Below, one piece after another: positions 1-64,000 of a stretch of 64,000 nt of DNA. The DNA comes from Trichosphaerium sp. ATCC 40318 (taxonomy: Eukaryota > Protista > Tubulinea). Both the position numbers and the translations under genes were made by a program. The notes below the pieces were generated by a model. The model searched no databases and had not been told where the DNA came from. It worked only from the letters and a program-made list of their open reading frames with translations. The stretch lies in assembly GCA_038496445.1 (NCBI GenBank), contig JALMLS010000612.1, positions 434,001-498,000 of the forward strand, in the 5' to 3' direction. Numbering within the stretch: the stretch's first letter is position 1; every line of letters begins with the position of its first letter.

Positions 1-1595
1 TTAAATGTGAAATCCTTAGCAGAATTCTATGCAGTAGGTAGTGTTTCTGTATTACAAAAACAATCTATTAATGCACGTGGGTTTTCAGCAAAGTAAGCCA
101 TAAATAGTCTTTCTCTTTTTTACAAACTATTTAAACACTTTGTTCTAAGCTCTCTTCTCTTTTTCTAGATTCTACGGAGGAAGTATAAGTATCTTACTCA
201 ATAGACTTTATCCCAAGTTTAAGTGGGAACCTTTTCGTTTCAAGTACGGTGTATACCTCGCTGTGCAAATAAGCTTAAGAGCTTTGCTCTTTCTTTTTTC
301 TTATATTTTTACTATGTAGGGTTATGCCAAAGAACCACTGGTCTATTGTAAGAAACCAGATGGATTTCTTTGAGAACACTGCAAGAGAGCTTTATCTGAT
401 GACCCTTGATGAATTTTATGATATGACAACATCAGAATTTATTGATCTTGGCGCTTCTGGTCTTATTCTCAGGCAGTACGACACCAGCAGTTGGTGATTA
501 TTTAGCATATAACGCATACTAGGTATGGTGGATCGTACGTTAAGGCATTACAAACGGTGTATCCCAACTACGAATGGAAAGATTATGAGTTCAAGTACGA
601 CATTCTTTGTCGTGATACGCAAAGTACTAATAAATGTTACAAGGATTGCTCCACGACACGCTTGGGAAAATAAGGAAGGTGTAACGAAATACTTATCTGG
701 TATGTAGTACACTATTTGTAAGTTGTATTTGATTTATTAACAATTAAGTTAGTACTTGAAGACAGGTTACAAATTTCAAGACCTGAAGAATGGTACAGGG
801 TATCATTGGAGAGATTAAAAGAGAATGCAAAAACGACTTTTCTTGCTTCATCTTTCCCCCAGTGTTTGAGTCTACTCCACCCAGAGATGTCATGGGACTT
901 TAGTGTATTCGAATACCGAGCAAAAAAGACAGTACAATGGTACTCTAAACCGGTTTTTTATGAAATACCTCAGGTTTTCCTAAAGCTATTTGTATAAATT
1001 AGGAGTTTGTACCGGCGTGTCGTAGACTTGCTCCCTGATTTTGAGATAAAAGAGGAAATCGATTTAAGTAGATATTTTCAAGGCAAGTCGACACGTGTGG
1101 ATATTTATATTCCTACACTTCGTCTTGCACTTGAGTACCAAGGTAAAGAAACGTAAACTATTTTTCTTATCTTTTGTTTTGCTTTCTAACAACCTTACCA
1201 GGACAACAACACTACCACGATGTTAGTTGCTACGGACTTGCACACATGTGGAAGAGAAATGATAAATTGAAGAAACGTGATTGTGAAGCAATGGGCACGT
1301 GAACATGAGTCACTTTTCGAGTCCAGCATTCACTAAACTTTGAGCTTTCTTCTTACAATAAGTATTTAGGTGTAACTTTAGTACCAATACCGTATTGGTG
1401 GAACCAAGATAAATGGAGCGTTGCTGCAACCATAATGCATTACAGGAACGTACTTCTTTTGTTTAATTATTTATACATACTGATAGTTGTTCTAGACCTG
1501 ATATTCGGTTTACTGGTATACCAAATGGGGTGAAGCCGCTAGTACAACCGACCTCAACGTTTTTTCAAGCAAAAAACAAACAAATCCTGCTGTGA
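1..1595 (+). CDS. Trp-rich tandem-repeat protein with C-terminal PD-(D/E)XK (DUF559/Vsr/RAP-like) nuclease domain; 5' end outside window (paralog A)
   Basis: Spliced exons give repeats (PKNHWS..RNQMDFFENTAREL..DEFY..GASGL..YGGSY..ALQTVYPNYEW), then AKKTVQW..RVDIYIPTLRLALEYQGQQHYH..GVTLVPIPYWW; stop TGA at 1593-1595. Confidence 0.8.
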
Positions 1596-2312
1596 ATAGT
1601 TACTCTATTGAATGTAACCTCAAAAGTGATCGCCGTATGTTTCTCACTCGCGCTAAGAACTTAGATTTATAATCCATGTTAAGGACAAGCATCGGACAAG
1701 AAGTTTGAGCTCTACAGCACCCACCGTAGCAGTTGGCTCTATGCATAGGCATGGCAACTGTTAGATCCACGAGTGCTCGGCAAGCATCACAAATAGTAGG
1801 ACTGACAGGCTGACTCGCTCAGTACAGTAACTTGGTTAACCTGTAGTCGACCATCATGACGATGCTTTTTACCCGATGTACCGCTTAAAGATGAGAACTT
1901 AAACAAAAAAGACCATTACCACTTCCAGCTTTTACTTACGATTAACTTGATGGCAACAATCGCAACAGAGGAAAATCAGTACGTAGTGCTTCAAGTACAA
2001 AACATTTACTTGCCACAAACACAAAAACCCTTAAAACTCTAAAACGGTCTTTTTTGTACTTAGACGCGTGTCTATTCTAAAGGTTACAATAGGACGTTAT
2101 TTTTAGACACTTTAGGGACAGACGCGCTTCTGTGTATTTTTGACTTTGTAGACAGGCCGTCAAAGTTCGCTATAGCGCGTACGTGTACAGTACTATCCGA
2201 TATAATCCATGAAATCGTTGGCTACGGCCAAATTACCATTTCCAAGTTAAGGAGCCTTAAGGTACGACGCACAGCTTAGCTGTGTCTGCCTGACTTTTTT
2301 TTTCCGTTGTAG

Positions 2313-3524
2313 ATTCTGAGGAGGAGTAAAGGATTACGCAATAATACTCGAATCATTATCAATAGGCTTTTTAAATTACGTGACAAGCATGCATACTTAT
2401 TGGCTGGTATTCGCGATCTATCTATACACGAACAATATGATATTACATTCAAGACTTATGATAAACTTGCTGGAGCATATAGACTCAATCTGAGCTATTC
2501 AAGTATCAACGATGAAGGTCTCAGATCTATTGCTGGCGTACACACGCTTAATCTTTGTGCTACACATCATACATCTGATGAGGGTATTGAGGCTCTTAAG
2601 GGCGTACATGAGATTAATCTAGAAAGCAAGAACATTACAGGATCTTGTTTTAAAGGGCTGAAAGGAGTTCACACTATCAATTTAACTGGTTGCCATAATC
2701 TAAGCAATGAGTATATGCATTACCTAAAAGGAGTTCACAAGATAACGCTCTCTTGTTCTAGCATTACAGAAACTGGCATTCAAGCTCTTGCGGGCGTACA
2801 CACAATCGATTTACGAAAAATGAAAGACGGCGCTGTGACAAATGATGCCGTTAAGGCATTGGCTGGTGCTCATACTATTTACATTAACAATTGCCTTAGT
2901 GTCACTGACGAAGGTGTCAAGGCTCTTGCTGGGGCGCACACGCTGTTTTTGGCGTGCCTTGATATTACTGATGACGCTGTCGTTACTTTAGCGGGAGTTC
3001 ATCACATTGTTCTAAAAGATAACCACAACATCACCGATAGATCAATGAAAGCGCTCGCTGGTGTTCACACTATTGATATATGCAATTGTAGTAAAGTTAG
3101 AAGCGAGGGTATAAAGGCTTTAGCTGGAGTTCACACAATCTTTATGAGAGAGACTAATGTTGACGATGAAGCTCTGAAAGCAATAGGTCGTCATGTTCAT
3201 ACCATTTGTCTCTCGCGTTGTATGTCTATTACTGATGCTGGTATTAAGTATTTAACTTCTGTACATACTATTGATATCAGAGGTTGTACTACATTGACAG
3301 ATGAAGGTGTAAAGGCGCTTGCAAATCCTAATATCTTTAAAGTTAATATGAGTGAGATTGACTTAACATTGGATAGTTATAACTGCCTTAAAGAGGCTGG
3401 TGCAAAACACTTAGTGAGCTATGGTTGTCTAAGAATGGGTGATAAAGGAAATTACGGATCCTTCTTTAGAATTAGAGCAACGATTCAGAAAAATGGACCG
3501 GCTTGTGGCTGTGGTTTGTATTGA
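2313..3524 (+). CDS. Leucine-rich repeat protein (RNI/AMN1-like, GVHTI.L..C..ITDEG.KAL repeats); long terminal exon, 5' exons unresolved
   Basis: ORF 2400-3524 has about 13 ~24-aa repeats; the frame stays open back to a TAG acceptor at 2312. Confidence 0.85.
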   Translation: MLRRSKGLRNNTRIIINRLFKLRDKHAYLLAGIRDLSIHEQYDITFKTYDKLAGAYRLNLSYSSINDEGLRSIAGVHTLNLCATHHTSDEGIEALKGVHEINLESKNITGSCFKGLKGVHTINLTGCHNLSNEYMHYLKGVHKITLSCSSITETGIQALAGVHTIDLRKMKDGAVTNDAVKALAGAHTIYINNCLSVTDEGVKALAGAHTLFLACLDITDDAVVTLAGVHHIVLKDNHNITDRSMKALAGVHTIDICNCSKVRSEGIKALAGVHTIFMRETNVDDEALKAIGRHVHTICLSRCMSITDAGIKYLTSVHTIDIRGCTTLTDEGVKALANPNIFKVNMSEIDLTLDSYNCLKEAGAKHLVSYGCLRMGDKGNYGSFFRIRATIQKNGPACGCGLY

Positions 3525-3586
3525 GTTGAAAAATAAAGCATTTCAACAACAAATCAGTATTTATTTGAGTTGAGTCACAGACGAGT

Positions 3587-4870
3587 TTAAACAGCGTCTG
3601 TGAAGTAGCAAATGTTATCAGCGTTTCTTACAGCATTGGTAGGATTAGTTCTTGCCAAGTTTTGACATGCACTTCTTCCGTAAACGTAATCCTAAAAGCG
3701 GAATAAACTTAATAAAAAACCCCGAAAACAAAAGCGAGAAACTTACATTTGTTCCACCAATGGAGTTGAAGTGGGACATCTCGTGTACAATAGTCTCGGC
3801 CCGTTCGTTAGGGAGCGTGAAAAATAGGTTACATAAGTACACACGGCGAGAGCTATCGCTTGGGTATACATAGGCGTAAACATTGCTGCCACAACTGTTG
3901 ACTTTTGTTAGTACATAATGCAGTTACAACTTTGTTGGACATACCCAGCTGGCATACAGTAACAGTTAAACGAGTTAGCGTTCAAGCTACCGTCAATTCT
4001 ATTACACATATCCCTTACATTATTCCAACGCGATCCACTATTGACACCCAACCATGTAGTGGCTTGGCTATTGCTGTAAAAGAGTCAAAAACAACAGTTG
4101 AAAATTCAAAAGAATTTGTTTGAGATCGCGTACCAAGTGCCTGAACGAAGACAGTTGTATCCTCTTGCAGCTTCTTGTTTACCTTGGTTAACGGCACTGC
4201 GAACCTATAATAGTTGTTGGACGATTGTACCAAAATTAAGTTGAAAAACTTGCTTGAGTTTGTTGGTTACTGTTGCAGTTCTGGTAGTCTCTTAGAATAT
4301 CTACTGAAGGCTTTGGCGGTTTTACTTCTGTCACTCTGATTGTCGTTTTAGATCTTGTAACCTCAGATGGTACAACTTGGGCGTAAGAAGGGATTTGTAG
4401 GTCCACAGTGTACTCTCCTACTTTTCCAAGTTGGTACGACAAACTCAGATCAACTTCAATGTTGATAGTGGAGTGTTCTGGTACGACCAAAAACTCTTCT
4501 GGTAGTGGGTATGGTCCTACGAAAAAAGTTGGGTGAACGAACAACACAAAAAACGGATTGTAATTTGGTAACACCCACGTGATTTTGAAAAGCCACGTGT
4601 AATTTGTAATAATTAATGACATTAACAAAAATAGTTACCTCTTCTATAGATAGCACCAGTGTACATTGCCACATCACCGCTTTTGCTTTTTACAAGGAAC
4701 ATGTCACTTCTTATGCCCTCAAAAGGAGTACCCCACTTTAGAACCTGTACAGGGGCGTCTGAAGGGTTTGTAATCGCGTATCCGACTGTTGTAGCATCTT
4801 TTGTGCTTATTGATACTTCAAATGCAGTAACACATAGAGCCAAGGCGAGAGAAAGTATGATCAACTTCAT
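3587..4870 (-). CDS. Secreted peptidyl-Lys metalloendopeptidase (M35 / aspzincin family)
   Basis: Signal peptide MKLIILSLALALCVTA; propeptide VLKWGTPFEGI; YAYVYPSD; HEMSH zinc motif followed by GGT.DY.YG; C-terminal NADN. Confidence 0.9.
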
Positions 4871-5154
4871 GGTAGATTGTTCGGATGTAAAATGGAAAGT
4901 TCCAAGCTCTAAACCAGGGTTGCTCTTACCCTGGTTGAAGTGTACCACGCACAAGAAATGTCACATTTTCGATGGTTTGGCAAACAAGTAGAAGTAAATC
5001 CGTTATCATTCAGCTAGTGCCAATTAATTTATCTTATTTGTTTCTTACACTTTCCACAAGAAGAACAACTAGCTCTCGTATTATGCTTAGCATAAACGTG
5101 CTATACAGTCAAAAACAAGAGAACAAAGTCACATAAGCTGAAGCTAAACTGAAA

Positions 5155-6444
5155 ATGACTATGTCAGGCTCAAATAATCGATCTGCTACCACGTGGTATT
5201 ATTCACTCAATAGTTACTTGTGTTGACTCTCTTGTATTCTCTGGTTAGCACAGAGGACGCGTTATTTATCGACCATGAGCGCATTGACGCCTTTTCTACC
5301 TCATAATCACATAAGTTGCCTCTATTGGCTATTATTCAATAAAGAATCAGACGTGGATACTGTAGAGAAGCGGTATGTGCATAATACAGCAATAATCACT
5401 CTTACGGATAATAGTCACGCTGTACGATCAAAATTCGCCTCTATATTCCCCTGGACTATTTCATTAATTACATGGATCGATTTGCTAATACTGTCAGTAT
5501 CTCTCGACATAACAACAATAAAACGCTACGATACTGCTATCCTAGGCTCGATACTATGGCTAATAGGTCCGTTAATGTATAAACAACGCTTTTTAACAAC
5601 GTCATTTAGGTTTCGCCCTAACGTCATTTTTCGGTACAAGAAATAACGGTATATGGCAGGTAGTTACCTTTTTAACAAGTTATTTACTACAGGTACGACA
5701 ATAAAAAAGCTACAACCTCGTTTTGACACTTTCTTTTCTTTCAGAGCAAAATTCTACATTGGCAGCATTCTATTGAGTTTATAATTGCATTCACAATGAC
5801 ACGTTCATTACTGATGATTGTATTCTTCTTTGCTTATACAAGAATGTCAATAACACTTGACAGATACGCAATGAGATTTCCTACTGGAATTATTTGCTCA
5901 AATATGGCATTAACATTTCTTCATTTACAAACTTTACGTCATGCCTTTACAGATGAATTTGATCTTTATGTTACAATTATAACAGCATTATTTTTTGGAC
6001 TATTGGCGACTATGATTTGGGCTATTATTGGTAAACCATTACAAGGTATCGCGAAATGAACTGTTAATTTTTTTTTGATTGACACATTTCAAAGAAATGG
6101 CTACAAGACGTGCTCAAGTAATCGGTCTTGCTTTCGGACCAATGGTTGTTTCTTGCTTCTTCATGTTCATCACAGCGTGTATAGCATCAGGGAAGCTATC
6201 TGCAGAGGATAGAATACAAATATCATTAGCTGTGGGTTGTACTCTAGGTCTAGGTCTATTTGTCTTACAGTCGACATTAGGCTTTTTTTCATGTAAGCAA
6301 TTTTCTATTATACTTTCTGTTGTTGACCTTCTCTGTTTTATAGCACTTCAAGGCGTTGCTTACAATGCCTTTATTACTGCTTACACTGGTTTCTATTGCT
6401 GGCAGTACTATGTACTGTATAAAAACGAAAATGTGGCGAGATAA
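5155..6444 (+). CDS. Multi-pass membrane protein, unknown function
   Basis: Consecutive hydrophobic exons (5275-5646, 5796-6059, 6079-6444) separated by intron-like spacers; start approximate. Confidence 0.55.
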
Positions 6445-6580
6445 ACTTTGTTATTGTACTATACAAGATACTGAACTATTTTTGTACAAAGTGAAAAAAA
6501 AAAACGCGCTTCTCGTGCTACAGACTTGACCAAGGTTTTTAAATCCATTTTTTTGTTTGTCAACGGCGCAAGTGTTCAAG

Positions 6581-7184
6581 TTATTTTTTGGCTGGAATTG
6601 GTCCTTTTGGCTTACTTTTCAATGCACCGGCGAAGTTCTGTTGTTTGATTTGACGAGCAGTAGCTATAAAGGTGTTAGGAGCTCGGCGTTAAAGAAAAAA
6701 AAGTGAAATTGCAGGAAATTAGAATTTAGTTGCTGTTTTGAGTCGAATAACGCTTGGAGATAATATTTCTATACCCTTTCTCAATTTGTTGTTGAATCCT
6801 CCAACAATTTTTGTTTCTTTTACTATAGCAAGCCCTACAGTGTGTTATAACAACCAGCGTTACGCTAAAACGTACCTCCGTCCATGAAATCTCTGTTTAC
6901 ACGTTGTACCATTAAATTTTCAATATTTGTATTAATCATTTTACCCATGCGCTATTAGGCGTTATACATCGGTTTTGGTGACGAAATATGGCTACCTTTT
7001 TAGATTTTCCAGCTAGAGCTTTTCTACCTTTAGCATTCCTCTTCACTAGCATTATATAAGCCCATAAATATGTTTAAAAACCAGTACATCCTCGTCTAGT
7101 GACTTGCGTCTTTTTGCGAGCCTTAGACGTTGTTTTCTTTTTTGTTCTGAGCTGATTATTCGATCGTCTACCTCCTTGAGTCAT
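6581..7184 (-). CDS. Small basic protein, possibly UPF0390/C19orf53-like
   Basis: Spliced MTQGGRRSNNQLRTKKKTTSKARKKTQVTRRG..RKALAGKSKK..KETKIVGGFNNKLRK..ATARQIKQQNF..PAKK*; family call is from weak remembered similarity. Confidence 0.35.
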
Positions 7185-7320
7185 TTTGTGCTTGAACTAT
7201 GTAAGTTTATCTGTAACTTAACCGATACTTAAATAATGTTGAGCTGTACTAGTACACGTAACGTAGAATACATGGTTAAGGATTTCAGCTTTGATTTCGA
7301 CGTGTGTCTAAACAATAATA

Positions 7321-10300
7321 ATGAGTAGTATCAAATGCGCCTGTACAGCATCGAGGGGATATATCAGCGGTACTAAAAGGCGATACTGCATTAAACGTCA
7401 TGCATTACACATACAAAGTCGCTCCTACGCAATAAAACTACGCAAAAATATCATTGGTGAGCTTTATAGTAGTGTCAAATATCCAATAACATATTAAATC
7501 AGGAAAGCAAGAGTTACTCACTCCAGAAGGGCAACGACAGTTTTTTGATAACGCAGCTAAAAAATTTAACGTTTCTGGTAAATCTGATTGGGATAAATTG
7601 TCAGCGAAAGAAATGTTCAAACTTTCAGGCGGTTATATCATTATGAAGTGCGTTAATCATCCTGTAATCCTGATTATATACCTTACGCGTATGTAGGGAG
7701 CATAGATTCGATCTTCAGAGAGCTCTTAAAGCTGTATATTCAGAGACAGAACTAGAAAAAGAAACACCAGAGAAAGCTTTTTTTGATATTCTCGCTTCTT
7801 CTCATTGGCCTGCTGGCCCTGATCGTTGGAATGACAGAGATTACCAACTTCGATTCTTGGCAAGGCTTTGTAAGTTCCTAAAGATAGATCCTAAAGACCA
7901 GGAAGGATGGCACGTGATTTTTTGAAAAGTTTACTTTTTATGCGGAAAACTAACATATTTTACTAGGTACAATATGAACTATACTGTAGTGAAAGAGAAC
8001 GGTGGTGAAGGATTTTTGAATGAATACGGTGGTTCCTTTAGCGTTGCACTGTTGTCGTTGTTTCCCGATAGACCTTGGAAAATCTGGAAGCTTAGCAAAG
8101 GTTTGATTTTACTTTTGTTGTTATTGTCTTCTATTGACTTTATTCTCATTGTGGGTTTAGAGGGTCAAGTGCCCAACGATTACTGGAAAAAACATAATAA
8201 TCTACGAATGTACTTTGATTTGGTTGCAAAGGAACTAAAGATGGATAATGCACCTGTTGAATGGTACAAGCTAAACCCGAAACAAGTAGTCAAACTTGGA
8301 GGACAATCTTTGTTAAAAGAGTATGAATTTTCTCTTATCAAAGCGCTCAAAGTAGCATATCCCAAGGAGGAGTGGCGTATCTGGAAATCAGGTTTGTTAG
8401 TTTTGGTGCATAGTTTGTTAATTAATCAACGTACTAGAGCTTATACCACCACAGTTTTGGGAAAACTTGGACAATATTGTAGAATTCTTGAGGTACCATA
8501 ACCCTTATTGCATTCTTTGACCTTTGTTTTTCAAGAGACACAGAAAATGAGCTACGTATAACAAATGCAAATCAGTGGTACTTTGTTAGTTACTCAGATA
8601 TTGGTAAGTGCCTTTTTTTGTTTTTGGGGAACTCGTTAACCTATCACTAGCCTCAATGCAAGGTGAGGTATTGGTTAGAGATTATAAACATTTTTTTGAA
8701 GAGGCATTAGTCACGTGTAAGTCGAAATCATGTGATGTCATTTAGTTAATAACTGTCCGCAGTGCATCCTAACTTTAAGTGGGACTTTTCAAAGATACTT
8801 CATACGCAGCGTACACGTGCATTAAAGTATGTGATGCATCTTATTTATATGTTTCTAATGTTGTAAAGAATGGCTCTTTCAATACTACGAAAAGAGTTTC
8901 CTTCGACTGAGCTTCAAAAAAATGCAGTTCTAACGCTCGAGGCGCATGAAAGCGACGAAGTAGATAGAACTATTAAGTTTGATATGTATTTACCCTCCCT
9001 TCGGCTGGCGTTAGACTTTCAAGGTAAAAAGCAAGCACATCAATACAGAAAAAATCATTTAAAAGTAGTAGCTCACTACTTAGTTTATAGACGAAATTTC
9101 AGCTGCTCGAAAGTCTCATGATATTCTACCTGGTAATAGCAATCAAATAGAGGAAGAAAATAAAATAAAAGATAGCAAAGAAATGGGTAATTGAAAGAAC
9201 AACCAAATGTATCAAAGCTAATTACTACTTTTAGATATAACACTTATAGTAGTTCCTTATTGGTGGGATAGGAAAAAACACTCGTTACTTGGTACTATTG
9301 GAAGTCGTCGCCCAGATATTGAGATTAATATTCCCGATAATGCTGAGCCATTTTCTTCAAAGCAGTTCGAAAACAAAGACAAGTTTGGTAAGAAAAATGA
9401 TGTTAACTTAAGTTATTTCTTACATTTATTTAAACAGATGAAATTGAGTTTATGCTTGCATCAGAGTTCGACAAAACTGTTGACCCAAAAAATTGGTATT
9501 TCCTTAACCTTAAAATAAGTCATTTAGTTCTATTTAGGTGGATACAAGAACAATTAGATGGCCTAAGGTATGGATTTGGTTATCTCTCGATTTAAAAATT
9601 ATAGGGCTATGTGGACAGGTTCCGAGTTTGTTTGTCGTGGTGGACATACACTCGCATTACCAGCTGATTTAAAGGCTCTCCTACCAAAGGTACATACTGT
9701 GGTAAATGTTTAAAGTATTTATTATCATCAGGGAGTAATATTAGATGGAGAATTACAGTACGGAATAAAACAAGAATCTTTCAAACATAAATAATAAAAA
9801 ACATAGCATTCGACGAAGGAACCACTTGACAGTTGTTAATACATTACTCAATGAAGATCCTAACTGGAAAAACGTAAAATTTCACGTCTTTGATACACCA
9901 ATACAAAATTGCTGGTACGCTTCCTGAGTATTTTGTGGAGGAATAAACAAGCCAACTTTTTTTTTGTTTATTCAATTAAAGGTACAATTTGAGATACAAA
10001 CGTCTTAAAGAGCTGATACCGAATTCCAACGATTTTGTTTCAGTAGTAGAAACTTGGACTTGTAATGACAAAAAACACTTGGTTCAAGAATTAAAACGAA
10101 TAGTAGCACTTGGAGGCACGTTCCAAAAATACTACTTGCTTCGTTTTTATTATGACCTTCTCATGCTTTTAACAGGCGAGGGTATTATTCTTCGAAAGCC
10201 CAATTCGTACTATACTCAAGGAAGAACACATAACATGATCAAGATAAAGGTAAACAAACTTTGAAGAAGATAAGCTACTCTTTGAACACAACTTAATGTT

Positions 10301-10669
10301 GTTCTTAGAAATATCGTGATGTTGAAGTAAAGTTGCTTCGTGTAGAAAAAAACTCAACACATTTGCATTGCCAACTGTACGTCTGTCATAAATTGTACAA
10401 AGCCTTTATATGTTTATAATTGTAGACCAAGTGGTAAGGAAATCAAGGTGTGGTGTAGTAAAGCAGTGCACGATGATCCTCCAGAATTAGGTAGCTGCAC
10501 TACACTTTAAGTATCTTTATTGTGAGCTTATACATAACTTATAGAGGGTGTCATTATAATAAAATATACAGGCAAAACTAAGGAGGGTAATTTGAAAGAA
10601 CCATTTTATCACAGAGAATGTCTAGAGTATGATTGGGAACACGTGTGTAAAGTATACAAAAAGTCATAG
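7321..10669 (+). CDS. Mitochondrial-presequence repeat protein with degenerate PD-(D/E)XK domain and C-terminal ATP-dependent DNA ligase fold (adenylation + OB), motif I Lys->Gln (paralog B)
   Basis: N-term MSSIKCACTASRGYISGTKRRYCIKRHALHIQSRSYA; Trp repeats; KFDMYLPSLRLALDFQD..VVPYWW; then FMLASEF..NWWIQEQLDGLRAMWTG..VILDGEL..FHVFD..GGEGIILRKPNSYY..GRT..MIKIK..IKYTG..EPFY; junctions across the nuclease-ligase boundary are in frame. Confidence 0.85.
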
Positions 10670-10901
10670 AAGCTGGGTAGTTACGTTGTATAAAAACCTC
10701 AATATAAAGCAAACGTCGTCTTCCCATGTGTAGTATTGTTACATAAATGTGAAGTCTTTTTGGTACACTCCATTAAATACTAAAAGTGCATGCGAGATGT
10801 AACTACTTGTATAAACATTTATTCGTTGCATCTGCATAAACTAAAACTTGAGTTTTTTATTTATTTAATCATCTATGTTGTTTTCTGTCACGTGATTTTG
10901 C

Positions 10902-11810
10902 CTAGCTCCACCTAACTGGACGTTCTACACATTTAATACCCAATGACTCAATACCTTTACGTGTTATATCACAATACTCACCAATTTCAACAACCTTGAG
11001 CGACTTCATATACTTCAAACATTCATCTGTAATAGTAACATAATGTGATACAACTAATTCTTCAAGGTTTACTAGTCTCTTCATACCTTCATCTGTAACG
11101 TCGAATAAACGAGCAAGTACTAGGTTTTTGACATTTTTCAACTCGACGATACCTGCATCTGTTATATCTCCGCTTACCTGAACCGTATGGACATTTGCGA
11201 GGTGTCTAAGCCATGAATCTTTTGCGTGCCACACTGTAATCTTATGTACACCCTTGAGTGCTTCTATACCTTTAATAGTGACGCGATCACAACCAGCAAT
11301 GTCTATTGTATGTACATCTTTTAACTCTTTCAAGCCTTCATCAGTTACGCCCTTACAATTAGATAATAGAATCGTGTGAACGCTTCGTAGCGACTTTAAT
11401 GTAACGTCTGATATTTCTGCTCCGCAAAGGCTTATCTTATGAATAGAGTGTTTACCACCTTGAAGTAGCGACACCATTGCTTTATCTGCGTTGCTTATAG
11501 CGTCTAGATTTACTGTATGTATGCCATAAAGGCAAGCCAAGTCGCTATCAGTTACCTTATAACCAGCACAGCTGAATTCAGTGTTTTTTAGCAACGGGCT
11601 ACCCTTTAGAAAGCGACAATCCGACGCTACTTTGTCTCGTTTCAATTTTATAAATCCAAAGCCGATATTACCACGTATGATGTTGTTAAAACGTCGAGAG
11701 ACTACAGTAGACGCTATAAGCTGTTTTTTGTTCAAATACAGTAGAATGCACGTTAATATCTCTGGTGGTAAGCACTGGGTCGAAAGAACTTGTCCCCCTG
11801 CTTCGGACAT
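10902..11810 (-). CDS. Intronless F-box/LRR protein
   Basis: F-box LPPEILTCILLYL..VSRRF, then VHTI.L..C.GVTDEGLKEL repeats. Confidence 0.9.
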   Translation of the reverse strand: MSEAGGQVLSTQCLPPEILTCILLYLNKKQLIASTVVSRRFNNIIRGNIGFGFIKLKRDKVASDCRFLKGSPLLKNTEFSCAGYKVTDSDLACLYGIHTVNLDAISNADKAMVSLLQGGKHSIHKISLCGAEISDVTLKSLRSVHTILLSNCKGVTDEGLKELKDVHTIDIAGCDRVTIKGIEALKGVHKITVWHAKDSWLRHLANVHTVQVSGDITDAGIVELKNVKNLVLARLFDVTDEGMKRLVNLEELVVSHYVTITDECLKYMKSLKVVEIGEYCDITRKGIESLGIKCVERPVRWS

Positions 11811-12104
11811 AGTGCAATTGTGTTTGACGTGTTTTGACTACTATCTATTTTTATCGCAAGGACAGTAACGGGTGGGTAAAAAAACTTCCGGATTTTGCCT
11901 TTCCGCAGAAAACTGCTCATCAGGAACTAAGTGGTCTAGAGTTTTGAAGTCTTGATACCTATTACCGGAATGGTTGACAAAATCACGTCAAAAGATTGTT
12001 ATATGCACTTGGTATTGCGTTTGTACAAAGTGCACGACTGGTTACTTCATGGCAATTCTGAATTGTTTTTGTTTATTGTACTTTTTTTTTGTTGAATTGA
12101 GTTT

Positions 12105-14830
12105 TTACTTTAAACCAGTTGGTTCATCAATGATATCCTCGATTAAAGGAGTATTATCGTTAATGGACTCCCATACTTTTAATCTACCTTCTGCAGCTAC
12201 TTTTTCACATTTAATCAAAGCCTCAATTGCTTTCCGCAAATCTTTTTGAAACTGTTAAAAAAAACATTATAAAACAGAACATACCTGCGTCTCTTTCTTT
12301 CTGTGTTATCTCAATAGATTTCTTACATGCTTCTGTGCGAGTAGTTACATCTTTTGTAGGCGTATAATTACCCTTATTGTAAGTACTAGCATCGCTAAAA
12401 TCGTATGTAACAATAGCCGCATCGCCCTTCAAAAAAAAAGTGAGAAAAAAAAAATGTCAAAAAAAAAGACTCGATTCTTCGTACTTGTTCTGTATCAAAT
12501 ATCAATTCATCTCTAGCAGCAAGCATCTCTTCTACGGATCTTACATTTCTAATCCAATATTCTATTATTGAATTGAACTGAAGACTGAAATGTGTTCCAG
12601 AATTGTCGTATGCCCTGCGCTTGTTTGAGACGAAAAAGAACATGCAGAAAAGAAAAGAAAAAAAAGGTGATCATGGCCTATGCCTACGTACCGTGACAGT
12701 ACGTCAATATGCTCACGGACACTATTTATTGTCTTTAGATAATCGTCAGGATCACTAAGGAAAAGCCTTGCTTGATGATCTTGCTCTGTACGCCCAAAGT
12801 CTCCCATTACAGATTTCAAGCTCATAATCAAAACAGATAGCTCTACAGTAATCGCTTTAGTGTTTTATGTCACATCCCTTTAAAATAAAACTTCGTTGTT
12901 GTTATGTACGTACCCATATACCCTACAGCAATATCGCGTCCATGATAGAATATTTTTGAATGTGTCTTCTGAGTGTGATGTTGATTTTTTCTGTATTCTG
13001 TTGTCCATTCTTCTTTTTCTTTTACATACACTGTTTTTGACGATAATCTCTTCATTTTATCCATAAATGACCCTGTTCTCTTTAATGGTTTTTGTTCCTC
13101 TGATTCATCAGATAACGGTTGTGTAGGAGGTGGTTGGGAAGCAGCTTTTTTAATACTTTCCAGATCAAACTCCTAAGTATACAAAATGTTAGTTTTTTCT
13201 TTTATCATTATCTGATATTATAGTTATGACATACGTCTAACTCTACAAACATTTTAAGTATATTATCTTGACAAATAATTTCATGTGAGAAACACTTGTT
13301 CAAGAAAATCTCAAGTCCTTCTTTTCGGTACCTAAACAAATTGTTATGAAATTTTTTTCAAATCAAATTCATCTTTTGACTCTTTTCTGACGTACTCCAA
13401 GAAGTTCGGCTCAAACCTCGATGTGAAATAATTGAATGATTTTTGTGGTATATTTGGTACTACTATATCAACGTATCTACAAAACTGTGAGAAGATGCCA
13501 CGTGTAGTTTAAAATATTCCTTCGTACGTTTTTATTAAATGTGCTCTTAAACTTTTAAATTGATTGTAACGTCTCACAACATGAATCGGACAACTTTTGA
13601 CACCTGTTTTAGGCTCTACAGTGAATCGTATATATGGTTTGATGCCACCAACTCTCTCTGCACCAATTACACAAACAGGTAATTGCAACTTTTTTTCAAA
13701 GAGAAAGTGTTAGTTTCAAAAAGAAAGTATATTGTTACGCTACCTTTTTAATTTCCCATCTATCTTGAGCAGAAGGTATATCCAATTCCGCACAATCAGT
13801 ATCAAGCCATACTTTACTATCGGGTGTAGGCAACGGTTCATACTTCATTGGACTATCTGCAAAAAAATCAACAAAAACTAACCAAACCCTTTCCATTCTC
13901 ATAAATTTACTGCACGTGATCTATTTCTAAAGTTGTTGCGCTGTGTTTTTGATAGACAAATGAATGGGCTAAAATAAATAAACAACGAAATTAGCACGTA
14001 CCTTTGACTACAGGCTTTACAAAATCACTTGCAGGCGTATCAACATTTTCACGTTCATTCTCTTCAATTGCCTTTATAACTTCAGGAGCGGTTGAAACAA
14101 CATTCTCTTCTTCATTGACTGTCTGTGTAGGTGGTTCTATAGACTGAGGTTCCTCAAAATCATGTCCGTCAGCCGAGATTGTCGACTTTTCTGGGTCGTT
14201 GTCATTTTCTTCTTCTTGCTCTTCTTGTTCTTCCTCATTTTCTTTGGGAGGTTCCTCCTCAACAATGTCTGAATAAAGCTGTCCATTTGGATCTATAAGG
14301 ATACCGTCCAAAGACACCAATTGGTTTGGTCTACCTGGTGTCACGGGATCAATATAGTTTGTATTTAAAGTGTCTACGTACTTTCCCAAAGCTTTTTAAC
14401 GTCTTCGCGGTAGTTTTGCGTTTGGGTGATTGGATTGCCTGTTAACACAAGGTGTACAAGTTTTGGCGCGGCGAGGAGCCCTTTTGACGCATGTAAGTGG
14501 GTTTGTAAAGTTTTCGTTGGAATTGTTCTTGTGATACCTTTTAGCTGTCTAACGAATTTGAGGTTATTATTTGATAGGTCTATACACTCCAAACCCTAAA
14601 TGATGACATGTTGACACTAAAACAGCGAATAGTTTAAAATACGCACTTTGAACTTGGCAAATGATGCTATTTCATCTATATTTTTGTTTGTAATGAAAAG
14701 TTTACGAGCCTGTAAAACTGTTACGCCAAAAATTAGGAAAGAGGGAGCAAACCTTCGTAATATCAACTGATCGCACTTGTGTAGTGTTTGTTAGTTTTGA
14801 TCTACAGTTTTCGAACGTCAACTTTACCAT
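12105..14830 (-). CDS. LRR (SDS22-like) + acidic linker + PX-domain protein
   Basis: IDLSNNNLK..LVLTGNPI..NYR (LRR cap); PX motif VVRRYNQFKSLRAHL..VPNIPQK..YRKEGLEIFL at ~13290-13680. Confidence 0.75.
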
Positions 14831-14959
14831 CGTGCGTCTATGGCCCTAGAAGAGGCGCGAAGCTACTATGGTACCACTATACCCTATCCAAAAACTTTTT
14901 AGCTTAGCACAGCTCAGACTTAACATAATTTCATTTATTGCTCATCCAAAACAACCGCT

Positions 14960-15238
14960 ATGAACACAAAAGTACTCCTCTGTCTATTTGCCTTGGCCTT
15001 CGTCGCCGCTGTCGCTACTGCTGAGAATGCAGATGCACAACCAGAAGCTGAACCAGCCTCACCTCAAACAACAGAAACAAAAGAAGTAAAGAAAGAAGAA
15101 GGTGGTTTTATCGACTGGAAAAACCTTGCGGAACAATGCAGAAACTTACACAAAAACTCTTACGACCAAGTTAAACCAGCACTCGAGTACGCATGCAAGT
15201 GGTTGGAAGGAGAATCAAGCGCAAAAAAAGAGTTGTAA
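14960..15238 (+). CDS. Small secreted protein
   Basis: 92-aa ORF with signal peptide MNTKVLLCLFALAFVAAVATA. Confidence 0.7.
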   Translation: MNTKVLLCLFALAFVAAVATAENADAQPEAEPASPQTTETKEVKKEEGGFIDWKNLAEQCRNLHKNSYDQVKPALEYACKWLEGESSAKKEL

Positions 15239-15618
15239 AAAATCGGTGACGTGGTACGTTTTCTTTGCTCCACCTTAGTCAACGCAAAGTAGTGACGTAT
15301 GATTTACGTACTAACACACTTCGTAGTGTGGCATTGACGTGCTCAGAAAAAAAAACGCGCCAGTAAACAAAAGACTGTAATAATATGTAGTGCAATACAG
15401 AAATTCGGCAAACAACATAGCTGTACCCTTTATTTATTTTTGTCTTTTTTTTCAAAAAATGAGTGTTGTCATTGTCGTTGTGACCTTAGTAGCGAGGAAA
15501 TCATCGTACCAGTGAGTTTCTTAATACAAGTAAAGTTTAGAAAAAAGAAAGTGAAAACTTGAGTTGACAGAATACAGGTTTTATTTCACAGTTGGCGATT
15601 TTAGCCAAGTATAATTAT

Positions 15619-16762
<1,144 letters not shown>

Positions 16763-17189
16763 TTATGATTTTTTGAACTTTCGTTTCAAGTATTCATTTC
16801 ACCGAAAACTTCGCGAACAAATTGCTGGAAATCCGTTCGTTTAACCCTATTTCCGATCAGATTCGAAGACTACTACCTGCGTGAATAGTTGTTCAACACA
16901 AATGCTGTACTTGTCAAGGCTCCGCTGTAAACTCCCAAAATGATGTGAACATACGTGCTTCTCATTCGATTGTACGCGTTGTGCTGCTCTATTCAAGCCA
17001 GCGCACTGTTTTATTTACTTTCAATTTGCGTTTTACTCCTGCAAAAGTAGAGTGGCCACGCGCACTTCAAGTTTGAAGCCTGCACTGAGTTCTTAGTTCT
17101 GCGCTCAGTGTAATTATTTTTGGTTTATCACGCTTGTTCTACCATGCTTGTTCTTCTTGGGCGAATTCATTGCCGACGTCAGTGATGAT

Positions 17190-18703
17190 TTATTTCTTCT
17201 TTTTGTAATTCATCACCTTGTACCTTTGTTATGAGCTAACCACGATTCGCACAGATGCACAAGGTTTCTTTTTAAATGTAAGCACGTTTTACGTCTCTCA
17301 AAGTAATTTGTTGGTGCCTTTGCTTGTGCTTCTTGTTTAGGCGTTCAAAACGATGCCATTCCCAGTTAAAGTCTGGTTCTAACTCCTCTAGAACGTGAGG
17401 CCAATATTTCATAAGACCTTCACCACCCATATTTTCAGTAACCTCAGTAAATGATATGCGATACCTAGTTGGCATGTAAGGCTACAAACATGAATGAAGT
17501 ACTGGAGGCCAGGAACTACAAAAACAGAAGTATGAGGTACCAGTCATCAGGTGCCATAATGCTATGTTGTTTTTTGACACTTTGTAGAAAAGCTATGCGA
17601 TTATCTTTTATTCTCCAGTATCCTCTAGGTGCGTGCCTGATGCGTAAATATGCTATAATGCAATTTTTTGGACGTACTTGAATCTGTGTAAAGACCAACT
17701 ATAGTTCGGGTAAGCACCTGAAAGACATGCGGCGAGAGAGTTTCCATACACTTTTCTAACCAAAAAGTGTCAATGATATGATTTCTCATAGAGTTGTACA
17801 GAATACTATCGCCTCCAAGTGTGATGATATCTCTATTCGTAACACTATACCAACCCGATAGATCTTTAATATTGTGTTCCTGTGCGACGTCATTCAACAT
17901 GCGACGCTGATTGTCAATACTTGACCAATAATTCATGGGAGCACAGCTAATAAAGCACTATTTTAGTATTTGTCTCTTCAAGTTTATGCACGTGATAACT
18001 ATGTGCTGCTACTCAAAACGCTGGAAAGCGTACGTGAACTTTCTTCCGTCCCATTCGTATGTAGAATAGATTGCTTGTAAGCAAGCAATAAGTGAATTAT
18101 TGTAATAGTCACCGAAATAGGAATTAGAAGTGGATGGTTTTAAAAGTTAACGTACAGTATTGTTCTTGCCCCGTTTACAAGTATATCTTCTTGACGTACG
18201 CTATACCAATCTTCCATGCATTTGAGGTGGAGGTTAGATGCAATAGTGTCCATCATAAGGCGTTGATGTGTAATATTATTCCAGAAGTTTTGAGGAGCTT
18301 TTCTGAAGTCGCTGAGCGTCTATTACCCTACTTACAGTGCGTACGTAAAAAGCCAAGGCTTCCATGTATATCTTGAATAGATTGAAGCCAAACACGTCGC
18401 CATATCGCGCCCATGCCTTTTTCTACGCCAAGTAAGTTGTGTATGCTGTTTTAACGTTTATGTAAATGGGTAAACTTTAAAACGGCCTCAAATAATGCCT
18501 GTGTTAGAGCTATACTTTATGGGCTGTCTAACTACCGCGTCGAATTGAATGTACGATATCTTGTACCAATCGTCCATGCATTTAACATCCAACCGCTTAG
18601 AAGCTTTTGAAACCGAGAGTTCGTCAGCCAATCTAAACAAACGTCACAATTTGACACAAGCCATAATCACGGTTTACAAATCTGTAGTAGCTCGTAATCT
18701 CAT
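17190..18703 (-). CDS. Trp-rich tandem-repeat protein, repeat-only (paralog C); both ends approximate
   Basis: VKCMDDWY; PMNYWSSIDNQRRMLNDVAQEHNIKDLSGWYSV..LGGDSIL; APRGYWRIKDNR; MGGEGLMKYWPHVLEELEPDFNWEWHRF; no nuclease motif seen. Confidence 0.7.
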
Positions 18704-18845
18704 CTGGCGGCAATGGGAATTATCTTACTGTACTAGTTGCTGCAACAGGGTACATAGAATTACTGGCTTAGCAGCACTCGTTAAGTGCAAGCTTCATCAT
18801 GCTTTTTATTTACAGGTAAAGTACAGAGGCTCGCTTTGGTTTCAT

Positions 18846-19866
18846 CTAAGCGGTTGATCCAACTAGTGGTTTGAATGCCTGTTTCGCGGACAGTATGAGC
18901 AATCTATAGACGCTTAGAGAGTAGGATCAAAAGAAAACTGTTACCTTTGGGCTGATTTCTTTTTCCTGTATTTGAACTTTTTCCAATCCCACTTAAAATG
19001 TTTGTACAGACTTTGAAGTGCCAATGGGAAGTAAGGAGTAATACCAGAGCCACCCAATAGATATAATTGATCGATAGAAACGTTATACCACGATGAAGGA
19101 TCGTTTATAGTAAGGGTATTTTCGACTGTCTTGAAGAATGTAACGATATTTGATTCTGTTTGCCAAAATCCACTTGGCTTAAAATTTTTTCGTCTAAAAG
19201 ATTGTAAGTGGGTATGATCATAAGGCACAAACTAACGTAAAAACAAAGGCCTCGCTTTCCCATTCAAATTCTGGATATATTGCTCGAAGTGCAGCATCTA
19301 GACTTCGATACCTATGGAGTTGTTTAATAAATGTTGAGATGGTACAAAATGCTTGCTTGGAAGATAGGATACTAGCGCCACCCATCCGCCGTGTATGTTT
19401 ATTTGACACATTGTACCAATCTGACAAGCTCTTTATATTCATTTCCTCTGCTAATTCATCAAATCTTTCCCTCTGGTTTGTAACAGTATGCCAAGAACCA
19501 TGAGGTGCACACCTTTAACAAAAAAAATTAAATCATGTGAGAAGTGTCAAAACGTACGGAAACCTCCAGAAGTGCCATTCGTGAGTGCAAAACGTTTCTT
19601 TTAACAAGCGAAACGTTGACGTACAACTAAAACAATAAGCTAACGGCGAGAATAGGTTTTCTTTTTTTCGAAAGCGCTTATGAGCGTTTATTTGGTCTCC
19701 TTGCGTAGTACCTTCGCTTAAAGTGCCTTCCTCCGGCTTTTATTACGTCGGTATGTGGTACTTTGTACCAATCATCTAGTACTTTAACGCCAAGGGTTTG
19801 CCCGATAATATTAAGCTCGAATACAGTATTTGGCAATACGGTTGCAGAAAAGGAGCGTGTAATCAT
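18846..19866 (-). CDS. Trp-rich tandem-repeat protein ending just before the nuclease domain (paralog D)
   Basis: MITRSFSATVL..GVKVLDDWY..GG; IKSLSDWYNV..GGASIL..AIYPEFEW; PSGFW..SSWYNV..GGSGI..WDWKKFKYRKKKSAQRLL..STA*. Confidence 0.75.
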
Positions 19867-20774
19867 TTTAATATCTTCACCAACGCATAGAATAAGTAAT
19901 GTAGTTATTTATGTTGGTAACTACACTCTCCCAACGGAAAAAACCCACAGGATTAATAAGTGAGAGCTGAAAAACCGCTTAAGTTTTGATAGCTGTTTGA
20001 TTGATTTCGTGTAGAAATGCTGATACTTTCTTCGCGAAAAGGTTTTCTCTAGGTTATAGTCTGTTAAAGCAGTGTAGTGTAAAGTACGCAAGTCCAATTT
20101 TTGATTGATTTTTTGAACGAAAGCGAATTGGTTTTTGTTGCAACAACGATTGGTAGCCACTCAAGATTGGTACGTGTTCTTTTGGTATTTACCACAATTT
20201 TTATTTTTTGAATTGTGAATGCTTCAAATATGTTTCCCTCGAGTTATCTTTCAAGAGCAGCTTTGTCAACTGCTTGGAAAATAAAACTCGGATTTGACAA
20301 TCGCGAGTATAAATAATCAAAAACAAAACAAAAAATCTCAGCAGTAGCTGGCTGAGTTGGACGCCTGTATGATTTCCCGTCCCTAAAAGGTTACAGCAAA
20401 ACAAAAACATAAAAATAAGTGCAAAGTAAAATTGTTAGCAGCTATCGATGAGCTAAAAAGTTCAAGTGAAAACAATTGCACAAAAAAAAAAATTCAATTC
20501 TAACTACTTTTTTTCTCGTATTGATATTATCATGTCACATGCTTACTATTTTTGGTAATATTTCTAAATTTACGTATCAAAAAACCTCCTTATAAATACT
20601 ACTAGTACTGGTGAAGCGTGTAATGTTATCTTTCACTTTTTTGGCTAGTACTTCTAAAATGGGTGTTCTCACCAATATACTACTGTTATGTACTATAGTA
20701 CCAGATGATTTTATTTACAATGATTCTCAGTATGGGTAATGTACAGATGCTACAACTTTTCGATTGTTTTGTTT

Positions 20775-21376
20775 TTAGTTAGTTATTTTTTCAGTGACTT
20801 TCTTCGATGCCCATTCCTTGTCCAAGTACTTTCTTTGAAAGAAGGAAAATTCTCTTCTATCTACACCCTTATCTCTAAGATTTGCTTCATAATAGGCATT
20901 AACATCAAGATTGCATGACGTCTCCATTCTACATAAGTGCTCTTCAACCCAACTTCCTTTAGTTGCACATTTTATAACTGAAACATGTACACCTAGGCAT
21001 CTATGCATACCAGCACATTGAACACATATAAGCGTTTTAAGAGATACAGAGGCCCATGTAGGATCTACAAGGACGTTAGAGCTAAATCAACTAAAAAGGT
21101 GAAAAAGTTCAAATAACGGATTATATCTACAAAAAAGTTTTTCGCCTACTTCATCTCGAATGAGACCTGTGTTGTGCCCGTTTATGATTTTTTGGTCACA
21201 ACAAAGTGCACTTACTCAAAACTGCGCTAAGTGTTGATGAAGGAGCAAGCTTTGACAAATAGCGTTTGCGTAGTTTATTGTATTGTTTACGTACTGGCTT
21301 TTTTGCAATCAGCACATTTGTCGTTTCCTGGAAGCTCCAATAACTTGGTTACGCGTTCCTTAATATCTACACTCAT
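20775..21376 (-). CDS. Small ArfGAP-domain protein
   Basis: PGNDKCADC..PTWASV..ICVQCAGMHRCLGVHVS (C4 zinc finger with catalytic Arg). Confidence 0.9.
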
Positions 21377-21483
21377 TTATTCAGACAGTTACGTTTAAAA
21401 GTGTGCTACACATATGTTGAAATACAAAGACTTTACTATACACAACTTTCTACTTATGGTGTTAAATCTCTTACAAGATATAT

Positions 21484-23626
21484 TCACATAACGGGTCTTT
21501 CTACATTTGCCCACATGACCGATGACCTGTTTCTGCGATTTATATCTAACGATGCGTCCATTGAGTCTTCTGAGTGATGTATCGCTTTGATCAATCCAGG
21601 TAATTGTTTTGATACAAGGGTTGCAATGTTGTGGTAACTAAGGTCCATCCAATATGGTACAACAATCAAATGAATGCCTTTTAGTAGAAATATTAGCGAC
21701 AGATGACACTTTTTAGACTAACCATTTTCTTGGCATAGCGTAGCCTTTTCTACATCTCTACTTGATGCAACTGAAGCTGGAAGTGCTGTTGCTGGTATGT
21801 CATAGTAATGTTGTTCACCTGAGGTTACAAGGTTAAGTACGAAGGCAAACACATAGTTGTTCTTACCTTGATATTCGAATGCAAGGTTAAATGCTGGAAC
21901 AAAAATGTCGAGATTGACAAGTCCTCCAGTCAAGTCACCAGTGCCAATAAATTGCTCTTCTTGTACAACAGTATTAGGAAATAACGCCTCAACACATTCA
22001 AGTAAAATCCTGGAGACGAAAACAAAAAATAAGTAAAATACGATAAGAATTATGTCACCTTTGTTTAGCTTTCTTGATGTGATGGGAAAACTCAACCCAC
22101 CTCCATTCATATTTTGGATATATTGTTTTGAGATTATAAGGATAGTACGAGAGCATCCCTTGTCCACCTCTTTCGCGTATTTGGCGAGAAGAGACACGAT
22201 ACCTTAACCAAAAAGTTAGGTCTATTTATCACTTTTGCTTACCATTCAGAAGGATTATTCAGGTGTAGAGACTTTGTCAAACGCTGTAAAAACTTTGTTT
22301 GATTTCTTTTACGTTTCCAGTATCCACTTGGTTTAGTGTCTCTAAAAAATCTGTCAACAAAAAAGACTTATTAAAATAGAAAGAGTTTGTCAAAAACAAC
22401 ATTTAACGGTTATAATAAATGCATATACACCCTCAACGTACACAGTTTTAAATTGGTGGTGTGGGTATAATTCCTTTAACGCAGTTATAACACTTCCATT
22501 GTACCTAAAGGTTATTTTTTAAATGATTTTGTCTTGTTGTTTTTAGTCTCAACGTACTTGCTAAGTGTGCTCTTTCCTCCATGTTGTATGTACAAACTTG
22601 CTGGTATCGTTACCATATCATCTAGCAACTTAATATTCATTATAGATCCAACTTCATCAAACACTTGACGCTGGTGCGACACATCATCCCAAAAACCCCA
22701 TCTTTAGATAATTTTAGTATGTTTTCAAACGTTTTTTTCCAACAGTCACGTGTACGTTTTATAGAAATTGTTCCATGGATGGCTGGGATACAATTCTTTG
22801 AGCATTTTGGAAACTGAACCTTGGTACCTGATAATAAACGTCAGTAGAGTATAATCTCTCAAAATCATACTTTTGACTGAAATTGGATCCGAATAGCCCC
22901 AAGACATCTTCACTGTGTATCCTGCTCCAATCGTCCATTATTTTAATACCTACTTCCATAGCCACATCATCTAAGATATCTCTTTGGTTTTCAGGGGAAC
23001 CTACAATATCAGCTGAACTACAACAAAGTCAGTACAAACAAAAAACAAATTCAAGATTCACCTGAACTTGTGAGCACGCCACTGTTGTTCAGGGTACACA
23101 ACAGACAGTAGTCTGAACAAGGAGAAGTTATATCTGCAGTTACAATAAAATCAATCTGATTAGTTGGTAGTCATTACCTTTCTGGTGGTACACCGTAGAT
23201 GTTATCACTTACATCTTTGAACGATTTTGTGTACCAGTCATCCATCATTTTGACACGCAATGTCGCTGATAGAGCATTTATAGACGCTTTTAATTGCTTT
23301 AGTTGGGTACTGGCATTTCGTGGATGGCTTGAAGCCGTTGAATGGAGGGATCTATTTCGTGATTAATTGTTAATTAACGGCATGTCGTGTATTAGTTTTT
23401 CTAGGCGTAGGGAAGTATAATAACTGCAGCTCGGCGATTTTACAAATCAAATACTAACAGGCGAATATATACACGTACGTTACTCTAAAACGCCCTGATG
23501 TACGTATACGACATTTTGTACAAGTTTTGGTAACTACTTGCGTTCTAACGCCCTGAACATTACTGTTAGTGATTATGCAGGCCAGCAAAACGTACAGAGT
23601 GTAACATTGTACGATCTGTTAGCCAT
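21484..23626 (-). CDS. Trp-rich tandem-repeat protein with C-terminal PD-(D/E)XK nuclease domain (paralog E); start approximate
   Basis: LHSTASSHPRNAST..VKMMDDWY; IKIMDDWSRI; KPSGYWKRK; NLDIFVPAFNLAFEYQGEQHYY..RDVEKATLCQENGIHLIVVPYW. Confidence 0.8.
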
Positions 23627-23719
23627 TGCGCGTACGTTAAAATAAAATCACAAAGTGATGCTTACAACGCTTTGAGAGTAAAAAGCAACTTAAATACACT
23701 GTTTTTATTTAGACTTGTT

Positions 23720-23980
23720 TTACCATTTATTCGTAATTTTATTCAGTCTTTCTAACATCCATTCTCTTCTCCACTCACGCCTTACAAACTCATTATACCT
23801 CTTTCTTTTTGCAGCCCTTCCAAACTTCCCTCGTGGCTTGTCAAGCTTATAAATCTTTGGTGTTTGTCTTCTCACTTTTCCTGTACGAGATAGCATATAA
23901 ACGAAAGCGCGGTGCGTCCGAGAGAAAGACGTGACAGGTGCTGAAAATTTGACAGTTTTCCATTTGCTTAAAGGGTACAC
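23720..23980 (-). CDS. Divergent ribosomal protein eS30-like protein (5' exon unresolved)
   Basis: LSRTGKVRRQTPKI..KPRGKFGRAAKRKRYNE matches the eS30 pattern LARAGKV..QTPKV..GRA.RR..YN. Confidence 0.55.
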   Translation of the reverse strand: MYPLSKWKTVKFSAPVTSFSRTHRAFVYMLSRTGKVRRQTPKIYKLDKPRGKFGRAAKRKRYNEFVRREWRREWMLERLNKITNKW

Positions 23981-24128
23981 AGAATCATTACGTGAAACTC
24001 AAATGGTCTGGTGTGGATGTCTAGTGCTGGAACCTATGCAAAAAAACCTGTAAAACGAGTGATCTCTGGTATCTTTCTTTTCAGTAGAACTTGTGGGCCT
24101 TATACATTTACATTTATTCTTTGTGGCA

Positions 24129-27100
24129 TTACAACTTGAATTCTATCACTTCGGCACCCATTTCATTGTATTCAGATGCGCTAACACAAAAGTCCATGAA
24201 ATTTGGTTTAGATGCAAACTTGCTTCCACCCATCCATGCCAAGTATTCTCTACTCCCGTGAGCACGTACTGATACTGTTTCTGAAGGAAATACAGCCTTC
24301 ATTTCTGATTCCAAACGAGCAGCAAAACCTACAAAACGGGTTAAAAACCACGTGTTTTCGTTCATAAAAGGTTGCTTGCCACTTAATCTTGTTGTTCCGC
24401 CTGCCAATACAATATTGGCTAAAAGTTGCTTTCTTACATCTTTATCTGATTGTGAAATACTCTTTCTTAACATATGTTGAATAGCAGTAAACTCTCCTTC
24501 CATACCTGCAAACAGGTGTTAGCAATTCAAAAACCAAAACAAACTAAATCAAAAGAAAAAGGTAAAAAACTCTTACCAATGATTGACGGATCAAAGAGTA
24601 TCTCAGGTGCCTGGATGGCCTCTTTCGCAATCATAACTTTTTGTCCATCAGGCATATCAAAAGGTAGTTTTATTGGGTCAGTCTTCATCTCCTTAAAACC
24701 ACAAGATAAGAAAATGACGAAACTAGTACACAAACAAAAAAGAACAAACCTTTTCGTATTCTAAAGCAACACGACAGTAAGTTTCTTTTATATCTCTAAC
24801 AATCCGCATCTCTGAACTAGTTGTAAATTCTAAATTAAACCGAATCAGCAACCTGTTAAAAACAAGCAAAGAGTGACTTGTAAAGCAAAAAAGAAAAAGT
24901 ATCTCAAGTAACTTCGTAACAGCAAACACCAACGTACTGCTTCCAGCGGTGCCTAGTAGCTTAGCCAAGTACATGTCAATATCATGACCTCCCAAATTCA
25001 AACGATAACAAGCTTGTGGTAAATAATAACTATCATAGATAGGAATCGCATGAGAACATCCATCACCAATGTCTACAAAACAAATTAGAGTCAGCAGACT
25101 TAAGGATGGAGAATATCTTTACCTAATACAACACCAGTAGTACTACCAAATGCTGTCAAAGCAAGTACACCTTGTGTCGCTATATACAAACCAGGCACAT
25201 TGTACTTTTCAAAAAAGATTTCAGCCATTTTTTTCCTATTTTCTATCCGGTTTAATGGTGGATCTGTAACCAACAACTACAACACCAACAGTCAATAGCG
25301 ATCAATAAGAATTCATTCAAAAGAAAATAAAGCAAACAACGTACAGGATAATCTGTGGGCTTTAACAGAAGCTCTGTTTTATATGTGTAGTCAATCAAAC
25401 GCTCATAATCATCCCAATCCTTTACAAATCCTCTTTGAATTGGTCTGCTAAGTTCAAGAATACCACGTCTCTCTTGTGCTTCCTGTTTAATCATTAACAT
25501 CACTAACACTAGTAGAAAATCCGTAGATACTTACGTTGCCAACATAGAACGCTCTCATGTCTTCAGTGCTCATAACACGCTCAACAAGGGGTGTTCCAAT
25601 AATTGTTGGGAAAGAAACAGTAGGTAATGTATCACCTGCTAACCCAGCTTTTGTTGTTCCTGATCCAAAATCTATGACAACTGCATTGTGTTTAACAGGT
25701 TTTCCTTCATCTTGTACAATATTCGTAGGTTCTTCTGGCGAAGGTAAAACAGGTTGAACATCTTGCTCTTGTGGTTTATCATCCCAATTATTCACACCAC
25801 GTGTGGAATGTGCCCATATCTCTTCCATCATATCTAACTCATCTATACCTGTATCACCTCCTTCCACTAATACGCTGGTGTTATTTTTATATAACTAAAA
25901 CAGTTTCTAAAGGTACCAGTAGGTGTAACAGGCGCCGGCATGTGAGAATTAAATTCGAGTCCAGGATTCGAAAATTGAGGCTTAAATGTAGAGATAGCGC
26001 TACCTATAACTTGCAGTACGCGCCCTGTCCAATTTCCCTCTCGTTGAAGAACGCCTTCAACATGAACTAAGCTTCCATCTACAGAGGACCAAGTAAGTTT
26101 ACATCAATGAACTCAAGAAAAGTCTTACCTTTTGCGTTGTTTAAGAAATGATTGTTGATAACAATCTTTTTTGATAGGTCACGTGGGTGAGGTACAAATG
26201 CGTTGCCAAATCTATCTACGGTTATCCTTGTCTTCGTTTCAACACGACCTCTATAAACCAAGAAATAAGAACCAAGTGACTTAAAAATTAATAAAAGCCT
26301 CGAACCTTTCTACAACTGATAAAACTTTCCCAATATGAAGACCCAAGTTTTTCTTTACAACAGCTACTGAAACCATATCATAATTTTCTGCGCCATTAAG
26401 CTCTTCGAAAGGGATAAATACAGTTTGATGCGTTCTACAGGGAAGAATTAATCAAAGAAGTAGTTTTAGAATTCAAAGTGTACATTGGATGCTCTAGGAA
26501 TCCTTTGCCGTCAGACTCCACAGTTAGTAGCCCAGTAATCTCTTCGGCTTTGAAAGCTGGTTTCTTTGGCACGACTTGAACTATTCTTCCGGACATTTTA
26601 CCATCCGCTCGATTATGTAATGCCACAACAACAATATCACCTAAAGACACAAACTATGAACTTTCATAAAAAAACAAAAAAGGGTGCTAGCATACCTGCT
26701 TTAGCTCCATTCAAGTCATTTGGAGAAATATATACTGCTTTTTTGATTTTATTGGTGTCATCAATAACCCAAAAGTTGCCTTGCTTATCTTGTGCCAAGC
26801 GCCCCTTCATCAAATCAGGAAAACAACTAAACAAAAATCTTCACTTTGACGTACTTGCATTGTCTTCTCTGGGGGCTTATTCCTCTCAGAAGCTGTATTA
26901 TAAGATGTATCAATAATACCCACAACCTTTAAAAAATGATCAGAATAGGAAAGCCAATATAAAACTGCTTTCAACAACTTACTTTACCAGAACGTTTACC
27001 ATCTGTACGATTATGTAATTCTACATTAACACGGTCACCGTCTTCTGCAAGACTACGATCACGAGGCGCAATGTATATTGGTGCGCTACGACTATTCTTC

Positions 27101-28655
27101 TCCTCAATAGCCCAAAAATGTCCAGCTTTGTCCTTTTTCAATAAAGCTAGGAGAATTTAGAAAAACAAAGTACAATGAAATGAGCACCTGTCAATTTTAC
27201 TGCTGGTAAGAGTAAATTATTATCAGCTCCTGTATCGTCAACATCTGTGCTAACAAGTTTTGCAGCTGCTCTCTCAACAATAGCGCCAACCTTTCCAGAT
27301 AACTTTCCATCAGTCCTTTGTGAAAAGTTACCAATACAAAAAAAAACCTCGTGCTTACCTTGTATGTAATAGTACCATTACTCTATCACCCGCTTCAGCA
27401 CCTCCTCTATCTTGAGGTGCAACAAATACAGGTCCAGGCAATGCTAAACGAAATGAGCATAAACTAAGCACGTGAAAACTAAAAATAACTAACCTCCTCC
27501 AGGAAGTTCACCGCTAATAATATAATCGTTACACCAATAGTTCCCTGACATATCGTATGCCAAAATACCATTCACACTACCAGCAACATGTGGGTCGCTA
27601 GATACAGGAATGGGCGTTCTACAGAGATTTTGTTAAATTTATACTCACCAACAGATTTAGAATAAGAGGCATTAAAATACCTGTGTTGGCTGTTGAATTC
27701 TACGCTTGTGCTTGGATCTGGGAACTCAAACTTTGACGTCTTTTTTGGTTCTACTGTTTTTGGTTGCACTGCGGGTTTGGGCGTGCTGTCATCCTTTGGT
27801 TTGCTCCCTGGTACACTTGGAAGATCTAGTGAAGGTTCCTAACTGACGTTAGCTGTCAGGCACTACAACACGTGAGATTACTTTGCCAGGAGCCATTGGT
27901 GCTTCCCATGGGATTTCGTGTTTGTTAGCAATATTTGACAGGTAGTAATTTACTAATCCTTTGTCAGGAAGCCTCCTTGATAAAGTTTCTACAATCTTTA
28001 TGTGTGTTAGTGTACTTTAAAGAACGATGTGCCAAAGACGTCACCTTTTTGTTCACGCAACAGCTTTTAACGCATTCGTTCGGAAACTCTTTACCATACT
28101 TAGCAAGGAACATTGTGACAGCCTAACCGGCAATAAGTTGAAAGTGTAACATAATTTTTTTTGTACTTTTGTTAGTTCTGGCACGTTCTCTAAATGAGGC
28201 GTTGAGTATATAACACTGCATATAGCCTCTTTAATATCGAGAGGGCAGGATCTACGATTTGATTGGTTACTAACTGAAATAAAATTATGTAAAATTTTTC
28301 GTGTACTTTTGAGCTACTATGATATCCATGCGTGCTACTATAGCCTCAACATACAAATCAAGCTTATTGTAAATTTCTATCATGTATTCTTCATGTATGA
28401 CCGTTATGATCTTACAACGGTGTTATTTAACGCAACACAATTATGTACCTTTATTCTAGCTTGCGCTTCCTTATTTTCAGCCAATAACCCAGCAACTTCC
28501 CTTTTACTTACTGAAACTAGCTCCGTTTTCTTTCTTTTATGTAATCGTATGCGATTTAGAGCCATACGCAATACCATAACGCTGAGAACAATTTTACAAA
28601 AAAAAACAACGTAACAACCATACCATTTTGCGCCACTAAAGCGTTTTGCAGACAT
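24129..28655 (-). CDS. Ist1 domain + 5 cold-shock/OB (RNase II/R CSD-like) repeats + actin-related domain fusion protein
   Basis: Ist1: [46 protein letters not shown]; OB repeats such as [37 protein letters not shown]; actin [32 protein letters not shown]; junctions between domains checked in frame. Confidence 0.85.
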
Positions 28656-28792
28656 GTCGTCCTTCTCAAATTTATAGTTTCCTCTCACCTTTTTGAGTAA
28701 CTTTTTCTCCGGAAGTATGGGTCCATTCTATTCAAATAAAAGTGTTCGTGAAAACGAAACCATCAAATAATCACAAACCACACCAAGCAAAC

Positions 28793-30066
28793 ATGCTCGT
28801 CATCAAGTTAACATTAAACGACGACACCAGAAGACTCACTCTAGATTCAGCGCCTAGTTACGACGTTTTATCAGCTCTTACCCGCAATCTGTTTAACCTT
28901 GATCACGACAACGTTAAATTTTTCTACAAAGATGAAGAGGGAGATGTTATAAAAGTTGGCTCTGCAATGTACGTTTCGAATAAATGAATTCCACTACTCA
29001 CTATATAATCATAGTGAGCTAGAAGAAGCCGTACGACAAGTCGTTTCAGGTGAGGGGAAAACCCAAATTTTGCGACTCGCAGTTCGGGTACAGCAACAAG
29101 ATAGCTCGGTAGTAGTAGTACCAGCCGTAGCTCCAGAGCCAGAGCAAGCCAAACCAGCTCCATTACCTTCAAGCGTCCTCGTCGCCTCCTCCCTCAGGAC
29201 CTCTCAAATCACAAGAGACCTTAATTTCCTTACCACTTTGGAGGTACCGGGTTTATTGTAGAGTTATTGGGTTAATCTCTTTTTAGGCGCAATTGGCTAA
29301 CGTGTTCCGGAATATCTCATCCTTTATGCACGGCGACTACGCTATGAAAGATAAAATAGGTACGCTCTCGCGGGGTTCTGTCTTTTCACGGGCTTTTGAT
29401 TTCTTTTTTCTTTTTATTTTCAGTCTCTTACACTTTCTCTAGTAAACCTCGTTCACGACTGCAGTCAAGCCATTGGTAAAGTATCATCGAACGTAGACGC
29501 CCATGTGTTGAAGCCAATCGCCAACTTTACAACTGTTCACGCTTCCTCTTTCCAAGCTGAAATGCAAACCCTAAAGGACGAAATATCTAAGCTCCGTAAC
29601 CAATTACAAGACGAATTAACCAAAGTTGGAGGTACGCATAAAATGTGATCTCTACTCGTTGTACTAAATATTTATTGTAGAAGCCCACCAAGGCCGCAAG
29701 AATGAAGGTAAATCGTACTTTGCTCCTCTCCTCGCGCTCCAGCATTTGGCACCAAAAGTCGAAGACCCAGTAGCTGCAGCACCTGCTACCAACGAAGACG
29801 CTCCTGTTGTAGACCCAGAGGGTGGTGATGTAAGCGCTCTTTCAGACCACGAAATATCTCGCCTTCTACAACACTTTCAAATGTTGAGCGACACCCCAGA
29901 CGAAGACGAAAAAGCACCTGCTAGTACTCCAATACCTGAGAAATACCAAACTGGCGTACAAACACTCACCGACATGGGTTTTATGGATGCTGGAAGAAAT
30001 GTAAAGATGCTCGAGAAGTATTCTGGCGATGTATCCCGCGTTGTTGACGCATATTTGGGAAATTAA
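28793..30066 (+). CDS. PB1 ... UBA protein (p62/NBR1-like adaptor)
   Basis: MLVIKLTLNDDTRRL..FFYKDEEGDVI (PB1 with basic Lys and OPCA motif); C-terminal LTDMGFMDAGRNVKMLEKYSGDVSRVVDAYL (UBA). Confidence 0.85.
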
Positions 30067-30317
30067 AAAACCTGCGTAAAGCCCAAAATAATTGTAAATA
30101 GTGTACCAAGTTAAAAACTCATAAATACCCTCTTTAACTATTTGCCCTGTTTTATTTTCTTCGTAAAATTTCACGTGTCGTTAACGAAACTAAACCCATA
30201 ACTCACGTAATTGTGGGTTTATTAGATTAATTACTACATGGTACAAGGGGTTTTGACCTTTAGGGTCTGTGTGGTAACACACGGTCCATCAGCATAATTT
30301 CATAAGGAAACTAATGC

Positions 30318-31888
30318 TCACTTTTTCATTGCCTGCAGGATTTCTTGCTTAGCTGCATCTATGTAAGCGAATATTTCCTGTTTAAAGCGCTCAAGTTCTG
30401 CAGATGATGCTAACGAAGTGTAAGAAAAAATATCAAAATAAATACGTACCACCTGCACCGCTGGCGCTATCAATGCTTGCAGTTCCAAACGACTTTTTGG
30501 GCGTAGAAGTTTTTGTTTGCGGTGGCTTTGGTGTAAACTTGTTGGCCGATGGACCATTTGATGCTGGTGGTTTAGGAAAGAAAGGAGACTTCTTAGGTCC
30601 GCCAAACTTCTTTGTAGGTTGTTTAGGCTTGAAAGATGACTTTGGCGCACTAGGGCCGGCAAATGGAGGCTTTTTGACGCCACCAGCTTTTTTTGGACTA
30701 GCATTACCTGCTTGCCTCTTCTTAAATCTATTGCCAAGCTCGCCAAGCAATCCACCAGGGCCAGAAGGAGGAGCTTTCTTTTTAGGAGCCGCAGCTACGA
30801 AGGTTAAATTAGTATTGCTAACAATCACCAACAATACTTGCAACAAAACTACGTACAAGCTTTTTTTAAACCACCATTTCTCTTGGCTTTAAGAGCAGCG
30901 GCTAGACCTGATAGGCCGCCAGCGCCTCCAGATGGTGCAGGAGGCTTAGGTGCATTATTGCCTCCAGTTGGTGCTGGTGGAGGCGGCGGAGGTGGAGGAG
31001 GACCACCGCTAACGGCCATACCACCACCTGAAGGTCCAGAAGGAGCGGCAGGAGGTTGAGGTGCAGCAGGAGGCTGAGGTGCAGCTGGTGGTTGAGGTGC
31101 AGCTGGAGCAGCCGGTGGCTGAGGCGCAGCTGGAGGCGCTGGCGGTTTAGGTGCAGCTGGGGCCGCTGGAGGTGCAGGAGCACCTGATGGTGGTTGAGGA
31201 GCGCTTGGAGGCGCTACTATGGATTAGCTGCGGCTAGTACATTTTTTTTATTTTCTCGAACCTGGTTCGTCCTGTGTTTGGGTTTTTGGCTTTTTTTTCT
31301 TCTTTCGGAGCGTCTCCTTTTTCTTCTTACCACTTTTACCACCTGTTTTAGACTTTTTGAGCGAACCATCACGGCTACTTTTTTTCGCTCTGCTAGAAGT
31401 CGGTGGAGGAGGTGTAAGTGATGGCACTTTGCCTCCAGCAGCTGTTACATGTCAACAACGGTAGAAAGCGTCTGTTACACGTACCTAAAGCGGCTACTAC
31501 AGAAACCATCTTATCCGCGAACGTACTGGCTTCGCCGGGGCTTGCAAAGTTCAAACCAAACGATTTCTCTTTACCAGACCATTGGTGGAAAACATCGGTT
31601 GCCCTTTGGTACTGCAATTGTGCGAATATAGCTGAATTAATTAGCACCTACGTTTAAAGGTTAGACTAACGTTATGTCGTAACTGGTAGATGACTGAAAC
31701 TCTATTTATACTCGCGAACGTACGTTTTGGTTGCCCTCATCCCTTGCGATTACTCTGTATGTATTGTTCGTTGTGTTGTTGTAAATACTGACGCTTGCAA
31801 CGCCAGTGGACTGTTGCTGCCAGTTTTGAGTCTCTGAATCATAATAATACACAGCAGCGCGTGCTGTGGCGACTGGAACTTCTGACAT
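30318..31888 (-). CDS. vasp: Ena/VASP-family protein
   Basis: EVH1 (ARAAVYYYD..W..YRVI..FHQW..FGLNFAS), poly-Pro tract, GGLSGLAAAL and GGLLGEL motifs, tetramerisation helix ELERFKQEI..AKQEILQAM. Confidence 0.9.
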
Positions 31889-32295
31889 TGCTTATGATCA
31901 ATGTGCCAAAAATAATTTTTGAAACTCGACGAAAAAGGTTGAACTTGCTTGTCTTAACGCGTTTTTAATACAAGCGCTATCGGTAGACTTATACGCTATA
32001 TCAGCAGTACAAGTGATAAATAACGCTAGATCAAGAACGCTGTTTCAAATGGTAGCGTACCTACATAGAAAAACATGCAAAAACAACGCTGCCGTGCGTT
32101 TTCAGTTTTTTGTACATTTGTGTGGTTAAGAAAGCGCTAAATAGCCTCGAAGGCCTTTCATCAATACCGAGGTGCCAATGACACATGTTTTATAGCCATG
32201 CACGCCTTTGTTGGTGAGGAAACAGCAAAATATTTGGCTATTTACAAACAGGGCAATGATGAAATTCAAACGCAAAACAATCATTAACAAACGCA

Positions 32296-33678
32296 ATGGC
32301 AGCAAATATGAACAAAGACGATTACTATGAGTTGCTAAACACAATAGCTTGTCAAAGCGGAGTGAACGATGGCCAGTCTCGCTACGGTGTATCCAATTAC
32401 GCCTCACATAGCATAATAAGTGACATCGAGATAAAAACTGAATCTAACATGATTGCTAAAAATGACACAATGCCCGATTGGCAGTCTATGGAACCACCAA
32501 GTACATTACTCTTAGCACAACCAAAAACTGCTTGCGAAAACTGTTTTATTACGTAAAGTTTTATTAATTTTTTTCTACAGCTGTTAGTAGTTGTACGTTA
32601 GAAGAATGCGGTGACGAATGGGCGAATTATTGTAGTCAACAACCTCCAATTGCTTGTCAATGCAGTTCATCAACATTACTTTTCCAAAGAATGGCGTTCA
32701 CATCTACATCGGTTAGGACTATGCATGTTGGAGGTATTGCAAACCGTTCCAGCATGTTGTTTTCTCCAATGCGCGATATTACCGTCCTACCTGGAGATAA
32801 GACAAACATCGTGGCGCATGTTGGAGCTTCTCAAAATATCATTAAACCAATCCCTAAACGTTTGCCCATTCGCAAGCGGAAGCGACGTTCTCCTAGAACC
32901 ATGAGCGAAATGAAGGATGAATCCGCTGAAGACTACAAACCTAGTAAAATTGCACGTATGTGTACGCGTAGTACTAAGGCTAGTGCAAGTGTTGCGAGTA
33001 AGATGAGGTACTATTAGCAAAGTTTTGCAATTACTAACATTAAAATTTTAGTATTACATTGCTACAAGGACCTTCAGCGTATCAGGTGAAGGAATTTAAC
33101 TTTCTACCAGCAAATAAGCTGCGCGTAGAGGTGATATTTTTTCACGTGTAATATGAGCTGAATGACATTTAGGGCGCCACTGCACTTAGTGATTATGTCA
33201 AAGTGTGTATTATATGCAAAGGAACACCAGAGAATCCTCAAAAAGAGAGGTGATCAACGATGATGTAGATTTTTTAACTAACTGAGGTAGGGAGATCTTC
33301 ATTGGCGCTGTAGGACTTGCAAGTCAAGATAAAGGTGTGGTAGAAATGCCAAACTTAAAGGTGACGCAACAAGCGTTGCCAGGTAGAACAAAAGGTATGT
33401 GAACTGTTTATACCTCTATTATATTTCTTACACAATCATTTAGGCCACATTTTCTCGTTGAAGTACACTTTGATTCACTCTGATAAGCCTGTTAAATCGA
33501 TAATGTCACATGAGTTTCAAGTTTGGTCAAATATCAACCAACCAGGGTTTCCAAGGTATCTTAAGTGTACATAGTTTGCAAACTAACACGTGTGTTTAGA
33601 AATGAAAGGGAGACGCATATGACGAAACGAAGACGTGCAAATAAGTTGCGTCGTTCAAGAAACAGACATACTTCTTGA
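32296..33678 (+). CDS. Putative transcription factor with C-terminal Ig-fold (CudA/STAT-like) DNA-binding region
   Basis: NLS-like RKRKRR; spliced C-terminus MPNLKVTQ..GHIFSLKYTL..IMSHEFQVWSN; fold call is inference. Confidence 0.4.
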
Positions 33679-33901
33679 TGTTGTTTGGTTTCACAAGGTT
33701 TTACCGTGTAAACCAACACGTGTTTACTTGATAAAAGGCTTTTGTTTGTAGTGTTAGTTGTATTGTATTTTGTGTGTTGTTGCGCATTTACTGGACTTTT
33801 TTTCGTATTTTGCTACATTGTGAACCAAAAAAGGGTTCGCTTAAATTGCAATTAGCAATGTAATACAAGCTGCCTGTTATTATGATAACGTATTTATTGA
33901 G

Positions 33902-36900
33902 ATGAGTGATAGGAAAGCAACTAAGAGAGCGCTTGGGTCAAGTTTTAGGAGCCCAGGCCAGACAAGAGTCAATAAACGACCAATAATAGAGGAACTACCT
34001 GCACCTGGTGATGAACAGCTAGACCAAGCGCTGTGGACAGGTATGGGGTAATTAGTACAAAAATGCTCAAGAAAACGTAGTACTGTATGGTTTAGCGAAT
34101 AATGTCGACTCGAAAGCTTCTTTGAAGGAGTTCTTACGCGCAATGATTAGCATGGCCAAGATTTACCCTAATAGACCCATACGGCATGATACCAGCGCGA
34201 TATTATGGCTAACAGACAGTAGAAAAGCACTATTGACAGTTTTAAACACTGACCACACTAAAACACAGATAAAAAACATTACAAACCCAAAAGAAGCCCT
34301 CGTAGTAGTGTGGGACATTCACCAACGTGTGGGAGATATTACAAAGGATCCAATAGAATGTATCCATCCACCGTTATTGTTTTTTCATCGGGTTCTTTTG
34401 TTTATTCCTTAACGCTCAGACTACCGCCGTAGCTGTTCTTTTTCACTTTTACCTGAGCACTTATACGCACTGTCAAAACACAACTCGAGATCTAGTGCGT
34501 CCTTGTGTATTCTTTTGGGTGTACTCATATTTTAGCATTAGCAAGCCCTAGAGATCGTTTAAGCAGAACTTTTTCACAACGATCAATGTCTATTGAGTAT
34601 GTACAAATGACTGCTAAAGAGTTTCATTTTTCCAAGCTGTACGCTCTAATATTTGTAGGAGTGCTAGTGGGCGTACGTTTCACCACGGAGATGCACCTCC
34701 GTCTCCTTACACTAATGGATTGAGGCTACCTTACGAGCTGTTGCAGTATATATTTTCTCTGTTGCCAATTGTTGATTTGCTGGTTGTTTGCAAGGTTTGT
34801 CTTGCTTTGTGTCGCTTGAGATTTATCTCCTAAATTTCATATAGGTTTGTAGGTCTTGGCAGTATTTATCGTCGGATTCTCTTGTTTGGAAGACAAAGAC
34901 ATTAGAGAACTTCTATTTAAATCCAGTTCTACAGTATTGTTCGTTTATTTTTTGTTATTGCTGATTGTCTACAGGGAATTGGAGTTTGTGGTTAATTGGG
35001 AATGGAAGAAGGTGTTCAAGGAATGGTATAATTGGACAAAGCTTGATAAGGCGTTTGATGAAGCTCCAGAAGATATTGTGTGCGTGACTTTAAATAGAAA
35101 AACAGGTTTGCAATGTTCTCGTTTCTTCTGACTTGGATTCTTTATTATAGGTGGCTACCTGATGATGCGCTCACCAAAGATGTTACTAATACGCATAAAG
35201 GAGAGCTTGATCCAGGCCGGAAGAAGAAAAAGAAGAAAAAGAAAAAATCAATTAAAGTGATGGAGTTTTTCGATACTGAAGAGTCCAGATACACAGCAGA
35301 AGATGAAGATCACTCAGATTCTGTAAGTCTCTCCTTTAATTATTGTGCTCTAACATATAAAAAACAGGGGAGTGATATGCGTTGCTCAGACGGGTACTTT
35401 GATCGCACTTTCGACACGTTACCGCCCATGGAAGGTTAGTCTTGTTTTTTTAAATCTAACTCTTATAATGTGCAGCGCTAATTCCGCCGTTACTTCTACC
35501 TATACACAAGAAAAAGCTCTCGTATGACTATCAAAAACCTAATGTACAACATGTCCTTGCTGGGTATACGCCACAGAGCGCTACAATTGTGAAACTTGTT
35601 GATGTACTAAGTAGTCCATTTCATTATGGTAAGTTCGTTTTTTTTAAACGTTCTTCTGACTGGACTTCAGACATTGATTTTATGCAAGCAGTCTTGATGA
35701 CTTATAAGACGTTTACTAAGACTGAAACTCTTTTTAAACTTCTTGTGAGAAGGCACGTGATAAGTCACGTGAATTAAAAAACCGCGATGACATATTAGTT
35801 TTGATTTTCTAATAGTAGTGTATAGGTTTCACTCCAATGCACCTGAGAGTGTTGATGAAGCTGACTGGGAAAAGAAGTTTCTACGTCCTATACAACTTCG
35901 TATTTGTAATATTATAAAAACATGGATCAATAGGTATGCATCAGTATGATTCAATGTTCTTTTTCCTCGTTTAAAGGAAACAAACAAGAGATTAATAGTT
36001 AACTTACTGTTCAGTTATTTTTCTGATTGGCACGGTGATATGCTTAAAGCTGTGGTTACATTTGCACGTGGTGTAACTCCGAAAAGCATGTCAAAGCAGA
36101 TACTTAGCCTGTTGGAACGCAAGGTAATCAAAAACTATTGAATAGCGAAAACCCAATTTTCTTACCCAAGTATAATAGAAAAACAGCAGAACACATCGTC
36201 AAATCAACTACCAATTTAACGAAGATACTCCAGCACCTTCTGTACGAACACAAATGCCATTTCGAGCCCAGTTTCACTAACAGAATTTTGTTACAGGTTC
36301 CAGAGAATATTTTTGCTCAGCACTTATCCCTATGGGATGTAAGTGCTTTAGAGATCGCTAGACAAGCTACTCTTATTGAGTTCGAGTTGTTTGGTCAAAT
36401 AATGCCTCGTGAAATGCTAAACAAAGCATGGATTGGTCCACAACGTCGTCAGAACGCACCTAATCTATGCGTTTTCTTGACAAGGTACTGCGTCAGTTGA
36501 TGTTGCTTTGTTTCATTTATTTATGCATTTAATTTATTCGCTTATTTTTTATTTAAAGGTCGCGTGATATGTCACGTTGGGTTGCTGGTTTACTTACAAA
36601 AAAATATGAAACAAAGAAAGAGAAAATTAAGATTGCTAAATTATTTATTGTTGCTACGCAGGAGCTATTGAAATTACGTAATTTTAATACTCTAATGTCT
36701 GTTGTTCTTGGATTTAAGATCGCTTTGGCAACAGAAACAGATTTATGGGATGATATGGGTAATAGATATAAAAAGGTAAAAAAAGTAAACAAAACTGTTT
36801 TTTATTGACTGTTTCAAAGGATTTTCAAATTGTTGAAAATCTGATGGAAACTCATCGTTATAATCATTATCATACAACTATAGACGGCCCATGTATTCCT

Positions 36901-37273
36901 TACATAGGTACATGAATAATTTTTTTTGCTTATGAAACGATAAAGAAAGTCTGGATTTTTTTTACACTTTCTCCTCTTGCTCACTTTTTTTGCGTTAGCT
37001 TTTGATCTTAAAGGTATAACTGAGATTGAAACAGAACCTGCCTATATTGATACAGAAGGTAAGAGTATCAATTGGTTACGATCAAAGTCATTATACGATG
37101 ATATTGTGCGTATAATGACGTACCAACAGACACCGTATAATCTACAACCTGTATACCAGATCCAAAGAATGTTGCAAAACTTTACAGAGACTATTTTTAA
37201 GGCAAAGACAAAGAGGAGGCGTACATCCGTCTCACCTATGCAACTTAAAATGGGTCTTAATAAAATTAAGTAG
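33902..37273 (+). CDS. F-box + RasGEF (REM + CDC25) protein
   Basis: F-box LPYELLQYIFSLLPIVDLLVVCKVCRSW..LVWK (~34727-34890); REM ATIVKLV..FMQAVLMTYKTF..IQLRICNIIKTW; CDC25 EIARQATLIEFELF..LRNFNTLMSV..PCIPYI. Confidence 0.88.
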
Positions 37274-37851
37274 TCAGTAGTACTTGACTACGCACGTTTA
37301 AGGAAAAAAGAGTCTTTGTTTTACATTACTGCAGGTTTTTTGCTTTTCTTTTTTTTCGTTATGCCTAAACTAATCTCGCGCGCTGACAGTTGCTATATTC
37401 TTTATAATATTCTCATGTATATTTCACGTGATTTACACGAAACCTCTAAGCGATCTGCCATTTAATTGGCGTTCGTTGCTTCGAAAAAGTTTGACAAGCT
37501 TCATGAACAATTAGCCAAGGTACTACTTTTCCTGGCTTTGAAATGTGCTATCTTTCCGAGAAGTGATTGTCTTTGCCTTCTCTCTAAAGGTTAAATTATA
37601 ATAGTACAGCAAAGAGGAATATGATTCCAAAGGTTTTTGTAGTGTACCACGTACAAGAGCATTTTTCCTCTAAACAAACTAGACATTATCGCACTCACAA
37701 CAGGTTTGCTTATAGGCGTGTAACTACGCTATTTCACAGAACATTTGTCAAAGAAAACTATTAACTGCATAACGTCGGTTCATGAGAATCACGTGAAAAT
37801 AACGGAACTACCTAAAACCAACCTTTGATCAATCGGAAAAGTTCACCAGCA

Positions 37852-38674
37852 ATGGCACACCTAGCATTCATTCTAGTACTTTTCCTTGCAGTGTACGACA
37901 CTTGAGGTCTACTCTATGTTAACACTTCCTATGTAAAAGTTCTACATCGGCGTACTACAACGCTCCTGGCAATACATCGCCTCCTTATCCTCCATGGACA
38001 CGGCTATGTCCAGATGGTGGGATGACAGGTGTTCGCACCGTCAAGCCTTTTGCTGTACCTAGGACCTTTCAATGGAGATGTTTCCACGACAACGTTGGAT
38101 TCCATGGTCCTCACACTGACTACGCATCAGGTCATTTAGACAGTTTCGAGCATGAGTGCAAATCAGGCTATGTTATGAAGGGTACAAGTACATTATTGCT
38201 TTGTATTTGACATTGCTGTTTAGAAATTAGAGGAACTGGTTGGGATAGAAACGATAGGATCTTTAGATTTCGCTGCGAGTATGTGCTTACGTTCTATAAC
38301 GCTAGTTAACCAGATTACAGGACTGAAGGGACATTGAGATGTGATACCGAGAGCAGAGCTTGGATTTGTACGGCAACTTAAGTTTTTTTTTGTTGTTTTT
38401 TCACGTATTCTAGGCTACATATAATCTCACGCATATCTCATCACTAATTTCAATTTAGCCGTCTATAATGTCGTTCCTGGAATCAATGGATTTGGTGACA
38501 TCTTGTGCCCTGAGGATACACCGTATATTACTGGCTTCAGAGTTAGTTCTACCTTTCTAACGTACATCCCACCTTTGGTAACAGTATATTTTGACACATT
38601 TTCGTAGTAGAACAGCGCCATCTGATCGCGTATGGGAGATGCAATGTTCTGCTGTAACTTGCGCAAGATCATAA
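37852..38674 (+). CDS. Secreted dermatopontin/amebocyte-aggregation-factor-like Cys-rich protein
   Basis: Signal peptide MAHLAFILVLFLA; three repeats ending PRTFQWRC, DRIFRFRC, DRVWEMQC, each preceded by C....(M/I)(T/K)G-like segments. Confidence 0.6.
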
Positions 38675-39065
38675 TCTAACCCTTTTGTTGGTTTTTTTCC
38701 ATGAAACAAATGTGTAGTTGTCATTCTCTGTGTTTGATGAATAATAAAAAGCCGTTGCATAGGTATTAACTTACAAAATTCATTGGTCAGGAAACTATAA
38801 GAAAAGGTACAACGGTTATAATTTTGTAAAGATGTTTAATCAAACAACAGTCAACGTCGGTTCATGGCCGAATGTGACTATACATAAGGCACAGCTACTT
38901 AGAAGCACGTGTTAATATAGATGTAAGAGATATATGAGTACTAAGCTAATGAGCAAACGCTTATGATTTTTATTTCGTCAAAAACTCAAAGCTAAAAACG
39001 TGCAAGCAATGTAAGGTTTTTTATTCAAGTGATTTTGACATAAATGTCAAAATCCTTACACTTCT

Positions 39066-42000
39066 TTAATCCAATGCAGTCTTGGCTGTTGGATTTGCAT
39101 CCTATTTAAAAAAGTTAGCATGTGATTGCTCAGACGCAACGTCTAGAAAAAAGTTGTACCGTATTTAGTGGAATTGGTTTTTTTGGACTTTTATTGCTTC
39201 TCCTCAGTCCTGTTTTTTTCCTTGGTGATCTCTTCTTACCTGACGATGAAACTAGATTTCTTTTTCTCATACTTGGAGAAGTAGCTGATTTCTTTGTACG
39301 AGCAGGAGATCGCAATTTTTTGGGGGAGCTCGCTTTTTTAATGTTTCTGTAACAAGCTTGTGTTTAGCCTTTGATCAATAACAAAATACGTACCTAGGAG
39401 ATCCTGGGGATCTTGTAATACCCTTCTTAACTCTAGGACTAGTACTACTAGCACCAACGCGCCGTACAGCTCGCTTTGGACTTTTTTTGACAACTGCCCT
39501 TTTTTTCAAGCCAGCTCTTTTTGGGCGAATAACACGGGTGCCATTCGATGAGCGCAATACTCGTTTTGGTGATGTTACCTTTGCTGGAGCTTTCCGTTTA
39601 CCAGCGGACACTCGAGTAACTCTCTTCACAGGACGTCTTACGACCTTCTTAGGACTTGAACTAGTTGTGCCACCTGAGGTTCTGATTGCTCGTTTTGGAC
39701 TCTTTGTTGGGGTCTTCTTTGGACTTCTTTTAACCCTCCTGGTAGTTCCTGTTGTAGCCTTCTTAGGACTTCTTATCCTACGTTTTACAGCAGCTGAAGT
39801 AGCTCCTTTAGCAACACGTTTCGGTCTGACAACTTTTTTTGGTGATCGCTTGATTGTTCTTTTAATAGGTTTTCGTTTGACTGGACTTCGAGATACTTTT
39901 GGTTTAACACCAGATGGAGACCCAACAATTCGTTTAGGACTACGTTTAACACGTGTTGGAGATCCTGAAACACGTTTTGGGGAACGGACTTTTGCAGTAC
40001 GTCCAACTGATGGTCGTACAGGAGATCTTTTTGGTCTTCCAGAAGGGCTTTTAACGCCTCTCTTCACGACTCGACCTTTAGGACTAACAGAAAGTTAAAG
40101 ATGGGTATACCAAGGCTAACGTACGCAGGTGTTCTTCGCTTTGTAATAGCCTTCTTTGGACCCTTTGGTGGACCTCTTTTAATCCTAATTTAGTTAGGGT
40201 TTCAATTCTATTCATTAATTTTTTGAGGTACTTACGATGCTCTCTTTAGTCTACTCTTTGGTAGTACTTTCCTGGCTACTTTAGGAGGACCCTTCTTTAT
40301 TTTCTTAGGCCCAGCAGCTATCACTTGCTTAGGTTCGTCTTTTGGCTTCTCTGGTTCTTCATCAGAAACAGGTTCGTCTTCTTTAGGTTTCTCTGGTTCT
40401 TCAGATACAGCTTGCTCTGGTTCGATTGGCTTCTCTGGTTCTTCTACAGCCACAGGTTCGTCTTCTTTAGGTTCCTCTGGTTCATCGGTAGGTTTTTCTT
40501 GCTTCTCAGCTATAACTGGCACTGGATCTTCCTCGACCACTGGCGTATCTTCTTTAGGGTTCTCTGGTTCTTTATCAGCAACAGGTTCGTCTTCTTTAGG
40601 TTTCTCTGGTTCTTCAGACACAGCTTGCTCAGGTTCGACTGGCTTCTCTGGCTCTTCGTCTTCTGGTGTGTTTTGTATGGGGCTTTGTTCCTCTTTATCA
40701 GGAATGTTTTCGGTCGCATCTTCATCCTTTGCAGGTTCTGTTTGCCCTTCACCAACATTTTCTTTTGTTGGTTCTTCTGTAGATATCTTTTCAGGAGATT
40801 GCGTATCTTGAGATATTGGGTCAACGTCATCTTTGTCTGTAGCTATACAGAGAGATTAGAAAAAACCAAACAGAACAAAACGCGGAGTAACCCGCTCTGT
40901 GACAACTTACCATTGTCTTCTTCTTGCACAGGTTCTGGTGTTTCTGCTGTGTTATTTTGTGACGCTAATTCAGCAGGATCATCACCATCATCATACTTTT
41001 GAAGCTCAACTTCATTCTCATTCTCATTTTCTTCTGGAATGAGAATAGTCTCTGATGCACCTTCTTTAATTACTTCAACAGCAATTCCAGTTTCATCTTC
41101 ATCCTACACAACTGGTTAATTCCCTTCTTTGAACATAGAGTAGTATCAAATATCCTTACTTCAGAAGACAGTGAAAGTACACCTGCATCAAGCTTATCGA
41201 AACTCAAGTCCATGTTATCAGGAGTTTTATTTATCAAGTCATCTGAATCTAGTTCTGTGTAAAACAAAAAGTTAGTTTGGTTTCTTGACAAGGGTTTTTG
41301 TTTACCTATGATGTCATCTTTGATAGTATCACCAACTTTGTCAAGTTCTTCCTGAAGTTTGGTATTTACTGGCTCAGGCTCTGGCTCTGGTTCGGTTGTA
41401 TTTTGTGAAGTTTCGACTTGTTCAGGGTCATCACTCTCTGCTAGAAAGTCGTCATCTGCGTTAATAATGTCGTCCAGCTTAGCAGCGTCAGCTTCAGATA
41501 CTTCCGCTGGAGTACTAGTGGAAGTATTTGTAAGTTCAGCGTCTTGTTTATCGTCAACGATGATTTCTTCAGTCGTTTGAAGTGTTTCAGCATCTGGTAC
41601 ATCCTTGTCAGCATCATCGCTTGACTGAATTTGCTCGTTATCTGGATTGGCACTAGATTCTGGTTCTTGGTTTCCCGTTTCTTCAGGTGTAACAGGTATT
41701 TCCTCTTTAGGCTCAGCGTCATTGTTCAATATTTCTTCTTGCTTTGCAGGCAATATTACTTCCCGAACATGATGGCCACGGGCCAACTTTTGAAGGAGAA
41801 CAGTGCTCCTAAGTATCATAAACAAATGTGCAACGAGCGTGAACACGTGAAAAAGTACGAACTTACTCTTGTTTCTTTTCTTCGTGATCTTTACGCAATA
41901 CTTCCAAGTTTTCACTAGCGACAGTAGCACGTACACAAGACTGTATTAAAACAGCACTCTCCTAAAGCATAATTGTCAGACAACTAAACTGTACTTTCTT

Positions 42001-43848
42001 TTGTTTTGTGGTTTGCCCAAAACTTAAACAATTGCTTGCTGTTGGCTCTAGCGCTATTGTCACAACATACCTCCTTTTCATCGCGTTCTTTTCTGTATTG
42101 TTCAAGGAGTCCCTTCTTTCTTGTAAGATACCCACGTGTTACTCTTTGCAAATTGCATACAGCCTGCTCCTTTGTTTCTTTCTCATTTCTGAGTTCGTCA
42201 ATTGGGTTTTGTTTCCTTACTAACGAGCCACGAACACGTGCTTGAATCTTTGTAATTGAATCAACACGTTTTAAATGGGTTTTCTTCAAAGTCCCTAGAA
42301 TATCCTCTTTTCTAGTCAAGAACCCACGGATATGAGCTTGAATCTTCATTGCACTCTTTAATTGATCTGCTGACTGTTGTAACTCCTTCTCGCGAGCAGC
42401 TTTAAGCTCTTCAAGGGTACCTTTAGACCTTACAAGATGACCACGTGCAACTGCTTGTATCTTCTTTGCACTGTTAACCTTGACTTCGCGTTCTTTTTTC
42501 AAGTCTTCCAAGACATTTTCTTTTCGAGCCAAAAATCCACGTGCACGCGCTTGTAGCTTTGTAACACTCTTCTCACGTTTAAGTTGATGTTCCTTCTTCA
42601 GTGCACCAAGTTCATCTTGCTTACGCACAAGGTAACCTCTAGCTACAGCTTGAACTTTTTTTGCGCTTTCAGTTCTTTTGATAACAGCACTCTCATCTAC
42701 TTCTTGAGTTTCAGCTGTATCTTCGTTTGAACCGTCAGTTTCGACCTTTTCTGTTGGCTCGTCTTTAACTCCTTCAGTTGCATCTTCAGGGATTGCAACG
42801 GGTTCTGTTTCCTCCGCACTGACTTCCACTTGTTTGTCTTCAACTTGCTCGGGTACTGTTGATTGATCTTCAGAACCGTCTTGATCGGGTTTTTCTTCTA
42901 CAGGTTTATCCTTGTCGCCTTCAGTAGTTTCAAAGTTATCAAGCACAATGTCTAGGTCTTCAACAACTGTTTCTTCAGTTGTGTCGACAACGACAACGTC
43001 AGGAACACTAGCAATTGGTTCTTCAGTGTCATCAACAATTTCTTCACCTTCCTCGGATATGGCAACCTCTTCTTCATTGTCACCTGGTAGCAAGTCACTG
43101 ACCTTCTCACATTCTACTGCTTTCTCAGGTTCAGCAATATCTTCCATAACAACTTCCTCCTCATACTCATACTCAAACTCTTCTTGGCTAAGATCAGTGT
43201 ACTCTTCCTGATACTCTCCGTTTCCTTCTTCTTGATACTCTTCACCATTTTCGTCAACGTAGGTGTATGTGTACTCGTCTATTTACAAGATAAATAAGCA
43301 AGAGATGACAAACGGGTTTTTTTTTCAAAATATTCTAATACCATCACCTGTGTCTCCTTCTCCGGTAACTTCCTCGTACACATATTCAACTTGTTCGTCA
43401 CCCTCTACGCCTTCTTCACCTTCTACTTCTTCGTATACATACTCAACATCTCCTTCACCTTCTTCACCTTCTACTTCCTCGTATACATACTCTACGTCTC
43501 CGTCTTCTTCTTCTTGAATTTCATAGTTTTCTTCTTGACCTCCTTCGTAAACATACTCTTCTCCGCCTTGATTAAAATTGAGTACTGTCACATGAAGGCT
43601 AATTGATTAAACAAATCGAAATTTAGCTCACCTTCTTCATACTCTTCGACTTCGTAATCTCCTTCGTCGACTACATACTCATACTCTTCGTCTCCTTCGA
43701 CGTACTCTACTTCCTCATACTCTTCACCGAGACCATCACCTTCAATGACGTCCTCTAAAACGTCTTGGTCCTCCATTAATTCTGGTTGTTCGTTCGAATC
43801 GTCCATTGAGTAATTATCTGCTGGTAAATCAACCCCAGCCTCGTCACC
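39066..43848 (-). CDS. Large low-complexity protein: acidic EY-rich N-terminus, 7 IQ motifs, EPEKPKEDEP repeats, basic SPKR/SPKK-rich tail; 5' exon unresolved
   Basis: Chain of minus-strand exons; IQ motifs such as KIQAVARGHLVRS and KIQAHIRGFLTRK. Confidence 0.75.
40330..40660 (-). repeat. Coding tandem repeat (EEPEKPKEDEPV-type units) within the IQ protein
   Basis: Repeated GGTTCGTCTTCTTTAGG and TTCTCTGGTTCTT blocks on the + strand. Confidence 0.8.
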
Positions 43849-44293
43849 TTTAAAATAGTTAACTAGTGATTGGTTTAATTTGTTTTTTTGCTCAAATGGC
43901 AATTTTTAACGAAGCGGTTTTTTGCCAGATATCGCAATTTGTTCTTTAAAAATAAGCTAATAAAATGATTTTCTTGAGATAATCATAAGTAAAAAACCAC
44001 GTGACGGGAAGGGTGAGAATGTTTTCTCGAAAAAAAATCCAACCGATTTTATAGCAGTTTAGTACACTGAAAACTCCATCCATGCGCATGGAGGGACATT
44101 AAACACTAAAGTAACTAATATTCGCTCAAACCACTATAAAAATTTAACCAAACGTACTCAGGAGTTTTTTTCTACAATAAAAACAAGTTTTTGTTTATAA
44201 CGTGTTCACCAACTTCAAAGTAAGACCAAAATGGATGACTTCACACAATACTTATAATACTCTTAAGTCACAAATTGTACCTCACTACTACAC

Positions 44294-45238
44294 TAGTAGC
44301 TGTCACACAGCAGAAACTCACGAAGAATTGGCACTACTTTACACAAAAATTGTAATTTTGAACACGTACCATAAATCTCACTAGGAAGTGGAATAGTTGG
44401 CTGTTTTGCATCTAAAAAAATACCGATAAGAATATACTACGAAATAATTGAGTAACCTTGTGAGTAATGAAAGTTATCATCGTCGATATCAGGTGAAATA
44501 ACTTGTAGGGTGCCGTCAGGTTGAAGCTCAAGTCGCTTGCCAATAGCAGGCGAAAGTAAACCATCAACATTTTCTCTAGCCATCTCTCTGTCTTTCTCTT
44601 CCTTCTGTCTAGCGATCCTTACACGATCAAGTTCATCATCATCTACTATTGCAAAAGGAAGTAGCATATCAAGGAATGATCGACTTCGTTTTAGTTTCGA
44701 TTTAGGTTTTTTTAAACCTCCACCAGAATTGTCTTTTGTTTCCATGTTTTCAGCCTTGACTTGATCTATTGCTGGCTCTATTTCTTCTGAAGAATTGAAT
44801 AACTTTCCGAGAAACGAGTTTCTACGTTTTAGCTTTGGTTTTGATGGTGCAGACAAGCTATTTTGGGTTTTTTCTTTATCTTTTTCTTGATTTAATTTTA
44901 TCATGTCGCTATCACTTACTACTTCAATAGGTAGTAACTTATCAATAAATGAGCTACGCCGTTTGAATGGTTTTGTTTCAGACTGAAATTGTGCAAGATT
45001 ACGCTGTACTCGTATGTGTTCGGCCTCAGCTTCGCCTATGACCTCTATTGGGATAACTTTATCCAAAAACGCGTCTAATTTATCACGTGTAGACTTTTTT
45101 GGTTCCTTTTTACCTAGTACGCTGTTAGCGCTCTCTACTTGTATTGTCGTTCATAGTATTACCTTCTGCGGCAATTGGGTCTCCAAAAGCGTCAACACCT
45201 CCACCATCTGGATTATCTTTTGACACTTCATTACCCAT
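44294..45238 (-). CDS. Predicted N-myristoylated protein with repeated KRRxSF.D.LLP motifs; 3' end approximate
   Basis: Starts MGNEVS; internal KRRSSFIDKLLPIEVV, KRRNSFLGKLF, KRSRSFLDMLLPFAIV. Confidence 0.6.
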
Positions 45239-45546
45239 GAACTATATTCATTCAGTACGAGCAACGATAAGGAAATTACTGAAAATTACAACGTGAAATA
45301 TGCTACAACAATTCAACGCATACGTACCGCCGCCTTTGTTTAAATTAACTTGACGTAGCAGGTGTGTTTATCTTTCTGAAACGTATACTAAGTTTTTGAC
45401 GGCAAAAACTAAATGCCACGTGCTGCCAATGAAAAAGTTTACATTGACAGAATATTTTTAACAACAAGGTAAATCGCGATTAACAAACAAGGACTTTATT
45501 AGGTAAAGCGTTTCTGTCACTTAGGACAATTTAGGGAAAAAAAAAA

Positions 45547-46537
45547 TTATTTTTTGGCAGCAGCTTGGATATCCTTTGTGAGCTCTACATCAAATAAATT
45601 AGACAAGAACAAATGTACCCAAATCGTACCTGGACGGACACTCTTCTTCACAGTGACATTTGGATCAATGACAGGCTTAGACCTGTCTTTCATAAAGATA
45701 CCTGCGTGCTGCAAGTCTGTGCCTTGTGCGATTTCACCTTTGAGAGCTTCTCTGTTGTTCTGTTTAACCTTGACATCCTCTGTAAAGGCACAACAATGAG
45801 CAAAATATCATTGATGCGTTAACGTACTATCGATGACAGGAGCAGAGCGATCAGCTGTTCTACCAGGAGACTTCAATTTATGGTCTCCTTCAATGTCTTT
45901 CATAAGAGGTTTGTTTTGCTCTGTTACATCTCTACGTAGCAGTTTAGTATTCACATCTAAAGAAGTGGACTATACGCACAACAAACCACTTCCAGTTTTA
46001 GCCATGAGTTCGTCGCTTAAAGCTTTTGGATCACGCTTCTCAATACGTACGTTTGGGTCGATAACTGGGTCTGAGCGATCCTTTTAAGCGTTATTGTTAA
46101 TAAAAAGTTGGTTTTCGCCCAAAAACAATTACCTGCATAAGAATACCGGCATGGTTTAGTTTTTTACCGGCTTCTACTTCGCTTGTGAATTCTGAACGGT
46201 CAATTTTTTTGACCTTTACATCCTCTAACCGGATCAGTTACTGATGCAAAAAAACTGCCAAAAAGTGTATTGTTTTCGGGCAACCGCAAAAGAATTCAGT
46301 CACCACGCGTATATCTATTCGTAGGAGTGCTGTTTGATTGATAGTGGAAATTTGAAAACGAAAGTTTGTCGAATAACTTTTTCAGGCCGTTTTGTAGAAT
46401 GAGAATAAAAGATACGCACTTTCAATAACAGGGGCGGACTTATCAGTAGTCTCAGTTTTCTTCAAAGCTGGCTTTTTACCACAGGCAATTGCAGCGGCAG
46501 TTTGGTCGTGAGCTTGGACAGATTCTTTTGTAGCCAT
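45547..46537 (-). CDS. Actobindin-like WH2/beta-thymosin repeat protein (about 4 repeats)
   Basis: LKKTETTDKSAPVIE, EDVKVKKIDRSEFTSEV, DRSDPVID, ADRSAPVI, EDVKVKQ, DRSKPVID, ending IQAAAKK*; matches remembered Acanthamoeba actobindin repeats. Confidence 0.8.
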
Positions 46538-46648
46538 TATTAGTGTAGACGTTGTCGTTTGTAGTATGAATTTAGACAAGAGGTTAAGTGTGACTTGTTG
46601 TGGCTCGACCTTAGCCTTTTTTGTGGTTGCAACACTAGTGTAAAAATC

Positions 46649-48965
46649 ATGGCAGCAAGCTTCTTTAGCGAACTAGACAAGCCTGAGCTACCTTGGTATC
46701 ATATATTGTTCATCTACATTGGTTGGTTGATCGTAATTATCGTTGGTAATGTAGAAGAGTTTTTTGACAACCTACTCAACAGAAAACACCCTATATACGA
46801 TATAGAAGTTAAACCAGTACGTATTTACTCGAGTTACTTACGCGCCCCAAAAAATCGAAATAAGATTTACAACATAGCCAAATAGCGATAATTAACAGTT
46901 TGACGCGAAAGCAGTTGCTTATTTCCTGTCTAGGAATACAGCCCACTTTTTAAGGAGTTTGAGTCGTTTTACACGCGCAAATGCTATGGTATTATCTCTG
47001 ACTGCTTTAACAGACCAGTAAAAGTACGCCCCAAACTGGTTTCCCCAAAATATCCCAACAAAGTGGAATTCTCGTTCGCACAGCGTTGTATACACTTATA
47101 TACCAATTTATCTATTCGGAGGATTTGTTGGAATCCTTTTCCGGTCATTTATTATCCAGCGTACTAACTTCACTAGGGTGCCCCAGGACCATGGATTCGC
47201 GTCCAAGAGCGTACAACGACTGATCGTTGCAAAACATTTACGTAAGTTACATTAATACCTTTTTATGGTTTTTTGACTCGTATCTTCGCAACTCACGCTT
47301 TGTAGCTATGGAAAGGATAAATCGTGCCTCAATATGGGTTCTTACAACTACCTTGGCTTTGGTGGACCAACTAACCTCACACCTGAAGTAAAAGAAACAG
47401 TAAAAAAATACGGTATTGGAAGTGGTAGCAACCGTCTCGCCACAGGAACCAATCCATACCATATTGCTTTGGAAAAGGGTATGGCTTCTTTCTTAGGTAA
47501 AGAGTCATGCATGGTATTCGGTATGGGCTATGCAACCAATTCCACAACCCTTCCAGCACTTGTTTCTAAGGTAATTTTTTTTTCAATTGTTAACAATCGC
47601 TTTTTGTTAAAAACATCTGTTTGTAGGGTGATCTTGTCCTCAGTGACATGCTTAACCATGCATCTACTGTAGTAGGTTGCAGATCATCTGGTGCTAAAGT
47701 CAAAGTGTTCAAGCACAATGGTAAAAACAAGCAATTTGTAGTTTTTTAGAAACTTATTTGTTTTTCAGACAAGCACGATCTCGAGCGCATAATAAGAGAG
47801 TCCATTATTAATGGTCAACCGCGCACTCACCGTCCATGGGGTAAAATTGTTATTGTAGTGGAAGGTATCTACAGTATGGAGGGAGAAACATGCATTTTAC
47901 CTGATATTGTCAGGCTAAAGAAAAAGTACAACGTAAGTGCAATAAGTACCGACATTAGGAAAACAAAAGATTGCTTCAAAAAACTTTATTACTAAAAACT
48001 GTTCTGACGCTATAATAGTGTTATTTGTACGTCGACGAGGCTCATTCAGTCGGTGCTTTGGGAAAATCAGGCCGTGGTGTATGTGATCACTTCGGAGTCG
48101 ACCCAGCTGATGTAGATATTCTTATGGGCACTTTCACAAAATCTTTCGCGTCTGTTGGTGGTATGTACAGAGTTACCAGCGAAAAAAAAAAGAAGCCGAT
48201 TTTTGAAGTTCATAGTTTTCTTTTTGCTTTCAAACTGCTTGTACTTACGTTTATATTCTTTTAAGGCTACATTGCATCCGATAAGAACGTAATTGATCAC
48301 TTAAAGAACAAATCGTTTTCCCACATTTACGAGGCGTCAATGCCAGCAGCTTGCACACATCAATCTGTGCTTGCTCTTTCTGTACTTCGTGATGAAAGTA
48401 CTGGAGAAGGAAAGAAAAAAATTCACGCTTTACGTGACAATTGCAACTTTTTCAGAAATGCGCTCATTGACCGAGGATTCCAAGTTGTACGTAAATTATA
48501 GATTATTCATATTATGAAACATATTTGATTTTATTTTTGCTGTTGCTAAAATACCTTTAGTATGGTTCTGAGGACTCTCCAGTTATTCCAATGATGCTCT
48601 ACCATCCCGCTAAAATCAGTTTATTCTCAAGAGAGTGCTTGAAGCGAAACGTAAGTACTTCTTGCTCAATAGGAAATTTTTCTGTTTTCTTCTTTTTTTT
48701 TGCCCAATTTTTCTTGTTTGAGGCCTTTCACTTTTGTTGTGTTTTTACGTAATAACGCATTTTATAGTTGGCAGTTGTCGTTGTAGGTTTTCCTGCTACA
48801 CCACTATTAATGTCACGCGTTCGATTCTGCCTATCAGCAGCACACTCCCGTGAAGACTTGGAATGGGCTATTAAAGAGATTGATGAGATTGGTGATATGC
48901 TCATGCTCAAATACGATAAGGGCAAGCCAAAGGCAATAGAACAAACGAGCAGTAAATTCATGTAG
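46649..48965 (+). CDS. SPTLC2: Serine palmitoyltransferase subunit 2 (LCB2)
   Basis: [48 protein letters not shown] (PLP Lys), [10 protein letters not shown]. Confidence 0.95.
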
Positions 48966-49406
48966 ATTACACTTGTTGAAAAACATAAAAACTAAAAATT
49001 ATACGCTAGTTGTTTTTGCACTGTGAAGTACTTAGCAATAAACAATGGGCAGTCCTCCCCCATTAAGCTACAAAAATTGTTTGGTGAGAACACAGTTTGG
49101 TGGTTCTGTTAGAGTTTAGGAGTACAACGCAACAGTAAGCGGATATCAAAGGTTGTAAACAAATCCTATTTTGGGCTGTTTGTAAAACAACGTTTTTGAT
49201 ATCCTACACGTGATTACCATAATCTATAAAAACGATACAAAGTACGTACTGGTTTAGTACAGACCCGATACGCCACACCAATTAGCTAACTCAAACGTTT
49301 CACTGATTTACAGTTGGTAAACTTTTGCAGTCTAAGTGATGTACGTTTAAGCCCTTAAGTCAAAATACAGTTCCTCCAACCGTTTAAAAGCACCTCCACT
49401 CTGCAA

Positions 49407-50361
49407 ATGGCAAACCAACCACCTAAACTATCCCCAACCCAGTTTCAGATCAATGAATACACAATAGACGTCAAGAAGGCCCAAGATGCCATTACAATTA
49501 CCGCGTTAGAACCTCAGTACGATTTTTTAGTAATAATATCAATTGTATCACCCTAACATTCGCACCCAGTACCTGCAAACAATTTACAAATACATACGAC
49601 GAAAAGGCATTAGTGACCGCAACTTCGCACATGGTAACCTCAGCTAGCGACCTTCAAGCATTTTTCAAAACTGCACTCTACCAGCAAGATACCGCCGTAT
49701 CTGTAACAGTTCGTGAATCTGTACGCAGTTTCTTTTATGTCCAAATCAAAATTTTAAAGTCTCACGTGAGACCAACTTACTTACGTCACAAAAGGAAAAC
49801 GTAGAGGGTTTGGACATTGTATTCAAGACGAAAGTTGTTGTCGAGAGACAGTTCACGTTATCCTTATCGCCAATCAAAATCTCTCAGATTGATCGCTTGG
49901 AGATGATGGTATCAGGTTTATCACAACAAGTTACTACTCTCAGAGCTGAAAATGCTATGCTCAAAAGCCAGCAAAAAAAGCCTGTTGTTTTGAGCCTTGG
50001 TGCAGTCAAAGGGTTCACCGCTGATGCTAAGATGCAGTGGTCAAAGGAAATGATACCAATTGATACTAAGTACTTTAAATTGACCAACAACACTACAGTT
50101 ACTGTTGTTAAAGAAGGCACTTACACTATAAGTGCACAAATTCTCAACGTAACAGGACAACCTTTGTACTATTGCTTTGTAGTGAATGGTACTAAAGAAA
50201 CGTACATGTATGGGAGTGGAGGAGCATACCAAACTGTAAATGGTTCGCTTATCATGCACCTTTCGGCCAATTCTACTGTTGAAGTAAGACGTCACTGTAA
50301 CGGTAGTGTATATTCCAATACAAGTCACTTGCACGGTCAATTTACAATTCTCAAACTGTAG
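49407..50361 (+). CDS. Globular head + coiled coil + C1q/TNF-like beta-sandwich protein (copy 1)
   Basis: Spliced ORF; coiled coil LEMMVSGLSQQVTTLRAEN; TVTVVKEGTYTISAQI..HGQFTILKL. Confidence 0.65.
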
Positions 50362-51001
50362 AATAAAATATTTCACTTCTAGCTTTGGTATTTGTTTAAA
50401 AACACAAGGGAAAATGTAGTATTGATTAGCGCGTATGCTGTTTGCGCAAATGGATAGCTCTACTTCAAAAAACGAATTCTGTACTTTGAGACCTGAGTAG
50501 CACAACGCCTTCTTACAGGTTTTGCGATAAATTTTACCTAGAGCATAGTACTAACAAGAACTGCGGATTCTACGCATGCATTTATAATGAATCATCTGAC
50601 CAGATCCAAACAATGTTCATAAGGCCATAGAGCAATAGAGCTTATGCTTCAGCATCCATTGAAAAAAATCACGTGCGTTCTAGTCATTGATGCCCGCTTC
50701 TTGTTTCAATAGCCACCTACCATTCAGAACTACGATAACCCACAGGTGTAATTCACAAGTAACTTCAGCTAAAAGATATTCACGAACTTGGATTATTTTT
50801 TGGTGCTAACAATAAGCGGAATGCCATATACAAAGCAGCTACTTCGAGTATGCTAGCATACACGGTATTTTTTGAACTCGGGGTTCTTTTGATAGAAACT
50901 GTTTTTTCGCGAATTTCAACTACAGGTCGGGTAATCCGTTAGCTTAAGTAAAGCAATAATACTTCATTCTACAACCAAACCACTTCATCCACCTCGCATC
51001 C

Positions 51002-51912
51002 ATGGCCAAACAATCTCCTAAATCTTGTACCTATCAGATCAATAACTACTCAATAAGGGTCAAAGAGTCACAGGATCTCATTACAGTTTCTGCGACACGG
51101 ACTGAGTATGAGATTTAGTATTCAACATCTCGTTGCTAATTATTCTATGCTTTAGCGGTAAACAATTCAGAGCTACGTACGACGTGAAGGTACTCGCAAC
51201 TGCTACTTCACACGTTGTAGCTTCAGCCAGCGAGCTACAAATTTTCTTCAACAATGCATGTGACCCGAAAGACAATAATGTGTCCGTAACTCTGCGTGAG
51301 GTTGTACGTTAAGACAGAGTTTTACTAGAGATTAAACTTACACGGCTACAGGAACCTTGTGAGGGATTGAACATTGTATTCAAGGCAACAGTTGTTGTCG
51401 AGAGACAGTTTACGTTATCCTTATCTCCAATAATCTCTCATTCTGCTTTGGAGTCGACGGTGTCCGATTTATCCAAGCAGGTTGCTGAGCTGAAGGCCCA
51501 AGTTGCAGTGCTTAAAAAACGGCGATCCAAGCCCATTGCATTGAGTCTTGGTGCCAACACAGGGTTTAACGAGGATGGCGTGATGCAGTGGTCAAAGGAA
51601 ATGCTACCAATCGACAAGAAGTACTTTAAATTGACCGACAGCACTACAGTTACTGTTGTTAAAGAAGGCACTTACACTATAAGTGCACAGATTCTGAACG
51701 TATCAGGAGAGAGGCTATACTGTTGTTTTGTAGTGAACGGTACTAAAGAGACGTACATGTATGGAAGTGGTCCAGAATATCAAACTGTATCTGGCTCGTT
51801 ACTCATGCACCTTCCTGCCAACTCCACTGTTGAACTCCGTAGCTATGAAAAAAGTGCTGTGTATGAACGTACTACTAACTTGCATGGTCAATTTACAATT
51901 CTCAAACTGTAA
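51002..51912 (+). CDS. Tandem paralog of 49407-50361 (copy 2)
   Basis: Same exon layout and near-identical C-terminal domain. Confidence 0.65.
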
Positions 51913-52532
51913 CACGAATAAACAGTTGCGCTTTCTAGTTCCAATAGCTTTACAAACTACAATGTGGTTCTACAGGTAGCAAATACCGGTCCGTAAACGG
52001 TATGGTCAATACATATGTTAATGTCAAAATCATGTCTTGTGTAAGAAGGAGATTTCAAGAATTGCTTCGATAACAGCCAATTTAGTAAAGATAATTTCAG
52101 TTGGGTACAACGAGCCCTATTCTTTGTGAGAAGCCCCTTTTGTATGCTAAAAAGTAGTGCGTGAATAAACACATAGTTTTAGTCGAGTCATATGTGGATC
52201 TCAAGTAGGTGTACAAAAGACTGCTAACAAATTACGCGTAGGTTCTACAAGTGGCTTTGTTTAACCATAGATCGTGAATCCTTTGCAGACTTGTACTACT
52301 CAATAATGAAGGCAAGTTACTTATGGTGACAAGTCCAATTTCATATCCAAACTTCAAACAGTTTACAGATGGCTTTTTATTTAAACCATACATTTGACTG
52401 ATACGTTTAGTTGCCTTTTCATGACAATAACTGAGCTGGTTCGATGTCAATGAATTAAAAAAAAATTGTTCTCCCATGACTTGTTTGTCAGCTCTTTGGT
52501 GTTTAGGGGTGTTTTTCTATTGTTTGTGGTGT

Positions 52533-53005
52533 TCAAGCTACCAATTCCTCATCTGTAACTGGTGCTGCTGGGTCTTCAATGCCAATGTTTGCCTGCATTG
52601 AGAAATCGAGTGGTGGCGCACCATAGAGACGCGTTGCACGCGCTGCCCATTGTTCAAGGAAGATTAGATCATAACGCCTTTTAAATCGGGTTAATTAGCG
52701 TAATTGATGATAAATACGCACTGTCTGTATGAAAAGGATATGTCTATGCACCTAAGAGGGTATGAGTTTACATTACACTTAAAATTGAGTTTAAACTCAC
52801 TTGCGTAAGCAGTGGTCTTCTCTTTGATCTATAAGCCGTGTGGTGAAGTTTGTTGTACAAGCGTCGAAACAGGTGCGTATTGAGTCTTGTATCATTTTTG
52901 ACACTCTGTCCATTTGTTGTAGCTGTTGAAGCTCTAATAGCTCCTGGTCGTCAAAGTCTACAAAATGTTTAGTACAAGGTTAACGAGATCTGTTTACTTA
53001 CCCAT
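52533..53005 (-). CDS. Small Tim (Tim9/Tim10-family) twin-CX3C protein with C-terminal extension
   Basis: IRTCFDACTTNF..EDHCLRKCID. Confidence 0.75.
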
Positions 53006-53098
53006 GGTGTAATTTGAGTATTGCTTTCAGCCTTAGAATTTCTTTTGACGGCTTAACAAGTCACAATTAAAGAGGTATGCGAAAGTGGCTGTACCGCT

Positions 53099-53919
53099 AT
53101 GTTTCCTCGGTTACACACGCATTCACGCTATGTCAGTTGTAATAGGAAGCTGCATACCAAAAATCAGTTTAAACGGACACGTTGCTCATCTGAACAACCT
53201 AAAGAAACATACGCAGCGAGAAAAAGGCGTCAAATCAGCGAAGAGGATGTAATGCGTTTAAAAGCTTCCGGTACGCTTCCATAGTGCAAAACGCGCTCTC
53301 ATACGCTTTCAAGACCTCTCTCAGGGTGTTAGAAGCAATATTAAAATAATAAACCCAGAGATGCCAAAAGAGTTCTCATCTTGTGGCGCCTTATTCACTA
53401 ACAACTCTGAGATTAACATGGTGTGCAAAGTATCAAGTAAATACGTATGTCAACCAAGTTTAGGTTCGAAAGAGTGCTCTCCCAGAGATCGAAGTAGCAC
53501 AAATGACAGGTAACTACCGTAACCATTTTTTGAAGATTTGGATCGATGATCAGTACGTATACAACCACGTTCAAAACGCGTACGTTATTAACACTTTACA
53601 TAGGGAATTTGTTTTGAGTGAAAGCTGCGTATTTAACGTTGCTTTCCAGCGAATGGCATTTACCGTGGCGGCCTGGGTACTATCTGATATTCCTGTAACG
53701 GGTAAAAGTCCTTTTTGTGAAGAAGCAGAACCAGTAGATGTCATAATTGGAAAAGACTCAATTGAGAGCACTGGTATTATACTCGGAGACCAAACAGTCG
53801 GATTTGATAACAACAACTTTTACTCACCTCCTGTCGGCCCAAGAGGAGATGAAACACAGAAAAAAAGACGTAGGAGAGGTGTAATACCAAATGTCAATAA
53901 TGCCTACGACAACAAATGA
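53099..53919 (+). CDS. Putative mitochondrial protein with degenerate retropepsin-like fold
   Basis: Presequence-like MFPRLHTHSRYVSCNRKLHT; CGALFTNNSEINMV where ALxDSGA.xN is expected; DVIIGKD. Confidence 0.45.
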
Positions 53920-54042
53920 GTTGATCAATAAAACCTTGTTTATAGCTAACACAGTCGCTGCAGTGCTTTACCATATGCAGGCTAGTCCTGCTGGACAGTA
54001 GTGTGCCGTTATGAATTGCGAGTTTCTACGCGAAGAAGGGCT

Positions 54043-55971
54043 TTATTGATGTGCACCAACTGGATACTCGCCTTGGTACTTTTTAATATGCTCCTGTAAT
54101 TCCTCGCTTTGCGCTTTCAAATGTTGTGGTAAGTCCTTGTATACATCTGTGAACAGCTTGTTCAAAGATGGCTTCTTTTTACTTTCGGCAATTGCAACTG
54201 CCTCAAGTAGTTCCTTTGTAACATCTTTTTCAAGTGCCTTAAAGTAAAATCAATAAGCGAGCATTTTTGTTGATGATAAACAAATCTTACTTTTTCCTTT
54301 GCTTCATCCCACAATCCTTCGTTATGAAGGTACATTCTAAAGCGAGTGACAGGATTCAAAGCCGTGTCTCTCCACTTTTCTACTTCAGAGTCTTCTCTGT
54401 AGCGAGAACTGTCATCTGACGTTGAGTGATGGCTAACTCGGTACGTCATGGCTTCAATAAGCACCGGTTTGCCTTCTTCTACGCAAATACGGCGTGCTTC
54501 CTAAAAGTCAAGTAAGACAACATCAAAAGCTCAAATATACCTTTGTAGCGTTGTATAGTGCGAATACATCATTACCATCCACGCGTATTGTGTGCATGCC
54601 GTAGGCTAGTCCGCGACCAGCAATGCCATCACCTGGAGCAAATATTTAGCAGTGGAAGAGGTCACTATTAAATACCTCTATACTGTTCTTCAGCAGGTGT
54701 TGAGATGGCGTATTTATTGTTTCTGCAAAAGAATATTGTTGGTGAACCAAGGGTAGAAGCAAAGTTCATAGAGGAATGAAAATCACCCTCTGACGCAGCA
54801 CCCTACTAACAAGTCAACAATCTTTCACTACTGGTATGCGTTTATTGCCAAAAAAAAATAATAAGACTGCTACTTACCTCACCAAAGTACACAATTGAAC
54901 AAGTCTTTAGTCCTTTTTGCTTTTGGCCATATGCATGACCTACAGCCTTCGAAAAATAAGCAAATTTTACGTCATAGGCAAGAAGAAGTCTCCACTTACG
55001 TGAGGAATTTGCGTGCCCAAAGGACTGGAAATAGTTTGATAGTTTAGCTCTTTTGATCCGTAGTGTATTGGCATTTGTCGTCCCTAAATACATTCAACGT
55101 GGTTCATTTTATTGGCAAAAGAATGACGCACGTAACCATGACCATCCTTGTTAGACCAACATTGATCACAAAATTGTTGTAAAGTAAAACCTCTCCATAA
55201 CAACACGCCTTGTTCTCTATTTCGGTGCAATTAGCTAACACTCTATAATCTGCAACGAACCTGTACTGTCCGAAGACCATATCAGCAGCGTCTAGTGCTG
55301 CTGCAGAACTAAAGCAAGTGAGTGACACGAGTGACGCAAATATTAAAGTTACCCAAAATGTGTGGCTTCTTCGCCTTTAGCGTGCATGTAAAAGCTAATA
55401 CGTCCTTGACGTTGAATTTCATACAATTTGTCATCCATGATTTGAAGCGTCTTCATTTGACGATATATTTTTAGCTTGACTGCGTCAGAGAACTAATAAC
55501 GAAGTTAGAAGTTTAACGTTGAAATGGCTTTTTTGATTTGGAAAGTTTTGTACCCCAGGTAATTCGGCCGGGTTTGATATTGTACCGTCGTGGCGCAATA
55601 GGCTGTATGTTGGTATTGGTTCAGATAGTGCGCCTTCACCAGGAACTTGTACAGTTTCATTTAGCGAAAACTTAGATTTAGAGCGAGATTCCCAGACTGG
55701 TTCGCTGTAATAGCGCTTTTGAACAGAAAAAAGCCTAGAGTTGGTATTACGACGTTTAGCATGCGTAAGCGTACGCTTTGGTATGAGTGTAGCGAGTAAT
55801 AGCGCTTTGTGACGAACTGTTCAAACAATTGGCCGATAAAGCGCTATAGTCTTTTTTTAACACTATTGTACGTCCTGTCGAAACAGCAACTCTGTTTTTA
55901 CACGTAGCACGCAGTGTGCGTGCCAAAGAACTGCTAGCACTTGTGGTAGCGGTGTAAGCCTTTACAAACAT
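54043..55971 (-). CDS. BCKDHA: Branched-chain 2-oxoacid dehydrogenase E1 alpha subunit
   Basis: Presequence; [61 protein letters not shown]. Confidence 0.95.
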
Positions 55972-56506
55972 CGTTTGACGTTACTTGATCAGCACTAATC
56001 TGGAACAGCCCTTCCATTGACTTAACAATATATAGAGTGCCTTAGCAGTGACAGGTGTCATGCTGAAACGCGTTGTTACTGTCTCATACACCTATTGGTG
56101 GTCAAATATAGTTCGTTTATATGTTTTCAAGTGCTTTTGTCCGAGTTAGTAATATTTTATGGGTCATCTTTACGCGCTTACAAACAGCTGTACGGAGCAC
56201 TGGGCGCATGAGAAAGAACTTTTTTGTGCAGTATTAAATATGTTGACCACATACAACCACCAACCGTTTCCACGATCACTACAATCAATTACAAACAACA
56301 TATAAAAAAGCAACTTTTATCAATCTTAAAAAAACCAGCGTGCACTTGTTGTCGCCTTGAGTCATAAACATTTTTACAAAACGTACCCAAAACAACGCAA
56401 CACATGTTATTCGACATAGCCAAATTGTTTTATCAGCAATTCACTCGCACTATTGCTCGCTTCGTGAGCCTTTTTTCCTCTTCTACTCGTACGTTATTAT
56501 CACACG

Positions 56507-57974
56507 ATGGCGCCTCGTTTAACTACTACCACAGCCGAATGCAAAAAAAAGCCGCATGCTTATTCTCCAGCCCTGAGTTACGAACGTTCGTTTCGCAACA
56601 GAGAAGACGTGCTACCACCTATGTCACCCATTTTCTGCAAAGCCTACACCAAACGAGAGTTTGGAGGGTACACAGAAAACGGCAAAGTAGTGGCGGCAAC
56701 CTATGACATCGAAGCTCCTCGACCAACACAAGACCAACAAACTACAACAGAGGTAAAACCGGTTGAAATCGTCGATGTAGAGATGGAGGACTATTACAGT
56801 GATTCCGATTCTGAAGCATCAAATGAACTTGTTGGTGTAGAGATAGATGACTATGAATCTGATTACGAAGAGGAAACTTCGGAACGCGACGAAGATGAAG
56901 AGTACGACGCTGACCTTTTTTTTCTTCTAAAAATCTATTATCATATTCTAACCGCTTTTTTTTTTCAAAAGGTTTGACTTGCGACACCAAAGATTGGTTC
57001 TTCATCGTTATAAACTGTGGGTAGCCGTAGATAAGATAATACAAGACCTACATTTCCGAATGCCTTACTCTATGGTGCCTTTTGATGAAGACTTTGAAGA
57101 ATATCGCGAAATTTTGTTGTGTTCTGCTCTAAAGTCAACAGAGGATTTTCTAGACTCAAAACTCATTCGTCTACATGCCCTTAATATAATTATGCGAACC
57201 AACGTTAAATCTGCCCCAGAATTTTCGGATTTCTTTACAATTGTAGCCTACTCTATTCTAAAACTAGTACGTAGAATATTTTATGATTTTTTTTTGATTT
57301 AACGATTACCAAAGGAACGCGACCGGATTCGAAGTTTGGCCACTTTGGTTGAGAATTTAGAATCCAAAAGAGAGGTTGCAACTAGCCTAGATCGTACCAG
57401 TTCTCAAGAAGAGGTACGCCTATTACCTTTCCCGCCAAAAAATAAATTAATCAAAAAAACAGTCCCAAGTCAAAAACAATCCAAAAAGTGTTACTTGGGC
57501 TCGTGATACCGTGTTCCACACGAGAGCATGAGAAACTGGACATAGTCGTTTCTCCAAAGGAGATTTAAGGTAATTGTGTAGCACTACTATTGTTAACTGT
57601 CTAATCTTGCTTTAGAACTACTAAAAAACAGTAATTCACGAGCAACGTTGCTCACGGTGGCTACGCGTTCGAGCGAAGCGCACCATACGGCGTACTGAAG
57701 AATCATCACAGGTACAATTTTTGAAAAATATTTTGTTTTCACAAAAATTATCACGTGATTTTTTACCGCGTTTTATCAACTTTATTCTGAATATTTTTTT
57801 AGATCCTTGTGGTATTCTTTCAGATTCCCTACCTCAATATCAGCATCAGAACTCGAGTATGACAAACAGACGACTCACTGCACGATGTTACGGTTATTGA
57901 TCGTCCTTACAAAAAACGCGGGATCGAACAAGATTTCAAGGATAGGCTCACTTGACATGGGTGGTTGTAGATGA
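56507..57974 (+). CDS. Protein of unknown function with acidic tract; 3' end approximate
   Basis: Consecutive + strand exons (56507-~56900, 56972-~57267 and later) bounded by splice-site-like sequences. Confidence 0.5.
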
Positions 57975-58420
57975 CGTATGTTTTTATATGCCGCATAGAT
58001 TCTGACTGTCTTTTTTAGCTTTGATTAGGACTGGCAGTACTTTGTGCTTAGGAGCGGTTTTTCTCTTTCTATTTATTTTTCCTTTTTTTTTTTTCCTTTT
58101 TTTTTTCATTTTTTCTTTGTTTCTTTTTTAATTTTGATGTGCTGTTTTTGTTCGGTGTTCCTTCCTCTCTATTGTGCATTGTTGTTGATTAGAATCTAGT
58201 GATGTATATAACCAGTGTACAAAGGGCAGCATGCTGTTCTCAACATTCAGGCGCCTGTTTGAAAAGTTACTCATACTATTTCCCTTACTGTTATTTTTGG
58301 CTGGCCACCAAATTACATCCTCTATGATTCTTTTTTCCTTTCGTGTATCCAAGCAAAAGAGCCAAGGTATCCGACAAAGGATAGTCTGCACAAATTTATT
58401 TTTCATTTATTTTATACAAA

Positions 58421-59515
58421 TTACAACCCCTCTCCCTCCTTTGTACAAGTACTCTAACCATAGGTGTTTTTACACCTCCCTTTTATACTGTTATCTCGAA
58501 TTTATGAACGAAATACCTCTTGTTGGTGATAATTTTTCTGTGAAAGTCCAAAGAACTTGCAATTGTTATTGTACAAGTTTGTAAGGAGTAAGACTCCTTG
58601 GTTTTGGTGTGGTACAGTTTAATTCCTTGCTCGTGCGTAACGACCATCTATAGGTTTTGCCAATGAATCATTAATTTTAAGTACACATCCATCTTGCATC
58701 ATCCGTACTATTTAACAAAATTTTTGTCAGCATCTCTTTTTATTTTTTTTTCGATAATAAAACGTACTTGTAATTCTAGCAATGTTGCGTGCATCATCAA
58801 TTCCTGTTAAAATAAAGGCTTAGCACTTATGTGCAATACTTTAAATAACGTACCTGAGTGTGGATTGCCTTCAAAAGTCATGCCAAGCTCGCCAAGCATA
58901 CGAGTGATATTTCTTCTATTTTTTGCATAAAAGTCTCCCCACAACCATCTCATGTTAACCCACTTATTGCAATAATGCGGTGTTTTAATTTTCTTCACTG
59001 TACACTCTCCTGATAAGAAGTCTCTGAGATCCCAAGGCCTATCCGTTGTTATAATCACAATATTAGTTTCTATTACGTACCCATCTGTTACAAACGCCCA
59101 AGAACCTGTGTAGATGAAATTTAGTCAACAAGACGAGTAAATATGACGTTACCCTTTATGTTTTCCCTCTGCCACGCGTCGAAGCGGCTCAGGGCTTCTT
59201 GCAATGATACTCCACCGTCAACTTGTTCCTATTCAGCAAAGAATTTAGCGACAGGTGTAAAACAAACAATTGTTGGTCTACCTGCGTTATACCGGTTAAT
59301 TTCTTGCAGAAATCGGTGAGCGTTGGGTTAATTGTTGGTTTTAAATATAATTGAAATGTTTTTTCGATAGTGAGCGTAGATGCGTTAACTAATACTACTG
59401 GAAACTCTATTATCTCATTATTGTAGTTTCTATTGTTTTTTTCACAGGTAGCCTCAAAATCTAGTACGCAAAAGTAATCGAACTTCTGCGCTACTTTTCT
59501 TTTTGTAGTTGCCAT
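58421..59515 (-). CDS. ERI1-family DEDDh 3'-5' exoribonuclease; 3' end approximate
   Basis: VLDFEATC..EIIEFPVV..LTDFCKKLTGITQ..TDGPWDL..FEGNPHSGIDDARNIAR. Confidence 0.92.
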
Positions 59516-59718
59516 TCTCGTACACTTGTGTTTTTAATCGGTTTTTCTTTCTTTTTTTTATGTGAAACTATCTGTACACGTCACACTTGCCGCGAAACGG
59601 ATGAAAATCTTAGTTGAATCAACGTGCTCATAACAGCGGTTAATAGCGTTTGTTTAATGAGTACTGAGTGCCTTAATACATCACGTGACCAGAACGCCTT
59701 AAAAAGTGTTGTAGTATC

Positions 59719-60672
59719 ATGTCAGATGGAGAAGATGAGTTGAATTTAGATCTAATAGTACATTTACGACAGTTTCATCAAGATTTAAGACTTTTAAGGT
59801 GAAAGAGCGCTGTATTGGACAATTTTCCTTTAAAATCAAAGAACGCAAGCCAAGTAACATCCTTGAAGCGATAGATAGAACAAAAGGTAGTGACACAACT
59901 GGATGTATTGTACGTGGTTTATTCCCTTTCTATTATGCCAAATACGCGATATTGCATGCTTTTATAACGCATACAGTAGGTTTGGCCTTGTGCAATTTAT
60001 TTCTGTAAGCACATCTTGAAAAATAAGTCGCTATTCGCTGGGAAGCGAGTTATAGAGTTAGGCGCAGGGACAGGTAGACCCGCCCTTTTGTTTCTACTTT
60101 AATATCCGCTAAGGCATATCTGGACTTGTAACATCGCGCCTATGCGCTTCAATGACATTAACAGACGGTAATGACGCTGTTTTGAGCATTCTAGAAGAAA
60201 ACGTTAACAACAATAAAGGTGCAGCTTCGTTTTTCTTTGAAGGCTGACAGTTAGTCTCCAGTACCGTCTTGTGACATGACAAGTTGTAAGCTATTGTGGG
60301 GAAGTGATGTTGGATCATTGGCAGGCTCTTTCGATGTAGTTATAGGATCTTCTTTAACGTACAAACACAAAATGTTTCCATTGTTATTCAACACTGCAAA
60401 ATATCTATTGAAAGACTCTGAAGATTCATTCTTTTTGGTACTGTTATTGACCTAACTTGTCACATTATTTTCTAATGTTACACAATTAGACAGCTTTTGA
60501 GGAACATAAAGATGAGTTATCAAAAGTCTTCGATGGAGTTGCAAGAGATTGTGGTTTGAAATGTTCAAATACTGAGCACGTTGAAATGACTTCTGATGTT
60601 CTTATTCAACATGATGTCATCGACTATGGAGATAAAGTGACGATTAAAGAGTATAGAGTCATTAAAGCATAA
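59719..60672 (+). CDS. METTL21/Methyltransf_16-family protein lysine methyltransferase
   Basis: Spliced TTGCIVWPCAIYF..FAGKRVIELGAGTGISGL..LTDGN..LEENV..LLWG..FDVVIGSSLTY; most exons are absent from the ORF track. Confidence 0.85.
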
Positions 60673-60789
60673 TTGAAACCACGAAGGGTTCTAAACTTGT
60701 AATAAACTACCACAAAATAATTGCTTTACCAGCAGATGTTTATTCTTAGTTTTTTCATATTTTTTGAATTGCCAGCATCAATCCAAAAT

Positions 60790-61050
60790 GTATTTATTCA
60801 AAATTTACATAGTTGAAATATTCACCGTATTTTGTCTGGTGTTCATACAATTGATCTAAGCTATTGTCAGTATGTTACAGATGAAGGTATTACTGCTTTA
60901 GCTGGTGTTATGCGATTAATTTAGACTGCAGAGATTACGAATAAGGGTGAAATCAAAGAAAGGTGTGAAAATCTATCTCTGGTGGCAACTGGCGTTACAG
61001 ATAATATATACAAACCCAGTAAGTGTAGTAGATTTTCACCAACGGCTTAA
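60790..61050 (+). pseudogene. Decayed fragment of the GVHTI-type LRR family
   Basis: ILSGVHTIDLSYCQYVTDEGITALAGV flanked by in-frame stops (TGA upstream, TAG downstream), then AEITNKG..LSLVATGVTD. Confidence 0.6.
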
Positions 61051-61515
61051 TACCAAGATCTGTCATAAAAGTTAACAGGATGTTGTATAGCATGAGCATC
61101 TGAAATACCCTTCAACAATCTGAGAGAATTGTTTTGATATCGCTCCAAAAGATTGCATAGTTACCCCAGCAATATATATTGTAGAATATGAACAGTGACT
61201 TCCAAAGAATCTCATCAAAGAATGTGATATCCATTCATTTTTACTCCTCTAATCATCGTGACAACTTACTTTAATCGAGGTTGCAATGTAAGATTTCACG
61301 GCATTTGTTTTCAAATCACTGTGGAGTTGACCTGAAATAACGCTATTTCAATGTAACGTTAACCTACTTTTTCATGAAGCTCTATGTCCTGTCGTTTCTT
61401 TTTGGAACATCATTTTCGCTGTATTACTTCTGCGTAATCAATTAGTAACGCCTATGTGAAGATAGACGTCGTCAAACATAGTCCCATTTTGAGCATTCAC
61501 AAAGTTCGATTTAAT

Positions 61516-62321
61516 ATGCACATCACCTTTGTTGTTGTTTGTTTCGCTCTGTTTATAGCAATACTGAATGCTACTGTAAGTGTAGCGTGTATAGGTGATT
61601 CCATAACGCATGGTGCATGCTCTGATGGCAAAACTTATCCAATACAGCTTCAAGGCATGTTAGGCGACGGCTACACAGTAACAAACTACGGTACTCCTTC
61701 TAAAAACCTTACTCATAACTAAAACATCAAAATAAAGGAGTTGGCGGTACAACAATGCTTAAAAAGGGAAACCTCCCTTATTGGAACACGAAACAATACA
61801 CAGATAGTATTAATTCGAACGCTGATATTGTTATTATAATGTTTGGCACCAACGACGCAAAATTCTTTAACTGGGGTCCTTATAGTGATGAGTTTCCAGG
61901 AGACTACGCGGATATGATAGAGAGTTACGCTAAAATGTCTTCTTCACCAAAGGCACGCAATATCACGTGATTTTCTCTCGAAAGTTCCAACGAATTTTTT
62001 GGGTTTTTTTTAATGACGCTATAGGTTTTTATGATGACGCCACCACCTCTGTATCCACCAGATCCATACTCCATGAATAAGACCGTGATAAATGATATTT
62101 TCCCAACACTCATGCCAAGCATCGCTCGCGCTAATGGCCTACCAATACCTATCGACATATTCAATGCTTTAGGTACACAACTTTAGAATGTTTGACCTAA
62201 ATTGTTTTCAGGTGGTGTAAATCTGAGTCAACCTGGGATAACATGTGATGGGTGTCACCCTACGTTAAAGGGATATACCGAAATGACGAAGACAATATTT
62301 GAGTACATACAAAAGCATTAG
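61516..62321 (+). CDS. Secreted SGNH/GDSL hydrolase
   Basis: Signal peptide; CIGDSIT, NYGVGG, MFGTND, DGCHP. Confidence 0.92.
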
Positions 62322-62650
62322 CTACAGTAAACAGCACTGTAATCTAACAAAGCTTCTTTTGTTAAACTTAAATACATTTTGCTCTTGCTCAACCAATAAT
62401 ACTAAACCTATGAATACTACAATTACACTAGTGAAACTAAATGTCTTCAAATCACTGTACTTAACGTAAAGTGAGAAACTATCAATATTCCACCTGCATA
62501 CTGACTGCATTTTGGTCTATATTTTTGTAGTGCTAACACGTCTATCCTTCAAGTAACAACTAACAATAATTATACGCCAAAGTTCGGGTGTGACAACAAC
62601 TTCAGTGTCTTTACCACGAAGATAGATACACGTTCTTGACAGCACGTGCA

Positions 62651-62714
62651 GGAGTCATTAGCTTGCGCTCGCTCCGCTCGCTTGAAAAAAAAAAAAAAGG
62701 AGTCATTAGCTTGC
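62651..62714 (+). mobile_element. Minimal retroposed insertion: 18 nt + A14 flanked by a 16-bp direct repeat
   Basis: GGAGTCATTAGCTTGC (62651-62666) / GCTCGCTCCGCTCGCTTG + A14 / GGAGTCATTAGCTTGC (62699-62714). Confidence 0.7.
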
Positions 62715-62772
62715 AGTTACGAAAAGTCAACACTTTCCTTATTTGTGCAAAAAAAAAGTACTCACATTTGCG

Positions 62773-63765
62773 ATGGACACTTTTGATGAATCCCTATTAG
62801 ATGGGGATCGTAGAAATAAGAAACGTGGCGGCATGCATTGGATGGTTCAGACTCTCATTGTCGTATTATTAGTTGTACTCGTTGCTCTAATAGCCGCGGA
62901 CGTTTATTTTACGTACAAAAACCATCAAAACGTGCGTAGTATTGGTTTTACAATCAATAAAGCTAAAATAAGCGGTAGCTCCATAAAACCGACACTAACA
63001 CCGATAAACCGTACCTAGTTAACTTGGGTATTATGGGACCAAGAGTACAAGGATATAGAGTGTACTCACAATGCTACAATTTATTTATTTAACCTGTGAA
63101 TAGCTCTGGGCAATTTAGCAACGATTTAGATGCACTAACGGAAAAATGGTGGTCATATTTAAACAACCGCAAAGTAGGACCAAACGATACCATCATTTCA
63201 GACATAGACGATACAGTTCTATCAACGTACAAAGAGTGAGTATACATTAAAAATTTTGACATCTTGATACTGCACGTAGGCTACTTACAACAAAATGGTT
63301 TTGTTATATCCCAGCAAAAGACGTTGCATACATTGAAGCCGCAAAGGCACCTGCAATACCACAAACTAAGCAACTTGTGTCAAATATTGTAGATAAAGGC
63401 TACACGCTCATATTTCTAACAGGCAACAACACACGCACAGCCCACTTCTCACTGCAATGTAGGTCGCCCTGAAAAGTTTAAGAATGCAACATTTGTAAAT
63501 CTCGAAAGAGAAGGCATAAAAGGCTTTTCAAAGATCATTTTCCGTACTCCCGCGCAAGAAAGCCTTTCAGCGATGGCATATAAAGTAAGTCTACAATGAA
63601 TTCCATGATAACTTTAACATCAAAACATAGTCACAGACGCGTGAAGAGCTTCAAAAGAGCGGTTATAACATTATTGGCAGCATGGGCGACCAAATGAGCG
63701 ATATAGTGGGTGGTAATGCCCCATACCAAATGAAAGTACCAAACTACATGTACCTCATACCTTGA
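62773..63765 (+). CDS. HAD class IIIB acid phosphatase, type II membrane anchored
   Basis: DESLL sorting-like motif, TM helix, ISDIDDTVLS, FLTGR, MGDQMSDI, KVPNYMY. Confidence 0.9.
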
Positions 63766-64000
63766 TTGCACAAAACTTGTAGAGCGAAAGAAGTAGATCA
63801 AATACAAGAAAAAATTTCAAAAAACAATTAATAAAACTAACCTTCATCTTGTACGCCTCTAGTATTGTCAGACACTGGGCGCAACCTACTATCCATTTCT
63901 TGGCTCTAAGTCATACAAGCTAATTTATTTCTGTTTCGCGTCTACGCAAGCCACAAAGCCCATAGGGCGAATAATAATACAATGAAAAAGCTTGGTACTC

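Follow-up and report, generated by a model that had tools for sequence, protein, structure and literature searches.

PPR and OPR proteins are large, fast-diverging paralog families with presequences, and act as gene-specific organellar RNA factors. DUF4046 is a domain without an assigned function in Pfam. DUF559-type enzymes have an Asp where the family described here has Gln in its EYQGxQH motif. In a 2021 survey, RAP was found to be "absent, or at least undetectable" in Amoebozoa and Excavata (PMC8190603). The catalytic set of the nucleases I-Bth0305I and Vsr comprises a Mg-binding Asp, a general-base His, and a second Asp (PMC3239194). Five genes in the window (the whole 64-kb stretch of DNA that was analysed) are best explained as tandem paralogs, now diverged, within a eukaryotic family that is very large and uncharacterised, an account that, taken jointly with the mechanism, location, and substrate proposed below, we hold with evenly divided confidence.

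Five paralogs in the window

Features were assigned as follows:

1-1595, plus strand: gene A, 5' end cut by the window edge; two units and a complete tail
327-488 and 755-913, plus strand: gene A units (unit HMM E values, 7e-18 and 1e-12)
1001-1147, 1201-1296, and 1360-1455, plus strand: gene A nuclease tail in three exon blocks (E values, 5.5e-11, 1.8e-5, and 1.4e-7)
7321-10669, plus strand: gene B, with a basic N-terminus, three to four units, a degenerate tail, and a Lig E-like ligase module
7526-7651, 7968-8096, and 8172-8393, plus strand: gene B units (unit HMM)
8879-9031 and 9234-9347, plus strand: gene B degenerate nuclease tail (tail profile; middle block absent; LALDFQG)
about 9440-10648, plus strand: gene B Lig E-like ligase module (Pfam and tblastn)
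9548-9562, plus strand: ligase motif I variant EQLDG (GAA CAA TTA GAT GGC), with Gln replacing the AMP-accepting Lys
17272-18703, minus strand: gene C, with a short N-terminus, about 4.5 units, and a KKHKQR linker, without nuclease
18846-19866, minus strand: gene D, with no leader, three units, and a KKKSAQR linker; nuclease lost
21484-23248, minus strand: gene E coding part, RNA-supported, from MMDDWY to the stop; five units, KKAKQR linker, intact tail
23249-23626, minus strand: possible 5' extension of gene E, exon 23249-23351 joined to 23479 onwards

A profile HMM of the unit was seeded with one gene B unit and iterated over six-frame pieces of the window. Searched against the whole window in six frames, it identified 16 significant copies of the ~70-aa unit, all within 327-23281 (E values of 7e-25 to 8e-6, plus one at 0.0045), on the plus strand in genes A and B and on the minus strand in genes C, D, and E. 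The five paralogs of a Trp-rich unit described in an earlier note on this DNA were thereby recovered on the strands first given, and the consensus proposed there matches that of the profile. The same note had called for the repeat HMM to be counted genome-wide; family-wide, the search returned 8,258 cluster representatives at an E value of ≤1e-3, with 4,406 at ≤1e-10. Tails of the five genes were mapped with a profile built from 70 tail sequences. The division into intact nuclease tails in A and E (D...EYQG.QH...D..K...VPYW present), a degenerate nuclease plus a ligase fold in B, and repeat-only copies in C and D, for which the profile shows just the linker, was upheld. When ten single exon pieces of the window were searched against Pfam, the ligase match was the only one obtained; the PF13255 profile gave no match at an E value of ≤1 among them, and the shortness or divergence of the pieces put DUF4046 and DUF2726 out of reach.

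Genes C and E are expressed and spliced, RNA contigs revealing GT..AG splicing in E and in part of C. A gene finder based on dynamic programming over splice sites and codon usage reproduced the ten internal introns of E at one penalty setting, but at other settings it spliced B, C, and D too much or too little; C and D were therefore curated by eye with RNA joints, and the exon structure of B is an approximate model. The five genes are surrounded in the window by nuclear genes of an ordinary kind (F-box/LRR, ArfGAP, ubiquitin, and ribosomal S30), and no flanking or terminal repeats were found round the five. Transposon cargo, which the earlier note had named as grounds for abandoning its reading, was ruled out on this evidence.

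The tail blocks of gene A span tail-profile positions 25-134 and translate as DIYIP..LALEYQG / QQHYHD / RNDKLKK / VPIPYWW, while the spliced translation of gene E gives LD...FEYQGEQH...RDVEK...VVPYWMD. The catalytic Asp, His, and second Asp are kept in both tails, and A and E are best explained as canonical cutters, with predicted activity. Gene E has 11 introns of 40 to 127 nt, listed from RNA contigs of three runs, and among full-length relatives P0109 is the closest to it (33% identity over 387 aa; E value, 3e-64). At its 5' end, the intron 23352-23478 is RNA-confirmed and ATGs lie at 23606 and 23626; however, the spliced RNA contains no in-frame ATG upstream of MMDDWY unless one further short intron, not seen among the listed RNA joints, is removed. 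This intron might run from ATG 23606 (GTACGT...CTAAC...TTCAG), with the better splice signals, or might be a 50-nt intron from ATG 23626, with a branch site too close to the acceptor. With the putative intron removed, the N-terminus would be Arg/Thr/Ser-rich and acid-free for ~65 residues.

Gene C begins with MRLRATTD followed by a 45-nt intron, has RNA-confirmed introns at 17947-18033, 18112-18155, 18303-18344, and 18423-18515, and reads through KKHKQR to a stop 14 codons later. Its tail-profile match reaches the linker only (E value, 0.11), and gene C is an expressed array-only form. In gene D, an intron (18904-18944) follows ...SAQ(R) at the same position as in E, after which what is left of the first tail helix, 18 codons (LLILSAKQAFKP...), runs to the stop at 18846. 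RNA cover of D is essentially nil in the RNA runs used, which are small; D is best explained as a decaying copy.

In gene B, the tail lacks positions ~77-105 of the 70-sequence profile, and the His block is not kept. The Pfam profile DNA_ligase_A_M matches at 9980-10261 (E value, 5.1e-6), and tblastn aligns gene B to the relatives P0228 and P0134 across the nuclease end, ligase, and OB regions. ATP-dependent DNA ligases are recognized by motif I, KxDG, with its adenylatable Lys; gene B has EQLDG instead, although motif V (GEGIILRKP) and the fold-level Pfam match are present. The Gln variant is common to P0134 (SEQLDGVR), and P0228, P0120, and P0125 retain EK(L/F/Y)DG. Gene B thus appears, as the best explanation of its sequence, to be a member of a conserved sub-type with a Lys-less ligase-like module, its nuclease being degraded here, and for these two reasons it probably acts as a binder or sensor rather than as an enzyme.

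The repeat unit and the nuclease tail

The AlphaFold model of P0109 (pLDDT, 91.6) consists of five-helix units followed by an alpha/beta core; at a pTM of 0.59, the unit-to-unit arrangement is not fixed by the model. Each unit of ~70 aa comprises helices of 14, 6, 6, 6, and 8 residues. A single-unit model (pLDDT, 88.9) resembles a bacterial Atlas cluster that is 98% PF13255 (TM, 0.73), a Discosea "DUF4046" Atlas cluster (TM, 0.69), and AFDB DUF4046 proteins (TM, 0.57 to 0.64). At the sequence level the match to PF13255 is weak, the best relative, P0242, scoring 21.7 bits against a cut-off of 22.8, and several relatives carry a precomputed PF13255 match. As modeled, then, the unit is a Trp-rich, net-basic domain of the DUF4046 fold; DUF4046, put forward in the earlier note, was right in kind. 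The analogy to PPR/OPR-type repeats drawn there was not supported, since the unit is a 70-aa five-helix domain rather than a 34-40-aa helical hairpin of a superhelix, and no PPR, TPR, or OPR Pfam matches were obtained in the ten window exon pieces or in 10 full-length members.

Foldseek and VIA-align returned no convincing PDB counterpart of the unit (best Z, 4.2). TetR, Slx4-CCD, and SAM-like bundles, at Z of ≤4.2, were at noise level, and (HhH)2, Myb, and SAM identities were dropped as unsupported by Foldseek/VIA-align. When unit and tail profiles were run against the sequences of solved structures, nothing significant was obtained, and PADLOC and NCBIfam gave nothing for arrays or tails. 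Arrays have a median pI of 9.1, versus 6.2 for tails, and an N-Q-R triad is conserved on every unit; both are hints that the unit, a DUF4046-type domain with no solved counterpart, may bind nucleic acid. AFDB contains a protein from bacteria that is named "DUF559 domain-containing" and has a domain resembling the unit, which suggests an old association of unit with nuclease; the bacterial pairing is taken from AFDB names only. A scan of prokaryote genomes with a single tail found no relative.

Residues D52, E63, G66, H69, and D88 of the tail are invariant in 70/70 sequences. The tail Asp-(17)-His spacing and second Asp match the I-Bth0305I/Vsr catalytic set; all 70 tails carry these residues, and the modeled tail fold is Vsr-like. 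By sequence, the PHROGs family phrog_9084 "homing endonuclease" matches every one of the 70 tails (best E value, 1e-17), phrog_7140 "intron encoded nuclease" matches 68, and Pfam DUF2726 (PF10881, PD-(D/E)XK clan) matches 40 at an E value of ≤1, with the tail of P0109 scoring 26.6 bits against a gathering cut-off of 24.7; the window's own tails, split by introns, were covered here through the 70-sequence profile. Pfam RAP (PF08373) matched a single tail (E value, 0.033). Structurally, the tail scored Z of 9.9 to Vsr-DNA (1cw0), 9.8 to I-Bth0305I (3r3p), 9.4 to the FASTKD4 RAP domain (9gek), 10.4 (9i05_Xr) and 9.3 to Toxoplasma mitoribosomal proteins, and 7.6 to Tetrahymena 6z1p_AS. A RAP-like fold does follow helical repeats here; however, the Vsr and I-Bth0305I scores are equal, so the fold does not discriminate. 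The RAP/PD-(D/E)XK assignment of the earlier note is accordingly borne out in structure, as near to RAP as to Vsr, and not in sequence, which is of the DUF2726/phage homing-endonuclease type. The tail belongs to the Vsr/EDxHD/DUF2726/RAP structural class and retains all three catalytic residues, namely Asp, His (+17), and the second Asp. With up to 11 or more spliceosomal introns, ordinary neighbors, and no flanking repeats, the genes do not have the character of mobile homing endonucleases.

Family architecture, fused enzymes, and N-termini

Arrays reach 25 units in the family, whose named members come from Cavostelium, Physarum, Heterolobosea BB2, and MMETSP protists; nothing on the family or on DUF4046 was found in the literature searched. 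Among the top 151 members, 103 have an E[YF][QD]GxQH motif ~60 aa past the last unit, and the nuclease is absent in 48. In relatives, the tail is a nuclease, in some joined to DNA ligase or to Pol X; repeat arrays with exchangeable enzyme tails do form a real expanded family. No Pfam match to FAST_1 or FAST_2, the mark of FASTK proteins, was obtained in 10 full-length members. The canonical member is best explained as a leader, often presequence-like, 3 to 25 units, a KKxxQR linker, and a C-terminal PD-(D/E)XK nuclease.

Ligase fusions recur (P0228, P0120, P0125, P0254, and gene B). The ligase module of the relatives (E values, 8.5e-35 to 8u6x, 3e-29 to 4d05, and 1e-54 to PRK09125) is predicted to be a minimal Lig E/PRK09125-type enzyme, and their polymerase module (Pol lambda/beta, 5e-26) to be Pol lambda/beta-like. 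These fusion partners are enzymes of DNA metabolism, which makes DNA no less likely than RNA to be the substrate; overall, DNA is now favored over RNA.

To gauge N-termini, a crude composition test of the first 30 aa (at least four K/R and at most one D/E) was used. Presequence-like leaders were found in 54 of the 115 members with a leader, compared with 5.8% of internal control windows, an about eightfold enrichment; a leader is absent in 127 of 242 M-start members. Presequence-like N-termini are thus enriched family-wide. Of three claimed in the window, that of B is straightforward (seven K/R and no D/E in the first 30 residues, basic and acid-free) and is the only clean leader, and that of E needs the additional intron. 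The third, MITRSFS of gene D, was rejected, as it leads directly into helix 1 of the first unit, which is truncated. A 2026 Acanthamoeba mitochondrial proteome text held nothing relevant to the family, nor did Andalucia supplements. From leader composition, the family probably works on mitochondrial nucleic acids.

Proposed function, alternatives, and known systems

In the proposed mechanism, the array would bind nucleic acid and position the nuclease, and in sub-families a Lig E-type ligase or Pol lambda/beta would allow cutting, filling, and sealing on one chain. The mitochondrion is the likeliest place of action, and the likeliest substrate would be organellar DNA, nicked or cleaved in a site-directed way and repaired; RNA is a live alternative. 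We give about even credence to a canonical array-nuclease acting on mitochondrial DNA, with cut/fill/seal sub-families. Going further, DUF4046-type arrays might read sequence module by module, making these proteins programmable, nuclear-encoded, mitochondrion-targeted, site-specific DNA endonucleases, some with their own polymerase or ligase. We regard this as unlikely; if true, it would amount to a TALEN-like cut-and-repair toolkit shaping or policing mtDNA in amoebae and other protists.

Why a cell should need dozens of mitochondrial DNA-directed nucleases is unexplained, which counts against a DNA substrate, and the equal nearness of the tail to RAP domains of RNA-binding mitochondrial proteins leaves RNA as a candidate.

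A possible though doubtful alternative is that these are organellar RNA-processing factors, with a function analogous to that of FASTK, OPR-RAP, and HPR-RAP proteins. Each array would recognise one transcript or one piece of rRNA in the mitochondrion, and RNA would be bound or cleaved by the RAP-like tail. Large, fast-diverging, presequence-bearing paralog families are typical of gene-specific organellar RNA factors, Foldseek with the whole chain picks out proteins of the FASTK family and RAP proteins of plants as look-alikes, some members are auto-named "RAP domain-containing protein" by UniProt and Atlas, and the tail matches the RAP domain of FASTKD4 (Z, 9.4) and the Toxoplasma and Tetrahymena mitoribosomal proteins (Z, 10.4, 9.3, and 7.6). 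Furthermore, since RAP is undetected in Amoebozoa and Excavata, where named members occur, the family could fill the RAP role there (PMC8190603). However, Pfam RAP is found in 1 of 70 tails (E value, 0.03), by sequence the tail is homologous to families of DNA homing endonucleases, DNA ligase and a Pol X polymerase are the fusion partners, and the full DNA-nuclease catalytic set is conserved.

Lower in probability, and in our judgement quite unlikely, is a domesticated or selfish homing-endonuclease-like family, or an anti-viral restriction family directed against giant-virus or foreign DNA, in the nucleus or cytoplasm. At 35 to 50% identity, nucleases of this type are encoded at >500 viral loci of IMG/VR, some of them in giant-virus MAGs; PHROGs calls those families homing endonucleases, and Atlas and AFDB neighbors include Nucleocytoviricota metagenome proteins. 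Rapid paralog divergence and tandem clusters would fit an arms race, and half of the members are without a leader. The unit, in contrast, was found in 0 of 81 viral ORFs and had no match in the viral structure library, no PADLOC defence family was matched, the window genes have many spliceosomal introns, ordinary neighbors, and no terminal repeats, and presequence-like leaders are enriched as described above. It is very improbable that the arrays serve as scaffolds for protein-protein contacts or membranes, with tails that are relics lacking a nucleic-acid function: the nuclease is lacking in the 48 top members and in C and D, and the unit fold yields no functional clue, but the catalytic residues are invariant across 70 diverse tails, the arrays are basic, and all fused partners are nucleic-acid enzymes.

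The architecture is common to thousands of proteins in Amoebozoa, Heterolobosea, and other protists and is undescribed in the literature searched. The family may be the functional counterpart of RAP, PPR, and OPR proteins in lineages reported to be without detectable RAP, and it gives an entry point to how protists maintain their mitochondrial genomes or transcripts. Were DNA the substrate, it would represent a class of endonucleases that has gone unrecognised, directed to organelles, guided by arrays, and in some variants equipped with a ligase or polymerase; for DNA or RNA, it provides a new modular candidate nucleic-acid-binding scaffold to characterise.

Among known systems, Pfam DUF4046 (PF13255) proteins of bacteria and Amoebozoa have the same five-helix fold as the unit; however, the similarity lies below the Pfam threshold, and the family iterates the domain 3 to 25 times. 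Bacterial LigD-type repair enzymes and mitochondrial Pol beta/ligase pairs likewise combine nuclease, polymerase, and ligase for end or nick processing. In contrast to both, the modules here are attached to a repeat array, and both active sites of gene B, nuclease and ligase, are altered; unlike LigD, the family uses other nuclease and polymerase families. EDxHD (I-Bth0305I) and Vsr/DUF559/DUF2726 enzymes have a catalytic domain homologous to the tail, with the same Asp, His (+17), and Asp, and the layout described for I-Bth0305I (PMC3239194), with binding modules at the N-terminus and the nuclease at the C-terminus, is shared. The family genes differ from homing endonucleases in being nuclear, multi-intron, and host-resident rather than intron- or intein-encoded, and their binding part is a long DUF4046-type array instead of NUMOD/HTH motifs. 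FASTK/FASTKD1-5, plant and algal OPR-RAP, and apicomplexan HPR/RAP proteins follow the same plan of organelle leader, helical repeats, and C-terminal Vsr-like domain, which in both groups ends in a ...G(I/V)xL(I/V)xVPYWW-type strand, and both have expanded lineage by lineage. Here, however, the repeat is of the 70-aa DUF4046 type rather than FAST_1/FAST_2 or 34-40-aa hairpins, the catalytic residues are fully conserved, and relatives carry ligase and Pol X fusions, a kind of fusion not reported for RAP proteins in the sources compared.

Repeat units and their genomic setting

Starting from a single unit of gene B, a unit profile was iterated over every six-frame piece of the 64-kb window and converged on 16 significant matches and one weak match. 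The matches were confined to positions 327-23281 and fell only in genes A to E. Genes, strands and the consensus, P-x-G-Y-W...N-Q-R-x-F-x-D-x-L...L-x-I...D-W-Y-x-V...G-G-x-x-L-L...Y...S...L...Y-P-E-x-x-W, all agreed with the five-paralog, ~70-aa repeat described in the earlier note, confirming that the repeat family in the window is real and far above chance. A framework of Trp and Pro is conserved in the units, and a polar N-Q-R triad opens helix 1 in nearly every one. The arrays are basic (median pI, 9.1), while the tails are not.

AlphaFold models (pLDDT, 91.6 for the whole of P0109, the nearest full-length relative of E, and 88.9 for a single unit) contained five helices per unit. No convincing counterpart of the unit was found among solved structures (Foldseek E>3; best Z of a Foldseek-independent search, 4.2), and no Pfam family exceeded threshold with it. 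The previously suggested resemblance to DUF4046 held for the fold, as the unit model matched DUF4046 clusters of predicted structures (TM 0.69-0.73), but not for the Pfam sequence score, where PF13255 (DUF4046) gave one relative 21.7 bits, short of the 22.8-bit cut-off. The unit also matched uncharacterised predicted structures from dictyostelids, planctomycetes and a giant-virus metagenome.

The window is nuclear, eukaryotic and intron-rich, with a GC content of ~38%. The neighbours of the five genes are as follows.

2064-3521 (plus strand) and 10905-11837 (minus strand): two F-box/leucine-rich-repeat genes flanking gene B (Pfam F-box, 5e-7; LRR_6, 6e-11)
3648-4960, minus strand: gene for an apparently secreted aspzincin (M35, lysine-specific metalloendopeptidase), containing the motif HEMSH
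15622-16762, minus strand: polyubiquitin gene with about five ubiquitin units arranged head to tail and two interrupting introns of roughly 80-110 nt
20778-21086, minus strand: ArfGAP zinc-finger exon between paralogs D and E (Pfam, 1.8e-19)
23723-23998, minus strand: coding segment for ribosomal protein S30 (Fau-like), directly upstream of the 5' end of gene E

Gene C is followed directly, on its downstream side, by the polyubiquitin gene, whose introns have the form GTAYGT...YAG; an RNA contig seems to continue well beyond the C stop codon towards that gene. The F-box/LRR pair may represent a second locally duplicated family. S30 and E share a strand and are <150 bp apart, leaving little room for an E promoter and 5'UTR.

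The five paralogs are old, resident nuclear genes. Transposon cargo, which the earlier note had named as a possible refutation, and recent viral cargo were ruled out, since neither terminal repeats nor DNA-level repeats common to the five paralogs were found and the neighbours are ordinary (F-box/LRR, ArfGAP, M35 aspzincin, S30, polyubiquitin). PADLOC returned no match for arrays or tails.

Transcripts and products of the five genes

A 5,991-base stretch (17650-23640) was compared with assembled RNA contigs from three small runs. Gene E is transcribed and spliced; the introns listed for it number 11, all GT..AG and 40-127 nt long. Its spliced product comprises five units, the first truncated; HHIKKAKQR forms the linker, and the tail reads ...LDIFVPAFNLAFEYQGEQHYYD...RDVEK...IHLIVVPYWMD. 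Gene C is also expressed, with four spliced introns; it has lost the tail-junction donor site and stops 14 codons past KKHKQR. Gene D was essentially without RNA cover in these runs. Its sequence has an intron right after ...SAQ(R), as in E, followed by LLILSAKQAFKPLVGSTA, a remnant of the first helix of the tail, and a stop. Since D keeps both the junction intron of E and this remnant, it is a copy that lost the nuclease. Tail-profile mapping, in which the tail was complete in A and E, lacked the central His-containing block in B and was reduced to linker-level traces in C and D, bore out the earlier assignment of intact nucleases to A and E, a degenerate one to B and none to C and D, both of which stop soon after the linker.

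The presequences proposed for three of the genes fared unevenly. The N-terminus of B is indeed basic and acid-free. In D, MITRSFS is not a presequence, because the first unit begins almost immediately after it. For E, the spliced transcript has no in-frame ATG upstream of MMDDWY, and the proposed leader LHSTASSHPRNAST is coding only if one further short intron is removed. Such a predicted intron is plausible, because the stretch preceding MMDDWY aligns to unit helix 1 in C and D, and the DNA offers two routes to it: an ATG at 23606 followed by GTACGT...CTAAC...TTCAG, with the better splice signals, or an ATG at 23626 with a 50-nt intron. The two ATGs ahead of gene E (23604-23626, minus strand) are 20 nt apart in different frames, and one of them, depending on the short intron used, opens an upstream ORF of 12-17 codons that overlaps the start.

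Family spread, partner modules and location

When 15 window units were combined into a profile and compared with 1.84 billion representatives, 8,258 proteins were retrieved at E<=1e-3 (4,406 at <=1e-10), with arrays of up to 25 units. The motif E[YF][QD]GxQH lay ~60 residues past the last unit in 103 of 151 retrieved proteins. Named members come from Cavostelium apophysatum, Physarum polycephalum, Heterolobosea sp. BB2 and MMETSP protists. The largest array seen, of 25 units, belongs to a 2,124-aa member that also has a nuclease and is encoded without introns (L001:6001-12375), on a 1.37-Mb eukaryotic metagenome contig where NIPSNAP, kinase and TIM genes adjoin it. Within the literature and databases searched, the family appears to be undescribed: no description of it and no mention of DUF4046 was found in that literature, although some members carry the automatic database names "RAP domain-containing protein" or "DUF4046 domain-containing protein".

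The ligase fold reported in B was supported by a Pfam match; its motif I, however, reads EQLDG, without the Lys. This Lys-less motif recurs in the relative P0134 (SEQLDGVR) within closely similar surrounding sequence, and it therefore marks a conserved sub-type, not random decay. The ligase found in the family is a minimal Lig E/PRK09125-type DNA ligase (8.5e-35 to 8u6x; 1e-54 to PRK09125). P0228, an MMETSP relative, has three units behind a presequence-like leader, and both its nuclease and its ligase (CEKLDGIR) are intact. The ligase is also fused in P0120, P0125 and P0254, and a Cavostelium relative (P0238) adds a Pol X module that is Pol lambda/beta-like (5e-26). In the Physarum transcript P0237, the C-terminal part of a ligase (motif V and OB) precedes seven units and the nuclease is absent. 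This order is the reverse of that in gene B and P0228; the 5' end of the transcript may be incomplete.

Among members with at least 25 residues before the first unit, 54 of 115 satisfied a crude presequence rule (>=4 K/R and <=1 D/E in the first 30 residues), compared with 5.8% of internal control windows, and many of these leaders resemble classical presequences. This composition supports, without proving, the earlier note's proposal of a mitochondrial location, in that a large share of the members would be targeted there.

Nuclease tail and its probable substrate

The anatomy of the repeat/nuclease genes is confirmed, and they are best read as predicted array-guided nucleases, probably acting in mitochondria and including variants that carry a ligase or polymerase. 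As an attractive but putative extension, the units would also read their target in a sequence-specific way. DNA is the somewhat likelier predicted substrate, and the main rival is an RNA substrate, with the tail acting in a RAP-like manner. Residues D52, E63, G66, H69 and D88 (P0109 tail numbering) were invariant in 70 tails. Pfam DUF2726 matched 40 of these, with the P0109 tail over the gathering score, while Pfam RAP matched only one. All 70 matched phage PHROGs families named homing endonuclease or intron-encoded nuclease (best E, 1e-17). Nucleases of the tail type occur in >500 IMG/VR loci; the unit was absent from all 81 viral ORFs examined. Vsr/DUF559/DUF2726 and RAP are both among the PD-(D/E)XK clades (Steczkiewicz 2012). 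A 2021 survey (PMC8190603) reported that Amoebozoa and Excavata lack RAP, or lack a detectable form of it; named members of the present family occur in these same groups.

Judged from its model, the tail is structurally as near to DNA-bound Vsr (Z 9.9) as to the I-Bth0305I catalytic domain (Z 9.8), the FASTKD4 RAP domain (Z 9.4) and a Toxoplasma mitoribosomal protein (Z 10.4) whose matching C-terminal domain is taken to be RAP-type. The Asp-(17)-His spacing and second Asp of the tail correspond to the catalytic set of I-Bth0305I and Vsr (PMC3239194). I-Bth0305I also shares the modular plan of the family, with N-terminal DNA-binding modules before a C-terminal nuclease (PMC3239194). The general plan, in which a Vsr/RAP-class nuclease is coupled to an array of repeats, is already known, and this family varies it.

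Follow-up and report, generated by a model that had tools for sequence, protein, structure and literature searches.

The window, which here means the whole 64,000-nucleotide stretch that was analysed, contains on its forward strand a spliced gene with the domain order basic N-terminus, four repeats, putative Vsr/RAP-like nuclease fold and Lig E module. This gene, its parts and two paralogs of its nuclease are as follows (residue numbers are those of the protein).

7321 to 10669, + strand: whole gene, 22 exons, 762 aa, 2289-nt open frame
7321 to 7456, + strand: exon 1, basic N-terminus, presequence-like in composition only
7503 to 8795, + strand: four Trp-rich repeat units of about 72-92 aa, from the unit alignment
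7910 to 7966, + strand: GC-AG intron of 57 nt with donor GCACGT, within repeat unit 2
8796 to 9387, + strand: nuclease-like domain, probably PD-(D/E)XK of the Vsr/DUF559/RAP-like kind, residues about 361-505, from paralogs and viral homologs
9014 to 9107, + strand: degenerate nuclease core, D-F-Q then D-E-I-S-A-A, split by the intron at 9024-9090
9388 to 9437, + strand: intron at the nuclease-ligase junction, spliced out in RNA
9438 to 10249, + strand: Lig E-type nucleotidyltransferase (NTase, adenylation) domain, residues 506-677
9538 to 9567, + strand: motif I micro-exon of 30 nt, W-I-Q-E-Q-L-D-G-L-R, with Gln530 encoded by CAA at 9551-9553
9741 to 9755, + strand: ligase motif III
9880 to 9894, + strand: ligase motif IIIa
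10116 to 10175, + strand: GC-AG intron of 60 nt with donor GCACGT, in frame and stop-free, placed by homolog alignment
10178 to 10198, + strand: ligase motif IV
10238 to 10249, + strand: ligase motif V
10309 to 10669, + strand: compact OB-fold domain and C-terminus, residues 678-762
10586 to 10609, + strand: motif VI-like stretch G-N-L-K-E-P-F-Y, in the OB domain
1028 to 1446, + strand: nuclease paralog in the same window
21487 to 22011, - strand: nuclease paralog in the same window

Structure and transcription of the gene

The exon chain was built and translated. Its 21 introns are 37-67 nt long (19 GT-AG and two GC-AG), the frame is kept at every junction and the chain tracks homology to the repeat units, the paralogs and Lig E. 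The open frame runs for 2289 nt without a stop or frameshift to the gene's TAG stop codon (10667-10669), and all 21 introns have usable splice sites. An earlier note on this DNA had started the gene at the ATG at 8870 and described a two-domain protein. That ATG encodes an internal Met, as nine further upstream exons continue the open frame to the ATG at 7321, and the product is instead a 762-residue repeat-nuclease-ligase protein. The splice chain given in the note, ..VVPYWWDRKK..DKF / DEIEFMLASEFDKTVDPKNW / WIQEQLDGLR / AMWTG.. (slashes mark exon joins), was reproduced with canonical sites; canonical splicing does not extend to the intron at 10116-10175, which is GC-AG rather than GT-AG. Homologs have no residues at that intron, and read-through would give a 20-aa insertion between G and GEG; it is present unspliced in a DNA contig from run X3. 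For the other GC-AG intron (7910-7966) there is no in-frame alternative that both takes out the TGA at 7923 and brings the repeat back into its W-Y-(11 residues)-G-G register.

The gene is real, intact, spliced and transcribed. A 193-nt RNA contig bridging the nuclease-ligase junction (9386 joined to 9437) was found in each of two runs from the same sample (X1 and X2); it skips the 50 nt (GT..AG), with 153 and 36 letters on either side. Thus the in-frame fusion of nuclease and ligase that had been proposed is present in RNA, where the last nuclease exon is joined to the first ligase exon. RNA also confirmed the introns at 10377-10425 and 10491-10544, which brings to three the introns confirmed by spliced contigs, these coming from three runs. 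The RNA contigs are short, with a depth of 2-7, and expression looks low. The contig search has no contigs on record that encode the neighbouring intronless gene.

The start codon at 7321 is a prediction, because the sole RNA contig there (7304-7519) retains intron 1. The first 45 residues include 11 Arg or Lys residues and the first 48 lack Asp and Glu (P about 7e-4 for 48 residues without an acidic one, calculated from the protein's own composition). Amphipathicity of the N-terminus was not above that of shuffled controls, so the case for organelle targeting is one of composition.

The ligase module and its relatives

Over its full length the ligase module aligned at 170 bits with a profile made from 15 bacterial Lig E proteins, of which it covers positions 21-270 out of 277, in agreement with the minimal bacterial-type ligase of the earlier note. 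Motifs III (LDGEL), IIIa (FHVFD), IV (EGIILR) and V (IKIK) are all present as the note had listed them, and Pfam PF01068 matched the exon 18-19 piece at 26.7 bits against a cut-off of 26.2. The note's central reading also stands in the assembly sequence: CAA at 9551-9553 is the Gln of E-Q-L-D-G, and the ligase nucleophile is missing, Gln530 occupying an otherwise invariant Lys column (all 258 prokaryotic Lig E proteins have Lys there, as do the 12 intron-bearing, eukaryote-like environmental genes in which motif I was covered). Of the 32 columns conserved at 98% or above, the adenylation domain keeps 27, and the Lys is the only fully conserved one that it lacks. Two positions upstream of Gln530 it has a second Gln where the family has Ser (99.6% conserved), and three other near-invariant NTase positions also depart from the family. 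Ligases mutated at the motif I Lys are dead for steps 1 and 2 (PMC3514331), and Lig E K25A is inactive (PMC6144786). An alternative exon that would supply K-x-D-G was sought and rejected, as no frame of the gene contains another K/Q-x-D-G-x-R site.

Exhaustive search of the representative library with the exon 18-19 piece (89 aa) gave two Lig E fragments (P0004 and P0006), besides four repetitive sequences that were false positives. Nothing in that library reached 50% identity to the piece, and hence the source genome and its close relatives are absent from the library. Prokaryotic Lig E proteins were the only homologs returned by a mixed-profile search and by a search with a bacterial Lig E region inside a long ORF, chosen so that long fusions could be found.

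The OB domain directly follows motif V, without a separate DNA-binding domain, and aligns to profile positions 195-270. It lacks G-K-G-K-F and F-basic-I-G-S-G-F-x-D, the OB DNA-contact motifs that Lig E needs for DNA binding (PMC6144786); the G-K-G-K loop is shortened by deletions, and in place of the second contact motif the gene has I-K-V-(gap)-W-C-S-K. Hence the OB domain that the earlier note took to be retained is present, but as a compact subtype and not as the standard Lig E OB, and the nick binding that it proposed is doubtful given that the two Lig E contact motifs are absent.

A metagenome relative, L174, keeps the motif I Lys, has a compact OB domain and is spliced to the same repeat type. 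It is 32% identical to the gene over 239 aa, has three intron positions and phases in common with it and is its sister in the ligase tree. The phase-2 intron before the motif I exon, which lies in the first Trp codon of W-W, has the identical place and phase in L174. The OB regions of the two align with two 2-aa gaps, and the likeness of the gene to L174 is equal in the OB and NTase domains. L174 also lacks both OB DNA-contact motifs and, as it bears the Lys, their absence is a clade trait. Decay of the OB domain and motif VI specific to the gene is ruled out, since L174 has the compact OB with its Lys intact. The K-E-P of motif VI is likewise found in L183, another relative with the Lys. Judged against prokaryotic Lig E, the OB domain had looked far more diverged than the NTase domain (a ratio of 0.78, all 258 prokaryotic proteins lying at 1.06 or above). 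We assign the module to a eukaryotic Lig E subclade that has a compact OB domain, has lost its own DNA-contact loops and carries the same repeat fusion. The loss of these loops in a subclade having the repeat fusion suggests that the repeats, rather than the OB domain, may supply substrate binding. As L174 points to Lys-bearing relatives, descent of the gene from an active cut-and-ligate ancestor is plausible.

The terminal branch of the gene is the longest in the ligase tree (4.18; median 0.33), that of L174 being 1.8-fold less (2.33). Between strains the coding sequence differs at 4-9 of 572 bases and intron 1 at 4 of 46. The listed coding differences are nonsynonymous in four of four cases and include N737I in the motif VI-like stretch. 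Together with the long branch, these nonsynonymous differences fit relaxed constraint as well as they fit changed function.

The nuclease domain, the repeats and the tandem family

The nuclease and repeat domains were called from exon pieces, paralogs and a distant viral homolog. The family consensus at the nuclease core is E-Y-Q-G-x-Q-H-Y, and the two window paralogs read E-Y-Q-G-(E/Q)-Q-H-Y at the same place with an identical intron position. Here the core reads D-F-Q-D-E-I-S-A-A, exactly as first described. The two paralogs and 38 homologs from giant viruses have the conserved core D ... E-x-x-G-x-x-H-Y ... D-x-x-K-x-x-x-C, where the gene reads D ... D-F-Q-D-E-I-S-A ... E-x-x-K-x-x-x-S. Thus the family-invariant residues D, E, G, H, Y, D, K and C are D, D, D, S, A, E, K and S in the gene, with two of the eight identical and two being Asp/Glu swaps. 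The His of the G-x-x-H-Y element would be the counterpart of a catalytically important His in Vsr-type enzymes. The earlier description of the nuclease as degenerate is therefore accurate for the motif as judged against the paralogs, but death of the enzyme is less clear, since the first Asp and the Lys remain and Asp in place of Glu falls within the PD-(D/E)XK definition.

As a proxy for the fold we took the model (pLDDT 85) of a giant-virus homolog that has 39% identity with one of the gene's window paralogs over 37 aa. At Foldseek E values of 3e-3 to 3e-2 this model matched Vsr (TM 0.59-0.62) and I-Bth0305I (TM by target 0.72-0.74), and also PvuRts1I/AbaSI, DUF559 entry 3hrl and chains of the Toxoplasma mitoribosome. 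The Toxoplasma mitoribosome carries RAP-family proteins (PMC11652630). PHROG matches for the nuclease were to homing/HNH endonuclease families. Pfam gave no family match, RAP (PF08373) and DUF559 (PF04480) included, for the exon pieces, for a 159-aa paralog stretch or for the nuclease region of the viral homolog, and the Atlas gave DUF559/DUF2726 as leads only.

The repeat consensus is P..YW...NQR.FFD.VA..L.I....DWY.V......LGG..LL..Y......L...YP..W..WK. and an AlphaFold model of repeat unit 3 has five helices (pLDDT 88). The neighbours of unit 3 in AlphaFold DB (TM 0.81-0.85) are unnamed or RAP-annotated, two of the best being named 'RAP domain-containing protein (Fragment)', and a DUF4046 entry is found at rank 16 (TM 0.61, E 0.6). 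The ESM Atlas gave DUF4046 and amoebozoan clusters as a lead for the repeat (feature score 0.89). There was no match to the repeat exon pieces in Pfam, PF13255 included, or to unit 3 in a PDB structure search, and neither a homolog search with a repeat unit nor a metagenome scan with unit 3 found others.

Four family genes lie within 23 kb. By its sequence the gene belongs to a lineage-specific repeat-nuclease family that is tandemly expanded in the window. Its members would consist of an array of five-helix Trp-rich modules (DUF4046-like) and a Vsr/RAP-like PD-(D/E)XK domain, to which a Lig E module is added here.

Proposed function and comparison with known systems

The reading we prefer, which we hold with about even confidence, is that the gene encodes a non-catalytic pseudo-ligase, probably a pseudo-nuclease too, within the tandemly expanded repeat-nuclease family. 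With Gln in place of the adenylated Lys the protein would be unable to carry out steps 1 and 2, formation of ligase-AMP and activation of a 5' phosphate, the remaining nucleotide pocket being kept, and the nuclease core would also be impaired by lack of the G-x-x-H-Y element. Such a protein would most likely serve as a nucleic-acid- or end-binding adaptor comparable to the organellar RAP-domain helical-repeat proteins, and it may act beside catalytically competent relatives. The exon structure, the fusion in RNA, the substitutions and the family relations are established by the analysis, and catalytic inactivity, a binding role and organelle targeting are what we infer for this protein.

An unlikely alternative is that the gene is a functionless, decaying paralog that is still transcribed, either a young unitary pseudogene or a drifting redundant copy, in which the catalytic sites were lost first. 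Impairment of two catalytic centres together would fit such a copy, as would a terminal branch 1.8 times that of the Lys-bearing sister, strain differences in the coding sequence that are all nonsynonymous (N737I among them), and the low RNA depth with intron 1 retained in the sole 5' contig; tandem expansion of the family also makes redundancy likely. However, decay has left neither a stop nor a frameshift in 2289 nt and has spared the splice sites of all 21 introns, every fully conserved NTase column besides that of the nucleophile is kept, the OB domain matches that of L174 as well as the NTase domain does, and the strain differences are far fewer in exons than in intron 1. We consider it very improbable that the CAA codon arose as an error of sequencing or assembly, or represents a rare allele, in which case the ligase would be active. 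Codon 9551 is without coverage by reads or contigs of the four runs, but a C-for-A error is unlikely in non-repetitive sequence, and neither the Ser to Gln change two positions upstream and the three other near-invariant NTase departures nor the long branch is what a single-base artefact would give.

It is also rather improbable that the ligase alone is dead and that the nuclease cuts, the protein being a repeat-targeted endonuclease with a vestigial ligase tail. Asp409 and the Lys of the D..K element are kept and the PD-(D/E)XK motif permits the Glu to Asp change, but all 38 viral homologs and the two paralogs have G-x-x-H-Y where the gene has D-E-I-S-A, and Glu replaces the invariant Asp of D..K and Ser the Cys. 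About equally improbable is an ATP-independent joiner competent for step 3 only, or a binder or de-adenylase of 5'-adenylylated ends; here Lys-bearing relatives would adenylylate the 5' phosphate, and the repeat-positioned protein would seal or hold the AppDNA/AppRNA end. A Lys-bearing relative with the same repeats does exist (L174), and the motifs that hold the AMP and the 5' phosphate (III, IIIa, IV and V) are all intact. We know of no natural example of a step-3-only ligase, the pocket holds Gln and not a small residue, and the long branch suggests loosened constraint. In favour of such an activity, changing the motif I Lys to Ala leaves step 3 on pre-adenylylated substrates working in MthRnl and in the DNA ligases of Chlorella virus, Methanobacterium and vaccinia (PMC3514331).

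A long shot that goes further is a so far undescribed, repeat-guided system of an amoeba-like eukaryote, possibly organellar, that cuts and rejoins nucleic acid and in which this member does or controls only the ATP-independent last step. The Trp-rich modules of about 75 aa would replace the Lig E OB contact loops and aim ligase and nuclease at particular sites, and the lysine-less member would hold or seal the 5'-adenylylated ends made by its Lys-bearing paralogs. If true, nature would here have divided the three steps of ligation between two proteins.

Most likely the gene is a non-catalytic relative within an apparent family of repeat-guided ligases. Loss of the nucleophile with the pocket otherwise kept is rare among natural members of the covalent nucleotidyltransferase superfamily, and each such case reveals further uses of the nucleotidyltransferase fold. 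In this family Lig E ligases seem to have been joined repeatedly to a single type of helical repeat, with two domain orders in the gene and L174. Were the repeats to confer target choice, the family could yield programmable ligases or nucleases and reveal an unknown pathway of nucleic-acid processing in these eukaryotes. Should the gene be no more than a drifting copy, it would be ordinary, but the family would still be worth a look.

Among known systems Lig E and Lig K (bacterial Psy-Lig and Ame-Lig, Adineta vaga AvLigE and kinetoplastid Lig K) have the same two-domain core of adenylation and OB domains and, like the gene, lack an N-terminal DNA-binding domain. Eukaryotic Lig E genes with added domains have already been described (PMC10665377). 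The gene differs from these ligases in its motif I Gln and in the missing Lig E-specific OB DNA-contact motifs (PMC6144786). It also differs in that the ligase lies behind a repeat array and a nuclease-like domain, instead of standing alone or with PBZ zinc fingers, and in its many spliceosomal introns.

The RAP organellar proteins (FASTK family, apicomplexan RAP/HPR and algal OPR-RAP) have the succession of basic N-region, helical array and Vsr-like PD-(D/E)XK domain that is predicted for the gene, and in them the catalytic residues of that fold are often incomplete. Their repeat is a helical hairpin of 37-38 aa, whereas that of the gene is a five-helix module of about 75 aa (possibly DUF4046-like), and to our knowledge no RAP protein has a ligase module. 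Bacterial LigD (ligase, phosphoesterase and polymerase) and other end-processing/ligase fusions likewise combine a nuclease-type domain and an ATP-dependent ligase in one polypeptide, but the LigD domains are active and of other families, their order and folds differ and there is no repeat array.

In the engineered Chlorella virus ligase K27A and MthRnl K97A the motif I Lys is lost and the rest of the active site is intact, as in the gene. These adenylation-dead Ala mutants have lost steps 1 and 2 and still seal pre-adenylylated ends (PMC3514331). They are laboratory Ala mutants, whereas the gene has a natural Gln in a multi-domain protein. The m3G-cap-binding domain of Snurportin-1 is a catalysis-dead domain of the covalent nucleotidyltransferase superfamily that binds a nucleotide-capped 5' end. 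The Pfam name SPN1_m3Gcap_bd is listed beside mRNA_cap_enzyme. Snurportin-1 belongs to another branch of the superfamily (that of capping enzyme and not of Lig E), and it is compared with the gene here for its function.

Gene model and transcripts of the ligase gene

The window is eukaryotic DNA whose introns are very short; its G+C content is about 38%. The earlier note began the fusion gene at ATG 8870, which proved to be an internal methionine codon, as the frame extends upstream for nine further exons, as far as ATG 7321. In full, the modelled gene comprises 22 exons separated by 21 introns (37-67 nt), and its 2289-nt frame encodes 762 residues:

Residues 1-45: basic N-terminus (by composition)
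Residues 46-360: four Trp-rich repeat units of 72-92 aa each (by unit alignment)
Residues about 361-505: nuclease-like domain
Residues 506-762: ligase module

Asp and Glu are absent from the first 48 residues (P about 7e-4 given the composition), and N-terminal amphipathicity was no higher than that of shuffled controls. The canonical splicing proposed for 8870-10669 held in that the frame is open and the sites are canonical throughout, except that intron 10116-10175 is GC-AG. Read-through of this intron, which is in frame, would add 20 residues present in no homolog. A second GC-AG intron, 7910-7966, has the identical donor hexamer (GCACGT) and is the sole intron whose excision both takes out an in-frame TGA and brings back the repeat register. 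GC-AG introns are 2 of the 21 in this gene, and their share may be raised in this organism.

Read evidence came from four runs containing parts of the window, each as assembled contigs. The contigs of runs X1, X2 and X4 are spliced and hence RNA-derived, and they confirm introns 9388-9437, 10377-10425 and 10491-10544. Across intron 9388-9437 the RNA runs from the final nuclease exon into the first exon of the ligase (153 and 36 letters on either side), so the two-gene alternative of the earlier note is not borne out. Contig coverage of 9473-10123 was zero; support for the CAA codon and the 30-nt exon of motif I comes from assembly and homology. The sole 5' RNA contig (7304-7519) keeps intron 1 unspliced, and thus ATG 7321 is a putative start codon. 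The four coding differences listed between X1/X2 and the window (G17V, K25R, I476V and N737I) are all nonsynonymous; two nonsynonymous changes fall in exon 1, on contig 7304-7519. Within the 46-nt intron 1 there are three substitutions and one indel, a 1-nt insertion in that contig.

Further genes in the window include:

2400-3524 (+): long intron-less ORF, leucine-rich-repeat protein with a recurring G-V-H-T-I/L motif
10902-11810 (-): a second such ORF with the same motif and an F-box-like N-terminus, convergent with the 3' end of the ligase gene
15619-16449 (-): polyubiquitin gene with three and a half ubiquitin units or more and an apparent intron within the first

Motif I and the OB domain

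The ligase module aligned end to end with a profile of 15 bacterial/archaeal Lig E genes taken from genome contigs (170 bits, profile positions 21-270 of 277). In the assembly sequence codon 9551-9553 is indeed CAA, the second Gln (Gln530) of W-W-I-Q-E-Q-L-D-G-L-R. The aligned column is Lys in 258 of 258 prokaryotic Lig E proteins and a search of all frames of the ligase gene found no other K/Q-x-D-G-x-R site; hence the observation is real. The gene retains every nucleotidyltransferase (NTase) column that is 100% conserved in prokaryotic Lig E except the Lys, and 27 of 32 at the 98% level, the five losses being Ser to Gln two residues upstream of the Lys, the Lys itself and three more.

Set against prokaryotic Lig E, the OB domain looked strongly diverged: it retains 5 of 17 near-invariant columns, and its OB/NTase identity ratio is 0.78, whereas none of the 258 prokaryotic sequences falls below 1.06. 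It lacks both DNA-holding motifs, G-K-G-K-F and F-basic-I-G-S-G-F-x-D; mutation of these contacts together abolished DNA binding by Lig E (PMC6144786).

A metagenome scan gave 80 Lig E loci, in 24 of which the gene is not contained in a single full-length frame. Of these 24, roughly a dozen consist of colinear pieces spaced 30-90 nt, a layout that we read as eukaryotic genes with introns. The Lys is present in each whose motif I is covered, and most retain the OB motifs. An exception is locus L174 (contig Ga0164242_10357120, 1084 nt), which encodes an intron-bearing Lig E with motif I E-K-M-D-G, its Lys intact. It shares with the ligase gene a compact OB domain (32% identity over 239 aa, the only OB-region gaps being two of 2 aa each) and three intron positions and phases: one in the first Trp codon that precedes motif I, one following motif V and one ahead of the P-x-G of the OB domain. 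Splicing joins the L174 ligase, in frame, to a Trp-rich repeat unit of the same type at its C-terminus (43 bits), a domain order the reverse of that in the ligase gene. A quick maximum-likelihood tree paired the two (SH-aLRT 87) as a long-branch pair; the shared introns support the pairing independently. The ligase gene has the longest terminal branch, 4.18 versus 2.33 for L174 (median 0.33).

We rejected decay of the OB domain, as Lys-bearing L174 has the same compact form and Lys-bearing L183, another metagenome locus, has the same K-E-P variant of motif VI. The OB peculiarities are thus a clade trait, and loss of the nucleophile is what sets the ligase gene apart. L183, L184 and L190 form a well-supported clade of intron-bearing Lig E loci with motif VI P-K-E-[PA]-R-Y or P-S-C-A-A-Y and the motif I Lys kept. 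Another natural Lig E fusion is found in many planctomycete and other bacterial proteins of 410-560 aa (P0154-P0240), which carry a WGR domain (PF05406).

The nuclease-like domain and the repeat array

The window contains at least four genes with Trp-rich repeats, all inside 23 kb:

Before 1500 (+): repeat gene (1-1500) ending in a canonical E-Y-Q-G-x-Q-H-Y nuclease domain (nuclease paralog, 1028-1446)
7321-10669 (+): the ligase gene
17383-19800 (-): repeat gene
21487-23278 (-): repeat gene ending in the canonical nuclease domain (nuclease paralog, 21487-22011)

The paralogs have the core D-I-[YF]-[IV]-P ... E-Y-Q-G-x-Q-H-Y ... D-x-x-K-x-x-x-C ... P-Y-W-[WM], and in both an intron follows E-Y-Q, at the intron site of the ligase gene. 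A viral contig scan gave 180 giant-virus relatives with the same core. The degeneracy claimed for the nuclease was borne out: D, E, G, H, Y, D, K and C, invariant in 38 giant-virus relatives, are D, D, D, S, A, E, K and S in the ligase gene. The G-x-x-H-Y element is lost. As both acidic positions and the Lys remain in conservative form, nuclease inactivity is likely but less secure than that of the ligase.

Among intron-less relatives, the giant-virus family (L032:2623-3309 and loci L034-L113, on IMG/VR contigs 10-450 kb long) stands closest to the window nuclease domain. Its proteins, of about 228 aa and in several copies per viral contig, combine Cys-rich zinc-finger-like repeats with the Vsr-like core. 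An AlphaFold model of one member (pLDDT 85) matched Vsr endonuclease, the I-Bth0305I homing endonuclease core, PvuRts1I/AbaSI, the DUF559 protein 3hrl and several chains of the Toxoplasma mitoribosome, whose components include RAP-family proteins (PMC11652630). The PHROG matches of the viral protein were homing/HNH endonuclease families. Pfam gave no match for the ligase-gene exon pieces or the viral nuclease region, and Atlas gave DUF559/DUF2726 as leads only.

One repeat unit was modelled as a five-helix module (pLDDT 88), for which a PDB search gave no match. Its best AlphaFold DB neighbours (TM 0.81-0.85, 28-36% identity) include two named 'RAP domain-containing protein (Fragment)'; a DUF4046 protein ranked 16, and further matches have accessions that we take to be dictyostelid. 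Atlas returned amoebozoan clusters and DUF4046. The protein libraries searched contain neither this genome nor close relatives of it.

Function and comparison with known systems

A ligase needs the motif I Lys to become adenylylated and to pass AMP on to the 5' phosphate. The K25A mutant of Lig E has no activity (PMC6144786); in several DNA and RNA ligases, replacement of this Lys by Ala abolishes steps 1 and 2, yet pre-adenylylated ends can still be sealed (PMC3514331). To judge from its sequence, the Gln530 protein cannot work as a ligase by itself; we consider it improbable that it acts in step 3 only or binds AppDNA. We give very little weight to CAA as a sequence error.

We put at about even chances that the gene encodes a functional pseudo-enzyme. 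A drifting transcribed copy is unlikely. The long branch and the uniformly nonsynonymous strain differences point to relaxed constraint; the intact frame, the kept splice sites and pocket, and the lower variation of exons between strains compared with that of intron 1 argue for some constraint. The repeats probably supply substrate binding in the clade, since its OB domain lacks the DNA contacts and the combination of ligase with repeats is seen in two domain orders. The protein of the ligase gene is most likely a non-catalytic binder or adaptor, as are many RAP-domain helical-repeat proteins.

A published account of eukaryotic Lig E genes, of which some carry additional PBZ fingers, does not mention Lig E fused to a RAP-like domain or Trp-rich repeats (PMC10665377). 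Literature searches found no RAP-ligase fusion, no natural lysine-less DNA ligase and no mention of 'DUF4046'. The ligase gene is a variant built from parts of known kinds (a Lig E module, a putative Vsr/RAP-like fold, an array of helical repeats) rather than the founder of a new category.

Follow-up and report, generated by a model that had tools for sequence, protein, structure and literature searches.

The minus strand of the 64,000-nt window from Trichosphaerium sp. ATCC 40318 that we analysed holds a long reading frame which an initial annotation had spliced by hand, and which runs from an Ist1 domain through five cold-shock OB repeats to an actin. Such a frame raises the question of whether one protein unites these three parts, how this protein would relate to filactin, and what role the OB repeats might have in it. 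Filactin, an IST1-like protein of Dictyostelium, is a little-studied amoebozoan protein.

One spliced mRNA encodes Ist1, OB repeats and actin

One spliced mRNA of the window encodes a 1078-aa Ist1-OB-actin protein (Table 1). The splice model was built by a codon-usage-weighted search with manual curation and was then compared with assembled transcript contigs. The X1, X4 and X5 contigs are 100% identical, and X2, which derives from a related strain, is 95-99% identical. All listed splice joints (15 of 15) agree with the model, and 10 others were found beyond those listed; for the joints of the first six exons, the support comes from the length bookkeeping and from the alignment with orthologs. 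At its start, the 3322-nt X5 contig has a 20-nt cDNA adaptor, which marks the 5' end at 28686. After subtraction of the adaptor, its length equals the exonic length of the model, 3302 nt, which consists of a 31-nt 5'UTR, the 3237-nt CDS and a 34-nt 3'UTR. The 3' end is located at 24095/24096 in the X4 and X5 contigs alike. One acceptor was set at 28251, 18 nt from 28269, since the length of X5 needs this shift, and the ortholog alignments independently back the 28251 position.

On the minus strand, the ATG at 28655 and the stop codon at 24131-24129 are the same gene limits that the initial annotation had given. The upstream ATG at 28726 was ruled out as the start by the cDNA 5' end at 28686, and the model from a minimal-intron splice search was wrong, as it retains introns. 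Residues 122-1078 of the model (957 aa) are identical to the public transcriptome protein P0001, whose source is the 2012 transcriptome MMETSP0405 (taxid 498012, Trichosphaerium sp. ATCC 40318). The hand-spliced frame was right in its continuity, with the contigs and the P0001 ORF spanning Ist1, OB array and actin, but it had read through the GC-AG intron at 24379-24329. The isoform P0048 retains this intron, resulting in 17 additional residues after GGTTRLS in the actin domain.

Instead of the separate transcripts for Ist1, OB and actin parts that the initial annotation had considered, single spliced contigs from three RNA data sets carry all three. A rival view takes the long frame for an artefact of hand splicing across a mis-assembly or across adjacent genes for Ist1, OB repeats and actin. 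It could draw on the splicing by eye and on the tendency of contigs to fuse adjacent genes (the 4427-nt X4 contig extends beyond 28800), but at the level of assembled contigs it is refuted, and it has hardly any probability left: spliced contigs from the three data sets and from the related strain cross every domain boundary, X5 has its adaptor and the length of one mRNA, the ORF of the 2012 transcriptome is identical across 957 aa, and the architecture recurs in seven orthologs, one of which is encoded by a single unbroken ORF of 998 codons on a contig of 41.6 kb.

Table 1. Features of the Ist1-OB-actin gene; positions are those of the window.
Feature	Position	Strand	Evidence or remark
Whole transcript	24095..28686	(-)	25 exons, 24 introns of 38-108 nt
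CDS	24129..28655	(-)	3237 nt, 1078 aa
CDS exons 1-9 (high-low)	28655-28624, 28581-28449, 28410-28307, 28251-28167, 28122-28045, 27995-27882, 27838-27681, 27618-27494, 27443-27359	(-)	
CDS exons 10-17 (high-low)	27315-27188, 27146-26983, 26926-26855, 26804-26696, 26640-26484, 26434-26306, 26250-26129, 26078-25917	(-)	
CDS exons 18-25 (high-low)	25866-25535, 25482-25345, 25276-25123, 25072-24938, 24829-24750, 24691-24577, 24505-24380, 24328-24129	(-)	
Ist1 (ESCRT-III-like) domain, aa 1-173	27909..28655	(-)	Pfam PF03398
LDLPSVP, proline-rich MIM2-like motif, aa 186-192	27809..27829	(-)	Seen in sequence; function putative
OB repeat 1, aa 252-319, 7-aa loop insertion	27273..27569	(-)	Family profile E = 9.8e-21
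OB repeat 2, aa 348-408	26909..27188	(-)	Family profile E = 3.7e-24
OB repeat 3, aa 427-487	26567..26804	(-)	Family profile E = 2.5e-25
OB repeat 4, aa 499-557	26308..26533	(-)	Family profile E = 1.2e-16
OB repeat 5, aa 565-624	26002..26231	(-)	Family profile E = 4.9e-17
Acidic amphipathic helix, pre-actin linker, aa 661-670	25814..25843	(-)	Low-confidence prediction, full-length model
Actin domain, aa 712-1077	24135..25690	(-)	Pfam PF00022
GC-AG intron, 51 nt, in frame, at times retained	24329..24379	(-)	Absent from X2, X4 and X5 contigs and from P0001
AATAAA polyadenylation signal	24113..24118	(-)	Sequence read; ~20 nt upstream of contig 3' ends 24095/24096

Identity of the repeats and the flanking domains

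Profile searches and structure prediction identify the repeats as genuine RNase II/R-type cold-shock OB folds. The initial annotation had placed a repeat array at ~25990-27560 and assigned it to the cold-shock OB family of RNase II/R/Dis3L2. The array was found at 27569-26002 as five repeats of ~60 aa, with E values of 1e-16 to 1e-25 against the family profile. The exon of repeat 2 (27146-26983) alone gave weak OB_RNB, CSD2 and OB_HELZ2 matches, and as a query it brought up the family from 1.84 billion proteins; the repeat 4 exon matched CSD2 with E = 0.0011. Both Pfam families scored above their cut-offs in P0001, CSD2 (PF17876) with 98.4 bits (cut-off 26.2) in 4 stretches and OB_RNB (PF08206) with 50.9 bits (cut-off 24), and repeat 3 was the best stretch for both. 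A profile of 49 family repeats matches CSD1/CSD2 of RNase R, with the best match to the B. subtilis protein (8cdu, E = 7.7e-16). The AlphaFold model of repeat 3 is a five-stranded barrel (pLDDT 90.8), and its top Foldseek matches are RNase R, RNase II and Dis3L2, with E. coli RNase R first (5xgu, TM 0.83, 29-31% identity). In the full-length model, five strands are predicted in every repeat (5/5; pLDDT 83-89 for repeat 5), so that a failure of the repeats to model as OB folds, which had been named as a possible outcome, was not seen. Disordered linkers connect the five predicted barrels. The RNB catalytic domain (PF00773) had no match in P0001 or in any relative. A filamin/Ig identity of the repeats was ruled out by the Pfam searches and Foldseek, and the brief hits of the repeat profile on designed 'Pizza' beta-propeller proteins (15 residues, D-x-x-G-x-x-W-V-x-D) are a chance likeness of motifs.

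The Ist1 core is intact. Four exons match PF03398 in collinear order at profile positions 3-44, 47-76, 77-106 and 136-164, and the exon 28581-28449 alone reaches 34.8 bits with a cut-off of 33.6. The Ist1 domains of the orthologs score 107-141 bits. The MIM motifs that would provide the linkage to Vps4 or spastin appear weak in the Trichosphaerium protein. In human IST1, a MIM2 of five residues precedes MIM1 (PMC4475061). The MIM2-like LDLPSVP of the initial annotation is present in the linker behind the Ist1 domain, but it is not conserved, as none of the eleven other family proteins checked matches the pattern. The disordered pre-actin linker of 85 aa has the helix at aa 661-670 as its sole predicted helix, which is loosely MIM1-like and lacks the MIM1 arginine. 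The pre-actin segment of Stygamoeba (DELDALW) resembles this helix, and clear MIM1-like motifs are found at the equivalent pre-actin place in the filamin-type proteins and Stygamoeba.

The actin domain matches PF00022 with 349 bits over profile positions 4-408 of 410, and both phosphate loops are intact, in agreement with the full actin fold described before. Its identity with a conventional actin is 44%. All 16 nucleotide-site residues checked are kept (D11, G13, S14, G15, K18, Q137, D154, G156, D157, G158, H161, K213, E214, G301, G302 and T303). The ATP site is decayed in some OB-type relatives (Copromyxa, P0011/17/18).

Relationship to filactin and origin of the fusion

The protein is probably the Trichosphaerium version of filactin, with OB folds in place of the filamin repeats, and as such a previously undescribed variant. 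The composition of filactin that the initial annotation gave, Ist1 with filamin repeats and actin, agrees with the literature (PMC5859476, PMC8932920), where the Ist1-filamin-filamin-actin architecture is described in Dictyostelium and Entamoeba (PMC5859476, PMC8932920, PMC2441452). We found Ist1-filamin-actin in proteins of Pelomyxa, Mastigella and Acytostelium as well, and these were the filamin-type representatives compared. Filamin repeats (PF00630) score 120-140 bits in the filamin-type P0032 and P0034, and a profile search found no OB repeats in P0032, P0034 and P0051. Relatives with Ist1, OB/CSD and actin are P0009, P0011, P0017, P0018, P0021 and P0040. The OB-type set includes Trichosphaerium, Copromyxa and five environmental proteins, and the repeat number varies among them from 4 to 6; the literature assigns both Trichosphaerium and Copromyxa to Tubulinea (PMC5850466). 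PF00630 had no match in P0001 or in the six OB-type relatives, and the OB repeats occupy the filamin position, which fits the replacement of filamin repeats by OB repeats proposed before. In the Stygamoeba protein P0031, a linker alone lies between Ist1 and actin. No description of an OB-type filactin was found in the literature searched, and to this extent the claim of a new architecture stands; however, the protein itself was already in public databases with automatic Pfam labels, and there are six further OB-type proteins.

We examined a single origin of the OB-type and filamin-type fusions by maximum-likelihood trees of the actin and Ist1 domains, which were built without Arp or canonical IST1 outgroups. 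Both trees are star-like with long branches, and neither gives a supported clade uniting the fusion proteins. The OB-type could also be a second, convergent IST1 and actin fusion in Tubulinea, which arose independently of filactin and involved no module swap. The missing clade would be consistent with such convergence, as would the actin domain of the window, whose identity with conventional actin (44%) is slightly higher than that with the Pelomyxa/Mastigella fusion actins (38-40%). However, among the named proteins recovered, the order of N-terminal Ist1 and C-terminal actin occurs only in Amoebozoa (also PMC5859476), each of the three major amoebozoan clades sampled has the fusion, and Stygamoeba shows a plain form that is a candidate ancestral state. 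We consider a convergent fusion improbable. A single origin of the Ist1-actin fusion is the more parsimonious reading, and the plain Ist1-linker-actin form of Stygamoeba could be the ancestral state.

Representatives of the three clades all retain the Ist1-actin pairing, but their middle modules differ: Evosea have filamin Ig repeats, Tubulinea have RNase R-type OB folds, and Stygamoeba has nothing. This is a natural domain-swap experiment, which points to a conserved functional core of Ist1 plus actin and supplies testable constructs on the contribution of the middle module.

Role of the OB array and comparison with known systems

By analogy, the Ist1 end of the protein would join ESCRT-III polymers and recruit MIT-domain enzymes such as Vps4 and spastin, in the manner of IST1. 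The actin end may bind ATP and engage actin filaments, like Dictyostelium filactin, which has been reported at the late mitotic spindle and in actin rods (PMC5225641 for the rods). The flexible IST1 linker carries five tandem OB folds where Dictyostelium, Entamoeba and Pelomyxa have two filamin Ig repeats, and the OB array, as the variable middle module, would set reach and partner choice.

The fold family of the OB repeats is known mainly from ribonucleases, and the array could be a working ssRNA-binding platform that bridges RNA or RNP cargo, membrane remodelling by ESCRT-III/IST1, and actin. This reading is favoured by the membership of the repeats in the RNase II/R CSD family and by aromatic residues kept at RNP1-like and RNP2-like positions: the second position of RNP1 has a conserved Trp, and the 'FIP' strand has a conserved Phe/Tyr. 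A basic pI of 9.2-10.4 is found in three of the five window repeats (2, 3 and 5), and avidity would be expected from 4-6 copies. However, the charge is mixed over the 49 family repeats, of which 16 are acidic and 21 basic, with a median pI of 6.8 and a median net charge of 0. Where RNase R has its first RNP1 aromatic (GFAF), these repeats have a conserved Asn instead (GNxW), and a family-specific Asp is nearly invariant in them. The same position holds filamin Ig repeats or no domain in sister lineages, suggesting that the conserved job of the protein needs no RNA. RNA binding by the array seems rather unlikely. If the array does bind RNA, then RNA, ESCRT-III and actin would be linked in one molecule; a coupling of these three in one polypeptide was not found in the literature searched.

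In view of the mixed charge of the repeats and the interchangeable middle module, a spacer or adaptor role of the OB array is at least as likely as RNA binding. We give about an even chance to the reading that the array is mainly structural or protein-binding, as 'beads on a string' equivalent to the filamin rod, and a smaller one to a role other than these two. The array is an example of RNA-handling domains of ribonucleases that were multiplied without the nuclease.

The array shares its fold and detectable sequence homology with the N-terminal CSD1/CSD2 of RNase R, RNase II, DIS3 and DIS3L2. The Trichosphaerium protein differs from these enzymes in having neither the RNB catalytic domain nor the S1 domain, and in having five tandem copies instead of two. 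The signature of the OB-type family is D-x-x-G-N-x-W, whereas RNase R has G-F-x-F. Like IST1 and yeast Ist1, the protein has the PF03398 core followed by a proline-rich linker with an LPxVP-type motif. However, IST1 ends with MIM2 and MIM1 (PMC4475061), whereas the Trichosphaerium protein adds ~900 residues (OB array and actin) and has no recognisable canonical C-terminal MIM1. In comparison with conventional actin, the actin domain keeps the full fold, both phosphate loops and every nucleotide-contact residue that was checked, but it sits behind ~710 residues, several of its surface positions are altered (e.g. 305/306 and 336), and intron retention gives it an optional 17-aa insertion.

The closest known system is filactin (Fia of Dictyostelium discoideum, with the corresponding proteins of Dictyostelia and of the Archamoebae Entamoeba, Pelomyxa and Mastigella), which likewise has an N-terminal Ist1 domain, a long linker region and a C-terminal actin with an intact ATP site, and which shares the amoebozoan distribution and a size of roughly 800-1100 aa (PMC5859476, PMC2441452, PMC8932920). 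The two differ in the middle, where filactin has two filamin Ig repeats and the Trichosphaerium protein five RNase R-type OB folds, and in the pre-actin MIM1-like motif, which is clear in the filamin-type proteins and degenerate in the Trichosphaerium protein.

A single spliced gene and its database counterparts

Positions 24129-28655 belong to a eukaryotic, intron-rich region with a G+C content of about 37-40%. The splice model on the minus strand was obtained by a codon-usage-weighted search with manual curation and then compared with contigs from public sequencing runs. Spliced contigs on the gene came from X1 (2015, RNA-type), X4 and X5 (both 2023), and X2, a run from a related organism whose contigs are 95-99% identical. 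All 15 listed splice joints coincide with model introns and 10 further joints were found, the support being assembled contigs and not single reads.

The X5 contig (3322 nt) runs from 28686, where 20 nt of cDNA adaptor are attached, to 24095, some 20 nt past an AATAAA signal. From its length, the part upstream of 27838 must be 18 nt shorter than an acceptor at 28269 would make it. We therefore placed this acceptor at 28251, a shift that takes out exactly the excess, and the product agrees with orthologs (e.g., Copromyxa '...AAQTSCPLDIMEQ...') and with the spacing of the Pfam Ist1 profile. The final model has 25 exons, 24 introns, and a CDS of 3237 nt (1078 aa), and the length sum of 31 + 3237 + 34 = 3302 nt equals the X5 contig minus the adaptor. 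The first ATG downstream of the transcript start is at 28655; one at 28726 was rejected because it lies outside the transcript.

When 1.84 billion cluster representatives were searched with the single exon that encodes most of repeat 2, P0001 was retrieved. This 957-aa ORF belongs to MMETSP0405, a transcriptome of Trichosphaerium sp. ATCC 40318. Model residues 122-1078 are identical to it, and its start at an internal Met reflects the 5' truncation of its transcript contig. The single gene and single frame read in the initial annotation are thus borne out by the spliced contigs of the four runs, the X5 length match, and the P0001 identity. A second database entry, P0048, differs from this protein only in retaining the 51-nt GC-AG intron, which adds 17 aa in frame directly after the GGTT adenosine-binding motif of actin. 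This retention may be regulated or may merely reflect inefficient splicing.

The X4 contig (4427 nt) extends about 1.1 kb beyond the 5' end of X5 (28669-28800 and further), which may represent read-through, residual DNA, a different 5' end, or the merging of this gene with its neighbor during assembly. This divergent neighbor (28742-28984, plus strand) has a PB1 domain at its start (PF00564, E = 2.6e-07). A cDNA adaptor marks its transcript start at about 28765. The 5' end of the filactin-like gene, at 28686, is only ~80 bp away, and a very short bidirectional promoter region is therefore shared by both genes. Its later exon (29746-30063) has a UBA-like end as judged by eye; Pfam gave no match to this exon.

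Positions of the five repeats in the protein and of the non-canonical intron in the window
Feature	Position	Strand	Evidence
OB repeat 1	aa 252-319	-	family profile
OB repeat 2	aa 348-408	-	family profile
OB repeat 3	aa 427-487	-	family profile
OB repeat 4	aa 499-557	-	family profile
OB repeat 5	aa 565-624	-	family profile
GC-AG intron, 51 nt, in frame	24379-24329	-	contigs; within what had been read as the last exon

Ist1 core, OB repeats, and actin domain

The gene encodes one polypeptide in which five OB barrels, strung on flexible linkers, lie between an intact ESCRT-III-like core and an actin whose ATP site is intact. The translations of four successive exons align in collinear order with PF03398 (Ist1), which scores 107-141 bits in full-length orthologs. 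The actin domain covers almost the entire PF00022 profile (349 bits), is 44% identical to a conventional actin, and keeps all 16 nucleotide-site residues checked (D11, G13, S14, G15, K18, Q137, D154, G156, D157, G158, H161, K213, E214, G301, G302, and T303).

The ~60-aa repeats, which span 27569-26002, are RNase II/R-type cold-shock OB folds, as had been proposed from their sequence pattern. Each matches a profile built from the family with E = 1e-16 to 1e-25. In Pfam, the whole protein matches CSD2 (98 bits) and OB_RNB (51 bits) well over the curated cut-offs, and OB_HELZ2 and OB_RNR_1st more weakly; the same scan found no RNB nuclease domain, S1 domain, or filamin repeat. An alignment of 49 repeats, drawn from family proteins of which eight are full-length and eight fragmentary, matched CSD1 and CSD2 of Bacillus subtilis RNase R (E = 7.7e-16), then E. 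coli RNase R and, weakly, DIS3, Ssd1, and DIS3L2. With this alignment, AlphaFold2 modeled repeat 3 as a five-stranded barrel (pLDDT 90.8), for which the best Foldseek match was E. coli RNase R (TM 0.83, 29-31% identity). Mycoplasma and Bacillus RNase R, RNase II, and human Dis3L2 were the other top matches, and generic OB folds ranked lower. In the full-length model, all five repeats have the order strand-strand-strand-turn-strand-strand (pLDDT 70-89) with disordered linkers between them. The neighbors of the array in a language-model look-alike search were bacterial RNase R N-terminal fragments.

Possible roles of the OB array

By analogy with IST1 and with what is reported for Dictyostelium, the Ist1 end would enter ESCRT-III assemblies and recruit MIT-domain enzymes, the actin end would engage actin filaments, and the middle module would determine spacing and partners. 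A structural or adaptor role of the array has, in our estimate, about an even chance. Retained RNA binding, which would suit a fold family known mainly from ribonucleases, is possible but rather doubtful. A Trp is kept at the second RNP1-like position, the next 'F-I-P' strand carries Phe/Tyr, and repeats 2, 3, and 5 are basic. However, the median pI of the 49 repeats is 6.8 and 16 of them are acidic, G-N-x-W replaces the G-F-x-F of RNase R with an extra near-invariant Asp, and sister lineages have Ig repeats or nothing at the same position. We based both estimates on this evidence for and against RNA binding. The protein is of interest as a natural module swap and because it might tie RNA to ESCRT-III and actin.

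Comparison with filactin and other Ist1-actin fusions

The hybrid protein filactin is IST1-like and has been located in intranuclear actin rods and, with spastin, at the late mitotic spindle (PMC5225641, PMC8932920). Its Pfam architecture, 'Ist1-filamin-filamin-actin', agrees with the description of the Dictyostelium protein in the initial annotation and was known only from Entamoeba and Dictyostelia (PMC5859476). We recovered three architectures. The filamin type was confirmed in Pelomyxa schiedti, Mastigella eilhardi, Acytostelium subglobosum, and two environmental proteins, with no OB repeats in the filamin-type proteins tested. Trichosphaerium, Copromyxa protea, and five environmental proteins represent the OB type, with 4-6 repeats. 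In Stygamoeba regulata, only a linker without a recognizable domain separates Ist1 from actin. By Pfam and the family profile, OB repeats do occupy the place of filamin repeats, as had been suggested. The Pelomyxa schiedti homologs KAH3763526.1 and KAH3761220.1 (P0032 and P0047) are named 'P-type ATPase' at NCBI, evidently an annotation error.

Trichosphaerium and Copromyxa both belong to Tubulinea (PMC5850466) and the named filamin-type species are all Evosea, so the middle module appears to track major clades within this limited sampling. As the actin-domain and Ist1-domain trees gave no resolution at depth, one shared origin for all Ist1-actin fusions is favored by parsimony but not demonstrated. 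The environmental OB-type protein P0017 is encoded by an uninterrupted 998-codon ORF (L001:3001-5997, on a 41.6-kb contig), whereas the Trichosphaerium gene has 24 introns. The ATP site is also intact in the environmental relatives P0021 and P0040. In Copromyxa (P0009) and three environmental proteins (P0011, P0017, and P0018), key ATP-site residues (Q137, D157, G158, H161, and others) are changed and identity to actin is only 25-28%, so in some lineages the actin end has turned into a pseudo-actin.

Directly before actin and after the middle region, filamin-type proteins and Stygamoeba have a clear MIM1-like motif ('...LLARLNSIK', '...LASRLQRLK', '...LMARFAALS') of the pattern [DE]xxLxxR[LF]xxL[KS] (P0032; P0034, another filamin-type protein; and P0031 of Stygamoeba). 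This position fits the core, linker, and MIM order of IST1 (PMC4475061) and suggests that filactin may consist of an entire IST1, with its MIM, to which actin was added; the filactin literature examined does not mention the motif. The Trichosphaerium protein has only an acidic amphipathic helix at this site. The MIM2-like LDLPSVP noted earlier is present directly after its Ist1 core, but none of the eleven other family proteins checked carries a motif of that pattern.

Full-text literature searches on filactin, on Ist1 with filamin and actin, and on Ist1 with actin and OB_RNB turned up no account of an Ist1-OB-actin protein. The architecture is undescribed to that extent, although P0001 and its automatic Pfam domain list were already in public collections. 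The Trichosphaerium protein is a well-supported, real new variant of a known but obscure family: where Dictyostelium filactin, compared by the published description of the D. discoideum protein, has two filamin repeats, it has five OB folds.
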